Source: Deltaproteobacteria bacterium
Lineage (GTDB): Bacteria; Desulfobacterota; GWC2-55-46
NCBI GenBank assembly: GCA_038041305.1
Contig: JBBTGV010000013.1
Coordinates: 5,510-49,808, forward strand
Length of the DNA: 44,299 nucleotides
Reading direction: 5' to 3'
A model generated the notes under the pieces. That model had not been told where the DNA came from. It worked only from the letters and a program-made list of their open reading frames with translations, and ran no database searches. This document shows, piece by piece, positions 1-44,299 of the stretch; position 1 is the first letter of the stretch; every line of letters starts with the position of its first letter. The translations under genes and the position numbers were made by a program.

Positions 1-303
1 GTCCACCTTTAGCCCGACCGTTATATGTTCAACGTCAACCACGATTATCCTCGTCTCCGACGTTTTTTCCGCGGCCTGAAGCCCGAAGCGCCTTCTCAGG
101 TCAAGAACGGGTATTACCTTGCCCCTTAGGTTGATGACGCCGTCTACAAACTCCGGGGTCCTCGGCACCCTTGTAAGCTCCATGTGGCGGATTATCTCCT
201 GCACCTTGAGTATGTCAAGCGAGTACTCCTCGTTTCCGAGCCTGAAGGTTACGAGCTGATGCACCTCCTGCGAATCAATGTCTCTGCCGTTCTTTTCATC
301 CAT
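1..303 (-). CDS. cheW: Chemotaxis coupling protein CheW (3' end runs off the window)
   Basis: Not in the ORF track; translated by hand from ATG at 303: MDEKNGRDIDSQEVHQLVTFRLGNEEYSLDILKVQEIIRHMELTRVPRTPEFVDGVINLRGKVIPVLDLRRRFG...TRIIVVDV...VGLKVD. Has the CheW motifs GVINLRG and IPVLDLR. AAGGAGG RBS at 309-315. Confidence 0.95.
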   Translation of the reverse strand, partial: MDEKNGRDIDSQEVHQLVTFRLGNEEYSLDILKVQEIIRHMELTRVPRTPEFVDGVINLRGKVIPVLDLRRRFGLQAAEKTSETRIIVVDVEHITVGLKVD

Positions 304-390
304 CCGAGCCTCCTTGGCCCTGCGAACCCTCTGGGCCAAAAAACTATTTTCTATAATCCTGTTATGTTTTTCTTAACCTCTATGATCATA

Positions 391-418
391 TTGTCGGCAT
401 TTTTTGCAAAAACCTTTA
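391..418 (-). promoter_or_regulatory. Putative sigma28 (FliA) promoter for cheW
   Basis: Minus strand reads TAAA-ggtttttgcaaaaaat(N16)-GCCGACAA, against the consensus TAAA-N15/16-GCCGATAA. Lies in the AT-rich motB-cheW gap. Confidence 0.65.
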
Positions 419-445
419 AGATTACGATTAAAAAGACATGCCGCG

Positions 446-1177
446 CTACCTGAGCTCAACAATGTCGCTGTTGACAACCGTTATGTCCACCCTTCTGTTC
501 TTTGCCCTGCCCTCGGGCGTGTCGTTTGACGCAATGGGCTTGTATTCGCCGTAGCCGACCGCGACGAGATTCTTGGGGTCGTATTTGTGAGCCTCTATGA
601 AATACTTGAGTATCCGTATTGAACGAGAGCTGCTCAGGTCCCAGTTTGAGGGGAACTTAGGCGTGCTTATCGGGATATTGTCCGTGTGCCCCTCTATCCT
701 TATGTTGTTTGAGCTGTTTAGCTCCCTGAGCGCCGCCGCTATCTCGTCAAGCACGGGCAGACCGTCGTTTACGAGCACATCCGTGCCGCCCTCAAAAAGC
801 ATGCCCTCGGATATCCTTATGGTTATCCTCTGCTCGTCTATTATGAACGTAAGCTTGTCAGCCTGCGTAAGGTTCCTCAGTGTGTTCTGTATCTTGTAGG
901 ACCCCTTGGCGAACAGGCTCTTGAACTCATCCGCGCTTGCGGACTTAAGCTCCCTTACGAGCCTTGCCGACTCGGCGGGCCTTGATGCCCCGACAAAGAG
1001 AGACGGCGTGAAGGCCGACGCAAGGGACTGGCTTAAGACCCTGAATTTTCCCTCGTTCACGCTTGAAAGCGCGTACATGCTCGTGAAAAAAGCGAAAAGA
1101 AGCGTTATGAAGTCGGCATACGACACAAGCCACCTTTCATGGTTTTCGTGCTCCTCGTGCTTTTTCTTCCTTGCCAT
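446..1177 (-). CDS. motB: Flagellar stator protein MotB (OmpA-like peptidoglycan-binding domain)
   Basis: WLVSYADFITLLFAFF transmembrane/plug motif with the catalytic Asp; IEGHTDN, NWDLSSSR and GRAKNRRVDI OmpA-family motifs. Confidence 0.96.
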   Translation of the reverse strand: MARKKKHEEHENHERWLVSYADFITLLFAFFTSMYALSSVNEGKFRVLSQSLASAFTPSLFVGASRPAESARLVRELKSASADEFKSLFAKGSYKIQNTLRNLTQADKLTFIIDEQRITIRISEGMLFEGGTDVLVNDGLPVLDEIAAALRELNSSNNIRIEGHTDNIPISTPKFPSNWDLSSSRSIRILKYFIEAHKYDPKNLVAVGYGEYKPIASNDTPEGRAKNRRVDITVVNSDIVELR

Positions 1178-1204
1178 AAGCCTCCCTGAGCTTCACGGCC
1201 ACTT

Positions 1205-1978
1205 TTATTTCGCTGGCGCGAGCTTTGCCTTTTCAGCGGACTTGAGGAACCCCGCGAGCTTCTCCTCAACCCTTCTCTGGTTTTCACCCTCCGAGAGGGC
1301 TATAAGCCCCTCCACCATCATCTCCTTGACGATGTTCTCCTCCCTGATCTTAACCTTCATCTTTCCCGCGAGCGGAAGCCAGAGAAGGTTCGCGGAGCCC
1401 ACGCCGTAAACGGTGGCGACAAAGGCCACCGCTATTCCCGAGCCGAGCTTTGACGGGTCGGCCAGGTTCTCCATGACGTGTATAAGGCCCATGACCGCGC
1501 CGAGTATGCCTATGGTCGGCGCGTACCCGCCCGCTGATTCAAATACCTTGGTGGAGGCCAGGTCGTACTCCTCCGTGTAAGAGATGTCTATCTCAAGTAT
1601 CTCCCTCGTAAGCTTGGGCTCGGTTCCGTCAACGACAAGCTGAAGCCCTTTCCTTAAGAACGGGTCGCTTATGTTTTTTATGCGCCCTTCAAGCGCAAGG
1701 AGGCCGTCTTTTCTGGCAATGCCGGCAAGCTCGGACAGGTTCTTTATTATCTGCCTCGCGTCGGACTTTGAGTTGAAAAACGCCTTTCTCAGGTTCTTTA
1801 CCGAGAGCATCACGGTTGAGAGCGGATAATTGATAAACACCGCCCCCCATGTCCCGCCCAAGACGATGATGCCGGCGGTTGCCTGCATGATTGCGTGCAT
1901 GCTGCCGCCCTCAAGCACCTGACCGCCCAAGATCGCGCCGAACCCCACGAGAAGTCCTACTACGGTTAATATGTCCAT
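1205..1978 (-). CDS. motA: Flagellar stator protein MotA (MotC/PomA-like)
   Basis: ARKDGLLALE, GGYAPTIGILGAVMGLIHVM and GIAVAFVATVYG motifs; adjacent to motB. Confidence 0.96.
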   Translation of the reverse strand: MDILTVVGLLVGFGAILGGQVLEGGSMHAIMQATAGIIVLGGTWGAVFINYPLSTVMLSVKNLRKAFFNSKSDARQIIKNLSELAGIARKDGLLALEGRIKNISDPFLRKGLQLVVDGTEPKLTREILEIDISYTEEYDLASTKVFESAGGYAPTIGILGAVMGLIHVMENLADPSKLGSGIAVAFVATVYGVGSANLLWLPLAGKMKVKIREENIVKEMMVEGLIALSEGENQRRVEEKLAGFLKSAEKAKLAPAK

Positions 1979-2014
1979 GAATTACCCCGCCTTCCTCCGT
2001 CCCTCATAAAATAA

Positions 2015-3082
2015 TCAGATCATGTTCGTTATCTCGCCGGCTATGTTTTGCAGCGGCACCACCTTGTCCGCAACGCCGGCGTCAATCACGGCCTTCGGCA
2101 TGCCGTATACCGTGCAGGTCTCCTCATTCTGCGCAAGGGTCTTTCCGCCCTTGTCCTTTATGAGCCTCATTCCCTCAAGTCCGTCATGGCCCATGCCCGT
2201 GAGTATCACGCCGAGGGTCCTTCCAAGATAGACCTCGGCTACCGACTTCATGGTTATGTCAACGCAGGGCTTGTAAAGGGAATTCGCCGGCTCATCGCTT
2301 AGCTCAACGCAAATATCGGAGACCCCGCGCCTCTTAAGCCTTGTCTGCACGCCTCCGGGACACAGAAGCGCCTGACCGCTTTTCATCTGGTCCCCGTTCC
2401 GGGCCTCCCTGACCTCAAGGCTCGTGAGCTCGTTCAGCCTCTCCGCGAAAGCGCCCGTGAAAGACTTAGGCATGTGCACGGTGATTATAAAGGGCGTCAG
2501 GATCTGTTTCGGCAGCTTTGTAAGCACATCCTGTATCGCCCTCGGCCCACCGGTTGATGCGCCTATGGCAACGACCGCGACCTTCTGCGTTACAAACGAC
2601 CTCTGCGGCGATACGACCGCGGGCTCCTGCCTTTTAAAGATATTTATGCCGGCGAGCTTGTGCCTTTTCCTGCTCACCGCCTTGACCTTCTGGACAAGGT
2701 CGTCGTGTATCTTCATCATATCAAGCGAGGACGTGGTCAGATTCTTCGGTATGTAGTCTGCGGCGCCTTTGTCCAGCGCCTCAAACGTCGACTTCGCGCC
2801 CTCAACGGTAAGGGAGCTTACGACGAGTATCGGCGTGGGTCTCGCGGACATGATGGCCTCAATCGCCTCAAGTCCGTTCATCCTCGGCATCTCTATGTCC
2901 ATGGTAATTACATCCGGGCAAAGGCTTGCCGCCATCTCCACGCCTTCTTTCCCGTCCCTTGCCGTGCCGACCACATCAATGTCGCGGTCGGACTCAAGCA
3001 TCTCCTTAATCACCCTTCTCATGAACGCGGAGTCGTCCACTACCAGTACCTTTATCTTTGATGGCGCGGCTGTGATTGTCAT
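2015..3082 (-). CDS. cheB: Chemotaxis response regulator protein-glutamate methylesterase CheB
   Basis: Receiver domain (VLVVDDS, DIEMP) plus methylesterase triad GASTGG / VHMP / LTGMGHDG. Confidence 0.97.
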   Translation of the reverse strand: MTITAAPSKIKVLVVDDSAFMRRVIKEMLESDRDIDVVGTARDGKEGVEMAASLCPDVITMDIEMPRMNGLEAIEAIMSARPTPILVVSSLTVEGAKSTFEALDKGAADYIPKNLTTSSLDMMKIHDDLVQKVKAVSRKRHKLAGINIFKRQEPAVVSPQRSFVTQKVAVVAIGASTGGPRAIQDVLTKLPKQILTPFIITVHMPKSFTGAFAERLNELTSLEVREARNGDQMKSGQALLCPGGVQTRLKRRGVSDICVELSDEPANSLYKPCVDITMKSVAEVYLGRTLGVILTGMGHDGLEGMRLIKDKGGKTLAQNEETCTVYGMPKAVIDAGVADKVVPLQNIAGEITNMI

Positions 3083-4905
3083 TGTCTTAGATATAACCTT
3101 TCCGAGGTATTTACAAGCCCGGCAACGTCAAGTATGAGTATGACATTGCCGTCGCCGGTGATGCACGCCCCTGCGATTCCGTCCGTGCCCTTGAGATACT
3201 CGCCCATTGACTTCATGACGATCTCCTCCTGTCCGTGGAGCTTGTCCACGAGCAGGCCGATGCGCTTTTCCCCTATGCCGATTATGACGACATACTTCCA
3301 TTCCGTATTCGTCGCCGAGAACTCCCCTTTTATGAGGCCCGCGAGCCTCAATATCGGATACACCGTGTTCCTCATGTGTATGACCTCCCTGCCTTCAACC
3401 GTCTTTATGTCGGAATCCCTGAGCCGTATGTTCTCAATGACCGTTGAAAGCGGTATGCCGTAGACCTCGCTCCCGGCCGCGACCGTAAGGGCCTGTATGA
3501 TCGCGAGCGTAAGGGGAAGCCTGAAGGTAATCTTCGTGCCTTTGCCGACCTCCGAGTCGGTGGATATGGTGCCGTTTATCCGCATGATGTTGGTCTTGAC
3601 CACATCCATGCCAACGCCCCTGCCTGAGATGTTGCTGATCTGCTTCGCGGTTGAAAAGCCCGGCACAAAGATAAAATTAAGGATGTCGCTGTGCGAGAGC
3701 CGCTCCGCGTCTTCCATTGCGATAAGCCCCTTTTCAACGGCAGACCTCTTTATGACGGCGGGGTCTATGCCCTTTCCGTCGTCCTCAACGGATACCATTA
3801 TGTGCCTGCCCTCCTGATAGGCCGTAAGCGAAATAGTCCCGCATCTCGGCTTGCCCTTCAACGCCCTTTCCTCCGGAGACTCCAGGCCGTGGTCAATTGA
3901 ATTCCTGATAAGATGTACAAGCGGGTCCCCAAGTTCCTCTATGACGGTCTTGTCAAGCTCCGTCTCCTCGCCTCTTATCTTAAGCTCAATCTCCTTTCCC
4001 GTCTGGCGGGACAGGTCCCTCACAAGCCTCGGAAACTTGTTAAACACCTTCGCAACGGGCTGCATGCGCATCTTCATAACCGCGAGCTGAAGGTCCGACG
4101 TAACGAGGTCAAGCTGGGATATCGCCTCATTGAAATGCGATGCAAGCTCCGTCTGGATGTCAAGCTCGGATAATTTAAGTCCGAGCCTCTGAAGCCTGTT
4201 CCTTGAAAGGACCAGCTCGCCGGCAAGGTTCAAAACAGAATCCAATCTGTCTATGTCAACCCTTATGCTCTGCTCTTTGTCCTTTTCCCTCGCCTTCTCC
4301 GCGTCCTCCGCCTTCGGCCTTGCCTTTGAGGCGTCCTGCGGGGCGTTCTTCTCCTGCTCAGCCGGCACTGCGGCCTTCTTGTCCTCAGCGTTAGCGTCAG
4401 GCATGACGGCCTCGGGCGCCTTGGCTTCAGGGGAAACCCCTAAAACCACGGGCGGCTCAGGGGCCGTTATGTTTTCATTAAGAGGCGCGGGCGCGTCCTT
4501 CTTAGCCCCCGCGCCGACGCTTAATATTGCCTGCAACGCGCCTATCACAACGGAGCAATCCTCTTTCCTGTCGTTTCTCTCCTTTATGTTTTTAAGGAGC
4601 ACCTTTATGAGGTCAATTGACTGGAGTATCGCATCCATTATAAGCGAGGTCACATGCATCTCGCCTTTTCTGAGCTTGTTGAGCACATCCTCCGTGATAT
4701 GCGTTACCTCCACCATCTGCTCAAAGCCTAAGAAGCCGGCCGCGCCTTTAATGGTGTGCACGGACCTGAAGATGTCGTTCAAAAGCCCCGTATCGTCAGG
4801 CGACTTCTCAAGCTCAATGAACTTCTGGTCAAGCGAATCAAGCGATTCGGTCGCCTCCGCAAGAAAATCGGCTACGATATCCGCCATCTCGTCCGGGTAT
4901 GACAT
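3079..4905 (-). CDS. cheA: Chemotaxis histidine kinase CheA (no apparent P2 domain)
   Basis: HPt IFRSVHTIKG; dimerisation domain IRVDIDRLD; HLIRNSIDHG, DDGKG and SGRGVGMDVV ATPase boxes; C-terminal CheW-like domain. Confidence 0.97.
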   Translation of the reverse strand: MSYPDEMADIVADFLAEATESLDSLDQKFIELEKSPDDTGLLNDIFRSVHTIKGAAGFLGFEQMVEVTHITEDVLNKLRKGEMHVTSLIMDAILQSIDLIKVLLKNIKERNDRKEDCSVVIGALQAILSVGAGAKKDAPAPLNENITAPEPPVVLGVSPEAKAPEAVMPDANAEDKKAAVPAEQEKNAPQDASKARPKAEDAEKAREKDKEQSIRVDIDRLDSVLNLAGELVLSRNRLQRLGLKLSELDIQTELASHFNEAISQLDLVTSDLQLAVMKMRMQPVAKVFNKFPRLVRDLSRQTGKEIELKIRGEETELDKTVIEELGDPLVHLIRNSIDHGLESPEERALKGKPRCGTISLTAYQEGRHIMVSVEDDGKGIDPAVIKRSAVEKGLIAMEDAERLSHSDILNFIFVPGFSTAKQISNISGRGVGMDVVKTNIMRINGTISTDSEVGKGTKITFRLPLTLAIIQALTVAAGSEVYGIPLSTVIENIRLRDSDIKTVEGREVIHMRNTVYPILRLAGLIKGEFSATNTEWKYVVIIGIGEKRIGLLVDKLHGQEEIVMKSMGEYLKGTDGIAGACITGDGNVILILDVAGLVNTSERLYLRQ

Positions 4906-4971
4906 TTCAAGGCCCCTTTAGAACAAACCGCGTTTTTTGATTCAGACGTCCGTCCTGCGAATAAAAACCCT

Positions 4972-5565
4972 TTAAGCCTCAAGCTCCTTAAGTATCTTGT
5001 CCACGAGATTCTGGTTCAGAGGGTCCGTCTTTGCGCCCGCGTCCTTCAATTCCCTCAGCATATCGCCTTTATTTTCAGCGCCTTGCTCAATGCCGAGGTT
5101 CAGCGCCATTTCAAGAAGCCTCGTCTCAACGGCCGCAAAGCTCGCTATCACCTTTTTAAGCTTCTGCCCGGAGAGGTCGTGGAACGACAAATGCCCGAAC
5201 ATCTCCATCATCCTCTGCTTCGTGGCCGCGTTCAGCGCCTCAATGCCTGCAAGGAGTTCCGCCCCGTTTGCCGCTTGAGCGGGAGGCAGGGCCTGCGCCC
5301 ATTCCGAAAGGGCCGTAACCTTATGCCCGATCTTTTCGTTCTCGTCTATAAGCCCCTCAAGTATCGTCATTATGTTGTTCGCCGCGTTTTCCAGGTCCCC
5401 GGTAACGGTCTTCAGCTGGTTTGATGCCTCGGGTATCCTTTCCGCGCCCTCCATGACCGTCGTCTCAAAAGTCTCAATCCCCTTCCTTGTGTTGTCAACG
5501 AACCTTGCAAGGTTGGACAGCTCTTCCTTGATGTTCCCCATCACGTCATTCCACTTGCTTGACAT
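4972..5565 (-). CDS. cheZ: CheZ-like CheY-P phosphatase
   Basis: Helical protein with LSFHDLSGQKLKKVI (DxxxQ catalytic motif) and C-terminal NQNLVDKIL resembling the CheY-binding tail. Located between cheY and cheA. Confidence 0.8.
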   Translation of the reverse strand: MSSKWNDVMGNIKEELSNLARFVDNTRKGIETFETTVMEGAERIPEASNQLKTVTGDLENAANNIMTILEGLIDENEKIGHKVTALSEWAQALPPAQAANGAELLAGIEALNAATKQRMMEMFGHLSFHDLSGQKLKKVIASFAAVETRLLEMALNLGIEQGAENKGDMLRELKDAGAKTDPLNQNLVDKILKELEA

Positions 5566-5616
5566 GTCGCTCTCCTTCTATAATGATAATTTTTCCAAAA
5601 AAAACAGCCACGGGCC

Positions 5617-6012
5617 TTACTGGGCCGAGTTAATCTTTGAGATTATGATGTCTATCCTCTCCTTAAGCGCGGTTGCCGTAAACGGCTTTACTATGTAGTT
5701 GTTGACCCCCGCCTGAACGGCTATCACGACATTTTCCTTCGCCGCCTCGGCGGTAACCATAAGGACCGGCGTTGACTTAAGCGACGGGTCCTGCCTTATG
5801 CTCTTTAGAAGCTCAATGCCGGGCATAATCGGCATGTTCCAGTCCGTGATGACGAAGTCAAACTTCGCGGCCCTGAGCTTCTCAAGCGCGGTTGAGCCGT
5901 CATCGGCCTCGTCAACGTTCGTGTAGCCTATCTCCTTAAGTATGTTCCTTATTATCCTTCTCATCGTTGAAAAATCATCAACAACGAGTATCTTCATGTT
6001 GTTGTCAAACAT
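5617..6012 (-). CDS. cheY: Chemotaxis response regulator CheY
   Basis: [27 protein letters not shown] and YIVKPFT closely match E. coli-type CheY. Confidence 0.96.
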
Positions 6013-6052
6013 ATCCGCCCCTCCTTGGTTTTTACCCTGCCCCGCCTTTTCT

Positions 6053-6415
6053 CTAAATGTGCTTTTCTATCTCGTAAAGAAGCCTCTGCGGGGTTATGGG
6101 CTTAGTAAGGTACGCCGTAACCCCGGCCTTTTTGCCAAGCTCCTTGTCCGCCTCGCTTGCCTCCGTCGTAACCATTATTATGGGAAGCCCCCTGTAGACG
6201 TCCTGTTGCCTCAAGCTCTTTGAAAGCTCCAGCCCGTCCATCTGCGGCATGTTAAGGTCCGTGATCACAAGGTCAACCGGGTTTGCGGCAAGGATCTCAA
6301 GGGCCTCTATGCCGTTTGAGGCGCATGATATCCTGTAGCCCTTGTCCCTGACCATGTACGAAAGGAGTTTTCTCGTGGTCGCGCAGTCGTCAACTATCAA
6401 TATGCTTTTTGCCAA
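6053..6415 (-). CDS. Single-domain response regulator (second CheY-like receiver)
   Basis: ILIVDD, ITDLNMP, MVTTE and YLTKP motifs; TTG start preceded by AGGAGG. Confidence 0.9.
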
Positions 6416-6424
6416 GTACGCCTC

Positions 6425-7285
6425 CTATGCCTTCTGATACACTACGGTTCTCTCAAAACTCGCGGGCCTGAAAACCCTCGTGATGTTAAAGAGCGTCTCC
6501 GAGAAGCCTATAAAGAGATACCCGCCCTTATTCAGGCTGTCATAGAGATGGCCGACGACCTTTTTCTTCGAGTTGTCGTCAAAATATATGAGCACGTTCC
6601 TGCAGAATATGACGTCAATGCCCCTGATCGTCTTTATCGCCTCGGTGTCCACAAGGTTTATCTTACGGAAGGTCACCATCTCTTTTACGCTTGAGTTGAC
6701 CCTGTAGCGCTCGGACGAGTTCGTAAAATACTTTCTGAGATACGCCTCCGGCGTGTTGCGTAGCGAATACTTTTCATAGGTCGCGGCCTCGGCGGACTTA
6801 AGCACGGTGTCGCATATGTCGCTGGCAAGCACCTCTATGCGCCATCCCTTATACAACAGACCTGACTCAACGAGCATCATCGCGAGCGTGTACGGCTCCT
6901 CGCCGGTTGAGCTTGCGGCGCTCCAAAGCCTTAAGGTCTTCGGAGAGCCGTTCTTTTCCTTTTCGTTCATGGCCGCCGGCACCACCCCCTTTATGAACGC
7001 GTCCAGCTGGCCCGGGTCCCTGAAGAAACTCGTCTCATTGGTTACTATTGAGTTTATGAGGCTGCTTATCACCTTTTCCCTGTTCTTGTCGTACATGAGG
7101 TAATAGTAATAATCCTCAAATGTCTTGATCCCGCTTTCCTCAAGCCTTCTCTGAAGCCTTGTCTCAATAAGATACATCTTGCTGTCCGGTATGTATATCC
7201 CGCACACCGAATATATGAAATCCCTCAGTTGCTGAAAGGCCTGTACCGAGAGCTTGGGCCTGCTATTTATTCCGATGGTGAGCAT
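6425..7285 (-). CDS. cheR: Chemotaxis protein-glutamate methyltransferase CheR
   Basis: TNETSFFRD, RLWSAASSTGEEPYTLAM and DVIFCRNVLIYF motifs. Confidence 0.97.
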   Translation of the reverse strand: MLTIGINSRPKLSVQAFQQLRDFIYSVCGIYIPDSKMYLIETRLQRRLEESGIKTFEDYYYYLMYDKNREKVISSLINSIVTNETSFFRDPGQLDAFIKGVVPAAMNEKEKNGSPKTLRLWSAASSTGEEPYTLAMMLVESGLLYKGWRIEVLASDICDTVLKSAEAATYEKYSLRNTPEAYLRKYFTNSSERYRVNSSVKEMVTFRKINLVDTEAIKTIRGIDVIFCRNVLIYFDDNSKKKVVGHLYDSLNKGGYLFIGFSETLFNITRVFRPASFERTVVYQKA

Positions 7286-9198
7286 TTTAATTGTTCCAAC
7301 GCCTCTCTTACGGCGCTTCTTACATTTTCGTCCGGATGGTCAACAAATGCCTTAAGCGCCTGAGCGCACTCATCTGTCCCTATAGAGGCAAAGGCCTTTG
7401 CAACGGCTACCTTCACGGGCGGCTCGTCCGCGGCAAGCGCGCGGATAAGCGCCCGAATGACGTCCGCATCCGGCATCTCGGCAAGGATCATGACGGCATG
7501 GTACCTTACCCAGAGATTGCCGTCGCCGAGGGCGCGCATAATGGCGGCCTTTATCTTGTCGCCGCCCCAGCCGGTCAACGCCTTTATGATGGATATCCTG
7601 ACGTCATCGTTTAAGTCCTTAAGCCCCTCCAGCACAACATCTTCCGCATCTGTTATGCCGAGCTTTGCAAGGGACTTGTAAGCTCCCTTTCTAACCTCCG
7701 GATTTGAATCAGCGGTCGCGGCTTTAAGGCCCTCAAGCGCGGACTCATCGCCGATTACGCCAAGGCCCCTTGCGGCCATAACCCTTAATTCATGGCTCTG
7801 GCTCTTAAGGAGCTCAAAGAAGCCCTCTTTAACCTCGTCAGAAGGGATATTGGCAAGGGCATCGGTCATTGCCTCCATCACGTCCCTGTATTTTTCAGCC
7901 TTTAACGCATGAAAAACGTCTTTCACGGCGCCTTCGCCTGCTATTGCTAAAAGTGCCCTTGCAGATATCTTCCTCGTATGCCCGTCAGTGCTGAAAAGCG
8001 ACTGCAAGAGAACCTGCACCGAGCTTTTAAGGCCGATTGACTCTATGGCCCCTATCACTATCCTTAATTCATGCTGGTCAACCCTGTCAATAAGCCCGGC
8101 AAGAAGCTCTATGCCCTCCTCTGACCTTGTCTCTCCGATGGCCCTTACGGCAAGCATCAGCGTAGGCCCGCCTTTTTTAATCCGGTCCCTTAATACGGGA
8201 GAAAGGGGCGCCGTGCCGGATATTGAAACAATCGCATCAACGAGAACCGCCTCTGTGTCTTCATCTATCTCATGAAGCGAGTCCGCGTAGGCGAAAACCC
8301 TGTCAAGGCCCTGCGGACACCTGACAAGCCCAAGGCCTTTTAAGGCCTTTTCGGCAACGGCCTTGTCCGCCTCATTGAGCGCCTCGGAAAAAAATCTAAA
8401 AAGCGACTCCCTTAATTCTTCGGACGGCTTAAACCCGCCGGACGGGGAAAACGCCTTTTCAACAAGCTCAAACACGGCATCAATGGCATGGACGCTCCGA
8501 TCCTTTATAAGGTTCTGTATTTTAAGGAGCACTCTGCCAGACTCCCTGCCCGTGGAGAGCCTGCTTAACGCCTCAAGCGCCGCGTCTTTAATAAGGGCGG
8601 AATCCTTATCCATCATCTCAAGAAGCGGTTCAAACGCGCTTGCGTCCTCAAGATAACCAAGCCCCTCTATGGCGGAAAACCTCACCCACTCTTCGGCGTC
8701 GCCCGCCGCCTTCAGAAGCGGGCCGATCGCGCCCTTTGCCCTGATCCTCCCCAGGCAGAGGGCAACGGACGCCCTGACATTGGGATTGGCGTGGTCAATA
8801 TGCTTAAGGAGCATGTCCCCGGCATTCTCATCCCTCGTATTGGCTATTAAGTCTATCGCGAACTTTACAACATCATCGTCTTTGTCGTTGAGCAGGAACG
8901 AAATCGTTGAAAGCGCGTCCGGACCGAGGTCCTGTAGGACCTCTATGCCAATATTCCTTAAAGCCGCATCCTCGGACTTGAGAAGCGGCGCGACAGAGGA
9001 CGCCACCTCCTTGCCCCTGATCGCCGTAAGCGCGTTTATGGCGGCCTCCCTTACGCTCTGGTCAAGGTCGGCAAGGAGCGATACAACCTCAGGCAAGAGC
9101 TCAGTTTTTCGCCCATCGCCGACGAGTTCGCAGGCGTCCCTTCTTATACCAGGGTCAATGTCGGACAGACTTTTTCTTAACTTGTCCACGCTGTACAT
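7267..9198 (-). CDS. HEAT-repeat (PBS-lyase-like) scaffold protein
   Basis: Repeated ~31-aa units such as DLDQSVREAAINAL, DAEEWVRFSAIEGLG, DSNPEVRKGAYKSLA and DGNLWVRYHAVMILA. Overlaps the cheR start by 19 bp. Confidence 0.9.
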   Translation of the reverse strand: MYSVDKLRKSLSDIDPGIRRDACELVGDGRKTELLPEVVSLLADLDQSVREAAINALTAIRGKEVASSVAPLLKSEDAALRNIGIEVLQDLGPDALSTISFLLNDKDDDVVKFAIDLIANTRDENAGDMLLKHIDHANPNVRASVALCLGRIRAKGAIGPLLKAAGDAEEWVRFSAIEGLGYLEDASAFEPLLEMMDKDSALIKDAALEALSRLSTGRESGRVLLKIQNLIKDRSVHAIDAVFELVEKAFSPSGGFKPSEELRESLFRFFSEALNEADKAVAEKALKGLGLVRCPQGLDRVFAYADSLHEIDEDTEAVLVDAIVSISGTAPLSPVLRDRIKKGGPTLMLAVRAIGETRSEEGIELLAGLIDRVDQHELRIVIGAIESIGLKSSVQVLLQSLFSTDGHTRKISARALLAIAGEGAVKDVFHALKAEKYRDVMEAMTDALANIPSDEVKEGFFELLKSQSHELRVMAARGLGVIGDESALEGLKAATADSNPEVRKGAYKSLAKLGITDAEDVVLEGLKDLNDDVRISIIKALTGWGGDKIKAAIMRALGDGNLWVRYHAVMILAEMPDADVIRALIRALAADEPPVKVAVAKAFASIGTDECAQALKAFVDHPDENVRSAVREALEQLKCSPSE

Positions 9199-9218
9199 AA
9201 CAATTATCCTTCTCTTAT

Positions 9219-9245
9219 TTATCGGGCGGACGCGTAATTTCTTTA
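9219..9245 (-). promoter_or_regulatory. Putative sigma28 (FliA) promoter for the HEAT-cheR-cheY-cheZ-cheA-cheB-motAB operon
   Basis: Minus strand reads TAAA-gaaattacgcgtccg(N15)-CCCGATAA, 20 nt upstream of the ATG at 9198, with a GAAGGA RBS in between. Confidence 0.75.
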
Positions 9246-9365
9246 ATCAATTGGAAATGCACGGGAATCAATCGCGGAAAGGCATGTTTTTTATGGCGGG
9301 ATTGAATTTAAAACCGGTTTGAGGGTTGTTTTTTAAACTATCCGTATAAGTGTCTCCGCGTCTAT

Positions 9366-10112
9366 TCAGGCGCCAAGCGTCTTTTTAAGCCTTGCCTTAA
9401 GCCTGTGCATGGTCTGCGAGTGAAGCTGACAGACCCTTGATTCCGTAATCTCAAGGACCTTGCCGATCTCCTTCAGGGTGAGCTCGTCATAATAATAAAG
9501 CGAGACTATCAGCTTTTCCTTCTCAGGCAGGCCCTCAACCGCCTCCGCCACCCGCCTCTTTATCTGATTAAGCTTGGCAACCGCCATAGGGTCTTTGCCC
9601 TCCGGGTCTTTTATGCATTCAAGTATGTCCATGCCCTCGTCATGGTTTACCCCTATATCCTCAAGGCTAAATACGCTCAACGCGCTTACCTCGCTCAGGA
9701 TTGAATGCAGGTCGTCAATGGAGATGCCTAAGAAATTCGCAACCTCGTCCGTCTCGGCGGGCCTTCCCGTCTTTTTCTCAACCGCCATAAACGCCTTCTC
9801 AAGCTGGTTTGACTTATCCCTCATGGAGCGGGTCATCCAATCCATGCTCCTCAGCTCGTCCATTATGGCGCCCCTTACCCTGATGGATGCGTAGGTGTTG
9901 AACTGAACCCCCTTTGACACGTCAAACCTGTCAATCGCCTCAAGCAGCCCTATGGTCCCGGCGCTCATGAGATCGTTTACGTCAATGTGCGGCGGCAGGT
10001 TCATCGCCACCTGATACGCGATTATCTTGACAATGTGCAGATTGTCAATAAGCAGCTTGTCCCTTTCCGGTTTCTTAAGTGATGAGGCCTTCGGCGTCTT
10101 TGTATTTATCAT
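9366..10112 (-). CDS. fliA: Flagellar sigma factor FliA (sigma28)
   Basis: YASIRVRGAIMDELRSMDW and LYYYDELTLKEIGKVLEITESRVCQLHSQ motifs. Confidence 0.97.
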   Translation of the reverse strand: MINTKTPKASSLKKPERDKLLIDNLHIVKIIAYQVAMNLPPHIDVNDLMSAGTIGLLEAIDRFDVSKGVQFNTYASIRVRGAIMDELRSMDWMTRSMRDKSNQLEKAFMAVEKKTGRPAETDEVANFLGISIDDLHSILSEVSALSVFSLEDIGVNHDEGMDILECIKDPEGKDPMAVAKLNQIKRRVAEAVEGLPEKEKLIVSLYYYDELTLKEIGKVLEITESRVCQLHSQTMHRLKARLKKTLGA

Positions 10113-10161
10113 GTCTTCACCCGCTTTCTTAAAGTTGTCCAGCTCCCTGTCCTATAATGCC

Positions 10162-11040
10162 CTACCACACCCTGCCCAAAACCTGCCTCCAGAAAAACTG
10201 CATGCCGCCCTTCAGGTCTTTTTTAGCGGGCAGCGCCCACAGCTCCCTTGCTATCTCCTCGTAGCAAACGCTCGCCTTTGAGTTCGGATAGATCTCCATG
10301 ACGGATTTCTGTCTTAAAACGGACTTCGTGACATTCTCGTCGTAAAGCACGCACCCCAGATAATCAACCGAGACATTAAGGAACCTCTGGGCCGCGAGGC
10401 TTAATTTCCTGTAGACCTCAAGCCCTTCCCTTCTTGACCTCACCGTGTTTACAAGGAGCCTGAAACTCTGCTCCCCGTGCTTTTTATAAAGCACCTTCAT
10501 AAGGGCGTATGCGTCGGTCAGGGAGGTCGGCTCAGGGGACACGACCACGACTATCTCATGCGCGGCGACGTTGAAGAAAAGCACATTGCTTGATATCCCG
10601 GCGCCCGTGTCTATTATCATGACGTCAATCTCCGTGGAGAGGTTTTCAAGGTGCGTCATAAGGCCAAGCCTTTCCTCTGTCCCGAGGTTGGTAAGCTCCT
10701 GCACGCCTGAGCTCGCGGGCAGTATCATTATGCCCTGAGGCCCCTCAACCATTACCTCCGAAAGCGTTTTCTCTCCCCTTAAAAGATGGCCTATATTGTA
10801 CTTCGGGGCAAGCCCGAGGAGCACGTCAACATTCCCAAGGCCCAGATCTGCGTCCAGAAGAAGCACCTTCTTGCGCATCCTTGAAAAGGCGACAGCAAGG
10901 TTTACGGTTGAATTAGTCTTGCCTACCCCGCCCTTGCCGCTGCTTATGGCTATCACCCTTGTGGAGGCCGCCACGCTCCCGCGCCCCGCGGTCTCGCGCC
11001 CGTCCAGCATCTGCCCCCTTAGACCTGCCGCCTGATCCAT
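10162..11040 (-). CDS. flhG: MinD-like ATPase FlhG/FleN
   Basis: N-terminal DQAAGLR motif, deviant Walker A SGKGGVGKT, DADLGLGN, PEPTSLTDAY and a C-terminal amphipathic helix. Follows flhF. Confidence 0.95.
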   Translation of the reverse strand: MDQAAGLRGQMLDGRETAGRGSVAASTRVIAISSGKGGVGKTNSTVNLAVAFSRMRKKVLLLDADLGLGNVDVLLGLAPKYNIGHLLRGEKTLSEVMVEGPQGIMILPASSGVQELTNLGTEERLGLMTHLENLSTEIDVMIIDTGAGISSNVLFFNVAAHEIVVVVSPEPTSLTDAYALMKVLYKKHGEQSFRLLVNTVRSRREGLEVYRKLSLAAQRFLNVSVDYLGCVLYDENVTKSVLRQKSVMEIYPNSKASVCYEEIARELWALPAKKDLKGGMQFFWRQVLGRVW

Positions 11041-11101
11041 TTTTTTATTTCTCCGTTTTCTTTATTTTTGACGCCCTTACCGCGGGCCGTTGATAAACGC
11101 A

Positions 11102-12172
11102 TTACGCCGGAAGCATGAAATTAATGAGCCTCTCCTTAGTCGCCGGCTCTATGTCGTCCGGCACGCCCTGGCCGGTTGAAAGATAGCTGACGGGCTTTCT
11201 TGCGAGTATGGCCGCGTTAAGCACGGAGCCGCGCCGGGATGCCTCGTCAAGGTGCGTAAACACAAGCGAATCTATCGGCAGGGGCGAAAACCCGCGCAGA
11301 TTGTCATAGAGGCACTCGTCCCTGCCCTGTGCGTTTAACACAAGGTTAAAGCGTATCTTCGGGTTCAGCCGGGAAAGCTCGCCAAGGTCTTTTAAATGGG
11401 CATTGTCTTTTATGGTCCTGCCCGCGGTGTCTATGAATACGGTATCCTTGTCGTCGTGCGCCTTTAGAAGCAATTGAAAATCACCGGCGCCCCTTAAAAC
11501 CTCCACCGGCACGCCCATTATCCTGCCGTAAAGCTTCATCTGCTCCGCGGCCGCTATCCTGTAGGTGTCCATCGTAAAAAGCGCGATCTTTTTCCTCCTC
11601 TTGACCGCCTGAAGCGCGGCAAGTTTCGCGATGGTCGTCGTCTTTCCGACGCCGGGAGGGCCGATGAACGCGACAATTGACCTGCCTGAGAGCGGGTCGG
11701 CCACGCTTAATTTTTCATTAACCCTGTCTCTTACGCACGACCTGACGTAGCTCAAATCCTTTATCTTGTCCGCCTGAACGCCCTTAATGGTGTTCAGAAG
11801 CACCTTCTCGGCGAGCCTTTCGTCTATGCCGCTCTCAAGCATCTCCTTCTTAATCCTTAAAAAAACATCGGAGGCGGGCGAGCCTTCACTTTTAAATACG
11901 CTCCACATGAGTTCCTTAAGCTCCCTAAGCTCCTTCAGCTCCTTTTCAATTGACGCGTGCGTCTCGCCCTTTGGGGCCCCCGCGTTGGAAACTACCCCTG
12001 CCCTGTTGATCTTCAGTGGCTCGGCGAGGTCGTAATCCATCGCGGCGACTATCTCGGCGTGCGCGGGGCCGTGGGTCTTTGTCTCAAGGATAAGGGCCCC
12101 CGCGCCGAACTCCTTTTTTACCGCGTTCATCGCCAGCTTAAGCGTTGGGGCGTTGAATCTTTTGATATGCAT
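11102..12172 (-). CDS. flhF: SRP-family GTPase FlhF
   Basis: N-terminal IKRFNAPTLKLAMNAVKKEFG; GPPGVGKTTT, DTYRIAAAEQ, DTAG and GQGVPDDI motifs. G4 motif reads THLD. Confidence 0.95.
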   Translation of the reverse strand: MHIKRFNAPTLKLAMNAVKKEFGAGALILETKTHGPAHAEIVAAMDYDLAEPLKINRAGVVSNAGAPKGETHASIEKELKELRELKELMWSVFKSEGSPASDVFLRIKKEMLESGIDERLAEKVLLNTIKGVQADKIKDLSYVRSCVRDRVNEKLSVADPLSGRSIVAFIGPPGVGKTTTIAKLAALQAVKRRKKIALFTMDTYRIAAAEQMKLYGRIMGVPVEVLRGAGDFQLLLKAHDDKDTVFIDTAGRTIKDNAHLKDLGELSRLNPKIRFNLVLNAQGRDECLYDNLRGFSPLPIDSLVFTHLDEASRRGSVLNAAILARKPVSYLSTGQGVPDDIEPATKERLINFMLPA

Positions 12173-12227
12173 GTCGCACCTCTTTATGTTTGAATATTAT
12201 AATCTCCCCGCGAGCCCCGCGGGCAGA

Positions 12228-14312
12228 CTACATCTTTACCATCTTTAACGTCTGAACCCTTATGTTGCTCGCAACCTCGTTGTGCGAAAGGACGGCAACC
12301 GTCGGGAAGGCCCTCTCCGTAAGCCTTCTCACGAACCTCCTTGTCTGGTGCGACACAAGCAGGAGGGGCTGGTGGCCCTTTGCGACCACGTCCTCAAAAC
12401 CCTCCTTAAGCCGCGCGATTATCCTCTGCGCAACGGCCGGCTCTATGCTTATAAACGACCCCTGCGGGGTTTCATGTATGGACTTCTGTATGGCGTCCTC
12501 TATCTCCTGACTGAGCGCGACAACCTGCAGCACGCCGTCATGGTTCTGGTATGCCCTTGAGATCTGGCGCGCAAGGTTCATCCTCGCGTATTCCGTCAAG
12601 AGGTCCGCGTCCTTCGTCATTGTACCGTAGTCCGCAAGCGTCTCAAGTATGCCCTGGATATCGCGTATTGAAACCCTTTCCTTAAGAAGGTTGTGAAGCA
12701 CCTTCTGTATGACGCCGAGGCTTAAGATCGCCGGGGTGATCTCCTCAACCACCTTCGGATGGCTCTTTGAAACCCTGTCAAGCAGCCCCTGAACCTCCTG
12801 CCTGCCGAGTATCTCGTGGGCGTGCATCTTCAAGACCTCTGTTACGTGCGTCGCCACGACGGCGGAGTGGCTCACGACCGTGTAGCCCATAAGCTGCGCC
12901 CTCTCGCCGAGCGAGTCCGAGACCCATTTCGCTGGCAGCCCGAACGCGGGGTCCGTCGTGGCCACCCCCTCAAGGCCCTGTTTCGCGTTGCCCGGGTCTA
13001 TTGCAAGGGAATGTCCGGTCAGGAGTTCGCCCCTGGCCACCTCTATGCCCTTTACGAGGAACAGATACTCGGTCGGCTTAAGCTGGAGATTGTCCTTTAT
13101 GTGTATGGGGGGGACAAAAAGGCCTATCTCCTCCGCGAACTGCTTTCTTATGGCCTTTATCCTCTCAAGGAGCTCTCCGCCCTCAGTAGAATCCACGAGT
13201 GGGATAAGCCTGTAGCCGACCTCAAGCCCGAGCGGGTCAACAAGCTGTATCTCATCCACGAGCTCCTTCTTCGGCGCCACCTTCTGGGCCGCCGCGGCCT
13301 CTTTATCCAGCTCGGCCTTTTCCTTTTTCTCAAGCTCCATATTCAACACGATGTATCCGAGCCCGCCTGTTGCGGCGGCGAGAACAAAGAACGCGAAGTG
13401 CGGCAGCCCTGGTATGAGGCCGAACACGAAGATTATCGCCGCGGCGATGAATATGGGCTTGGGCTGGACGGTAAACTGCCTGCCGATGCTCGCTGAAAGC
13501 CCGTCCTCCGCGGTAACGTTTGAGACGACGAGGCCCGCCGCGGTTGAAATAATGAGGGCCGGTATCTGCGCGACAAGCCCGTCTCCTATGGTCAAAAGAG
13601 TGTAAATCTTGGCGGCCTCTCCCACGTCAAGGCCCTGCTGAACGACCCCAAGGATAAGCCCGCCCACGATATTTATGACGGTTATCAGGATGCCCGCGAC
13701 CGCATCGCCCCTTACGAACTTGCTTGCGCCGTCCATGGCGCCGTAAAAATCCGCCTCACGGGCTATGACCCCTCTCCTCCTCCTTGCGTCGTCCTCTCCT
13801 ATAAGACCCGCGTTGAGGTCCGCGTCAATGGCCATCTGCTTTCCGGGCATCGCGTCCAGCGTGAACCTCGCGGCAACCTCAGCTATCCTGCCGGCGCCCT
13901 TTGTGATGACGACGAAGTTTATGATTACGAGGATCGCGAACACTATGAAGCCGACCGCGTAATTCCCCCCGACTACGAAATTGCCGAACGATTTGATGAC
14001 CTGACCCGCGGCATCGGGGCCGTCCGCGCCGTGCAGCAGTATCCTCCTTGTTGAGGCGACGTTAAGGGAAAGCCTGAAAAGCGTCGTAAGAAGAAGCACG
14101 GTCGGGAAGGTTGAAAAATCAAGCGGCTTTGTAATGTAAACCGAGACGAGCAGTATCAATATCGCGACCGTGATGTTGAAGGTGAGAAGCAGATCCAGCA
14201 GGACCGGCGGCAGCGGCAGTATCATGACGACAAGCACGCCCACTATGCCGACCGGCAGCAGGTACTCCGAGCCCCGTCTAAGCCTCATTATGTTTTCAGC
14301 GGCATTGGCCAT
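12228..14312 (-). CDS. flhA: Flagellar export gate protein FlhA
   Basis: RIAEVAARFTLDAMPGKQMAIDADLNAG and DFYGAMDGASKFVRGDA signature. Confidence 0.98.
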   Translation of the reverse strand: MANAAENIMRLRRGSEYLLPVGIVGVLVVMILPLPPVLLDLLLTFNITVAILILLVSVYITKPLDFSTFPTVLLLTTLFRLSLNVASTRRILLHGADGPDAAGQVIKSFGNFVVGGNYAVGFIVFAILVIINFVVITKGAGRIAEVAARFTLDAMPGKQMAIDADLNAGLIGEDDARRRRGVIAREADFYGAMDGASKFVRGDAVAGILITVINIVGGLILGVVQQGLDVGEAAKIYTLLTIGDGLVAQIPALIISTAAGLVVSNVTAEDGLSASIGRQFTVQPKPIFIAAAIIFVFGLIPGLPHFAFFVLAAATGGLGYIVLNMELEKKEKAELDKEAAAAQKVAPKKELVDEIQLVDPLGLEVGYRLIPLVDSTEGGELLERIKAIRKQFAEEIGLFVPPIHIKDNLQLKPTEYLFLVKGIEVARGELLTGHSLAIDPGNAKQGLEGVATTDPAFGLPAKWVSDSLGERAQLMGYTVVSHSAVVATHVTEVLKMHAHEILGRQEVQGLLDRVSKSHPKVVEEITPAILSLGVIQKVLHNLLKERVSIRDIQGILETLADYGTMTKDADLLTEYARMNLARQISRAYQNHDGVLQVVALSQEIEDAIQKSIHETPQGSFISIEPAVAQRIIARLKEGFEDVVAKGHQPLLLVSHQTRRFVRRLTERAFPTVAVLSHNEVASNIRVQTLKMVKM

Positions 14313-14324
14313 GGTATTCCTTGT

Positions 14325-15386
14325 TTACGCGACGGATTTCCTCTTAAGCCTGTAGACATAGGCCAGGACCTCGGCCACGGCCTTGTACAGGCTTACGGGT
14401 ATCTCCATGCCGACCTCTACGAGCTTGTACAGGCCCTGCGCGAGGGGCTTGTTCTCCAGCACCGGCACATTGTGTTTTCTTGCGATCTCCTTTATCTTCT
14501 CAGCCAGGTGCCCGGCGCCTTTTGCGATGACCTTCGGGGCATTGGCCTCTTTCCTGTCATACGCGATGGCGACCGCGAGGTGGGTCGGGTTTGTCACGAC
14601 AAAATCCGCCTTCGGGACATTCTGCATCATCCTTTTCCTCGCGAGGTCCCTCTGGATGGTGCGGATGCGGGATTTGACTATCGGGTCTCCCTCCATCTCC
14701 CGTGCCTCCTCCTTTATCTCGTCGCGCGACATCTTTAGGCCCCTCTGGAACTCCCACCTCTGATACACATAATCCAGAACCGCTATCACCGCCAGCACCC
14801 AGACCGTCTTAACCATTATTGAGAAACTTACCCTTGCTATGTAGTAGAGGGACGCGGCAACCTCCATATCCACGAGAAACGGCATGTTCAGCCATTCCTT
14901 CTTTACATTCACATACACGACATAGCTCAGGATGGATACCTTTACGATGGACTTAAAGACCTCAACGACCGACTTGAGCGAAAAAAGCCTCTGAAACCCG
15001 GGTATGGGGTTTATCCTCTCCATGTCCGGCTCAAAGGGCTTGCCGGAAAAACCGAATCCCGTCTGGGCGAGATAGCTGATTGCCCCGAAAAGAGGGATGG
15101 CCAGTATAGGCGCGACAATCACAAGGAACTTTAACGATACGTGCTTAAAAAGCTCAAACGCGGACTCCGCCGTGAGCTCCGCCCTAAACGGCGCGAAAGA
15201 CGACCTCATGAACTCGGCCACCCCCGTGGTCATCCAGAGCCCGGCGAAATAAAAGACGATAAGCGCGCCGAGCATTACGAGGAAGGAGCTTAACTCTTTT
15301 GATACCGCGTATTTTCCCTCCTGACGCGCCTCGTCAAGCCTTCGCGAGGTGGGTTGTTCTGTTTTTTCCTGATCGTTTTCAGCCAT
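14325..15386 (-). CDS. flhB: Flagellar export protein FlhB
   Basis: EKTEQPTSRR N-terminus and VVTNPTHLAVA autocleavage motif. Confidence 0.98.
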   Translation of the reverse strand: MAENDQEKTEQPTSRRLDEARQEGKYAVSKELSSFLVMLGALIVFYFAGLWMTTGVAEFMRSSFAPFRAELTAESAFELFKHVSLKFLVIVAPILAIPLFGAISYLAQTGFGFSGKPFEPDMERINPIPGFQRLFSLKSVVEVFKSIVKVSILSYVVYVNVKKEWLNMPFLVDMEVAASLYYIARVSFSIMVKTVWVLAVIAVLDYVYQRWEFQRGLKMSRDEIKEEAREMEGDPIVKSRIRTIQRDLARKRMMQNVPKADFVVTNPTHLAVAIAYDRKEANAPKVIAKGAGHLAEKIKEIARKHNVPVLENKPLAQGLYKLVEVGMEIPVSLYKAVAEVLAYVYRLKRKSVA

Positions 15387-16158
15387 GGTTAGCCTGCCTC
15401 ATGAACACGAATATGCCTTCCCACATGACGTCAAATATCCTGAGCATGGAAGACTCAAATAAAGGCATTGATATCATAATCATGATAAGCCCCGCCGCGA
15501 TGGTTATGCCGAAGCCTATTACGAACATGTTCAACTGCGGCACCGTCCTTGCTATTACTCCCAATGCTATGTTTACGAAGATGAGTATCGCAACCACCGG
15601 GGCCGAGAGCTTGACCGCGAGCACGAACATCTCTTTTGAATAAAGCACTATCTGCTCCATGAGCGCCCCGTTGAGCCTGAACCCGTATGACGGTATGGAC
15701 TCAAAGCTCTTTTTTAACGCCATGATAACCATCAGGTGCCCGTTTACGCTTAAAAAAAGAAGAAGCGTCAAAAGGCTCATCAACCTGCCTATGACCGTCA
15801 CCTGCGCGCCGTGTATGGGGTCATAGACGTTCGCCATGCCGAGCCCCATCTGAAAGCTCGCGATCTGGCCAGCGAACTCCACGCCCGTGAAGATGAACCT
15901 GACGAGGAGCCCCATGGCAACCCCAAGCAGTATCTCGCCCGCGACGCCCAGGATGAGCGCGATCGCCGAGACCGGCATCGGCACGCTTGGTATAAGCGGG
16001 GTCAGCACCAGCGCCACGAGAAAGGAAAGCCCCATCTTGATATGCATCGGCACGTTGAATGCGCCGAATATCGGAGCGGCGAGAATGATCGCGGTCGTCC
16101 TTACGAACACGAAAAGGAATGTGGATGAATTGTTCAGGAGAAACTGGATTATCTCCAT
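15379..16158 (-). CDS. fliR: Flagellar export protein FliR
   Basis: Hydrophobic protein with AGQIASFQMGL, NGHL and ARTVPQLNMFVIG motifs. Confidence 0.96.
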   Translation of the reverse strand: MEIIQFLLNNSSTFLFVFVRTTAIILAAPIFGAFNVPMHIKMGLSFLVALVLTPLIPSVPMPVSAIALILGVAGEILLGVAMGLLVRFIFTGVEFAGQIASFQMGLGMANVYDPIHGAQVTVIGRLMSLLTLLLFLSVNGHLMVIMALKKSFESIPSYGFRLNGALMEQIVLYSKEMFVLAVKLSAPVVAILIFVNIALGVIARTVPQLNMFVIGFGITIAAGLIMIMISMPLFESSMLRIFDVMWEGIFVFMRQANHG

Positions 16159-16202
16159 TGGACGCGCCCCCCGCAGATTTTACGCAAAACCCAGGCCATC
16201 GC

Positions 16203-16472
16203 CTACCCCACGTAATTCGGTATGTTGGTTATAATCATGCTTGTAAACCCCATAATGATGTCAAGCATCCACGGAAAAAACAAAAGAAGCGCGAGGAACA
16301 CGACGATTATCTTGGGCACGAACGTCAAGGTCATCTCCTGTATCTGCGTTACCGCCTGGAATATGCTCACCAGGAGGCCAACCGCCATGACGATGATCAA
16401 TATGGGCGCGGAGATGAGCAGCACTATCTCTATGGTCTGTTTTCCCAATGTCGTGACGAATTCAGGCGTCAT
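16203..16472 (-). CDS. fliQ: Flagellar export protein FliQ
   Basis: GLLVSIFQAVTQIQEMTLTFVPK signature. Confidence 0.97.
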   Translation of the reverse strand: MTPEFVTTLGKQTIEIVLLISAPILIIVMAVGLLVSIFQAVTQIQEMTLTFVPKIIVVFLALLLFFPWMLDIIMGFTSMIITNIPNYVG

Positions 16473-16484
16473 TCTTATTCCCCC

Positions 16485-17264
16485 TTAGTGGAAGCTCTGC
16501 ACAAGAGAGCCAACGAGCAGATACCAGCCGTCAACCAGCACAAAAAGCATCAGCTTAAACGGAAGCGATATCATCACGGGCGGCAGCATCATCATGCCCA
16601 TTGACATCAATACGCTTGCAATCACCATGTCAATTACAAGGAACGGAAGGTATATGAGAAAGCCTATCTGGAATGCGGTCTTAAGCTCGCTTGTGACGAA
16701 TGCCGGTATTATCGCGATCGTGGAAATGTCGGATTTTGACTTCGGCGTCTCTGAATTGGAGAGCTTAAGGAACAGCTCTATGTCCTTCTGCCTCGTGTTC
16801 CTGAGCATGAATTCCCTTAAGGGATCAATGGCCTTTGCAAGGGCCGAACCCTGGGTTATTGCGCCCTGCATATAAGGCTTAAGCGCGTCTTCATTTATCT
16901 TGTTAAACGCGGGCGACATGATGAAAAACGTAAGGAACAGGGCAAGCCCTATTATCACCTGATTCGGGGGGGACTGCTGCACCCCGAGGGCCTGACGCAG
17001 TATTGAAAACACGATCACAAGCCTCGTAAACGACGTCATCATGAGGAGTATGGCCGGCGCAAGGGACAAGACCGTAAGAAGGAGCACGATCTGCACCGCT
17101 GTGGCTACCGAGTCCCTGCCCTCGCCGCCGCCGCCGAGCGTAAGAGACACCTTTGGAAGCGACAGGGGCTCCGCGGCGGCCCAAACAGCGGAAGGCAGAA
17201 GCAGTGCTGCGAGCGCCGCAACAAGGGATATCGTCAAAAAAATTACGGCAAAGGGCTTTTTCAT
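16485..17264 (-). CDS. fliP: Flagellar export protein FliP
   Basis: MMTSFTRLVIV, QQSPPNQV and MGMMMLPPVMISLPFKLMLFVLVDGW motifs. Start moved to ATG 17264 (MKKPFAV..., signal peptide) just after the fliO stop; the track start at 17360 overlaps fliO. Confidence 0.96.
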   Translation of the reverse strand: MKKPFAVIFLTISLVAALAALLLPSAVWAAAEPLSLPKVSLTLGGGGEGRDSVATAVQIVLLLTVLSLAPAILLMMTSFTRLVIVFSILRQALGVQQSPPNQVIIGLALFLTFFIMSPAFNKINEDALKPYMQGAITQGSALAKAIDPLREFMLRNTRQKDIELFLKLSNSETPKSKSDISTIAIIPAFVTSELKTAFQIGFLIYLPFLVIDMVIASVLMSMGMMMLPPVMISLPFKLMLFVLVDGWYLLVGSLVQSFH

Positions 17265-17268
17265 TTTG

Positions 17269-17613
17269 TCATCCGTTAAAAAAACCGAAGAGCGAGGTCT
17301 TTCTTGACCCTCCGATCTTCTTAAGCGCCTCAATGGCATCGGGATTTTCAAGCTTCGCAAGCATTGAGATTGAGTTCTGCGTTACGCCGAGCAGGAGCCA
17401 CTCGCCCGCGACCTCAACTATCGCGAGGTTTTTCTTCTGGCCCATGAAAAACGTGCTTACCACCCTTATTGGCGACTTAAGCCCCTGAATGCCCGCGCCG
17501 GCGCCCTTGTTCATGAAATATCTTAGGACCCACAGGAAGGCGAACATGAGGCCGAGGACGAACAAAAGCATAAGGAGCGCCTTTACGAGAAAATACAGAT
17601 AGGAGCCGTTCAT
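17269..17613 (-). CDS. fliO: Flagellar biogenesis protein FliO
   Basis: N-terminal transmembrane helix followed by IRVVSTFFMGQKKNLAIVEV...LLLGVT; lies between fliN and fliP. Confidence 0.9.
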   Translation of the reverse strand: MNGSYLYFLVKALLMLLFVLGLMFAFLWVLRYFMNKGAGAGIQGLKSPIRVVSTFFMGQKKNLAIVEVAGEWLLLGVTQNSISMLAKLENPDAIEALKKIGGSRKTSLFGFFNG

Positions 17614-18044
17614 TTAAGCTTGTTTATCCTTTCGCTCGGACTCACGATATCGGTCAGTTTCACGCCGAATTTTTCGTTGACTACCATCGCCTCGCCCCTT
17701 GCGACAAGCCTGTTGTTCACGAATATCTCAACAGGCTCGCCGGCGAGTTTCTCAAGCTCAACCACGGCGCCCTGACCGAGCTGGAGAAGCTCCTTGATCA
17801 TAATCCGCGCCCTCCCGAGCTCAACCGAGACCGTAACCGGTATGTCAAGTATCATGTCCATGTTCGTAACCGGACTTGAGGTCTCTGGCCTCAGTTGGTT
17901 GAATGTAGCCGGCCTTGCGTTGTCCTGCTTCTGCTTTTCGTCCTTTGCCTTTTTTTCCTCGGCAAAGGCCGCGCCCCACGGGTCGTCATTGGATGTCGCC
18001 CCGTTTTCAGCGCCTCCGGGTGTATTTCCCACATCTTCCGCCAT
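17610..18044 (-). CDS. fliN: Flagellar motor switch protein FliN
   Basis: DMILDIPVTVSVELG, LEKLAGEP and GEAMVVNEKFGV motifs. Confidence 0.97.
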   Translation of the reverse strand: MAEDVGNTPGGAENGATSNDDPWGAAFAEEKKAKDEKQKQDNARPATFNQLRPETSSPVTNMDMILDIPVTVSVELGRARIMIKELLQLGQGAVVELEKLAGEPVEIFVNNRLVARGEAMVVNEKFGVKLTDIVSPSERINKLK

Positions 18045-18062
18045 GGCTCTAACCTCCTTCCT

Positions 18063-19049
18063 TTATTGCCCTTCCTTTATTGCCGACAATATCTTCATCG
18101 CGTAATGGTTGTCTATGACCCCGGGCCGCGCAAGAAGCCTCGGCGCCCCGTCAATGAACACCTTTAGCGGGTCCCTTGACTTCTTGTCAAGCTCAATCAG
18201 GTCGCCCGGCTTGAGGTTCAACAGCTCCTGAACGTCAATCGTAGCCGTGCCTATCTCGCCTGAGATCCCAAGGGTCACATAGTCAAACTGCTCCCTGAGC
18301 CTCCCGCTCCACTTCTTGTCAACCTCCGCGGTTGCGGCCTTTTCCGTGCCGTACAACCTCTCCATGATAGGCTCAAGCATCGCATACGGGATGCAGAAGT
18401 GAAACCTGTTGCTTACCGCCTCTATCTCCATCCTGAACGTTGACACGAGCACAATCTCATTCTGCCCCGTGATATTCACGAAGTGCGGATTCATCTCGGC
18501 CCTCGTGAACCTGAAGTCAACCGGCGAGACGGTCTTCCAGACGCCGATCATCTCCTGAAAGATTATGTCAACGACCTTCCTTATCACGGACTGCTCAACC
18601 GAGGTGAAGTCCCGGCCTTCAACCCTTGTGTGGAACCTCCCGTCGCCTCCGAAGTAGCTGTCAACTATGAGGAACACGAGGCTTGGGTCTATTGCGAGGA
18701 GCGCATTGCCTTTAAGCGGCGACATGGTGAACACGTTAAGGCTTGAAGGCATATGCAGGTTTCTTATGAATTCCTCGTACTTCATCGCCTTTGTGCCGTC
18801 GGGGCTGCAGTCAATCTGCCTCCTCAAAAAATTAAACACAGAACCCCTTATGTTCCTGCAGAACCTCTCGTATATCATCTCAAGAAGAGGTATCTTTCCC
18901 CTTACCGCCTTTTCGGGGTTATGAAAGTCATACGCCCTTACGCCGGCGGCATCATCGGAGCCCCCGTCGCCCTCTGTTTTTATCTCTCCGTTTGAGAGTC
19001 CCTTGAGAAGGGCGTCAACCTCGCCCTGAGTAAGTATCTGCTCTGCCAT
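18063..19049 (-). CDS. fliM: Flagellar motor switch protein FliM
   Basis: ILTQGEVDALL CheY-binding peptide; YDF, EGRDFTSVEQ and EMNP motifs. Confidence 0.97.
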   Translation of the reverse strand: MAEQILTQGEVDALLKGLSNGEIKTEGDGGSDDAAGVRAYDFHNPEKAVRGKIPLLEMIYERFCRNIRGSVFNFLRRQIDCSPDGTKAMKYEEFIRNLHMPSSLNVFTMSPLKGNALLAIDPSLVFLIVDSYFGGDGRFHTRVEGRDFTSVEQSVIRKVVDIIFQEMIGVWKTVSPVDFRFTRAEMNPHFVNITGQNEIVLVSTFRMEIEAVSNRFHFCIPYAMLEPIMERLYGTEKAATAEVDKKWSGRLREQFDYVTLGISGEIGTATIDVQELLNLKPGDLIELDKKSRDPLKVFIDGAPRLLARPGVIDNHYAMKILSAIKEGQ

Positions 19050-19070
19050 GCTAAAAAATCCCCCGTGTTT

Positions 19071-19688
19071 TTACTGTATTACGAAATCCGTAAAATAAGC
19101 CGTCTTTACGTGGCTTTTCCTCAAAAACTGATTAACCCTCTCAACGACTTCATCCCTCATCTGATACTTTCCCTCAACCGTGCCTATGTCCGCGTAACTC
19201 TTGCTGCTTAAAAGCACGATAACCGCGTCCCGCACCTTTGCGGTCTGCGCCTCAAGCTCCTCTGTTGTCCCGTTGCCCGTAATCTCAAGATTTATGGTAA
19301 CCTTCAAATACCTTGTGCCTGAATTGTCCTGCAGGTTTACGACAAACGGGTCAAGTCCGAAGATCTGCCCTCCAAAACCCTTTTCAAGCGCCCCCTTGGG
19401 CTTTTCATCCTTGCCCTGCGAGGACCCGCCCCCTCCCCCATGAGACGGAGCTGGCTCTTCGTGCTTTGAGGCCTCTTCTTCTCCCTCTGCCTTTGGCTCT
19501 GATTTGCTCGCAAATACAAGATAACCCCCTGCGCCGATGCCAAGCACAAGCACCCCGGCTATTGCAATAACGAGGATCTTGTTGGCGAGGAGTTTTTTTA
19601 TCCCTGTTGCCGGTTGTTTGGCATCCTTGCCTTTTTCCTTATCATGTTCCTTTTCCTTATCCTTTTCCTTGGCTGTATCTTCCGCCAT
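19071..19688 (-). CDS. fliL: Flagellar basal body-associated protein FliL
   Basis: Single transmembrane helix; LDPFVVNL, RYLKV, VRDAVI and YFTDFVIQ motifs. Start moved to ATG 19688, which has a CAGGAGGT RBS. Confidence 0.95.
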   Translation of the reverse strand: MAEDTAKEKDKEKEHDKEKGKDAKQPATGIKKLLANKILVIAIAGVLVLGIGAGGYLVFASKSEPKAEGEEEASKHEEPAPSHGGGGGSSQGKDEKPKGALEKGFGGQIFGLDPFVVNLQDNSGTRYLKVTINLEITGNGTTEELEAQTAKVRDAVIVLLSSKSYADIGTVEGKYQMRDEVVERVNQFLRKSHVKTAYFTDFVIQ

Positions 19689-19766
19689 GTCTGCTACCTC
19701 CTGACTTAAGATGAAAAAGCATGAGTTGCTTGCGATATTCAATATTAAAAGGCTATTTTAGCTTAT

Positions 19767-19782
19767 TGCAATACCTATGCCA
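19767..19782 (-). promoter_or_regulatory. sigma54 (-24/-12) promoter of the fliL...fliA operon
   Basis: Minus strand TGGCAT-AGGTA-TTGCA against the consensus TGGCAC-N5-TTGCA; correct GG-N10-GC spacing. Confidence 0.85.
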
Positions 19783-19922
19783 GAAGGCCGCCTTATTTTT
19801 GGCGCTTGTAATTTATTGCAAAACTGCTTGAAAAACATAGATAAAATCATGCGGCTGAATTGGCCGTGACGGCATTTTCCCATCCGCATCAAGGGCCCAG
19901 TCAAGGGATTGTATTGTTTCGC

Positions 19923-19936
19923 GTCATTAAAATGAC
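19923..19936. promoter_or_regulatory. Putative FleQ/FlrA-type enhancer-binding-protein box
   Basis: Inverted repeat GTCA-TTAAAA-TGAC about 140 bp upstream of the sigma54 site; resembles the FleQ consensus GTCAnTAAAnTGAC. Confidence 0.55.
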
Positions 19937-19940
19937 TGCC

Positions 19941-19983
19941 AACAAAAAGATTAGGGGGTGCGTTTCTTCAACGCACCCCCTAA
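19941..19983 (-). terminator. Intrinsic terminator after flgE
   Basis: Perfect 14-bp stem TTAGGGGGTGCGTT/AACGCACCCCCTAA (19951-19983) with a 5-nt loop, followed on the minus strand by TCTTTTTGTT. Confidence 0.9.
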
Positions 19984-20021
19984 ATCAGGACATACGGCCA
20001 TCGGTTTTCAGTTGAAGGTAT

Positions 20022-21668
20022 TTACCTCTTCAGATTCACAAGCTCGGCAAGTATCTCATCGGTCGTCGTGATTATCTTTGAGTTTGCCTGAAAACCCCTC
20101 TGGGCAGTTATCATGTTCACGAACTCCTGCGCTATGTCAACGTTTGAAAGCTCAACCGTGCTTGACTGGACAAGGCCCCTTCCGGATGAACCCGGGCTGC
20201 CTATAAGGGCCTGACCCGAATCAAATGTGGCGACATAGAGGTTGCTTCCAGCGCTTGAAAGCGCGGTCTGGTTTGCGAAATCGGCAAGAAGGACCTGTCC
20301 GAGGGTCAGATCCCTCCCGTTTGAAAATATGCCGGTCATTATCCCGTCCTGGTCAATGCTTACGCTCTGCAGGGTCCCGGATGCATACCCGTCCTGCGTA
20401 AGAAGCGAGACGCCTGAATTCGTGCCGTATTGGGTGGTGCCGTCAGTGCCTGTGCCGCCCTGAGTGATGCTCTCGCCGAAGTCAAATTCAATCAGCTGTC
20501 CCTCTGCCGAGCCGCCCGTAAAGTCAAAACCGCCGGATACGTTAAGGTAGGTTGCCGCGCTCTCGGTGTCCAAGGCGCCGCTGGTCGTGAATGAGACTGA
20601 GCCGCTTGCCTGCACCTCGGTTGAGCCTGAGACCGTATCCGTACCGTCAACGACCGCATACCACTCCCAGTCGTTCCCTGTTGCGGACTTTGAGGACTTC
20701 CTGAAATAAAGCGTTACGACATGGTCGTTTCCAAGCGAATCGTATACCGTTATAGGCGTTGAGAAGTTTGAGGTGTCGCCCGCGTTATTCAGGTCAAACG
20801 CGCCGCCCGCGTCGTCGCTTGAGGCGGTTGCGGCGGCCGCGATGGTGGAGTTAACCGTGTAGCCGAGCATCGCCCCGGCCGATGTGGCGCTTGTCGTCCA
20901 GTCAATGTCAAGGGAGTTTGTGCCGGTATTTTCAATGGTGTAGAAGCCGGTCTGGTCGTCGTATGTCACTTCGTATGTGTCCGTGGTGCCGTTCGCGGAC
21001 TCAAGCGCGGTCTTTATCGCGGCCGCGGCCTCGTCGCCCGTGTACGCGGAGCCGTCTGAAAGGCCGCCGTCGGTGATGAGGCTTGCCGTAATCCAGCTTG
21101 TTCCGCCGTCAACGGAAAAATCAATGGAATCGTTTGAGCCTGTCGTGAACACGTAGCCGGTTATTGTCGAGTTTGAGTCAAGGTTTGCGTTTATGGTGGC
21201 AATTGACGACGAATTAGGCTCAATCGTGTCCGTTGTAAGGACTAAATCCTGTATCGTGTTCTGAAGCGTGCCTGTTGAGCTTGCCATGTAGCCCTGAAGC
21301 CTTAAGCCGTCCGCGTTGACGACATAACCGTCCTTGTCTATGGAGAACTGGCCGTCCCTCGTGTAGTATGTGGTGGCGAGCTCGGCGTCCTCCACAATGA
21401 AGAACCCGTTGCCGCTTACGGCGAGGTCAAGGTTGTTGCCAGTCGTCTCAAACGCGCCTTGCGTGAACGACTTGGTTATCGCGCTCATCTGCACCCCAAG
21501 CCCTATCTGGTTGGAGCCTGAGAGGGTCTGGCTTAATATGTCCTCAAAGCTTACGGAACTGCTCTTGAAGCCGACGGTATTCACATTCGCGATGTTGTTG
21601 CCTATTACGGAAAGCTCCGACATGTTCGCGTTTAGCCCGCTTACCCCGATATAAAGTGATGCCTGCAT
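20022..21668 (-). CDS. flgE: Flagellar hook protein FlgE (with large internal insertion)
   Basis: VIGNNIANVNTVGFK, DLAVSGNGFF, YTRDGQF, VYDSLG and ELSNVDIAQEFVNMITAQRGFQANSK motifs. Confidence 0.96.
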   Translation of the reverse strand: MQASLYIGVSGLNANMSELSVIGNNIANVNTVGFKSSSVSFEDILSQTLSGSNQIGLGVQMSAITKSFTQGAFETTGNNLDLAVSGNGFFIVEDAELATTYYTRDGQFSIDKDGYVVNADGLRLQGYMASSTGTLQNTIQDLVLTTDTIEPNSSSIATINANLDSNSTITGYVFTTGSNDSIDFSVDGGTSWITASLITDGGLSDGSAYTGDEAAAAIKTALESANGTTDTYEVTYDDQTGFYTIENTGTNSLDIDWTTSATSAGAMLGYTVNSTIAAAATASSDDAGGAFDLNNAGDTSNFSTPITVYDSLGNDHVVTLYFRKSSKSATGNDWEWYAVVDGTDTVSGSTEVQASGSVSFTTSGALDTESAATYLNVSGGFDFTGGSAEGQLIEFDFGESITQGGTGTDGTTQYGTNSGVSLLTQDGYASGTLQSVSIDQDGIMTGIFSNGRDLTLGQVLLADFANQTALSSAGSNLYVATFDSGQALIGSPGSSGRGLVQSSTVELSNVDIAQEFVNMITAQRGFQANSKIITTTDEILAELVNLKR

Positions 21669-21703
21669 GACATACCCTCCTTTTTATCCTTATTGTTGTG
21701 TTT

Positions 21704-22366
21704 TTAATAAATCTCTTTTATGTCTTCCTGCGCCACTGTCTCTTCGCCGACATTTATGGACGCCGCGCCGTTGGAGAGGCTTACGCTGCCGACGGTGCCG
21801 GTGACATAGGTCGTTACGTCAACGGAATTGCCGTTCGCATCCTTTGCGTTGACATAGTAGCTGTATGTGCCTTCGTCAAGGGCGTCCCCGTAGTCGTCCG
21901 TGCCGTCCCAGCCACCCTCATAATCGCCGTAAGAGGCGGCGCCGGCGTCTATGCCCCTTACAAGCGCGCCCGTGGAGTCGTATATTGATATCATGACGCT
22001 CTGGGCGTCCGAGGCAAGGGTATAGCCCAAGAGCACGTCCTCGCCGTTGTATTCAAACGAATCTCCCTCTATCTTAACCGACCTTCCGACAAGCCCGGAC
22101 GTTGAAAACGACTGCATGGTTGATATGTTGTCCGCGACATCCTCCATGCTCGTCCCAAGGTTCGTAATGCCCTCCAGCGTTGAGAACTGGGCAAGCTGCG
22201 CGACGAATTCCGTGTTGTCCATGGGGTCAAGCGGGTCCTGATTCTGCAGCTGCGTCACAAGGAGCAGTAAAAAATCATCCTTGCCGACCGTGTCCGTCGC
22301 GCTTGTCGCGGCGGTTGTGTCTGAAGCCGTTGTAAGACTCGCAGAGGTTATTGCGTCTACCGACAT
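21704..22366 (-). CDS. flgD: Flagellar hook-capping protein FlgD
   Basis: FLLLLVTQLQNQDPLDPMDNTEFVAQLAQFS and WDGTDD..G motifs. Confidence 0.97.
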   Translation of the reverse strand: MSVDAITSASLTTASDTTAATSATDTVGKDDFLLLLVTQLQNQDPLDPMDNTEFVAQLAQFSTLEGITNLGTSMEDVADNISTMQSFSTSGLVGRSVKIEGDSFEYNGEDVLLGYTLASDAQSVMISIYDSTGALVRGIDAGAASYGDYEGGWDGTDDYGDALDEGTYSYYVNAKDANGNSVDVTTYVTGTVGSVSLSNGAASINVGEETVAQEDIKEIY

Positions 22367-22409
22367 ATCGCCTCCTTTTCGCGGCCTAAGGCCGCTCTTT
22401 TAACGCCTT

Positions 22410-23795
22410 TTATATGAAAATGTCTACGCCGGAGCTTATACCGGCCGCGGCCCCGTATAAAGGGGCGCGCACCATCCGGGCTTCATCATCAGCCCCGTTG
22501 CCGGAAAACCCGTGTCCAGGACCGTCGGGATTATTGTAAAACATATTGCGCTGCATGGAATCATTGAAAGAACCGTGATTCAGGTCTAATGCCGCGTTTC
22601 TGCCGAGCTCAACCACAAAATTATCAAGTGCTATGCCGTGGCGTCCCAATACCTCTTTAAGGGCAAAGGAGCCTGACTCAAGTATGCCCTTAACGCCCTC
22701 ATTATCAACAGTAATGGTCGCGTTAAGGAGATTGTCCTCAAGGCTGAGCCTTATGTTCAGCTCCCCTAAGTTGTCCGGATAAAGCCTTAGGCGCACCTCT
22801 GTCAACCCCTTTGACGGCGTTGACTTGAATGCGCTGTCAATGGCGTCAAACACCTGCCGGGCCTCTGTAGAGGCCGTCTCAGCGGCCTTGACTCCGGCTT
22901 TGCTTGAATCGGCGAGGCTCGCAGCGAGGCCGAGCGGGCCTTCATCAGGGCCTTTGAAAAATTGAACGCCAGAATCCCCGGCCTCCCTTACGCTTTCCTT
23001 TAATTCATCAGCAGCGAGCCCCATGGCATCGCTGTTGCTTAAATCAGATTCCGGCGCACCTTCGTCAGTGCCTTGTCCCAAGGCGCCGTCACGGGCCAGG
23101 GAAGCCGGCTCAAAACCCTCTATGGCTAAAGGCTTCTCTTTTACGGGATTTTCCCTGTCGCCCGCCTTATCGCTGTTTTCAGGGACATCGCCTGCCGCTG
23201 TTTTTTCGCCGTTGCCCTGTAAAGCCTCCGCATACGACAGGGCGGCGTCTAAGGCGGCCTCTGCCGCATCATCAGACAGGGAACTCTCATTCAGGGCAGC
23301 GGCTAAACCTACCTGCTGAAAAACAGGCTCTTCAGTTTCAGACAAGCCCTCTTCAAACCCTTCATCCTTCGCCTCAGGCAAGACATCAACGGAACCCGCC
23401 GGGGATTGCATTGAAAAGGCCGTTGACTTGGCAATGTCAATGTCGCCAGCGTCCAACGGGCCATCGGACAAAGGGGATAAGGCCGCGATATTCACGCCCA
23501 GAGGCATACTGGCCTGAAAGGACTTACCCGCTTCCTCAGTTTCATCTTCAGGCGCCGTATCTCTTTCAGCCTGCTCCGCCGGAGCGTCCTCTTTTGCATC
23601 AGAGGCCTGAGTCTTGTCCGCGACAGGTACGCCTTGCGTTGAAGGCGTTGTCTCGCTGCCGGGATTATTCATCTCAGCATCAAGCGTCTTAGTAAAATCA
23701 GCATCGTCGGAACGCATGTCTTTGGCAGACGCTTCATTGAAAGAGGCGTTTTGCTCTGCCCGGCTCGCGCTCATATCAAATATTGAGATATTCAT
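22410..23795 (-). CDS. fliK: Flagellar hook-length control protein FliK
   Basis: Long acidic disordered N-terminus and C-terminal VRLRLYPDNLGELNIRL domain; precedes flgD. Start placed at ATG 23795 (GGAG RBS) because the TTG at 23810 sits at the predicted sigma54 transcription start. Confidence 0.9.
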   Translation of the reverse strand: MNISIFDMSASRAEQNASFNEASAKDMRSDDADFTKTLDAEMNNPGSETTPSTQGVPVADKTQASDAKEDAPAEQAERDTAPEDETEEAGKSFQASMPLGVNIAALSPLSDGPLDAGDIDIAKSTAFSMQSPAGSVDVLPEAKDEGFEEGLSETEEPVFQQVGLAAALNESSLSDDAAEAALDAALSYAEALQGNGEKTAAGDVPENSDKAGDRENPVKEKPLAIEGFEPASLARDGALGQGTDEGAPESDLSNSDAMGLAADELKESVREAGDSGVQFFKGPDEGPLGLAASLADSSKAGVKAAETASTEARQVFDAIDSAFKSTPSKGLTEVRLRLYPDNLGELNIRLSLEDNLLNATITVDNEGVKGILESGSFALKEVLGRHGIALDNFVVELGRNAALDLNHGSFNDSMQRNMFYNNPDGPGHGFSGNGADDEARMVRAPLYGAAAGISSGVDIFI

Positions 23796-23819
23796 GTCAT
23801 TCTCCTGCAAAGTTATAAA

Positions 23820-23835
23820 TGCAATAGGCGTGCCA
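23820..23835 (-). promoter_or_regulatory. sigma54 (-24/-12) promoter of fliK-flgD-flgE
   Basis: Minus strand TGGCAC-GCCTA-TTGCA, an exact consensus match. Confidence 0.9.
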
Positions 23836-23988
23836 TATGCGTCTAACTTATAAAATCACAATGATTTCAACTAATTGCACATGAAAGGCCAAGAAATGGT
23901 TAAAGGACTTTTAAAAAAATCAGGAAGGAACTTCCCCCTGCAACGGCATTATTTTCCCTGTTGCGGATAATTCTAATGGCGGGTTATG

Positions 23989-24822
23989 TCATTTCAAGGA
24001 AAGAAGGTATTTTAAGATCATTGCCTTGTGATTAAGTCTTTCAGGCACCCATGCGTATTTATCCGTATTTTCTGCGTCATACATAATATCAGGCGCGTTG
24101 TCATTGCACCTTGTCCAGAGCGCTCTGCCCTTTGCCGCGTTGTTAAGGAGTTCAATTGCATGGCCCTTGTAAGCGCCCTGCACATGGTCTTTTTGGGCCT
24201 GATACCTGAAATAACCGCACCTTATGTCTTTTATGAACCTTTGCGCCTCCCTCTGGTTCCAGAACGAATCATCAGAGGTCGGAAAATCCTTTAACGGCTC
24301 ATGGGTGTCGTTCTTCGTCGTGTTAAACCTGTTAGAAGGCCCCTCCCAGTCAAATATGAACTTCACGCCTTCAACGTCCTCCATCGCAAGCGCGCCCGTT
24401 GCTATTATGATTCCGATTGAAAAGGACAGTATCCTGACCCCCTCCACGTCCGGCAGCCCGGAAAAATGCCTTATCACGCCCAAAAGCTCCTTTTGGTGGC
24501 GCGGGCCCCAAAAATCCTCTTTTCCGGGGCTTTTCCCCCTCCCTGAAGGGTCGTAGTGAAGGACTATGTATCCGGCGGAGGCAATGTCTTTCGCGCTCAG
24601 GAAATCAAACCTGTCGTAGTCGGTGCCCGGGCTGTTTGCGCCCGGCACGATTATGACGCCCGGAAACCCGCCTTTTTCAACCGGCCTGTGCATGTGCGCG
24701 TAAAGCCCCGCGCCTCCGTCAATCCATGCCTCTTTGTACGCGGTCTTTTTCAACCTTATGTCCAAGAGGCCTGAAAGCTGAAGCCCTGCCTTAAGATTAT
24801 TTATCCTGTATATAAGCCCCAT
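23989..24822 (-). CDS. Alpha/beta-fold hydrolase (CocE/S15-like; possible esterase or deacylase)
   Basis: GVIIVPG, YIVLHYDPSGRGKSPG, nucleophile elbow LSFSIG and a candidate catalytic His in DHVQ. Starts 4 bp after the acyltransferase stop. Confidence 0.7.
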   Translation of the reverse strand: MGLIYRINNLKAGLQLSGLLDIRLKKTAYKEAWIDGGAGLYAHMHRPVEKGGFPGVIIVPGANSPGTDYDRFDFLSAKDIASAGYIVLHYDPSGRGKSPGKEDFWGPRHQKELLGVIRHFSGLPDVEGVRILSFSIGIIIATGALAMEDVEGVKFIFDWEGPSNRFNTTKNDTHEPLKDFPTSDDSFWNQREAQRFIKDIRCGYFRYQAQKDHVQGAYKGHAIELLNNAAKGRALWTRCNDNAPDIMYDAENTDKYAWVPERLNHKAMILKYLLSLK

Positions 24823-24826
24823 AAAC

Positions 24827-25744
24827 CTATTTTCTTATAAGGAGTCCCGGAGAAAACCTGTCAAGGAAGTGCAGGTACTGCGGGTATTCCGAGGCATACG
24901 ACTCAAGGCGCCTTACGAATGCCTCGGTCATGCGCCTTGGATCGTCCTCGGTCAAAGGCCTTTCTATTATTATCGTATAAAGGAACCTTGCCTCGCCCGG
25001 CGCTATAAACATGGGGAGTATCTTTGCGCCTGTTTTTTTAGCGAGGATTGAGGGGCCAAGGGGAAATAGCACGTCCTGCCCGAAAAACTTAAACGCCTCG
25101 TGTCTTCCGACATGCTTATCAGTGCCCGTGCCGTCGCCGGTTATCATTAAAACGCCGTTGTCCTTTAACCACCTGAACGCGCCCCTTAGGAACGCCTCCG
25201 CGTTTATCACCTCTGCCGGCATCTTTGACTCGTAGAAAAGCCGGAGCTTGAACGCGACATTCCTTCCTATCCAACTTAGCCCCTCGTCGCTCGGCAACCC
25301 TATCTGCTTCATCCGGTACCCGAGCCTCGCAAGCGCCACAAGCGGAAGGTGCACCGGGCCGAAGTGCCCGTGCACGAGTACCGCGCCGAGCCCTGATTTA
25401 AGCGCGCTGTCAAGGTGTTCAACGCCCTTTATGTTAACGAGCCTTTTTAACTCGTTTGCCCCAAGCCTCGGGAATATGAATATGAAAAGCCTGTCTATGT
25501 AATGGTTCCTTAAATACTCTCTTGATATTTTTCCAACGGTTTCAGCCGGGCAATCCTTTCTTATGCGGCCGAGGTTCTGCGAAAGGACCTTTTTTTTGCC
25601 CCTTGAGAGCGAATAATGCAGGTCTCCCATCAGCCTTAGGATTGAAATGGCTGTGCGTACAGGTGAGGCCAGTATAAGCCATCTCAAGGGATACCACACA
25701 AAAAGCCTTAGGATGTCCCGGCCAATGCCCTCTTTAACGGTCAT
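24827..25744 (-). CDS. LpxL/HtrB/PatA-family lipid acyltransferase (copy 3)
   Basis: IKGVEHLDSALKSGLGAVLVHGHFG, LKDNGVLMITGDG, FFG...GPSILAKKTGAKILP and YPQY motifs. Confidence 0.85.
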   Translation of the reverse strand: MTVKEGIGRDILRLFVWYPLRWLILASPVRTAISILRLMGDLHYSLSRGKKKVLSQNLGRIRKDCPAETVGKISREYLRNHYIDRLFIFIFPRLGANELKRLVNIKGVEHLDSALKSGLGAVLVHGHFGPVHLPLVALARLGYRMKQIGLPSDEGLSWIGRNVAFKLRLFYESKMPAEVINAEAFLRGAFRWLKDNGVLMITGDGTGTDKHVGRHEAFKFFGQDVLFPLGPSILAKKTGAKILPMFIAPGEARFLYTIIIERPLTEDDPRRMTEAFVRRLESYASEYPQYLHFLDRFSPGLLIRK

Positions 25745-25748
25745 TTGA

Positions 25749-27419
25749 TTATTGCGCTGAATAGTACTGGTTTAATTGGATATTAAACGAATTGACCCTG
25801 TCCGTGTCAAGCCCTGCGATGTTTCTCTGCTCATTCGGGTCAAGCGCGAGGTCAAAAAGCTCTGTCTCATCCCCTGTCTTTATAAGCTTATATCCGTCCT
25901 TTATCAACGATATTTTTTCCGAGTGGTCCCATGACCCCGCAATATAGGATATAACCGGCCTTCCCCCGAAATTGACATCCTGACCGTTTACCACCGGGAT
26001 CAGGGATTTGCCGTCAATTGAAAGCGAATCAACGTCTAAATTGAGATAATCAAGCACGGTGGGCAGCGCGTCAATCGTGCGCACATATTCATCAACAGAT
26101 AAACTCTCTGTCTGGCCCGGAAATTTTATAAGAAGCGGGACATGCAGGAGCGAATTATAGAGGTTGTCGCCGTGCGAAAAATAATTCGTGTGATCCGTCA
26201 TGTTCTCGCCGTGGTCTGCCGTGATTATTATCAGGGAATCGTCGTAAAGGCCCTTTGCCTTGAGCGATTCCAAAAGAACGCCGATGCTATAATCGGCGAA
26301 CCTTATCTCCGAGTCGTACGCCGCGACATAAAGCCTTGAGTCCTGATAAATGCCCTCTATGCTTAAAGGCTCCGCAATGCAAGCCTGCACATCAGAGTTA
26401 AGGTCTGTATACGCAATGCCATCGCTAAAGGAAACGACCTTGTTGCCCGAAGACGCATAGACATCGTCGTTCACGAAGTCATAGAGATAAGACCTCCCGG
26501 GGTCATAATCCCAATGAGGGCTTATCAGTCCGACAAACATAAAAAATGTCCTGTCTTTATTCGCGTCTGCGTCAAGCCATTTTACGGCCTTCTGAACGAT
26601 CTGCTGATCTAGGTTTGACCCGTCAACGATCTGAAACCTTTCGTCAAAATCAGCATCAAGGTACTCAACCAAAACATTCGTCTGAAGCGAGACCGTTGCA
26701 TAGCCTTTGTACTTCATGTGAATGGGCAGCGCCGCGCCCTCTTCAATCCTTTTCTTTTCATACACATTGTGTTCGTGATTGAACGCGAACTTGCCGAGAA
26801 GCATTGATGCGTATGAGGGATATGTCCACGCCGCCGGCGCAATGGCGTTTTTAAATACAACTGATTGCCCCGCGAATTCCGCGATATTGGGCGCCGTATC
26901 CCTTGCGTATCCCCATGCAGGGAGATGGTCAGCCCTTAAGGTGTCAACGACTATCATTACGACATTCGGGTTTGCCGTCTTTGAGCCCACCACAACCCTC
27001 TTTACGGAAGACACTGTTGAGGATACGTTGTTTGATGAATCCCTTACAAACGCATAAAGAGTCTTTTCCCCGTAGCCCTCGCTCAATTCATGGCTGATTT
27101 TAATTTCAAGCACGCCCACAGGCTCAATCGCCGCCCATCGGGCATCATCAGGCGAAGGCGCTTGAGGCTCCTCTGACACATAATAGCCCGTAATCGCCGT
27201 GTCATCCTCTGCACTTAAATCCACCGTGACTGTCCTTGAATCAATTGAGTCCTCGCCGTTTATGGTTAATGATAAATCCTGAGGCGGGGCCGCATCAATC
27301 TGGACATTTCCAAAATCATGCCCAACAGAGCAGCTGTTTAAGAAAATAAGGCCGATAATATGGAGAAAACAGATCGTTAATATTGAATTTATCCTTATGC
27401 CCAATGCCTTATAACACAT
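25749..27419 (-). CDS. Predicted lipoprotein, sulfatase-like alkaline-phosphatase-superfamily enzyme with an N-terminal beta-rich domain
   Basis: Lipobox-like FLNSC; PNVVMIVVDTLRADH, WTYPSYAS, YDSEI, IIITADHGE, HVPLLIK and ELFDLALDPNE motifs. Confidence 0.85.
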   Translation of the reverse strand: MCYKALGIRINSILTICFLHIIGLIFLNSCSVGHDFGNVQIDAAPPQDLSLTINGEDSIDSRTVTVDLSAEDDTAITGYYVSEEPQAPSPDDARWAAIEPVGVLEIKISHELSEGYGEKTLYAFVRDSSNNVSSTVSSVKRVVVGSKTANPNVVMIVVDTLRADHLPAWGYARDTAPNIAEFAGQSVVFKNAIAPAAWTYPSYASMLLGKFAFNHEHNVYEKKRIEEGAALPIHMKYKGYATVSLQTNVLVEYLDADFDERFQIVDGSNLDQQIVQKAVKWLDADANKDRTFFMFVGLISPHWDYDPGRSYLYDFVNDDVYASSGNKVVSFSDGIAYTDLNSDVQACIAEPLSIEGIYQDSRLYVAAYDSEIRFADYSIGVLLESLKAKGLYDDSLIIITADHGENMTDHTNYFSHGDNLYNSLLHVPLLIKFPGQTESLSVDEYVRTIDALPTVLDYLNLDVDSLSIDGKSLIPVVNGQDVNFGGRPVISYIAGSWDHSEKISLIKDGYKLIKTGDETELFDLALDPNEQRNIAGLDTDRVNSFNIQLNQYYSAQ

Positions 27420-27498
27420 TTGCCTTAAGTATGCTTATATCGGTTTTTTTATAGCGTATGCTACATTAAAAAACAAAAAAAATTTATGCCTTTAATGC

Positions 27499-28770
27499 CT
27501 ACTTGCCTTTTAACGCGAGCATGCCGTTAAAGAATCTTTCAATATATCTTGTCCTGGGGCTTGTATAATATCTCGGAAAAAGAAGGTTCTCTCCTTTTTT
27601 AACGAATCCCTCGGACAGCGCTATGTCGTAGAGCTTTGTATGGGGCTCTATCCTCATTGAATTGAATTCAAAGTGCACCCTGTTCTTCATTTTTCGCTTT
27701 GCCTTTAACGCGAATTTCAGCATCGCCAAAAAATCCTTGAAAGTCTGGCCCGGAGGATTTTTGAAAAAATTATAGCACAACTCAAATCCCTGTATTCCGT
27801 TCAAAACCTCAAACGTGCGAATTATGTCGCTGTTCGTGATGTTTTTCTCCAATTTTTTCAAGGCCTTGTCCCCGAATCCGTCAGGCGACAAAATTATCTT
27901 TGTGCAGCCCGCCTTTATCGCAAGATCTATAAAGTCTTTTCTAATCCCCGCCTCAGAGAACCAAGCAGACCATCTGACCTTAAGGCCCCTTCTTAAAATC
28001 TCCCTCATTATCTCATCGGCATGTTTCATCGGAATATTAAACACAGAATCAACGAATGTGAACTCCGCAATGCCGTGAGATGAAAGGGCCTCTATCTCGT
28101 CCGCTATGAGCCTCGGGCTCCTTAAGCGGTAGCTCCTTCCGTTTAAGAACCCGTATATGCAGTATATGCACTTAAGGGCGCACCCCCTTTTCGTCTCAAT
28201 GCCAATCGCATCCGGGGTTGCCTTGTACGCTGATGCCGGGAATATCGTCCTGTCCGGCAGGGTGGTCCTGTTCAGGTCCGCCTGCGGCGGCGCGCCTGAG
28301 AACATGACATGGCCGTCCTGCCGGTAGAAAACCCCTTTTACCCTGAGAGGCGCGTCAAGGTTGTCAAGTAGCCCCGCGATGATGTTTTCGCCCTCAAGAA
28401 AAACCCCGGCGTCAATAGTCTCCTCATCATCCATTATCTCTCTCGCGTACATTGAAAACCCGGAGCCGCCTACGATTATCCTGCCTGCAGAGGCCTGCCT
28501 AATCGCCTTCAGCGCGTCCTTGAAGAATTTATAATAAAACACGACCTTTCTCTTGTTCGTTGAGTCAATGTTTCTTAGGGATACGAGGACGGCCTGCGGG
28601 GAAAACTCGCTTAAAACGCGCCTCAGCTCGTCATAAGGGTTTTTGTGGAGGTTTAAGTCAATGCCCTTAAGCTCGTGTTTTTTTATGCAGGCCGCGATTG
28701 ACGCAAGGCCGATCGGGTAAACAAGCGGCTCGGCCCCGCCGAGATAGGACTGTACGAGCAGAACCCTCAT
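27499..28770 (-). CDS. Cobalamin-binding radical SAM enzyme 4 (TsrM/lipid-cluster-like motifs)
   Basis: YPIGLA, SLRNID and VGGSGFS in the B12 domain; ETKRGCALKCIYC; FVDSVFN. Confidence 0.9.
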   Translation of the reverse strand: MRVLLVQSYLGGAEPLVYPIGLASIAACIKKHELKGIDLNLHKNPYDELRRVLSEFSPQAVLVSLRNIDSTNKRKVVFYYKFFKDALKAIRQASAGRIIVGGSGFSMYAREIMDDEETIDAGVFLEGENIIAGLLDNLDAPLRVKGVFYRQDGHVMFSGAPPQADLNRTTLPDRTIFPASAYKATPDAIGIETKRGCALKCIYCIYGFLNGRSYRLRSPRLIADEIEALSSHGIAEFTFVDSVFNIPMKHADEIMREILRRGLKVRWSAWFSEAGIRKDFIDLAIKAGCTKIILSPDGFGDKALKKLEKNITNSDIIRTFEVLNGIQGFELCYNFFKNPPGQTFKDFLAMLKFALKAKRKMKNRVHFEFNSMRIEPHTKLYDIALSEGFVKKGENLLFPRYYTSPRTRYIERFFNGMLALKGK

Positions 28771-30275
28771 GCAGCGGCCTTAGCAGGATGGAGCAGCCTT
28801 TTTATAATATTATTCAGGGCCTTAAGGCCGATATAAAGGTACTTGAACACAGGCCTCATGGGGGCGCTGTTAAGGATATTGACCAGAGGCGGGTTTACGA
28901 GGATTTTCAGCAATGCGCTTGGAAAACGCCCGTTCTTTGAAAGCGTCATGAGGAGATTCAGGTAGTTCGGCGCCCTCATGGTGTAGCTCTTCTCGTAGAT
29001 CTGTTTTTTCTCGTCGGTTATAAGCCCGTCCCTCTTTGCATCCTCGTAGAGCTTTGTCCCCGGATAAAGCACAAGCGAGAACGGCTGCAGGTGAAACGGC
29101 TTCGGTATCTCGGCAATGAGCTTAAGGGAGTCTATCTTGTCCGCATCCGTCTCATAGGGCACGTCAAGGATAAAGTCATAGCTCGGCGGAAACATTTTAT
29201 CCTTATGCCTGTTTATGATTGAAAAGGCCTTTTTAAGCCTCTCGTTGTCCATTTGCTTTCTGTTGAATATCTCCTGAATCTTCTTGCTCCCGGTCTCCAC
29301 CCCCATCTGGAGATAGATAAGCCCGGCGTCCACGAGCCTCTCCATCTTCTCCTCGGACATGGTCATGGGGCTTGCAAGGCATGAGAACGGAAGGTTTATC
29401 TCCCTCTTGTACACGCCGCAGAACTCGTCAAGGCTCTGCCTGCTCCTCGCGAAAAACGCATCGTCGGAAATCCACACAAACCCCACATAGGGCATGGTCT
29501 CCTTCACGCGCTTAAGCTCCTGAATGACATGGCCGGTGCTCCTCCATCTGAGATAATTCTGGTTGTTGTACATGCCCTTCAGCGTGTCGTTTATGCAGTA
29601 CGTGCATTTGTGCGGGCATCCCCTGCCCGTCATGGTCTGGTACCCCGTCTTCTTAAGGTAATGGGAGACAGTGCCCTCCTCAAGTATCTTTTTCTGAAGC
29701 CCGTATGTAAGGGGCTGTATCCGCCCGGCGTAAAGCACATGGTGGCCGTTAAGGCTCCAGTCCGGGGCAGGATAGACGTCAAGGTCTTTGACAAGCGGCA
29801 TGGGCGCGTTTTTTATAATCCTACCGTTGTGCCTGAAATACATGTTGCCCACGTCAAGGTACGGCTCTTTATTCTCCATCCTCCGGACAAGTTCAAGCAT
29901 CGCGTCTTCCCCGTCGCCTACGCAAACCATGTCCGCATGCTCAAGACACTCAACCGGCCTTATCGTGGGATGTATGCCTCCCCACAGGACAGGGGTCTTA
30001 AGGCGGGCCTTAATCTTTTTCGTTATCTGGAGCGCCCCCTCATAGAAATTCGTCATGAGGGTTATGCCGACGATGTCCGAGTCCCTGCAAAGCGGTATTA
30101 TGCCTTCAAGCACATTGTCGTCGTAGCGCTTAACGCCGAAGACAAGATTGTCCCCGAAAGGGTCTGGTATGAATATAATGCTTGTTGAATGGCCGTGGGC
30201 CTTGAGATGCGCGGATATCGTGCGTATCCCGAATGCGGTTATGTCCGGATAAGGCGAAATAAAGGTTATCTTCAT
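28767..30275 (-). CDS. Cobalamin-binding radical SAM enzyme 3
   Basis: WGGIHPT, GDGE, RGCPHKCTYC, ISDDAF and MGVETGS motifs. Confidence 0.92.
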   Translation of the reverse strand: MKITFISPYPDITAFGIRTISAHLKAHGHSTSIIFIPDPFGDNLVFGVKRYDDNVLEGIIPLCRDSDIVGITLMTNFYEGALQITKKIKARLKTPVLWGGIHPTIRPVECLEHADMVCVGDGEDAMLELVRRMENKEPYLDVGNMYFRHNGRIIKNAPMPLVKDLDVYPAPDWSLNGHHVLYAGRIQPLTYGLQKKILEEGTVSHYLKKTGYQTMTGRGCPHKCTYCINDTLKGMYNNQNYLRWRSTGHVIQELKRVKETMPYVGFVWISDDAFFARSRQSLDEFCGVYKREINLPFSCLASPMTMSEEKMERLVDAGLIYLQMGVETGSKKIQEIFNRKQMDNERLKKAFSIINRHKDKMFPPSYDFILDVPYETDADKIDSLKLIAEIPKPFHLQPFSLVLYPGTKLYEDAKRDGLITDEKKQIYEKSYTMRAPNYLNLLMTLSKNGRFPSALLKILVNPPLVNILNSAPMRPVFKYLYIGLKALNNIIKRLLHPAKAAA

Positions 30276-31867
30276 GCTGTCTTGGACGTGGATTTAATGA
30301 AAAACCTGTAGAGCCTCGGGAAATCCCCGGTTAAGAGCGACCTTATCCCCTTGTATAACATTATAAGGAATTCCCCGGCATTATTGAGGCCCGTGTAAAG
30401 GTTGGACAAAGACCTCCGGTCAAACAATCCAAGGAAAACCCCCCCGGACAAAAACCTCACAACACACCTCGGAAAATATGAAAACCCAGCGAGATACATA
30501 AGGAAATTAAAATAGCTTCCTTTCGGCATATGCAGATGCTTTGAATATATCTCCCTCTGCTCGTCGGCCTCGTTCTTTATTATGCCGTCCCTTTTCGCCA
30601 TGTGATAAAGCTCTGTGCCCGGGAAGCACACAAGGGACGCCCTCTTTAGCCAGAACGGCCTCGGAAGCCTTAAAACGAGATTTATGGTCTCAACGACATC
30701 ATTTGAGCTTTCCCACGGGTTGTCAAGTATCACATGGTAGCACGGCGGATATATCCTTTTCCTGTATCTGTGGAATATTTCAGCGGCCCTTAAGATCGTC
30801 TCTGAAGGCACCTTTCTTTTATAAAGGTCTTTCGCGGCAACGCTTGTTGACTGTATGCCCATCTCAACGAACGCGAGGCCCGCGTCAACAAGGGCCTCCA
30901 CCTTTTCCTCGGTAACGGTGCCGGGGCTTGCCTGAATATGGAACGGGAGGTTGATAGCGGTCTTATACGCCTTTGCAAACTCCGATATGTCCTCGGCGGA
31001 CCTTGCAAGGAAGGTGTCGTCAAAAAGAAATATGCTTTCCACGAAAGGCATCTCCTTTTTCACGGACATCAGCTCGCCCATTACGTGGCCGGTGGATCTG
31101 CGCCTTAGGTACTTCTGCCCGCCGTACATGTCGGCAAGGGTCTTCTCGGCGCAGAACGTGCAGTGATGAGGGCACCCCCTTGTCGTCATTGTCTTGTATG
31201 AAAGGGTTCTTTTGTACGCGTCGCTGAAGCTGCCCTCAACGTGCGGCTCAAGCGGGAACGACCTTTTCAGAAGCTCCTTTGTCATGGGCTCTATTGACCC
31301 CTTGACGTTGTCGTAGATAAAATGCCCGTCCGGGCCGAAGTCGTAATAAGGAAGCTCGTCAAGGTTATGTATTAGGGGCCTTAGCGGGTTCTTCGCCACA
31401 TGGCCGTCCTTCTTGCCCCAGATGTTTCTTATGTCGTGATACGGCTCGTTTCTCTCAAGCCTCCCTGCAAGCTCCAGAAGCGCCTCCTCCCCTTCGCCGA
31501 GGCAGACCATGTCCGTAAACATCAGGGTCTCAAGAGGCGCGACCGTGGGATGAATGCCGCCTGCTATCAACGGGACGTCCTTCATGGCCGCCTTTATCGC
31601 GCCGCAGAGCTGAACCGCCCTGTCAAGGTAATTGCTCATGAACGATATGCCGACGAGGGAGGACCCCCTGCACAGCTCAACCACCTCATCAAGTATCTTT
31701 TTTTCGTACTGATACTTAAAGCCTTCGGTGTGCTTGAACTTCTCAACGCCGCCGGGCAGGAATATCAGGCGCACATCCTTTTTGTGCCTCTTTAAATATG
31801 CCGACAACGCCCTTACCCCGAATGCCGCGACATCGGGCGGGGTGGGGGCCACAAGCGTTATCCTCAT
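30272..31867 (-). CDS. Cobalamin-binding radical SAM enzyme 2
   Basis: AGGIHPT, GEGE, RGCPHHCTFC, FDDTF and MGIQS motifs. Confidence 0.92.
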   Translation of the reverse strand: MRITLVAPTPPDVAAFGVRALSAYLKRHKKDVRLIFLPGGVEKFKHTEGFKYQYEKKILDEVVELCRGSSLVGISFMSNYLDRAVQLCGAIKAAMKDVPLIAGGIHPTVAPLETLMFTDMVCLGEGEEALLELAGRLERNEPYHDIRNIWGKKDGHVAKNPLRPLIHNLDELPYYDFGPDGHFIYDNVKGSIEPMTKELLKRSFPLEPHVEGSFSDAYKRTLSYKTMTTRGCPHHCTFCAEKTLADMYGGQKYLRRRSTGHVMGELMSVKKEMPFVESIFLFDDTFLARSAEDISEFAKAYKTAINLPFHIQASPGTVTEEKVEALVDAGLAFVEMGIQSTSVAAKDLYKRKVPSETILRAAEIFHRYRKRIYPPCYHVILDNPWESSNDVVETINLVLRLPRPFWLKRASLVCFPGTELYHMAKRDGIIKNEADEQREIYSKHLHMPKGSYFNFLMYLAGFSYFPRCVVRFLSGGVFLGLFDRRSLSNLYTGLNNAGEFLIMLYKGIRSLLTGDFPRLYRFFIKSTSKTA

Positions 31868-33366
31868 GACTTTACTATCCTCTTCAATGTCCTCACCCTT
31901 ATAGATTTAATGAGTTTTTTAACCGGGTAGAGAAGGTCGTTTTTTATATACGGCTTTATCCTCATCCACCTTACCCTTGCCGAGCACTTGTAATCAAAGA
32001 CCCACTGGGTTATGCCTATGACCTTTTCCTCAAACTCCTTTGGAGGGATGTTGTTGTTGAAATAATGCATTGGCCAGAACCCGAAGGTCCTCCAGTCAAT
32101 ATCGGCCGGCACAAGGCCGAGCCTTTTGCAGTCCTCAAGAAGCGGGCTGCCCGGTATGGGTTCAAAGATGTTGAAATTGATGTTCTCCGTCTTTATGCGC
32201 TTCATGACGCTGAATGTCTCGTCAATGTCGGCCATGGTCTCCTCCGGGAATCCGGCCATGAAGTTCGCGCCCGACGGTATGTCGTACCTGTATAAAAGGT
32301 CAAACGCCTCAACCACCTTGCCGATGTTTACGCCCTTGTTTATCTTCTTGAGCATCCTCTCGCTTCCGCTCTCTATCCCGATCGTTATGCCGCAGCAGTC
32401 CGCCTCCTTAAGGAGCTTGACCACGTCCTCGCTTAATATGTCGGCCCTCGTCATCGTGTCCCACGACACCTTCAGGTCCGCGCTCATGAGATGGTCGCAG
32501 AGGTCGGTAACCCGCTTTTTGTTTATCGTAAAGTTGTCGTCAAGGAACGAGACGACGTTTTTGTTGTAAAAGCGCGTTACATGCCTTATCTCGTCAAGCA
32601 CGTTCTCATACGACCTGAACCGCACCGTCTTTCTCGTGAATGTCGGGGACGAGCAGTAGCCGCACCTGAAGGGGCAGCCCCTGTTAGTCATTATGCCTAT
32701 GCGCTCCATGTGCTTGAACGCCTCAGGGAACATCGCCAGATGGTGCGCCGGAAACGGGAGCGCGTCAAGGTCTTCTATCAGCTCCTGGTCCCTGTTGTGC
32801 ACGACCTTCCCGTTCTCAACATAGGAGATCCCCCTTACGTCCTTAAGTCCGGCCCGGCCCGGCCTCAGGGCAGATAAAAGCTCAACCGCGGTCTTCTCGC
32901 CCTCTCCCCGCGCGACAATGTCAACCACGCCGTAGCTTAAGACGTCGTCGGGCAGGAATGTGGCGTGGTGTCCCCCCCACACGACGACCCTGTCCTTTCT
33001 CCCTTCCTTCGCGAGCGTGCTGAACTTTACCGCCGAACCCACCTCCGGGCTAAGCACCGTAAAACCCACCACGTCAGGGTCAAAATCCTTCAGTACGGAC
33101 ATTACCTCCTGCCACACCGGATGCGCGTTGTTCTTCAAGGAGTCCTGATACTCCTTGAACTTCTTCGCCCGCTCCTTAAGCATGGCTACCTCGTCGGGCA
33201 TAACCCCGGCGGTTATCCCGACCGTTGCATCCGCGTTCCAGACCCTGACCTCATGGCCCGCCTTCTCAAGCACGGCCGCTATGTATCCCGCGCCGAGCGG
33301 AAAATACGCGGACGGCCTGTAGCCCCGCAGCCTATGATATGGCGGCCTTACGAGCAATACCTTCAT
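31864..33366 (-). CDS. Cobalamin-binding radical SAM enzyme 1
   Basis: PLGAGYIAA, WGGHHAT, GEGE, RGCPFRCGYC, DDNF, GIESGS and GFPEET motifs. Confidence 0.93.
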   Translation of the reverse strand: MKVLLVRPPYHRLRGYRPSAYFPLGAGYIAAVLEKAGHEVRVWNADATVGITAGVMPDEVAMLKERAKKFKEYQDSLKNNAHPVWQEVMSVLKDFDPDVVGFTVLSPEVGSAVKFSTLAKEGRKDRVVVWGGHHATFLPDDVLSYGVVDIVARGEGEKTAVELLSALRPGRAGLKDVRGISYVENGKVVHNRDQELIEDLDALPFPAHHLAMFPEAFKHMERIGIMTNRGCPFRCGYCSSPTFTRKTVRFRSYENVLDEIRHVTRFYNKNVVSFLDDNFTINKKRVTDLCDHLMSADLKVSWDTMTRADILSEDVVKLLKEADCCGITIGIESGSERMLKKINKGVNIGKVVEAFDLLYRYDIPSGANFMAGFPEETMADIDETFSVMKRIKTENINFNIFEPIPGSPLLEDCKRLGLVPADIDWRTFGFWPMHYFNNNIPPKEFEEKVIGITQWVFDYKCSARVRWMRIKPYIKNDLLYPVKKLIKSIRVRTLKRIVKS

Positions 33367-34330
33367 TTATTTCCCCCTTTGCGAAAAAGGCGCTGTCCCC
33401 TGCTGAAGCCTCCATGAATGTCCTTAACGCAAGGAACCCAACATAATGGCACGGGTATTTAAGGACATACTCCTCAAGCCTTTTCGCGAAAAACATCGTA
33501 TTCTCCCTTACCGCGTCATGTTCCGTGTTTGAGGCCGCGTTAACCGCAATCGGCGGCTCAATTATAAGCCTATGTGTTCCGTTGCCCTGTCTGACCATAA
33601 AACACGGCAACACCTCGCAGCCTGTCCTCAACGCAATGGAGACGGCCCCGGTTGAAAACCTCGCAAGGCGGCCGAGGAAAGGGACCGTTACCCTGTCTTT
33701 CCCGCCCCCGCCGTCTATCGCGATTCCCAAAACCTCATTTCTCTTAAGGCACTGGAAGGCCTCTTTCATTGAACCGAAGATATTTATGTGGGTCACGGGC
33801 AGGCTCGCCTCATGCGCCCAACGCATCTTAAGAAGCGCCTTATGTATGCGGCTGAACCTCCTGTTGGGCATCTTTTCAATCCACACGGTTGCAGGCGCGC
33901 TTAACTGGCTCATGGCGTATCGCCTGTGCCCGATCGCCGGCATTATCATCTGGTTTGAGCCGAAGTGCGCGAAGAGGAGCATCGCGCCCCTGCCCTTTTT
34001 CAACGCATCGTCAAGGTGATTCAACCCGTCGCACCCGACGAAACAATCAATATTGCCGGGATTAAGCCTCGGAAACAGCATCACCTCAAGCTCATGGCGC
34101 ATAAGGTTTCTAAACGCCCTTTTTACGACGCCGGCGGCATCCTCGGTCCGGCACGGAAGCCTTTTTGCCTCTGCCTCAAACGCGGTTCTCTTTCCGGACA
34201 TCAGCCTGTACGCGATTGAACCCGCAACGCCGGCCAAAAAGTAAGCGGCCCTCAATGGGAGCGCCCATGCAATCCATTTCAAGGGATACATGTAGGCAAT
34301 CCTTAATATGTCCTTAAGAAGCTCTTTCAT
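33332..34330 (-). CDS. LpxL/HtrB/PatA-family lipid acyltransferase (copy 2)
   Basis: GLNHLDDALKKGRGAMLLFAHFG, LKRNEVLGIAIDG, VPFLG and YPCHY motifs. Likely start ATG 34330. Confidence 0.85.
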   Translation of the reverse strand: MKELLKDILRIAYMYPLKWIAWALPLRAAYFLAGVAGSIAYRLMSGKRTAFEAEAKRLPCRTEDAAGVVKRAFRNLMRHELEVMLFPRLNPGNIDCFVGCDGLNHLDDALKKGRGAMLLFAHFGSNQMIMPAIGHRRYAMSQLSAPATVWIEKMPNRRFSRIHKALLKMRWAHEASLPVTHINIFGSMKEAFQCLKRNEVLGIAIDGGGGKDRVTVPFLGRLARFSTGAVSIALRTGCEVLPCFMVRQGNGTHRLIIEPPIAVNAASNTEHDAVRENTMFFAKRLEEYVLKYPCHYVGFLALRTFMEASAGDSAFFAKGEINEGIARKAAIS

Positions 34331-35252
34331 GCCCTGCCTTGCCGTAATCAAGAAAAAGCGGATTTACCTTGTCATGACCAGCCCTTATGCGTTCAAACAT
34401 CAGGTTGGGGGCATAGAAATGCGGGTATTTAAGGAAGTACCCTTTAAACACCCCAAGGAATCTCTCAACGCCGTCATCCGGGCTGCTGTATTCAATGGGC
34501 CTGCCTATTGTCAGCGTATGCACGCCGTTGTCGCCCCTTACGATAAAAAGAGGCATGATCGGGGCGCGGCACGACTGCGCTATCCTGAATATGCCGTTTG
34601 AAAGAAGCATGGGCCTGCCCAGAAAATCGTATTGCCTCATGTTGGCCCCAAGCCTGCCGTCCACAGCGCACAGAAGCACCCCGTTGTTCTTAAGGGCCTC
34701 GTGCGCCCTCTTGCCGAGCCTGTCGGCGATTATGATCCGTGCGGGCATCTTGTCCCCGATATGCCTTCTTCTCCTTCTTACCATGCCTGCGAGCAACCCT
34801 ATCTTGTCGGGGCCCTGCTCGGACGGCCCGGCCTCCGCGAGCTGGCAGACCGAATACCCCTTGTATCCGAGCGCCGGGATTACGAGGAGGTGGTTAGAGA
34901 AGTGCATTAGCGCGAGCACCGCCCCCCTTCCCCTTGAAAGCGCGTTGTCAAGGTAATCCAGCCCCTCAAAATCAACGATTGAAAGCATCCTCTTTTTCCG
35001 GTCAAAAAAAAGCCTCTCCTCCTCGTCCTTGATCATTGAGGCGTAAGCCTTTTTAGCCATGCCTTTATACTCGTCATCGGAAAGCCCGCCTTGAAGCAAT
35101 CTCAGTTCATCCCGCATCAGAGCGCCCCTGCCGGACCTCACCGCAAGACCGCCAAGCATGCCGCACACGCCCAACACGAGCATTTTAGGCAGGACATATA
35201 TGAACCATCTAAGGACACACCATACGAACAAAAGCGCCAGATTCTTTATCAT
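34314..35252 (-). CDS. LpxL/HtrB/PatA-family lipid acyltransferase (copy 1)
   Basis: FEGLDYLDNALSRGRGAVLALMHFSN, LKNNGVLLCAVDG, FLG and YPHFY motifs. Confidence 0.85.
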   Translation of the reverse strand: MIKNLALLFVWCVLRWFIYVLPKMLVLGVCGMLGGLAVRSGRGALMRDELRLLQGGLSDDEYKGMAKKAYASMIKDEEERLFFDRKKRMLSIVDFEGLDYLDNALSRGRGAVLALMHFSNHLLVIPALGYKGYSVCQLAEAGPSEQGPDKIGLLAGMVRRRRRHIGDKMPARIIIADRLGKRAHEALKNNGVLLCAVDGRLGANMRQYDFLGRPMLLSNGIFRIAQSCRAPIMPLFIVRGDNGVHTLTIGRPIEYSSPDDGVERFLGVFKGYFLKYPHFYAPNLMFERIRAGHDKVNPLFLDYGKAGHERAS

Positions 35253-36895
35253 TCCATGTAGCCTAAGGATTTCAGCTTGTCTGTTATCTCTTTTTCCTCG
35301 CTGTCGGAAAAGCCGGAGGCCTTTCCCTCTGAACTCACGTCCTGTTTTGCGTATTTAATCGGGTTTTTGGACGCGTAATCCTCTGTTATCGCGCAGATTG
35401 GAACCCTCCCGTCAAGGCCCTCCGGGATATTCGCGCCCGTGAGATAAAGTATCGTCGGCGTAACGTCCTCAACCGATATCTTTTCAAGCGTCTTGCCGCG
35501 CTCCACTGCCGCGCCCGATGCGACGAATATGCCTTCCATCTCATGCCTGCCGGACCACCTGTGCGGGATAAAGAGGGCATCGGTGTATTTGCTCCCGAAG
35601 AAGAAAAACTCGTTCGGCGCTATCACCTGATAGCCCGATGAGCATATGGGTATGAGGTCAGGCGCGTTTTGGAGCGCGTCCCCGGAATAGACATCCCTTG
35701 AGCAATGCACCGCGTCAATCACATTTACGCCTTCCTCCGCGTCCTTTAAATCAAGAAGCCTTTTTTTAATCTCCCCGGCAACGGCGCCGTATCTATCATC
35801 AGGCACATTGTCCCTGTTTATGAAGATCCCTCCGGCCACCCCCTCCGAGAACGCGGTTGTTCCCTCCCAGTCAATAAGCCTTATGAACGCGCTAAGCTCA
35901 TCGCTGGCCCTTTCGGGCATCCCCTTGCCGGAAGGGGACGGCTTAAGGTTATTCAGCACAGACTCTGGTATTATCCTTTTGATTGATTTTTTTATGCCTG
36001 AAACCACCTTTGAGCGGGCGATCGGCCTGAAGGCCTCGCCAGGGTCCTGCTTAAGCCTCAGATACCCGTTTTTTATGAGCCAGTTGTTAAGGAAAAACGC
36101 CTTTTTAAGCGGCCCGCTTCCGTGGTCCGAGACCATTATGACGGTAGGATCCCCGGGCGCGGCGTCAATGAGCCTGCCGAGCGTCTTGTCAAGCCTTTCA
36201 TAAACCTTTGCGATTGAATCGCAATACCTCGCGTGGTCGGGGTGCGCCTTGTCAAGATACTTCCAGAAAAAATGCTGCACCCTGTCCGAGGCCATAAAGG
36301 CGACGAAGAAGAAATCAGGGTTAAACTTCTTTTGGAGGTAAAGCGCCGTTTTTTCCCTGTAATCCACCATCTCAAGGATTGACTTCAGGTATCCTTCCGG
36401 TTCATTAACCTGCCTGCATTCAAGCAGATACTTGCCGCAGTTCTTTTCAATCTCCTTAAACAACTCCACGGGGTGCATGAAATCCGGCGCGCCTTCGGGC
36501 GAAAACATCCCCGGTATGCAGAACCCGTTCACCCTGTCGGGCGGATATGTAACGGGCACATTCATGACCCCTACGCTTAACCCGGCCTCGGACAGGAGCG
36601 TCCATACCGGCTTAACGCGCCTTGCCCCGGCGTTCACGAACCGCACCCTCAATTCCTGCCTGTTAAAGCCCATGGCGTCAAATATGCCGTGTCTGCCGGG
36701 ATTCACCCCCGTTGAGATGGTCGTCCACGCAACGGGCGTAAGCGGCGGTATCGTTGAGGTGAGCCTGCCCCATGAGCCGTTCTGCATAAGGCGGGCGAAG
36801 TTCGGCAGACGGCCCTGCCTTGCCAGCGGCAACAATATGTCAAATGTCGCGCCGTCCCAGCCTACCATCAGTATCTTTGTTTTGTTCACGATCAT
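35249..36895 (-). CDS. Alkaline-phosphatase-superfamily nucleotide pyrophosphatase/phosphodiesterase-like protein
   Basis: GWDGAT, STIPPLTPVAWTT (Thr nucleophile), TGVNPGRHGIFD, DRVQH, SDHG, SGRH and C-terminal KLKSLGY. Likely start ATG 36895 with an AAGGA RBS; no signal peptide evident. Confidence 0.88.
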   Translation of the reverse strand: MIVNKTKILMVGWDGATFDILLPLARQGRLPNFARLMQNGSWGRLTSTIPPLTPVAWTTISTGVNPGRHGIFDAMGFNRQELRVRFVNAGARRVKPVWTLLSEAGLSVGVMNVPVTYPPDRVNGFCIPGMFSPEGAPDFMHPVELFKEIEKNCGKYLLECRQVNEPEGYLKSILEMVDYREKTALYLQKKFNPDFFFVAFMASDRVQHFFWKYLDKAHPDHARYCDSIAKVYERLDKTLGRLIDAAPGDPTVIMVSDHGSGPLKKAFFLNNWLIKNGYLRLKQDPGEAFRPIARSKVVSGIKKSIKRIIPESVLNNLKPSPSGKGMPERASDELSAFIRLIDWEGTTAFSEGVAGGIFINRDNVPDDRYGAVAGEIKKRLLDLKDAEEGVNVIDAVHCSRDVYSGDALQNAPDLIPICSSGYQVIAPNEFFFFGSKYTDALFIPHRWSGRHEMEGIFVASGAAVERGKTLEKISVEDVTPTILYLTGANIPEGLDGRVPICAITEDYASKNPIKYAKQDVSSEGKASGFSDSEEKEITDKLKSLGYME

Positions 36896-36911
36896 TTCCT
36901 TAATATAACGA

Positions 36912-38357
36912 TTACCATTCTTTTTTCCATATAAGCGACGCAAAGGCGGACAACTCGTTTTTCTTGAAAATGCCCGCCGTATAAAGCACGCCGAAATACA
37001 TTATCGCCCCAAGCACGGCGGCAAGGGCCAATGAGGCTGTATTCGGCCCCTTTATCAATAATACCACAGCTCCGCTTAAAATTCCCGCAAGACATGTCTT
37101 TGTCAGTACTTTGTCAAAAGACGCCTTAAAACCGGTATTTGACAGGAAATAGAGCGAAAAAAGGAATAAACCCGTGTAAGAGACAAGCGCGATGTACGAT
37201 GCCGCCATGTACCCGTATTTAGGTATAAAGAAAAGCCCAGCGAGTATGTTTACGGCAAGCATGAGCCCCGCGTAAAACACGATGTATCTCTGCCTGTTCA
37301 TGGCAACGAGCACCACGTTTGACACCATATCCATTGAAAGCGGTATGATCGCCCATGACACGACCCTAAGGGCCGGGACCGCGCCGAGGTATTTGTCGCC
37401 AAAGGCGATCCTGATAATCTCCTCCGCAAAAAGGGAAAAATACATCGCGATCAGGAAGTTCAGCACGAAAAAGTACCTGAATATCTTTTCATAGAAGTCA
37501 AACGCCTTTTCAGGCTCGTTGTGCTCCAGCCTCGCGATAACCGGGAACATCGCCGCGATCAGGGCCGCCGGCAGGATCTGCACCTGAAGAACCGTATTAT
37601 GCGGGGCCTGAAAAAACGCGACGGACTCAAGCGAACCGAGCCACTTGAGCAGGAGCACGTTTATCCTTGAAAGATTCTGGCAGAGGAATACACCTATCCC
37701 GACTATTGCGGAATCCACAAAAAACTTTCTCAGCACCTCCCTCTTGATGTAAAGCTCAGGCCTTACGAAGCCCTTGAAAAGTATGATGGAGGTCAATGCG
37801 AACTGTATAAGGTTTGCCGCGGCTGAGGCCGCTATAATGCCAGTCAGCCCAAGGTCAAGCCCTACTGCGGCCAATATAAAGCCCGTAAGGGACAGGTAGT
37901 ACACAAGGGCTATTGCCGGCTCGTAAAACATCTTTTCATAGGCCTGGAATACCGCCCTGCCGAGCATGCTGAACGCGAGAAAGGTCTCGGATGCGATTGC
38001 GACTATAAACGGGATCGTCGCCTCGGCCGAGAGGTCCATGAATTTTATAGACAAGAAAAGCGCGGCAACCGCGGTGGCGGTCAGGTACGACCTTAGCCGC
38101 AGCGCCACCCCGAGGTAATGCCCCGCGTTCTCCCTGTCCCTTGCGATGTCCCTTATAAGGACCTGCTGTATCCCGAAGTAGGAAAGGGCCATAAGCGAGG
38201 TCACGAACGCGATGATGAAGGTATACTCGCCGTACGCCAGGACGGAAAGGTAGCGGGCGACTATAATGAGGATGAAAAAAGAGGACGCCACCTGCACGCC
38301 TTTTGCCGCGAGTATGAAAATTGAATTTTTTAATATGCTTGAGTTTGTTGAAAGCAC
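36912..38357 (-). CDS. wzx: Wzx-type flippase (MOP/PST family)
   Basis: ILKNS...IVARYLSVLAYGEY, about 12-14 hydrophobic segments, MFPVIARL, FGDKY and FIPKYG motifs. Confidence 0.88.
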   Translation of the reverse strand: MLSTNSSILKNSIFILAAKGVQVASSFFILIIVARYLSVLAYGEYTFIIAFVTSLMALSYFGIQQVLIRDIARDRENAGHYLGVALRLRSYLTATAVAALFLSIKFMDLSAEATIPFIVAIASETFLAFSMLGRAVFQAYEKMFYEPAIALVYYLSLTGFILAAVGLDLGLTGIIAASAAANLIQFALTSIILFKGFVRPELYIKREVLRKFFVDSAIVGIGVFLCQNLSRINVLLLKWLGSLESVAFFQAPHNTVLQVQILPAALIAAMFPVIARLEHNEPEKAFDFYEKIFRYFFVLNFLIAMYFSLFAEEIIRIAFGDKYLGAVPALRVVSWAIIPLSMDMVSNVVLVAMNRQRYIVFYAGLMLAVNILAGLFFIPKYGYMAASYIALVSYTGLFLFSLYFLSNTGFKASFDKVLTKTCLAGILSGAVVLLIKGPNTASLALAAVLGAIMYFGVLYTAGIFKKNELSAFASLIWKKEW

Positions 38358-38422
38358 CGGTTTGAATTGTCCTTGGAATATGCGATTTAAGGCATGGCTT
38401 GGCGGCTTAAAAGAAACTATTT

Positions 38423-40147
38423 TTACCGGCAGTCTTCAGGGCATACCCCTTTTTCCCTTTCAACGGGGCCGCATACGCCGTCCCCGCACCTTCCCCTCTG
38501 GCCGTTCCTGCCCTCGCCCCTCTGCTCGGTCCGTCCCGGCCTCTCTGCGCCTTGTGACGGTTCATCATAGAGGTCTTCCGTATCTATGGGAATCGCCCCT
38601 GCCGTCTCATCCTCTATTATCAAAGGCCGCTCCGTAAGATTAAGCCTTATTGACCTGCCTTCAACGCCTATTATGTCCGCGTTAAAAGACCCGCCCGCCG
38701 CCACCACGGCCGTAACCCTGACCCTTTTGTACGGGACGTCTTTAATCAGATATTGGGCGCCCCCCTTGTTGTCGTTCCACGCTATCCAGACGGGCCGGCC
38801 CGCCATTAGGACCTTAAACACATACAATCCGCCCGAGTTCTCAATGGAGGTCATGCCCTCAAAATCCGCCCCGTCAAGCCTTGAGGCCATGAGCCTGTAG
38901 GTGTGGTACGCGGGCCTTTTCACGAGCCTGCCGGATACATCCCTTGAAACGATCGCCCCCTTGCTGAACGGGTCGGGCGCGCTCGCCGAGGCCGCAAGGG
39001 CCGTCCAGAAGACCTTCTTGGCCCCGACGGACATCGCGTATATGTAGCGCTTGAAAAGGTCCTGCGCGTGCTCGGTCTCTCCAGAATATATGCCCGTCGT
39101 CTCGGTCACGATAAAGGGGGATGTCTCCTCAAAATACTTCCTTTCAATCTTCCAGATGTCGTCCCTTAATATCACTATCCTCCTGTACTGCACCTCCGGG
39201 GGCATGATGCGCTTAAAAAACCAGTGCACGTCAAGCATGTCGTATTTTTTAAGCCCCGAGCTTATTGAGGCGAGCTTCGCAAAAAACCTTTCCGCGAAAT
39301 CGGTCGTGGCGCCGAGGTCGTCAAAATAAAGCGCGGCGGCAATGACCGTTGCCTCCGGGTCGGCGGATTTTACGGCGTCGTAGGCAACGCTTAAGGTCGT
39401 GGCATAGTCCTCGGCAGTGCCGATCCAGTAATCCCTCATGAACGGCTCTTCCTCTATGAGCCAATATTTAACGGCGTACCTTAATCCCGGCATGTCGTCC
39501 CGGCCGTCAAAGTCGTACCGTTCAACGACGGCGGATACGAACCTCTTGTATTGCTCAATGTCCCGCGGCAGCCTCGGCACCTTTCTCTCGCCAGCCGCGG
39601 CCCCGGCCTCAGGCTCAGTGGCCCTTATGTTCGCCAGAAGCTCTATGCCGTTGGCCTGAAGATACCTCACGAGGCAGTCGTATTCGTCCCATTTAAACCC
39701 GGTGTATGCGCCGTCGGAATTTTTTCCCTGCACCCGCTTCCATATAAACGCCTGAAGCCCGCCGCCCTTGACCCATCTGACTCGGAGGTCCTGCATAAGC
39801 TCGGGCAGCCTTTTGTTCCACGAAAAAAATTCGCCCTTGTAGGTAATCGCGTCAAGGAATCCGAACGGAGACTCCGCGTATTGGGGCGGATGCGGAACGG
39901 GCTTGAAGCCCAAGGGCACCTCAGGGCATTGCGTCTGCTCCGGCTGGTTGGACCGCGCCTCGGTCCTCGGCCCGAGGGCAAGATACGTCTCTGCGCCGGC
40001 TGGGGCAACGGACAGGCTTAAGCCAAAGGCAAAAAGGACTGAAACCCAGGCAAAAAACCCCGCCCCTGACAATGCAACCGCCCTAAGAACGCCTGTTTTA
40101 TGAAAATGTCTCAAGATATTATCGCCCCGTCGGCCCCCCAAAACCAT
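38423..40147 (-). CDS. Secreted clan GH-A-like glycoside hydrolase (GH39/GH5-like) with a Cys-rich C-terminal tail
   Basis: Signal peptide (APAGA|ET); SPFG, VVERYD.DG.DD, YWLIEEEP (acid/base position), DVHW, IVTET (nucleophile), KVFW and KRPAYHTY motifs. Confidence 0.75.
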   Translation of the reverse strand: MVLGGRRGDNILRHFHKTGVLRAVALSGAGFFAWVSVLFAFGLSLSVAPAGAETYLALGPRTEARSNQPEQTQCPEVPLGFKPVPHPPQYAESPFGFLDAITYKGEFFSWNKRLPELMQDLRVRWVKGGGLQAFIWKRVQGKNSDGAYTGFKWDEYDCLVRYLQANGIELLANIRATEPEAGAAAGERKVPRLPRDIEQYKRFVSAVVERYDFDGRDDMPGLRYAVKYWLIEEEPFMRDYWIGTAEDYATTLSVAYDAVKSADPEATVIAAALYFDDLGATTDFAERFFAKLASISSGLKKYDMLDVHWFFKRIMPPEVQYRRIVILRDDIWKIERKYFEETSPFIVTETTGIYSGETEHAQDLFKRYIYAMSVGAKKVFWTALAASASAPDPFSKGAIVSRDVSGRLVKRPAYHTYRLMASRLDGADFEGMTSIENSGGLYVFKVLMAGRPVWIAWNDNKGGAQYLIKDVPYKRVRVTAVVAAGGSFNADIIGVEGRSIRLNLTERPLIIEDETAGAIPIDTEDLYDEPSQGAERPGRTEQRGEGRNGQRGRCGDGVCGPVEREKGVCPEDCR

Positions 40148-40170
40148 GCCTTATGATATCAAAGATTCGC

Positions 40171-41640
40171 TCAGCCCACAACATAGACCGGCCAGGCCGC
40201 GCCTTCACGCGCCTTGGCCTGTTTAAGGACCGCGTTTGCCGCGACAATGTTTAAGGCGAGATAAAACCACGGATACCTGCCTATCATTGACGTAAATTCA
40301 TACTCAATAAGCCCGTGCACGCAGACCTCTCCGATTACGATGGCGGATGTCGCGATAAGGATGATGTATTGGGGCGAGGCCCTGTCAACCGCCTTAAAGC
40401 ACCTTACAAGCATTGCCAGGAGCATGTAAAACGCGATCAAAAAGAGCATGATGCCGAAGATGCCTATGTCAAAAAACATCGCAAGGAAGAAACTGTGGAC
40501 CTCCGGCGACTGCGTGTAGTAGACGAATCCGCCGGGGCCAAGCCCGAAGAGAAGCTTATGAGGCCTTTCAACCATCTTCCTAAGCCCTGTCTTCCACCAG
40601 TCAATCCTTACGTCCATGCCCGTGCTCTCAAACTTTGACGAGGTGCTCGTTGACCTCTTGGCCTCTGAAAAAAGAAGCTCCCCCTCGTAGCCGAACCCGA
40701 CGAGGAGCCTGTCCACGAACTGGGGCTTTGCTATGAGCATGAGCGCCGGTATTGCTATGACAAAGGCGGCGGTGAGCGTTATAAACCTTATCCTCCCCTT
40801 CTCGTGAAGAAGTATGAAGGAGATTATCCCGGCGGCGAATCCGATAATCGTGCCCCTTGATGTCGTCATGAACATCGCAACCGCCATAAAAACACCCGCG
40901 AACGCGTAATACGCCTTTTTGAGCCGGCCCGTTGCCTTAAGCGTCATCGCGATGGCGATAAAGACGACGGCGGAGAGATACCCGCCGGTCTGGTTGACGC
41001 CGCCCAGGCCCGCAAGCCGGTTGTTGTCCTTAAGAAGCCCGTACGAATAGCCGAGGTTCTTGCTGATAAAAACCTTTTCAATGCCGTCGTAATACATCGT
41101 CAGATAAAGGAATGCGCCGGTAACAAGCCCGGATAGTATTATCACGTCAAAAAGCGCGTCAATTGACTCGCTTTTCGCGCCGTACTGTATGAGGAGGTAG
41201 AAGATGATTATGTTTACCGAGAAGATTATCACATTGTGGAACCCGAAGGCCGCGTTCGGCGACCACAACAGCCCCTGCATCTCAAAAAAGAACAAAAGCG
41301 CCGCGACAACGCTCAAGGGGTTTTTCATGAAATGCCACTGGTTTCTCGGATTAAAGGCAAAGGCGGTGCCTATAAGGAGAAAACCCAGCACGAACACATA
41401 GAGCGGATACTTTGAGACATAGATGGAATCCATAAAAAAGACGTTCACGGTCTCCGTTGAAAAAGTAAGCAGAAAGAGGTAGAAGCCCAACCTCGGATTT
41501 ATAACGATCGCAAGGATTACCGGTATTACGACGACAAGCGATATGAAGACAATGGATGAAAAGATAAGATACGAAAGCGCGACAAGGAAGGCGCACGCGA
41601 CAAAAAGGACCGTAAGAATATTCTTGTTTGACGCAACCAT
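40171..41640 (-). CDS. O-antigen ligase/Wzy-family polymerase
   Basis: Many transmembrane segments; RLAGLGGVNQTG, TTSRG, RIDWW...LLFGLGPGGF...EVHS and HGLIE motifs. Likely start ATG 41640. Confidence 0.85.
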   Translation of the reverse strand: MVASNKNILTVLFVACAFLVALSYLIFSSIVFISLVVVIPVILAIVINPRLGFYLFLLTFSTETVNVFFMDSIYVSKYPLYVFVLGFLLIGTAFAFNPRNQWHFMKNPLSVVAALLFFFEMQGLLWSPNAAFGFHNVIIFSVNIIIFYLLIQYGAKSESIDALFDVIILSGLVTGAFLYLTMYYDGIEKVFISKNLGYSYGLLKDNNRLAGLGGVNQTGGYLSAVVFIAIAMTLKATGRLKKAYYAFAGVFMAVAMFMTTSRGTIIGFAAGIISFILLHEKGRIRFITLTAAFVIAIPALMLIAKPQFVDRLLVGFGYEGELLFSEAKRSTSTSSKFESTGMDVRIDWWKTGLRKMVERPHKLLFGLGPGGFVYYTQSPEVHSFFLAMFFDIGIFGIMLFLIAFYMLLAMLVRCFKAVDRASPQYIILIATSAIVIGEVCVHGLIEYEFTSMIGRYPWFYLALNIVAANAVLKQAKAREGAAWPVYVVG

Positions 41641-41696
41641 CCAATCCCCGCCCTTTAAGGCTAAAATTTTCCGCCTTGCCACGTCCGTCTCTCGCG

Positions 41697-42419
41697 TCAG
41701 CCCAGCAGACTCGTCGGGCAAGTAAACGCCATTGCGTCCGCCCTGCCGGCGCCGGCGAGTTTTTCAATGCACAGACAGGCATCTGCCATCGGCGCAATGC
41801 CGTTAGTGAACCTGTGCGTATCGCTTGCGATCACATGGCCGAGGCCGTTCTCTATAAGCTTTTTCGCGGCGTTTTTTACGGTCCTGCCGTATGCCCCCAA
41901 CAGGCTTCCCGCGTTAACCTGCAGGAGCATCCCGTTATCCGCGAAGGGTTTCGCGGCCCTGAAGTCCTGCATTACGTCCGGGCACCTCTCCGGGTGCGCC
42001 CATATGGGGACGATGTTGTTCGCCAGAAACTCAAAAACAACGCTTTGGGCATACGGGGGAATGCCGGAGAGCGGCATCTCAACGAGTATGTGTCTGCCGA
42101 GCCCGCCTATGGTTATCCTCTTTTCCCTCTTCACGAACTGCGGCAACCCCACCTCAAGAAGCACCTCCGCGCCGAGGACCAATTCAAGGCCCGCGGCCTT
42201 GAGCGCGAGCGCGGCCTTAAGCTCGTTAAACTTGTTCTCAACAATGTCAAGATATGCGCTTCTGATGAGATCAAGCGAGTAATGCGGGGTTGCCACCACT
42301 GCCTTTGCGCCGTCCTCCAATGCCTTTACGGCTATGGCTATTGATTCCTCCCTGTCCCTCGCGCCGTCGTCAATGCCGTGGAGTATGTGCGTATGTATGT
42401 CAACGAAACTCAAAGCCAT
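41697..42419 (-). CDS. PHP-family protein-tyrosine phosphatase (CpsB/CapC/YwqE type)
   Basis: DIHTHILHGIDDGA, ATPH, GAEV, AHPER and ASDTH motifs; adjacent to wzc. Confidence 0.93.
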   Translation of the reverse strand: MALSFVDIHTHILHGIDDGARDREESIAIAVKALEDGAKAVVATPHYSLDLIRSAYLDIVENKFNELKAALALKAAGLELVLGAEVLLEVGLPQFVKREKRITIGGLGRHILVEMPLSGIPPYAQSVVFEFLANNIVPIWAHPERCPDVMQDFRAAKPFADNGMLLQVNAGSLLGAYGRTVKNAAKKLIENGLGHVIASDTHRFTNGIAPMADACLCIEKLAGAGRADAMAFTCPTSLLG

Positions 42420-42433
42420 TGGATGAGGTTGCC

Positions 42434-44299
42434 TTACTGGTAGTACTGGGAGTAGTAGTAATAGTATGAGGCCCTTGTGCCGCTCACCTTATTTAAGACC
42501 ACGCCGACGAGGTTAAGATTGGCCTTTCTTATCTGCTCAAGTATGTCACCGAAGATGGTCCTGCTCGCCCTCTCGCTCTCTATGACGACGATTATGCCCT
42601 TTGCGTATCCGCCGAGTATTATGGCGTCGCTTGAAGGCAGAAGCGGCGGGGCGTCAACTATCACGATGTCGTATTCCTTCTCCATCTCGGAGATAAGGTG
42701 CTCCATCCTCTTTGATTCAACAAGCCTTGCGGGGTCCGGCGGGATGGGGCCCGTGGTAATGATGTCAAGGCCGATCAACCCCGTCGCCTGCTTAATTTCA
42801 TGCACGTCCGCGTCTCCGGCGAGTATGCTCGTTATGCCCCTTGCGTTCGGCTTGCCAAACTGAGCGTGTATCGCGGGCCTTCTTAAGTCCCCGTCAATGA
42901 TGAGGACCTTTTTGCCCTCGTTTGCGAGCGCCATGGCGAGGTTGGACGAAAAAAAGGTCTTGCCCTCGCCCTGTATGGAGCTTGTCACGACAATGCTGGT
43001 GACCGGTTTGTCAAGGGTTGCGAATTTCACGGAATTCCGGATGGACCTGAAGGTCTCGTTCAGATGGGACCTCGGGTCCGTCGTATCTATGAGCCGCGTC
43101 TCGTTTTTCTTGAGCTTAAGGATGCTTCCGAGGAATGTCGGGGTTTTAAATGCCTTTATGTCGTCCGACGTCTTTATCGTGTCGTCAAGGTATTCCATGA
43201 GTAGGGCCGCGCCAAGCCCGAATGAAATGCCCATGAAAATACCGACGATCGTGTTCATCACGACATCCGGATTCCTGTGCCTTGCGTCGTTCGGGCCGGG
43301 CGCAATGGCGGGTTCAACGAGGTATATGCTTGATATCGCCATTGACTCGGCAATGCCTATCCTGTACTGGTATGTAAGGAGCGTCTCGTATATGTCCTCC
43401 GTGACGGTTACCCCGAGCTGGACCTGCGCGCTATGGGCGAGTTTTTTGGGCAGCCTCATCATGTCCGCCTCATACGCCGCTATTATCTTAGGGAATTCCC
43501 TGTTCTGCGCCTCGTATCCGGCAAGGTCGGCGTAATACCCTGCCAACTTTCCGGCAAGGTCCTGATACACGGGGTCTACGCTTATGGTCTCGGTGCCGAA
43601 AACCTTTTGAGCCTCTTTCTCAAGAAGCGATCGCATCTCTCTCAGCTTGCCCTGTATCTCAACGACAGAAGGATGCTCGTCGGTATATTTGCTCCTTGCC
43701 GTTGCAAGGTCAAGGTACAAATCCCTGATGGAGAGCTTAAGCGAAATTATGATGTCGTTTTCCTTGATCTGCTCCGACGCCTTCTGAAATCTGGGTATCT
43801 TCTTCAGGTCTTCCTCAATCCTCTTTATGGAACTCCTCGTCTTAAATATCAAAAGGTCGTTGTCAACCATGTTCTTCTTTAAATCATAGACCTTCTGAAT
43901 GATGTTTGAGGTCTCGGTGTCAAGGTTTACGGTCTTTTCAGACTCCTTGAACTCCTTTTGCCCCTCAAGGGCATTACGGTACTCCTGCCTCGCCTTCTCA
44001 ATGTTCTCATCAATAAACTTCCTTGCGCCGAAGTAGTCGTCCCTGACCCTTTTAAGCTCCTCTTCAATGAACGCGTTCGCCATCGCGTTGGCGATGTCGC
44101 TGGCCTGCTTCGGGTCGGGCGAGGTTGCCTCAATCTCAAGTATGTCGCTCTCCTCGTACTGCGTTACCTCAACATACGGCCTCGGAAAGACGATTGACAG
44201 GATTGAGGCGTCGGTTAAATCCTCGGGGCTCATCACCTGAAATGTTGATTCAACGTCCACCCCTATTGCCTTTAATACGGGCTTAAGCCCTGGGATGGC
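42434..44299 (-). CDS. wzc: Wzc-type polysaccharide co-polymerase/BY tyrosine autokinase (5' end beyond the window)
   Basis: Coiled-coil periplasmic region (YTDEHPSV), transmembrane helix, ETFRSIR, GEGKT, IDGDLRRP, VDAPP and C-terminal Tyr cluster YYYYYSQYYQ. The frame stays open from 44260 to the window edge. Confidence 0.94.
   Translation of the reverse strand, partial: AIPGLKPVLKAIGVDVESTFQVMSPEDLTDASILSIVFPRPYVEVTQYEESDILEIEATSPDPKQASDIANAMANAFIEEELKRVRDDYFGARKFIDENIEKARQEYRNALEGQKEFKESEKTVNLDTETSNIIQKVYDLKKNMVDNDLLIFKTRSSIKRIEEDLKKIPRFQKASEQIKENDIIISLKLSIRDLYLDLATARSKYTDEHPSVVEIQGKLREMRSLLEKEAQKVFGTETISVDPVYQDLAGKLAGYYADLAGYEAQNREFPKIIAAYEADMMRLPKKLAHSAQVQLGVTVTEDIYETLLTYQYRIGIAESMAISSIYLVEPAIAPGPNDARHRNPDVVMNTIVGIFMGISFGLGAALLMEYLDDTIKTSDDIKAFKTPTFLGSILKLKKNETRLIDTTDPRSHLNETFRSIRNSVKFATLDKPVTSIVVTSSIQGEGKTFFSSNLAMALANEGKKVLIIDGDLRRPAIHAQFGKPNARGITSILAGDADVHEIKQATGLIGLDIITTGPIPPDPARLVESKRMEHLISEMEKEYDIVIVDAPPLLPSSDAIILGGYAKGIIVVIESERASRTIFGDILEQIRKANLNLVGVVLNKVSGTRASYYYYYSQYYQ

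What the first reader, a model, noticed from the sequence alone, without database searches (positions are those of the whole stretch)
23989..44299. Wzx/Wzy polymer locus with no visible glycosyltransferase, carrying four B12-radical SAM enzymes and three acyltransferases
Seen: one co-directional run of wzc, PHP phosphatase, wzy-like, GH, wzx, AP-family enzyme, AT1, AT2, rSAM1-4, sulfatase-like, AT3 and hydrolase. Gaps are under 80 bp or genes overlap, with ATGA overlaps at 35249, 31864, 30272 and 28767. In about 20 kb I recognise no GT2/GT4, initiating transferase or NDP-sugar gene. Established: in Wzx/Wzy capsule/EPS loci the genes around wzx/wzy are usually glycosyltransferases. B12-rSAMs perform C- or P-methylation and C-C or ring chemistry. 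The LpxL/PatA family acylates lipid A or sugars. Inference: this locus makes either a heavily acylated, radical-modified glycan whose GTs lie elsewhere, or a non-canonical lipid-linked repeat unit built by acyltransferase and radical chemistry and exported by capsule machinery. I know of no characterised pathway with this architecture.
Basis: partly seen in the sequence, partly recalled or inferred. Interest (0 to 1): 0.9.

Follow-up and report, generated by a model that had tools for sequence, protein, structure and literature searches.

The report
Decorated polysaccharide locus cut by contig end
This is the downstream two-thirds of a conserved surface-polysaccharide export locus with an unusual set of acyltransferases and B12-type radical SAM enzymes; it seems to lack glycosyltransferases only because the assembly breaks off inside the first gene.

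Summary
Fifteen co-directional minus-strand genes (wzc, PHP phosphatase, Wzy_C, PslG-like hydrolase, wzx, PF01663 enzyme, three PF03279 acyltransferases, four B12-domain radical SAM enzymes, a sulfatase-fold protein, a hydrolase) fill 23989-44299. All four ATGA overlaps are real and no glycosyltransferase (GT) is on the contig.

The "no GT" reading is an assembly artefact. The window ends where the contig ends, inside wzc, in a 69%-complete MAG. In relatives the same locus continues upstream of wzc with a phosphoglycosyl transferase (PGT, 4 of 5) and an acyl-CoA ligase, an IolM-type dehydrogenase and Wza (5 of 5). Downstream it usually carries a module of GT9, DUF362/ferredoxin, an HpnJ-like radical SAM enzyme and GT2.

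In this genome that module, a second GT2, sulfate-activation genes and the 5' part of the PGT fusion lie on contig C75, which breaks inside the PGT gene.

Synteny is conserved across families, and the cassette is rare (7 of 401 genomes sampled from the phylum).

The acyltransferase plus multi-rSAM tailoring set has no described counterpart that I could find. Its chemistry is unresolved: sugar C-methylation or rearrangement, or modification of the acyl groups.

The parts
42434..44299 (-). wzc: tyrosine autokinase and chain-length co-polymerase, 5' end cut by the contig end
   Evidence: TIGR01007 173.8 bits, above the 108 cut-off. Aligns to residues 111-723 of the 724-aa G013 Wzc. C-terminal tail is SYYYYYSQYYQ.
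41697..42419 (-). CpsB-type PHP tyrosine phosphatase
   Evidence: PF19567 CpsB_CapC, E 2.1e-42, full length.
40171..41721 (-). Wzy_C-family polymerase (or ligase); about 12 hydrophobic segments
   Evidence: PF04932, 52.2 bits; hydrophobic scan.
38423..40147 (-). secreted PslG/GH39-like glycoside hydrolase (orf4)
   Evidence: No Pfam or NCBIfam hit. AF2 model has pLDDT 71.4. Foldseek top matches are GH39 5jvk (E 2.9e-17) and PslG 5bx9 (E 2.6e-16). E234 and E349 are invariant in 7 homologues. One N-terminal hydrophobic segment.
36912..38357 (-). Wzx-type flippase
   Evidence: PF01943, 73 bits; 13 hydrophobic segments.
35249..36943 (-). PF01663 alkaline-phosphatase-superfamily enzyme with no hydrophobic N-terminus found; the true start is probably residue 17
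   Evidence: PF01663, 134.4 bits. The Atlas model aligns to PF01663 clusters over residues 18-563 and begins at residue 17. No hydrophobic segment.
34314..35252 (-). AT1: PF03279 acyltransferase, PatA/LpxL superfamily
   Evidence: PF03279, 62.1 bits. Carries the invariant His117 and Asp198 of the 28-member alignment.
33332..34351 (-). AT2: PF03279 acyltransferase
   Evidence: PF03279, 76.3 bits. Best solved relative is PatA (E 1.4e-3), with His129 aligned to the PatA 'PHSGNWD' His. Orthologues of 48-56% identity in the related loci.
31864..33366 (-). rS1: B12-binding-domain radical SAM enzyme
   Evidence: PF04055 + PF02310. CPFRCGYC motif. Best NCBIfam hits are BchE 179, Sden_1168 178 and HpnJ 162 bits, all below cut-off. 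Best PDB hit is AprD4.
30272..31867 (-). rS2: B12-binding-domain radical SAM enzyme, paralogue of rS3
   Evidence: Pfam. 41% identical to rS3. 73-74% orthologues in G013 and G034.
28767..30275 (-). rS3: B12-binding-domain radical SAM enzyme, the most conserved marker of the cassette
   Evidence: Pfam. Orthologues of 53-75% identity in 14 of the 16 loci. E<=1e-100 in 11 of 61 genomes. E<=1e-150 in 7 of 401 genomes.
27499..28770 (-). rS4: B12-binding-domain radical SAM enzyme, always paired with rS3
   Evidence: Pfam. BzaD 270.9 bits and TIGR04072 232.4 bits, both below cut-off. Best PDB hit is TsrM.
25749..27419 (-). sulfatase-fold protein, probable lipoprotein, without the formylglycine motif
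   Evidence: PF00884, 130 bits. No [CS]x[PA]xR motif; reads WTYPSY at the expected place. N-terminus ends ...FLNSC. Window GC is 0.456 here.
24827..25744 (-). AT3: PF03279 acyltransferase
   Evidence: PF03279, 58.5 bits. Top NCBIfam hit is phosphatidylinositol mannoside acyltransferase, 50.4 bits, below cut-off. Orthologues of 52-65% identity.
23989..24822 (-). alpha/beta-hydrolase-like protein, last gene of the locus
   Evidence: Weak hits only: Peptidase_S15 E 0.0028 and TIGR03100 E 8e-4. Invariant S133-F-S135-I-G137. AF2 model too poor to use, pLDDT 49. A terminator-like hairpin follows at 23940-23921.

Best explanation
The window holds the 3' two-thirds of a larger, conserved Wza/Wzc/Wzx/Wzy-type surface-glycan locus.

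Proposed pathway (inferred throughout, except the presence of the genes):
1. A phosphoglycosyl transferase starts a repeat unit on undecaprenyl phosphate. In several relatives it is fused to a sugar-1-phosphate nucleotidyltransferase.
2. A GT9 and one or two GT2 enzymes extend the unit.
3. While it is still on the cytoplasmic face, up to three PatA/LpxL-type acyltransferases esterify it, probably from acyl-CoA made by the locus's FadD-like ligase.
4. Four B12-domain radical SAM enzymes (rS1-rS4) remodel it, together with a fifth, HpnJ-like enzyme in the GT module. The chemistry is C-methylation or carbon-skeleton rearrangement of sugar residues, or of their acyl substituents.
5. Wzx flips the finished unit and Wzy polymerises it.
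6. Wzc, regulated by the PHP phosphatase, and Wza export it.
7. A PslG-like hydrolase and a lipoprotein of the sulfatase fold with Thr at the nucleophile position act on it outside the cytoplasm.

In this genome the GT module and the initiating transferase are not missing. They sit on contig C75, which most likely precedes the window across an unassembled gap of about 4-5 kb.
For: Shown:
- The gene set and its tight spacing.
- The contig ends inside wzc.
- Upstream of wzc in relatives: PGT + acyl-CoA ligase + Zn-dehydrogenase + Wza in G013, G003 and G015 and G083. G043 has the ligase, dehydrogenase and Wza but no PGT. So PGT is present in 4 of 5 and the other three genes in 5 of 5.
- G003 carries one uninterrupted 20-gene, 28-kb, single-strand locus running from the PGT fusion to CysN.
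- Downstream GT9: 9 of the 16 loci. Of the 10 loci with more than 4 kb after the cassette, 9 have it; L030 is the exception. GT9-DUF362-rS5-GT2 follows directly in L024, L026, L033, G421 and G043:C46.
- Contig C75 of this genome reads GT2, GT9 (42% identical to the G013 locus GT9), DUF362/Fer4, B12-rSAM, GT2, Mo-oxidoreductase, PF01663, CysD, CysN, then the NTP_transferase 5' part of the PGT fusion (47% identity to G013 residues 1-264), which runs off the contig end.
- No orthologue of the ligase, dehydrogenase or Wza was found elsewhere in the assembly (best matches 29-33% identity). That fits their lying in the gap.
- All 11 genomes with an rS3 orthologue (of 61) are among the 22 with an rS5 match.
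- Related loci carry typical glycan-tailoring genes: carbamoyltransferase, SGNH/AlgX-like protein, sulfotransferase, class I methyltransferases.
- rS5 matches HpnJ over its full length at 416 bits. HpnJ is proposed to contract a glucosamine ring, and it groups with the sugar methylase MoeK5 in a similarity network (PMC9204698, passages).

Inferred: B12-domain radical SAM enzymes need cytoplasmic reductants. No signal peptide or hydrophobic N-terminus was found on rS1-4, AT2, AT3 or the PF01663 protein. Modification therefore precedes flipping.
Against: - C75 and C13 are not physically joined. Their ends share no k-mer overlap with each other or with any other contig, and no near-identical metagenome contig bridges them (best wzc relative 40% identity).
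- The genome is only 69% complete.
- No window protein reaches an NCBIfam equivalog cut-off, so every substrate assignment is inference.
- PF03279 and GT9 are best known from lipid A and LPS-core assembly, and Wzy_C also covers WaaL ligases.
- The best solved relative of rS1-rS3 is AprD4, which I recall as a diol-dehydratase whose B12-like domain does not use cobalamin. 'B12-dependent' therefore rests on the Pfam domain alone.
- In L032 the acyltransferase/rSAM cassette has no Wzx or Wzy within +/-10 kb.
- FAD amine-oxidase/desaturase-like proteins occur in some loci, one of them fused to an acyltransferase. This favours acyl-chain chemistry over sugar chemistry.
Confidence: 0.68

Rival explanations
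1. An amphiphilic lipo-glycan or biosurfactant. The acyltransferases attach long fatty acyl chains to the repeat unit, and the B12-domain radical SAM enzymes work on those chains (methyl branching, cyclisation or cross-linking), as such enzymes do on hopanoids and tetraether lipids. The machinery is the same as in the best explanation; only the rSAM substrate differs.
For: - The ligase in relatives scores best with long-chain-fatty-acid-CoA ligase models (377.7 bits).
- rS2-rS4 hit the 'lipid biosynthesis B12/radical SAM' family TIGR04072 at 82-232 bits.
- Amine-oxidase/desaturase-like proteins accompany the cassette in L032, L033 and L034, and one is fused to an acyltransferase in L024.
- Acyltransferase and rSAM genes alternate and overlap.
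- Many lipid-modifying radical SAM enzymes are known (PMC13459092, abstract and outline).
Against: - All TIGR04072 scores are below the 360 cut-off.
- No acyl carrier protein or fatty-acid synthase gene lies in the locus.
- G015 has two acyltransferases without rS1-4 orthologues, and the 7.7-kb contig L031 shows rS3-rS4 without an acyltransferase. The two gene sets therefore vary independently.
- The accessory genes are sugar-tailoring types.
Confidence: 0.2
2. An LPS-directed module. The PF03279 enzymes are extra late lipid A acyltransferases, GT9 is a core heptosyltransferase, Wzy_C is a WaaL ligase, and the rSAM enzymes modify lipid A or the core.
For: - Family names: PF03279 hits and GT9 hits to heptosyltransferase II/III models at 114-123 bits.
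- Wzy_C is the Pfam 'O-antigen ligase' family.
Against: - No LpxL, LpxM or heptosyltransferase equivalog cut-off is met.
- None of the three acyltransferases has an HX4D/E motif at the conserved catalytic His (positions 117, 129 and 127). They share an invariant His with an Asp about 80 residues downstream, and the nearest solved structure is PatA.
- The locus carries Wzc, a PHP phosphatase, a PslG-like hydrolase and, in relatives, a PGT and Wza. These are EPS/capsule parts.
- Separate GT9 clusters (C19, C34) and another PF03279-like gene (C85) exist for ordinary LPS.
Confidence: 0.08
3. A GT-less, non-canonical lipid-linked unit built only by acyltransferases and radical chemistry and exported by capsule machinery, or a chance juxtaposition of unrelated genes.
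For: No GT family matches the 44-kb window or its 49.8-kb contig.
Against: - The contig ends inside wzc.
- GT9, GT2 and PGT genes accompany the cassette in nearly all related loci and occur on C75 of this genome.
- Gene order is conserved across at least six families of the phylum.
Confidence: 0.03

Closest known systems
Wzx/Wzy-dependent EPS and group-1-type capsule loci; Pseudomonas Psl for its PslG hydrolase (pathway outline recalled; PMC12004945 and PMC4863624 seen as search listings and abstract openings only)
   Same: PGT initiation, Wzx, a Wzy_C protein, a Wzc autokinase with a Tyr tail, a phosphatase, Wza in relatives, and a PslG-like periplasmic hydrolase.
   Different: Only 2-3 GTs, set against 3 PatA-like acyltransferases and 4-5 B12-domain radical SAM enzymes. 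The phosphatase is the CpsB/PHP type rather than Wzb. The PGT is fused to a nucleotidyltransferase in several relatives. The full locus also holds a Mo-oxidoreductase, two PF01663 enzymes and CysDN.
PatA (phosphatidylinositol-mannoside acyltransferase) and LpxL/LpxM late lipid A acyltransferases, PF03279
   Same: Pfam family. A conserved catalytic His at about position 120-130. Nearest solved structure is PatA.
   Different: Similarity is weak (E 1.4e-3 to PatA). No HX4D/E motif. No equivalog cut-off is met. The genomic context is a Wzx/Wzy locus, not PIM or lipid A synthesis.
HpnJ of hopanoid cyclitol-ether synthesis; also PtmC and calditol synthase (PMC9204698 passages; PMC13459092 sections 3.2 and 2.6; PMC9092360 passages)
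   Same: rS5 on C75 aligns to the HpnJ model over its full length at 416 bits and sits next to a GT2, as a sugar is added before ring contraction in the hopanoid pathway.
   Different: Below the HpnJ cut-off of 577.6. No squalene-hopene cyclase was found in G000 (69% complete), G003, G013 (both 100%) or G015 (96%), so the substrate is not a hopanoid. rS1-rS4 in the window are more distant (57-162 bits).
Cobalamin-dependent radical SAM sugar C-methyltransferases such as GenK, GenD1 and MoeK5 (PMC9204698, passages)
   Same: B12-binding + radical SAM architecture with a CxxxCxxC motif. They act on glycosides.
   Different: Those enzymes tailor antibiotics, not exported polymers. No specific family assignment was reached for rS1-rS4.
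Nod-factor-style and synechan-style decoration: acyl, carbamoyl, methyl and sulfate groups (recalled; synechan paper PMC13125312 seen as a search listing only)
   Same: CysD/CysN beside the locus. A sulfotransferase, a carbamoyltransferase and methyltransferases occur in related loci.
   Different: No sulfotransferase was found in the window, and radical SAM enzymes are not part of those systems.

Membership tests
Wzx/Wzy-dependent polysaccharide pathway | Wzx flippase and Wzy polymerase in one locus | tested here: met
   PF01943 at 73 bits and PF04932 at 52.2 bits. Pfam cannot separate Wzy from WaaL.
Wzx/Wzy-dependent polysaccharide pathway | Initiating phosphoglycosyl transferase | tested here: inconclusive
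   Not in the window. The 5' part of an NTP_transferase/PGT fusion lies at the end of C75. Full-length orthologues stand upstream of wzc in 4 of 5 relatives. Linkage of C75 to C13 is not shown.
Wzx/Wzy-dependent polysaccharide pathway | Glycosyltransferases that build the repeat unit | tested here: inconclusive
   None on C13. GT9 and two GT2 lie on C75. GT9 is in 9 of the 16 related loci, and GT9 and GT2 are also in G003, G015, G043 and G421.
Wzx/Wzy-dependent polysaccharide pathway | PCP-2a autokinase and OPX (Wza) export pair | tested here: inconclusive
   The Wzc domain model is passed (TIGR01007, 173.8 bits) and the Tyr tail is present. Wza lies upstream of wzc in 5 of 5 relatives, but no orthologue was found in this incomplete assembly (best 33% identity).
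LpxL/LpxM late lipid A acyltransferases | Equivalog-level score and an HX4D/E catalytic motif | tested here: not met
   Best NCBIfam scores are 27-66 bits against cut-offs of 209-540. There is no HX4[DE] at the conserved His; His and Asp are invariant about 80 residues apart. That the motif defines the family is recalled.
Class B (cobalamin-binding) radical SAM enzymes | N-terminal B12-binding domain plus a CxxxCxxC radical SAM core | tested here: met
   PF02310 and PF04055 are above cut-off in all four proteins and the motif is present in all four. Cobalamin binding itself cannot be tested here.
HpnJ / BchE / BzaD / TIGR04072 equivalogs | Score above the curated cut-off | tested here: not met
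   rS1: BchE 179 against 481. rS4: BzaD 271 against 450 and TIGR04072 232 against 360. rS5 on C75: HpnJ 416 against 577.6.
Sulfatases (formylglycine-dependent) | Cys/Ser-x-Pro-x-Arg motif | tested here: not met
   The PF00884 domain is present but the motif is not; Thr stands at the aligned place (my reading of the sequence; motif recalled).
GH39/PslG-like clan GH-A hydrolases | (beta/alpha)8 barrel plus beta-sandwich, with two catalytic Glu | tested here: met
   Foldseek gives probability 1.00 to GH39 and PslG entries. E234 and E349 are invariant and lie at the ends of model strands 228-231 and 345-351. Assigning them as acid/base and nucleophile is recalled.

The most novel reading that the evidence does not exclude
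The locus makes an exported polysaccharide whose lipid-linked repeat unit is rebuilt by up to five cobalamin-type radical SAM enzymes before flipping. One of them, HpnJ-like, would contract a hexosamine ring to a carbocyclic (cyclitol-type) residue. The others would install C-methyl or C-branched groups, and PatA-like enzymes would then esterify the unit. That would be the first genetic route to carbocyclic or C-branched residues in a bacterial surface polymer. The origin of the carbocyclic LPS sugar caryose is stated to be unknown (PMC9092360, passage).
Probability: 0.2. Interest if true: 0.85.

Novelty: new variant of a known kind. Interest (0 to 1): 0.55.

Why it matters
I could find no described case of radical SAM chemistry applied to polysaccharide repeat units.

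This tailoring cassette is conserved, rare and patchily distributed: 7 of 401 genomes sampled from the phylum, plus MAGs labelled Nitrospirota and Planctomycetota. It is wired into standard export machinery. That points to a class of anaerobe surface glycans with C-methylated, rearranged or heavily acylated residues.

It also gives a testable home for HpnJ-like enzymes outside hopanoid producers.

Practical lesson: a 'missing GT' in a MAG window that ends at a contig break should not be read as biology.

Tried and rejected
- Bridging the contig break failed. A metagenome scan with Wzc found nothing closer than 40% identity. The ends of C13 and C75 share no 21-127-mer with any other contig end. 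No orthologue of the ligase, dehydrogenase or Wza from relatives is in the assembly.
- Hidden GT folds were sought. orf4 is a GH39/PslG-like fold. The PF01663 protein is PF01663-like over its whole length in the Atlas model. The hydrolase model was too poor (pLDDT 49), so I ran no fold search on it.
- Family assignment of the rSAM enzymes failed. No NCBIfam cut-off is met. PDB sequence relatives are only AprD4, TsrM, CysS, OxsB and TokK at E 1e-23 or weaker.
- A true sulfatase is rejected because the motif is absent.
- A hopanoid context for the HpnJ-like enzyme is rejected for this family. PF13243 gave no match in G003, G013 or G015, and matched only G043.
- Literature: seven searches found no description of this cassette. 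Supplementary files were not opened and could hold relevant gene lists.

Full report
**Observation.** The window is G000:C13:5510-49808 and its last base is the last base of the contig. From 44299 down to 23989 there are 15 minus-strand ORFs.

- Wzc autokinase, 5' open.
- CpsB-type PHP phosphatase.
- A Wzy_C protein.
- An ORF with no family hit (orf4).
- A Polysacc_synt flippase.
- A PF01663 enzyme.
- Three PF03279 acyltransferases.
- Four proteins with B12-binding + Radical_SAM domains.
- A PF00884 protein.
- A weakly alpha/beta-hydrolase-like protein.

Spacing is -38 to +79 nt and the four ATGA overlaps are read as stated. All four rSAMs have CxxxCxxC. No PF00534, PF00535 or PF02397 match falls on C13. 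The locus ends at a 178-nt gap with a terminator-like hairpin. A long flagellar operon follows: fliK, flgD, flgE, fliL, fliM, fliN, fliP, fliR, flhB, flhA, flhF and a MinD-like gene.

**The truncation.** The Wzc fragment aligns to residues 111-723 of the 724-residue G013 Wzc, so about 110 residues and everything upstream are missing. G000 is a 1.4-Mb assembly of 100 contigs, 69% complete. Absence of GTs from the window therefore says nothing about the locus.

**Related loci.** Syntenic loci were found in relatives G013, G034 and G043. A scan of genome contigs with rS3 gave 16 loci, some of which are the same DNA as loci reached by handle and are counted once. Their record titles name MAGs of Deltaproteobacteria/Thermodesulfobacteriota, Nitrospirota, Planctomycetota, Smithella and Syntrophobacteraceae.

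Mapping and clustering give this conserved core:
- acyltransferase, (rS1), rS2, (an extra B12-rSAM), rS3, rS4, acyltransferase, (hydrolase), GT9, DUF362/ferredoxin, rS5, GT2.

GT9 is present in 9 of the 16 loci. Of the seven without it:
- Five are cut by a contig end at or just past the last cassette gene found (L028, L029, L034, L036, L037).
- One has only 2.6 kb downstream (L031).
- One (L030) truly lacks it within 5 kb.

G043's locus breaks inside rS4 and continues on another contig as AT3, hydrolase, GT9, DUF362, rS5, GT2.

**Upstream of wzc.**
- G013 reads NTP_transferase/LbH/Bac_transf fusion (587 aa), AMP-binding ligase, Zn-dehydrogenase, Wza, Wzc.
- G003 and G015 carry the whole system on one strand of one contig.
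- In G003 it is a gap-free 20-gene, 28-kb block: PGT fusion, Wza, ligase, dehydrogenase, Wzc, Wzx, rS4-like, PslG-like, Wzy, rS1-like, PF01663, acyltransferase, GT9, DUF362, rS5, GT2, Mo-oxidoreductase, PF01663, CysD, CysN.
- G083 has PF01663, a small PGT, ligase, dehydrogenase, Wza, Wzc, PHP, PslG-like, Wzy, Wzx, PF01663, AT2 and so on to GT9. This is the closest match to the window's gene order.
- G163 and G421, from other families of the phylum, also join the cassette to Wza, Wzc and Wzx.

So PGT is upstream in 4 of 5 relatives with sequence there, and the ligase, dehydrogenase and Wza in 5 of 5 (G043 lacks the PGT).

**This genome.** Contig C75 (12,780 nt) reads, all on one strand:
- a Wzt_C fragment
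- GT2
- GT9, 42% identical to the G013 locus GT9
- DUF362/Fer4
- a B12-rSAM (rS5)
- GT2
- a Mo-oxidoreductase
- a PF01663 enzyme
- CysD and CysN
- the NTP_transferase 5' part of the PGT fusion (47% identical to G013 residues 1-264), which runs off the contig end.

The ligase, dehydrogenase and Wza orthologues are not in the assembly. The simplest reading is that C75 precedes C13 across about 4-5 kb of unassembled DNA. I put this at about 0.7; it is not shown.

**Distribution.**
- rS3 orthologues at E<=1e-100 are in 11 of 61 genomes (G000 plus 60 relatives).
- rS5 matches are in 22 of 61, and these include all 11 with rS3. Relatives are not independent, so this is a pattern and not a test.
- In an even sample of the phylum, rS3 at E<=1e-150 is in 7 of 401 genomes from six families. 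The cassette is rare and patchy.

**Individual parts.**
- *orf4.* It folds (pLDDT 71.4) as a GH39/PslG-like barrel plus sandwich, with two invariant Glu and an N-terminal hydrophobic segment.
- *PF01663 protein.* It is PF01663-like throughout its length.
- *Acyltransferases.* An invariant His, Gln and Asp are shared by 28 of 28 homologues. There is no HX4D/E motif, and the nearest solved structure is PatA.
- *PF00884 protein.* It lacks the formylglycine motif and has a lipoprotein-like N-terminus.
- *rS5.* It is HpnJ-like (416 bits, full length, below cut-off). HpnJ is proposed to contract the glucosamine ring of a hopanoid (PMC9204698 passages; PMC13459092 section 3.2; PMC9092360 passages). 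No squalene-hopene cyclase was found in G003, G013 or G015.
- *Dehydrogenase of relatives.* It passes the IolM (scyllo-inosose 3-dehydrogenase) equivalog cut-off, 519 against 450 bits.
- *Accessory genes in related loci.* These are a sulfotransferase, a carbamoyltransferase, SGNH/AlgX-like proteins, class I methyltransferases, rSAM-SPASM proteins and amine-oxidase-like proteins, one of them fused to an acyltransferase.

**Interpretation.** The assembly logic is ordinary Wzx/Wzy: PGT, a few GTs, flippase, polymerase, Wzc/Wza. The tailoring set is not ordinary.
- The rSAM enzymes and most acyltransferases show no export signal, and radical SAM chemistry needs cytoplasmic reductants. Modification should therefore occur on the lipid-linked unit before flipping (inference).
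- The data do not decide whether rS1-rS4 act on sugars or on acyl chains.
- For sugars: HpnJ/MoeK5-type precedents and the sugar-tailoring neighbours.
- For acyl chains: the TIGR04072 similarity and the desaturase-like neighbours.
- An LPS-directed role is less likely given the EPS-type parts and the failed LpxL criteria.
- A GT-less pathway and a chance juxtaposition are essentially excluded.

**Verdict.** The striking 'no GT' inference is an artefact of a contig break. The remaining finding is a conserved, uncharacterised acyltransferase and multi-rSAM decoration module in a polysaccharide export locus, which is a new variant of a known kind and of moderate interest.

Noticed in passing
window 9366-23810 (- strand): A large flagellar operon directly follows the glycan locus on the same strand, after a 178-nt gap with a terminator-like hairpin. 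It reads fliK, flgD, flgE, fliL, fliM, fliN, fliP, fliR, flhB, flhA, flhF and a MinD/FlhG-like ATPase. This adjacency is not seen in G013, where opposite-strand genes follow.
   Followed up: partly
L016:10517-12280 (G013); L038:11985-12779 (own genome C75): The initiating phosphoglycosyl transferase is fused to an N-terminal sugar-1-phosphate nucleotidyltransferase plus a left-handed beta-helix domain (587 aa). This suggests channelling from NDP-sugar synthesis to the lipid carrier. G083 has only the small PGT domain.
   Followed up: partly
L038:6150-11723 (C75); also G003, G015, G013: A block of Mo-oxidoreductase (Fdh-alpha-like, 349 bits), a second PF01663 enzyme, CysD and CysN is conserved at the end of the GT9/rS5/GT2 module. 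Why a molybdoenzyme and sulfate activation belong to a glycan locus is unexplained. A sulfotransferase was seen only in L024.
   Followed up: partly
L016:13799-14959 (G013): The Zn-dehydrogenase between the ligase and Wza passes the NCBIfam equivalog cut-off for scyllo-inosose 3-dehydrogenase IolM (519 against 450 bits). This hints at cyclitol or keto-sugar chemistry in the pathway.
   Followed up: no
L024:2127-4433: A 768-aa fusion of a PF03279 acyltransferase with a flavin amine-oxidase/desaturase-like domain. Free-standing homologues of the oxidase lie beside acyltransferase/rSAM pairs in L032, L033 and L034.
   Followed up: no
window 25749-27419: The sulfatase-fold gene sits in the lowest-GC stretch of the window (0.456 against 0.51-0.58 elsewhere). 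Among the related loci mapped an orthologue was seen only in L026 (49% identity). It is possibly a recent insertion.
   Followed up: no
L038:1-327 (C75 start): A Wzt C-terminal domain fragment lies at the start of C75. It suggests that an ABC-transporter-dependent glycan locus sits just upstream of the GT module.
   Followed up: no
G297:C260:1231-2715: The rS3 orthologue in this genome has one in-frame TGA. This could be a selenocysteine, a pseudogene or a sequencing error.
   Followed up: no
window 7267-9198 (- strand): A 643-aa protein made almost wholly of HEAT repeats lies downstream of the flagellar genes.
   Followed up: no

Follow-up and report, generated by a model that had tools for sequence, protein, structure and literature searches.

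Closest described systems

Most class B radical SAM enzymes are methylases. The solved members TsrM, OxsB, TokK, CysS and MgmA act on tryptophan, nucleosides, carbapenems, carrier-bound acyl units or a protein, and not on intermediates of a glycan pathway. In OxsB, TsrM and TokK, a Gly-Gly and a Gly-Glu are described as the base-off cobalamin motifs (PMC9204698). Lipid-anchored substrates also have precedents: HpnJ (TIGR03471), a hopanoid-associated B12-binding radical SAM enzyme (B12-rSAM), is proposed to act on bacteriohopanetetrol glucosamine, a membrane-anchored glycolipid, by contracting its glucosamine ring, and the moenomycin enzyme MoeK5 is presented alongside it (PMC9204698, PMC13459092), as are archaeal GDGT methylases and a desaturase elsewhere (10.1101/2025.10.20.683597). 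In the ladderane candidate cluster, a B12-rSAM is reported as paired with a phytoene-desaturase-like enzyme (PMC13459092). PatA is described as an acyltransferase that works at the membrane surface on a sugar of a membrane glycolipid (PMC4792965).

The window analysed here (the whole stretch of 44,299 nucleotides) holds four adjacent genes, rSAM1 to rSAM4, whose products share with the five solved enzymes an N-terminal Rossmann B12 domain followed by a radical SAM core, one CxxxCxxC motif, the Gly-Gly and Gly-Glu pair and the lack of DxHxxG. The AF2 model of rSAM2 (pLDDT 91) had TsrM, MgmA, OxsB, AprD4, TokK and CysS as its top PDB folds. The five class B structures superposed on it with TM 0.56-0.63, but at an identity of just 13-17%, and none of them was matched by the rSAM2 sequence at E ≤ 0.01. 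HpnJ was the best or second-best NCBIfam match for both rSAM2 and rSAM3, and a fifth enzyme encoded on a separate contig, C75, aligned with it over the full length at 416 bits. All cluster scores nevertheless lie below the HpnJ cut-off of 577.6, the neighbours of the fifth enzyme are GT9, DUF362 and GT2 genes instead of hpn genes, and squalene-hopene cyclase was not found in four of the five cluster-bearing genomes, two of these being 100% complete. rSAM4 aligned end to end with BzaD (E 2e-80) and with TIGR04072, a lipid biosynthesis B12-binding/radical SAM protein and candidate of the anammox ladderane cluster (E 8e-69), but its scores of 271 and 232 bits fall under the respective cut-offs of 450 and 360; neither FabF nor ACP genes were found in the cluster, nor any benzimidazole pathway context. 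Some related loci also carry a phytoene-desaturase-like flavoenzyme. For rSAM1 the best NCBIfam matches were BchE (179 bits, cut-off 481) and HpnJ (162 bits, cut-off 578). None of the four proteins reached a curated NCBIfam cut-off, and their named homologues bear generic names throughout. The first-pass annotation had proposed asking whether the four cluster with characterised enzymes, and none of them does.

The genes around the four encode proteins typical of Wzx/Wzy-dependent loci for exopolysaccharides and capsules that include a PslG-type hydrolase, such as Pseudomonas Psl and group 1 capsules. The shared elements are Wzx, a Wzy_C protein, a Wzc-like kinase, CpsB and a PslG-like fold, to which relatives of this genome add Wza and a WbaP-like primer. 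The locus differs from these systems in its few glycosyltransferases, its three LpxL-like acyltransferases and its four to five B12-rSAMs. The acyltransferases resemble PatA and LpxL-LpxM in passing the PF03279 cut-off, and the only solved sequence relatives of one of them, AT305, are PatA structures (PIM acyltransferase, E 2e-7). They score only 58-76 bits, however, against 187 for the LpxL of this genome, and no equivalog cut-off was met. Their HX4D/E region, the acyltransferase motif, keeps the His but has no acid at +5.

Four adjacent B12-binding radical SAM genes

The four genes are intact adjacent open reading frames on the minus strand: rSAM1 (31864..33366, 500 aa), rSAM2 (30272..31867, 531 aa), rSAM3 (28767..30275, 502 aa) and rSAM4 (27499..28770, 423 aa). 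An ATGA stop/start overlap of 4 bp joins them at 31864-31867, 30272-30275 and 28767-28770. All four passed the Pfam cut-offs for an N-terminal PF02310 domain (41-69 bits, cut-off 32.1) and for PF04055 (62-91 bits, cut-off 29.5); in rSAM1 these domains span residues 20-163 and 227-385. CxxxCxxC occurs once per protein, as CPFRCGYC at residue 231 of rSAM1, CPHHCTFC at residue 232 of rSAM2, CPHKCTYC at residue 220 of rSAM3 and CALKCIYC at residue 197 of rSAM4, and the three cysteines of the rSAM2 motif were invariant in the 27 sequences compared. Gly-Gly and Gly-Glu stand 23-28 residues apart in each protein (rSAM1 131-155, rSAM2 103-125, rSAM3 99-123, rSAM4 101-128). From PF02310, these motifs and the fold we infer that rSAM1-4 are cobalamin-type (class B) radical SAM enzymes, which would require cobalamin. 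Because four of the eight PF02310 matches in the 1.4-Mb assembly lie side by side here, the tandem is not a chance arrangement.

rSAM2 and its paralogue rSAM3 were 41% identical over 500 residues, and every other pair showed 20-25% identity. In the tree, the four proteins fell into separate supported clades that represent four orthologous groups, comprising 15 rows for rSAM2 (support 99), 14 for rSAM3 (support 99), 18 for rSAM4 (support 100) and only 4 for rSAM1, the variable member of the set. rSAM3 is the most conserved, with 57-75% identity between loci, and many homologues of all four aligned at full length with 100% coverage. These data bear out the first-pass description of four consecutive B12-domain proteins of 423-531 aa with intact cysteine motifs and 4-bp overlaps, belonging to three types (rSAM1, rSAM2/3 and rSAM4). 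No transmembrane (TM) or signal segment was found in rSAM1-4, which confines their action to the cytoplasm, ahead of Wzx. Over the C-terminal 80 residues the net charge ranges from +7 to +12, and in rSAM2 and rSAM3 this tail exceeds the rest of the protein in hydrophobicity.

Operon layout and contig end

All genes of the cluster lie on the minus strand, with gaps of at most 79 bp from the tyrosine kinase gene to unk277 and four ATGA overlaps, a layout that predicts a single operon in which rSAM1-4 are transcribed together with wzx, the kinase and the acyltransferases. The first gene encodes a Wzc-like tyrosine kinase/co-polymerase with P-loop AAA_31/CbiA domains (42434..44299); its reading frame is open to the window end, where the contig ends and cuts off the 5′ part. 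In genome G013 the orthologue is 724 aa long and includes Wzz and GNVR domains. In the window, the kinase gene is followed by those for a CpsB-type PHP tyrosine phosphatase (41697..42419; PF19567, 146 bits) and a membrane protein of the Wzy_C/O-antigen-ligase family (40171..41721; PF04932, 52 bits) with 10 TM-like segments. The next product, unk574 (38423..40147), has a Cys-rich tail and no Pfam match even at E 5. Its AF2 model is of low overall confidence (mean pLDDT 55; 70-90 in the core), with GH39 (5jvk) and PslG (5bx9/4zn2) as top folds (E 1e-11 to 2e-12, TMt 0.51-0.61), which makes it a candidate PslG/GH39-like glycoside hydrolase, secreted or anchored; orthologues were present in the G013, G063 and G031 loci. 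The Wzx-type flippase (36912..38357; PF01943 and PF13440) has many TM segments. PDE564 (35249..36943), of the alkaline-phosphatase superfamily (PF01663, 134 bits), showed no hydrophobic or TM segment, and its position upstream of the acyltransferases is conserved across loci. Two divergent LpxL/PatA-family acyltransferases, AT312 (34314..35252; PF03279, 62 bits; TM-like segment at residues 2-38) and AT339 (33332..34351; PF03279, 76 bits), precede rSAM1.

Beyond rSAM4 lies Sulf556 (25749..27419), a sulfatase-family member (PF00884, 130 bits) and the second enzyme of the alkaline-phosphatase superfamily in the operon, which was found in G012 and G022 and is missing from most loci. Its N-terminus has a hydrophobic segment and a lipobox-like LNSC, and the C/S-x-P-x-R motif is absent, with DTLRADH instead; Sulf556 is thus likely to be a lipoprotein that is exported, rather than a sulfatase of the formylglycine type. 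A third divergent LpxL/PatA-family enzyme, AT305 (24827..25744; PF03279, 58.5 bits), and the alpha/beta-hydrolase-like unk277 (23989..24822), which gave only weak hydrolase-family matches and has orthologues of 59-60% identity in 6 loci, complete the operon. The sole intergenic terminator-like site of the cluster, a hairpin at 23921..23940 (minus strand) with a 7-bp stem followed by ATTTTTTTAA, stands 49 bp past the unk277 stop codon.

No glycosyltransferase or priming transferase was found in the window of this assembly. In relatives, the cluster extends into GT9, DUF362-ferredoxin, an HpnJ-like fifth B12-rSAM, GT2, a molybdoenzyme and CysDN, and in this genome that stretch is located on a separate contig, C75. 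Judging from synteny in the relatives, since the link is not assembled, this block probably belongs to the cluster. The N-terminal part of a WbaP-like phosphoglycosyl transferase lies at the end of C75, and the G013 cluster has a WbaP-like transferase above the TIGR03025 cut-off together with Wza and Wzc. Both the cut at the contig end and the block with the fifth B12-rSAM had been overlooked in the first-pass annotation.

Conserved neighbourhood and co-occurrence

The stretches fetched around the rSAM2/3-type gene of 14 genomes were compared. A PF03279-like acyltransferase was present in 12 of the 14 loci, rSAM4 in 11 and GT9 in 7; G091 is a 13th genome with acyltransferases, located 3-6 kb outside its fetched stretch. 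The recurring core is acyltransferase-rSAM2-rSAM3-rSAM4, usually with GT9; in most of the related loci AT339 immediately precedes an rSAM2-type gene, and in many AT305 comes after rSAM4. Among the listed metagenome loci of at least 5 kb, 9 of 20 held both an acyltransferase and rSAM4, including all five with a best match above 600 bits, and the other 11, with more distant homologues, were without acyltransferases; the metagenome locus L030 is near-identical to that of G401 and hence not independent. Across 401 genomes of the phylum, rSAM2/3 (E ≤ 1e-90) was detected in 10 and AT305 (E ≤ 1e-30) in 11, with both in 9, the rSAM alone in 1 and the acyltransferase alone in 2; as related genomes do not count as independent, this table overstates the support.

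Around the orthologues in other genomes, Wzx, Wzy_C and LpxL/PatA-like acyltransferases recur. This neighbourhood, the strand shared with wzx and the lack of clustering with characterised enzymes make an envelope glycoconjugate the likely target. Of the earlier proposal, an assembly line of distinct modifications of a cell-envelope substrate that would make the surface structure B12-dependent, it is the envelope target, and this part only, that the strand, the gaps of at most 79 bp and the recurring Wzx, Wzy_C and acyltransferase genes support.

A proposed role in tailoring an exported glycoconjugate

We propose, with moderate confidence, that rSAM1-4 are cytoplasmic tailoring enzymes of a Wzx/Wzy-dependent exported envelope glycoconjugate, which would probably C-methylate a lipid-linked acylated unit before Wzx acts; the substrate, chemistry, order of steps and cobalamin need are read from gene content and motifs. 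The WbaP-like transferase would start a polyprenyl-phosphate-linked sugar unit, which GT9 and GT2 enzymes would extend and the LpxL/PatA-like acyltransferases would O-acylate at the cytoplasmic membrane face. rSAM2, rSAM3 and rSAM4, with the lineage-variable rSAM1 and the HpnJ-like fifth enzyme, could then functionalise the unit at unactivated carbons, in the sugar or in its acyl groups, most likely by C-methylation via methyl-cobalamin, a ring rearrangement being possible for the HpnJ-like enzyme. Wzx would flip the unit, the Wzy_C protein would polymerise or ligate it, Wzc/CpsB (and Wza) would serve export, and the exported Sulf556 and PslG-like hydrolase may act beyond the cytoplasm. A polymer is supported by the PslG/GH39-like fold of unk574 and by the export and priming genes of G013. 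If true, this would probably be radical chemistry hitherto undescribed for exported acylated surface sugar polymers, performed on a lipid-linked building block; our literature search for a Wzx/Wzy locus that combines four to five B12-rSAMs with LpxL-like acyltransferases found no description of one.

The LpxL-, GT9- and Wzy_C/WaaL-family genes fit work on the LPS core and lipid A as well as they fit exopolysaccharide. The cluster could remodel LPS instead of building a separate polymer. The acyltransferases would then put further acyl chains on lipid A or the core, GT9 would attach a heptose-type core sugar, the Wzy_C protein would serve as a WaaL-type ligase, and the rSAMs would have core sugars or the acyl chains of lipid A as their targets. 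LpxL/LpxM, WaaC/WaaF and WaaL do belong to the PF03279, GT9 and Wzy_C families, respectively, the best matches of the C75 GT9 are heptosyltransferase models (123 bits, cut-off 170), Sulf556 has weak matches to EptA/LtaS-type transferases and the relatives of rSAM4 include the lipid-cluster family TIGR04072. We consider this unlikely. A canonical LpxL is encoded elsewhere in this genome (contig C85, 187 bits), and housekeeping LpxL genes stand elsewhere in 36 of 41 relatives (170-223 bits; two more reach only 112-124 bits), whereas the cluster-type acyltransferases form a separate group of 51-84 bits across relatives, patchy in distribution and nearly confined to cluster-bearing genomes. In addition, Wzc kinase, CpsB, Wza, WbaP-like primer and PslG-like hydrolase mark Wzy-dependent exopolysaccharide or capsule loci, and lpxA, lpxC, lpxD, lpxB, lpxK and kdtA were not found in the cluster.

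As to the reaction, the C-methylation favoured above draws solely on the methylase prior of class B, since no curated family cut-off was reached, and the nearest named families of rSAM1-4 include the non-methylases BchE, HpnJ and AprD4. AprD4 is not known to use cobalamin. It was the sole PDB match of rSAM2 by sequence (E 3e-5) and also appeared among those of rSAM1 and rSAM4. Some or all of rSAM1-4 might therefore have a vestigial Rossmann domain and, like AprD4 or HpnJ, dehydrate, deoxygenate or rearrange sugars or cyclitols together with a cluster dehydrogenase; the one in the relatives' cluster scores above the cut-off for scyllo-inosose 3-dehydrogenase IolM (519 bits versus 450), and the HpnJ matches described above point the same way. 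We nonetheless judge such a set of non-methylases rather improbable, as all four proteins keep Gly-Gly and Gly-Glu and pass the PF02310 cut-off, and the AprD4 family model gave only 31-91 bits (cut-off 500). CobS is encoded in this genome, so cobalamin is probably available.

The locus also lies next to flagellar genes, its end being 178 bp before fliK (fliK-flgD-flgE), where flagellar and chemotaxis genes occupy about 20 kb on the same strand, and in G013 fliK-flgD-flgE are found about 4 kb beyond the last acyltransferase of the cluster. A service to the flagellum, such as a sheath or flagellar glycan, is very unlikely all the same: the terminator-like hairpin and a promoter-like site part the two gene sets, flagellin-glycosylation families were not found, and what the cluster leads into in G012, G022, G063, G401 and others is GT9-DUF362-rSAM5-GT2 or a different set of glycan genes instead of flagellar ones. 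Because G000 and G013 belong to the same family, the shared fliK-side position may be inherited. Maturation of a ribosomal peptide or small natural product, as performed by many tandem B12-rSAMs and hinted at by weak matches to two models of RiPP methylases, ApyD and TIGR03975, is hardly credible, given that these scores lie far below the cut-offs, that gaps of at most 79 bp leave no room for a precursor gene, that peptidase, transporter and PKS/NRPS families were not found, and that the conserved neighbours are all glycan or acyl-transfer genes.

Four tandem radical SAM genes of three types

The four radical SAM genes under study follow one another on the minus strand as rSAM1 (31864-33366, 500 aa), rSAM2 (30272-31867, 531 aa), rSAM3 (28767-30275, 502 aa) and rSAM4 (27499-28770, 423 aa). 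As described in the first-pass annotation, each gene is joined to the next by a 4-bp stop/start overlap, which reads ATGA at all three junctions, and every translated protein contains one of the reported CxxxCxxC motifs (CPFRCGYC, CPHHCTFC, CPHKCTYC and CALKCIYC). The proposed division into three types (rSAM1, rSAM2/3 and rSAM4) was borne out by pairwise BLASTP, since rSAM2 and rSAM3 are 41% identical whereas all other pairs share 20-25% identity. Pfam searches placed the PF04055 radical SAM core in all four proteins (62-91 bits, cut-off 29.5), together with an N-terminal PF02310 B12-binding domain (41-69 bits, cut-off 32.1). Residues C232, C236 and C239 of rSAM2 are invariant among 27 rSAM2/3 sequences. 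The 1.4-Mb assembly holds eight PF02310 matches, four of which are these neighbouring genes.

The genes recur with acyltransferases of one family

The distribution of rSAM2/3-type genes (E <= 1e-90) is patchy: they were found in 7 of 41 close relatives, source genome included, and in 10 genomes of a 401-genome sample from the phylum. When 14 genome loci around such genes (L012 and L014-L026) were scored with the cluster proteins, a PF03279-like acyltransferase was present in 12, an rSAM4 orthologue in 11 and GT9 in 7, and most of the loci also carried PDE564 (a PF01663 enzyme), Wzx or Wzy_C. The recurrent order was PDE, AT339, rSAM2, rSAM3, rSAM4, in some cases Sulf556 (a PF00884 protein), then AT305, unk277 and GT9, AT339 and AT305 being acyltransferases of the LpxL/PatA family and unk277 an alpha/beta-hydrolase-like protein. 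The acyltransferase was missing from the stretches fetched from G332 and G091, and G091 has two such genes 3-6 kb beyond the fetched stretch. From 78 metagenome loci we sampled 20, those of at least 5 kb ranking among L027-L060. Acyltransferase and rSAM4 were both present in nine, including all five with a best match above 600 bits; the remaining 11 contain more distant homologues (at most 463 bits) without that pair. Locus L030 is not independent, because it is nearly identical to the G401 locus. Further partners recurring in relatives were phytoene-desaturase-like flavoenzymes, SPASM radical SAM proteins, GT4, GT2 and PMT_2; this annotation covered 51 of 71 unassigned ORFs, the other 20 being short, on far flanks or duplicates.

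The genes lie within a Wzx/Wzy-type gene cluster

From the window end to position 23989 every gene lies on the minus strand, with gaps of -38 to +79 bp and four ATGA junctions. The first gene, open at the window end, encodes a Wzc-like tyrosine kinase with P-loop kinase domains. It is followed by a CpsB phosphatase (PF19567), a Wzy_C/O-antigen-ligase-family protein (PF04932), unk574 (38423-40147), the flippase Wzx (PF01943), PDE564 (PF01663), the acyltransferases AT312 and AT339 (both PF03279), rSAM1-rSAM4, Sulf556, the third acyltransferase AT305 (PF03279) and, as the last gene, unk277. The window includes the flippase, Wzy-type polymerase or ligase, and Wzc kinase with its phosphatase of a Wzx/Wzy locus. 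A terminator-like hairpin at 23940-23921, just 3' of unk277, was the sole intergenic one in our scan, and fliK follows unk277 after a gap of 178 bp. Because the totals for the window were not above shuffled expectation (22 terminator-like elements vs 22.9 shuffled, 22 promoter-like vs 16.6), only the position of this hairpin was used. No hydrophobic segment was seen in the four radical SAM proteins or PDE564; Sulf556 and unk574 have one each, at the N-terminus.

Although unk574 gave no Pfam match even at E 5, the best folds for its model were a GH39 enzyme and PslG (E 2e-12 to 2e-11, TMt 0.51-0.61), the model itself being weak (mean pLDDT 55, core 70-90). It was built from a five-row alignment, an eight-row one having been dropped for unrelated rows mixed in at 18-19% identity. 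In Pseudomonas, PslG is the hydrolase encoded in the operon for the Psl exopolysaccharide. The C-terminus of unk574 consists of a Gly/Arg-rich stretch and a Cys-rich tail CGDGVCGPVEREKGVCPEDC, and its orthologues extend about 100 aa further at the N-terminus.

Sulf556 was considered as a formylglycine sulfatase and rejected, since it has no C/S-x-P-x-R, the signature of such enzymes, but DTLRADH at the metal/nucleophile site, together with a lipobox-like LNSC. It is found in only some related loci and may therefore be a later insertion. The G+C content dips over 25749-28770 (rSAM4 0.487; Sulf556 0.475, GC3 0.54; window 0.529), and the 1-kb bin 27001-28000 stands at 0.424. An exosortase link, raised by a weak hydr1_PEP match of unk277 (E 8e-4), was dropped, as no PF09721 protein was found in the 69%-complete genome.

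The cluster acyltransferases are distinct from the lipid A enzyme

AT339, AT312 and AT305 match PF03279 with 76, 62 and 58.5 bits (cut-off 22.3), and none reaches any NCBIfam cut-off. Among 41 relatives, 38 match the family, and 36 carry one high-scoring copy (170-223 bits); in the source genome this housekeeping late acyltransferase, at 187 bits, is encoded on contig C85. Cluster copies score 51-84 bits and are almost confined to cluster-bearing genomes. Because a strong copy lies elsewhere and the cluster copies are low-scoring and almost cluster-restricted, the latter are, by sequence, accessory acyltransferases and not the lipid A enzyme. Remodelling of the LPS core or of lipid A would account for the presence of LpxL, GT9 and WaaL families, but the separate housekeeping LpxL and the set of Wzc, CpsB, Wza and PslG-like proteins speak against it, and we judge it unlikely.

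The sole solved relatives of AT305 by sequence are structures of PatA, which, in the portion of the source available, moves palmitate onto a mannose of a membrane glycolipid (PMC4792965). AT305-type genes (E <= 1e-30) occur in 11 of the 401 sampled phylum genomes. Nine genomes have both these and rSAM2/3-type genes, one the radical SAM gene only and two the acyltransferase only, counts in which kin are not independent. In G003 (contig C9, 66131-70663), which lacks rSAM2/3-type genes, an AT305-type acyltransferase (44% identity) lies about 3 kb from a more distant B12-binding radical SAM gene, so that the pairing may be broader than this cassette.

Predicted class B radical SAM proteins with no characterised orthologue

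By core motif and B12-binding domain, and for rSAM2 also by modelled fold, the four proteins are predicted class B radical SAM enzymes. None contains DxHxxG. Each has Gly-Gly and Gly-Glu pairs 23-28 residues apart (positions 131-155 in rSAM1, 103-125 in rSAM2, 99-123 in rSAM3 and 101-128 in rSAM4); in the accessible part of a published account, Gly-Gly on strand beta-4 and Gly-Glu on helix alpha-5 of OxsB, TsrM and TokK bind cobalamin in the base-off, His-off state (PMC9204698). Only rSAM2 was modelled with AlphaFold (27-row alignment, mean pLDDT 91.2). The best PDB folds for this model were TsrM, MgmA, OxsB, AprD4, TokK and CysS (TM 0.56-0.63, identity 13-17%), with probability 1.00 for TsrM, MgmA, OxsB, TokK and CysS. 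CobS is encoded in the genome. By sequence, the sole PDB match of rSAM2 was AprD4, an enzyme not known to use cobalamin. We regard cobalamin-independent or non-methylase sugar chemistry as distinctly improbable.

No match of any of the four proteins reached a curated NCBIfam cut-off, the characterised families being represented by their HMMs alone and not by their sequences. Among the tested curated families BchE, PhpK/Sden_1168 P-methylases, ApyD, HpnR, MgmA, TsrM-type and KedN5, rSAM1 scored best on BchE (TIGR02026; 179 bits vs cut-off 481), and all four proteins stayed under each of the other cut-offs. On HpnJ (TIGR03471, equivalog cut-off 577.6), rSAM1, rSAM2 and rSAM3 obtained 162, 88 and 96 bits. 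The lipid-cluster B12 family TIGR04072 gave 99 bits with rSAM3 and 232.4 with rSAM4 (cut-off 360), and rSAM4 reached 270.9 bits on BzaD (TIGR04385, cut-off 450). Homologue searches returned hundreds of full-length relatives with generic names only, and no named characterised orthologue emerged from NCBIfam, PDB by sequence, these searches or, for rSAM3, the ESM Atlas.

Source labels of the homologues were Nitrospirae including Ca. Magnetominusculus, Desulfatirhabdium butyrativorans, Ca. Electrothrix, Magnetococcales and Thermodesulfobacteriota and, for rSAM1 at about 37% identity, Ca. Brocadia. Proteins labelled Nitrospirae, Ca. Magnetominusculus and Desulfatirhabdium (P0016, P0022, P0023, P0026, P0027 and P0031) share 67-71% identity with rSAM2, and some genomes of its own family have copies only about 45% identical, which suggests that the cassette moves between phyla. 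A quick IQ-TREE search was run on 76 rows (the four proteins of the window and, from 30 loci, ORFs no shorter than 330 aa with an alignment of 250 residues or more at E <= 1e-15, duplicates removed), with SH-aLRT support only and a midpoint root. It recovered clades for rSAM4 (18 rows, support 100), rSAM2 (15 rows, 99), rSAM3 (14 rows, 99) and rSAM1 (4 rows, 99), with rSAM2 and rSAM3 together in a 45-row clade (99). Genes at the rSAM1 position of several loci fell in other clades, marking rSAM1 as the variable member.

The cluster probably continues on a second contig with a fifth enzyme

Since the contig ends with the window, inside the kinase gene, the priming transferase, glycosyltransferases and Wza are not in the window; all are present in the G013 and G063 loci, and the source assembly, 69% complete, yielded no close Wza. 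Upstream of the kinase, G013 encodes a fusion protein made up of a nucleotidyltransferase and a WbaP-like transferase that scores above the TIGR03025 cut-off, along with a fatty-acyl-CoA-ligase-like enzyme, a dehydrogenase exceeding the cut-off of IolM, scyllo-inosose 3-dehydrogenase (519 vs 450 bits), and Wza. The ligase-like and IolM-type genes, which lie between primer and wza in several carriers (L011:12812-15459 of G013, L110 and L026), were not found in the incomplete source assembly; they hint at cyclitol chemistry.

In G012 and G022, unk277 is followed by GT9, a DUF362-ferredoxin protein, a B12-binding radical SAM protein, GT2, a molybdopterin oxidoreductase, a second PF01663 enzyme, CysD and CysN. 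Contig C75 of the source genome (L105:1-12780) carries this block at 61-89% identity, with a further GT2 in front of it; there the radical SAM protein is HpnJ-like and the oxidoreductase has a formate-dehydrogenase-alpha-like best match, under the cut-off. C75 breaks off inside a WbaP-like fusion gene, of which it encodes the first 264 aa, and in G063 a C75-like PF01663 gene stands directly before primer, ligase, dehydrogenase, Wza, kinase and CpsB. Given the collinearity of the block with the downstream cluster genes of G012 and G022, C75 is probably connected to the window end through a gap in the assembly, in which case the locus would hold five B12-binding radical SAM genes. CysDN on C75 hints at a sulfated product; no sulfotransferase was seen.

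Aligned along its whole length to HpnJ, the fifth enzyme scored 416 bits (cut-off 577.6), and an HpnJ-like fifth gene was present in all five cluster-bearing genomes searched. A hopanoid role for it was rejected, since squalene-hopene cyclase is absent from four of these genomes, two of them 100% complete. Contig C63 of the source genome (L106:3146-10430) carries a further glycan-type cluster that includes radical SAM genes, comprising a SPASM radical SAM protein, TPP-dependent E1 alpha and beta, GT2, a B12-binding radical SAM protein of 495 aa, a GT9-like protein and another radical SAM protein. Matches like this B12 protein (about 29-30% identity to rSAM2, about 495-500 aa) occur in most of 40 relatives.

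Proposed tailoring of an exported glycoconjugate

We lean towards the reading that the four enzymes tailor an envelope glycoconjugate. The proteins appear soluble and dependent on SAM and low-potential electrons, and their C-terminal tails are basic (net +7 to +12), those of rSAM2 and rSAM3 being also relatively hydrophobic; for these reasons they should act at the cytoplasmic membrane face, upstream of flipping by Wzx. Because the constant partners are GT9 and acyltransferases of the sugar-acylating type, the substrate would most likely be a polyprenyl-linked, acylated sugar unit. C-methylation is the first guess, since methylases make up most of the characterised class B enzymes, although the chemistry is much less certain than the glycoconjugate reading as a whole; the affinities to HpnJ, AprD4 and TIGR04072 keep ring rearrangement, desaturation and dehydration in play. 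Precedents on lipid-anchored substrates are HpnJ and MoeK5 (PMC9204698, PMC13459092) and the archaeal GDGT methylases and desaturase (10.1101/2025.10.20.683597), as far as the consulted portions of these sources go. A more specific form of the glycoconjugate reading, which we hold to be doubtful, is a cassette of anaerobes of several phyla in which four to five cobalamin radical SAM enzymes and dedicated PatA/LpxL-like acyltransferases would decorate an exported, possibly sulfated glycoconjugate with acyl or cyclitol groups that are C-methylated, cyclised or rearranged.

The known settings of class B radical SAM enzymes are antibiotics, cofactors, chlorophylls, hopanoids and archaeal lipids. 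In the full-text literature, supplements and subscription journals lying outside the search, we found none described with lipid A, LPS, polysaccharide or exopolysaccharide loci. The accessible text of a 2026 review of lipid-modifying radical SAM enzymes does not contain the words lipopolysaccharide or polysaccharide, and it gives ladderanes and jawsamycin as the only non-isoprenoid lipids for which such modification has so far been proposed (PMC13459092). Neither the enzyme class nor the export pathway is new; what we did not find described in full text is their conserved combination with dedicated acyltransferases. If fatty-acyl groups are the targets in the more specific form above, this would be radical SAM tailoring of non-isoprenoid lipid chains on a saccharolipid. 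If the glycoconjugate reading is right, some anaerobes of several phyla, by source label Nitrospirae, Thermodesulfobacteriota including Desulfatirhabdium, cable bacteria and Magnetococcales, would make a surface polymer or glycolipid dependent on cobalamin and on oxygen-sensitive C-H chemistry. The question is testable, since the cassette provides a defined genetic context for four uncharacterised orthologue groups and has at least one carrier in culture, Desulfatirhabdium butyrativorans being the NCBI source of the rSAM2-type protein P0027 and the rSAM1-type protein P0266.

Flagellar genes downstream of the cluster

The cluster adjoins fliK-flgD-flgE, in G013 as well, which would fit a flagellar role; we rate this as very remote, and a RiPP or small natural product as next to negligible. 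The three genes (20022-23810) lie directly downstream of the cluster here and about 4 kb downstream in G013 (L013:4455-7275), and other carriers have different flanks. A flagellar/chemotaxis block on the same strand occupies 446-19742, with motB, motA, cheB, cheA, cheZ, two cheY-like genes, cheR, a fliA-type sigma factor gene, flhG, flhF, flhA, flhB, fliR, fliP, fliN, fliM and fliL; a HEAT-repeat protein of 643 aa is encoded inside its che genes.
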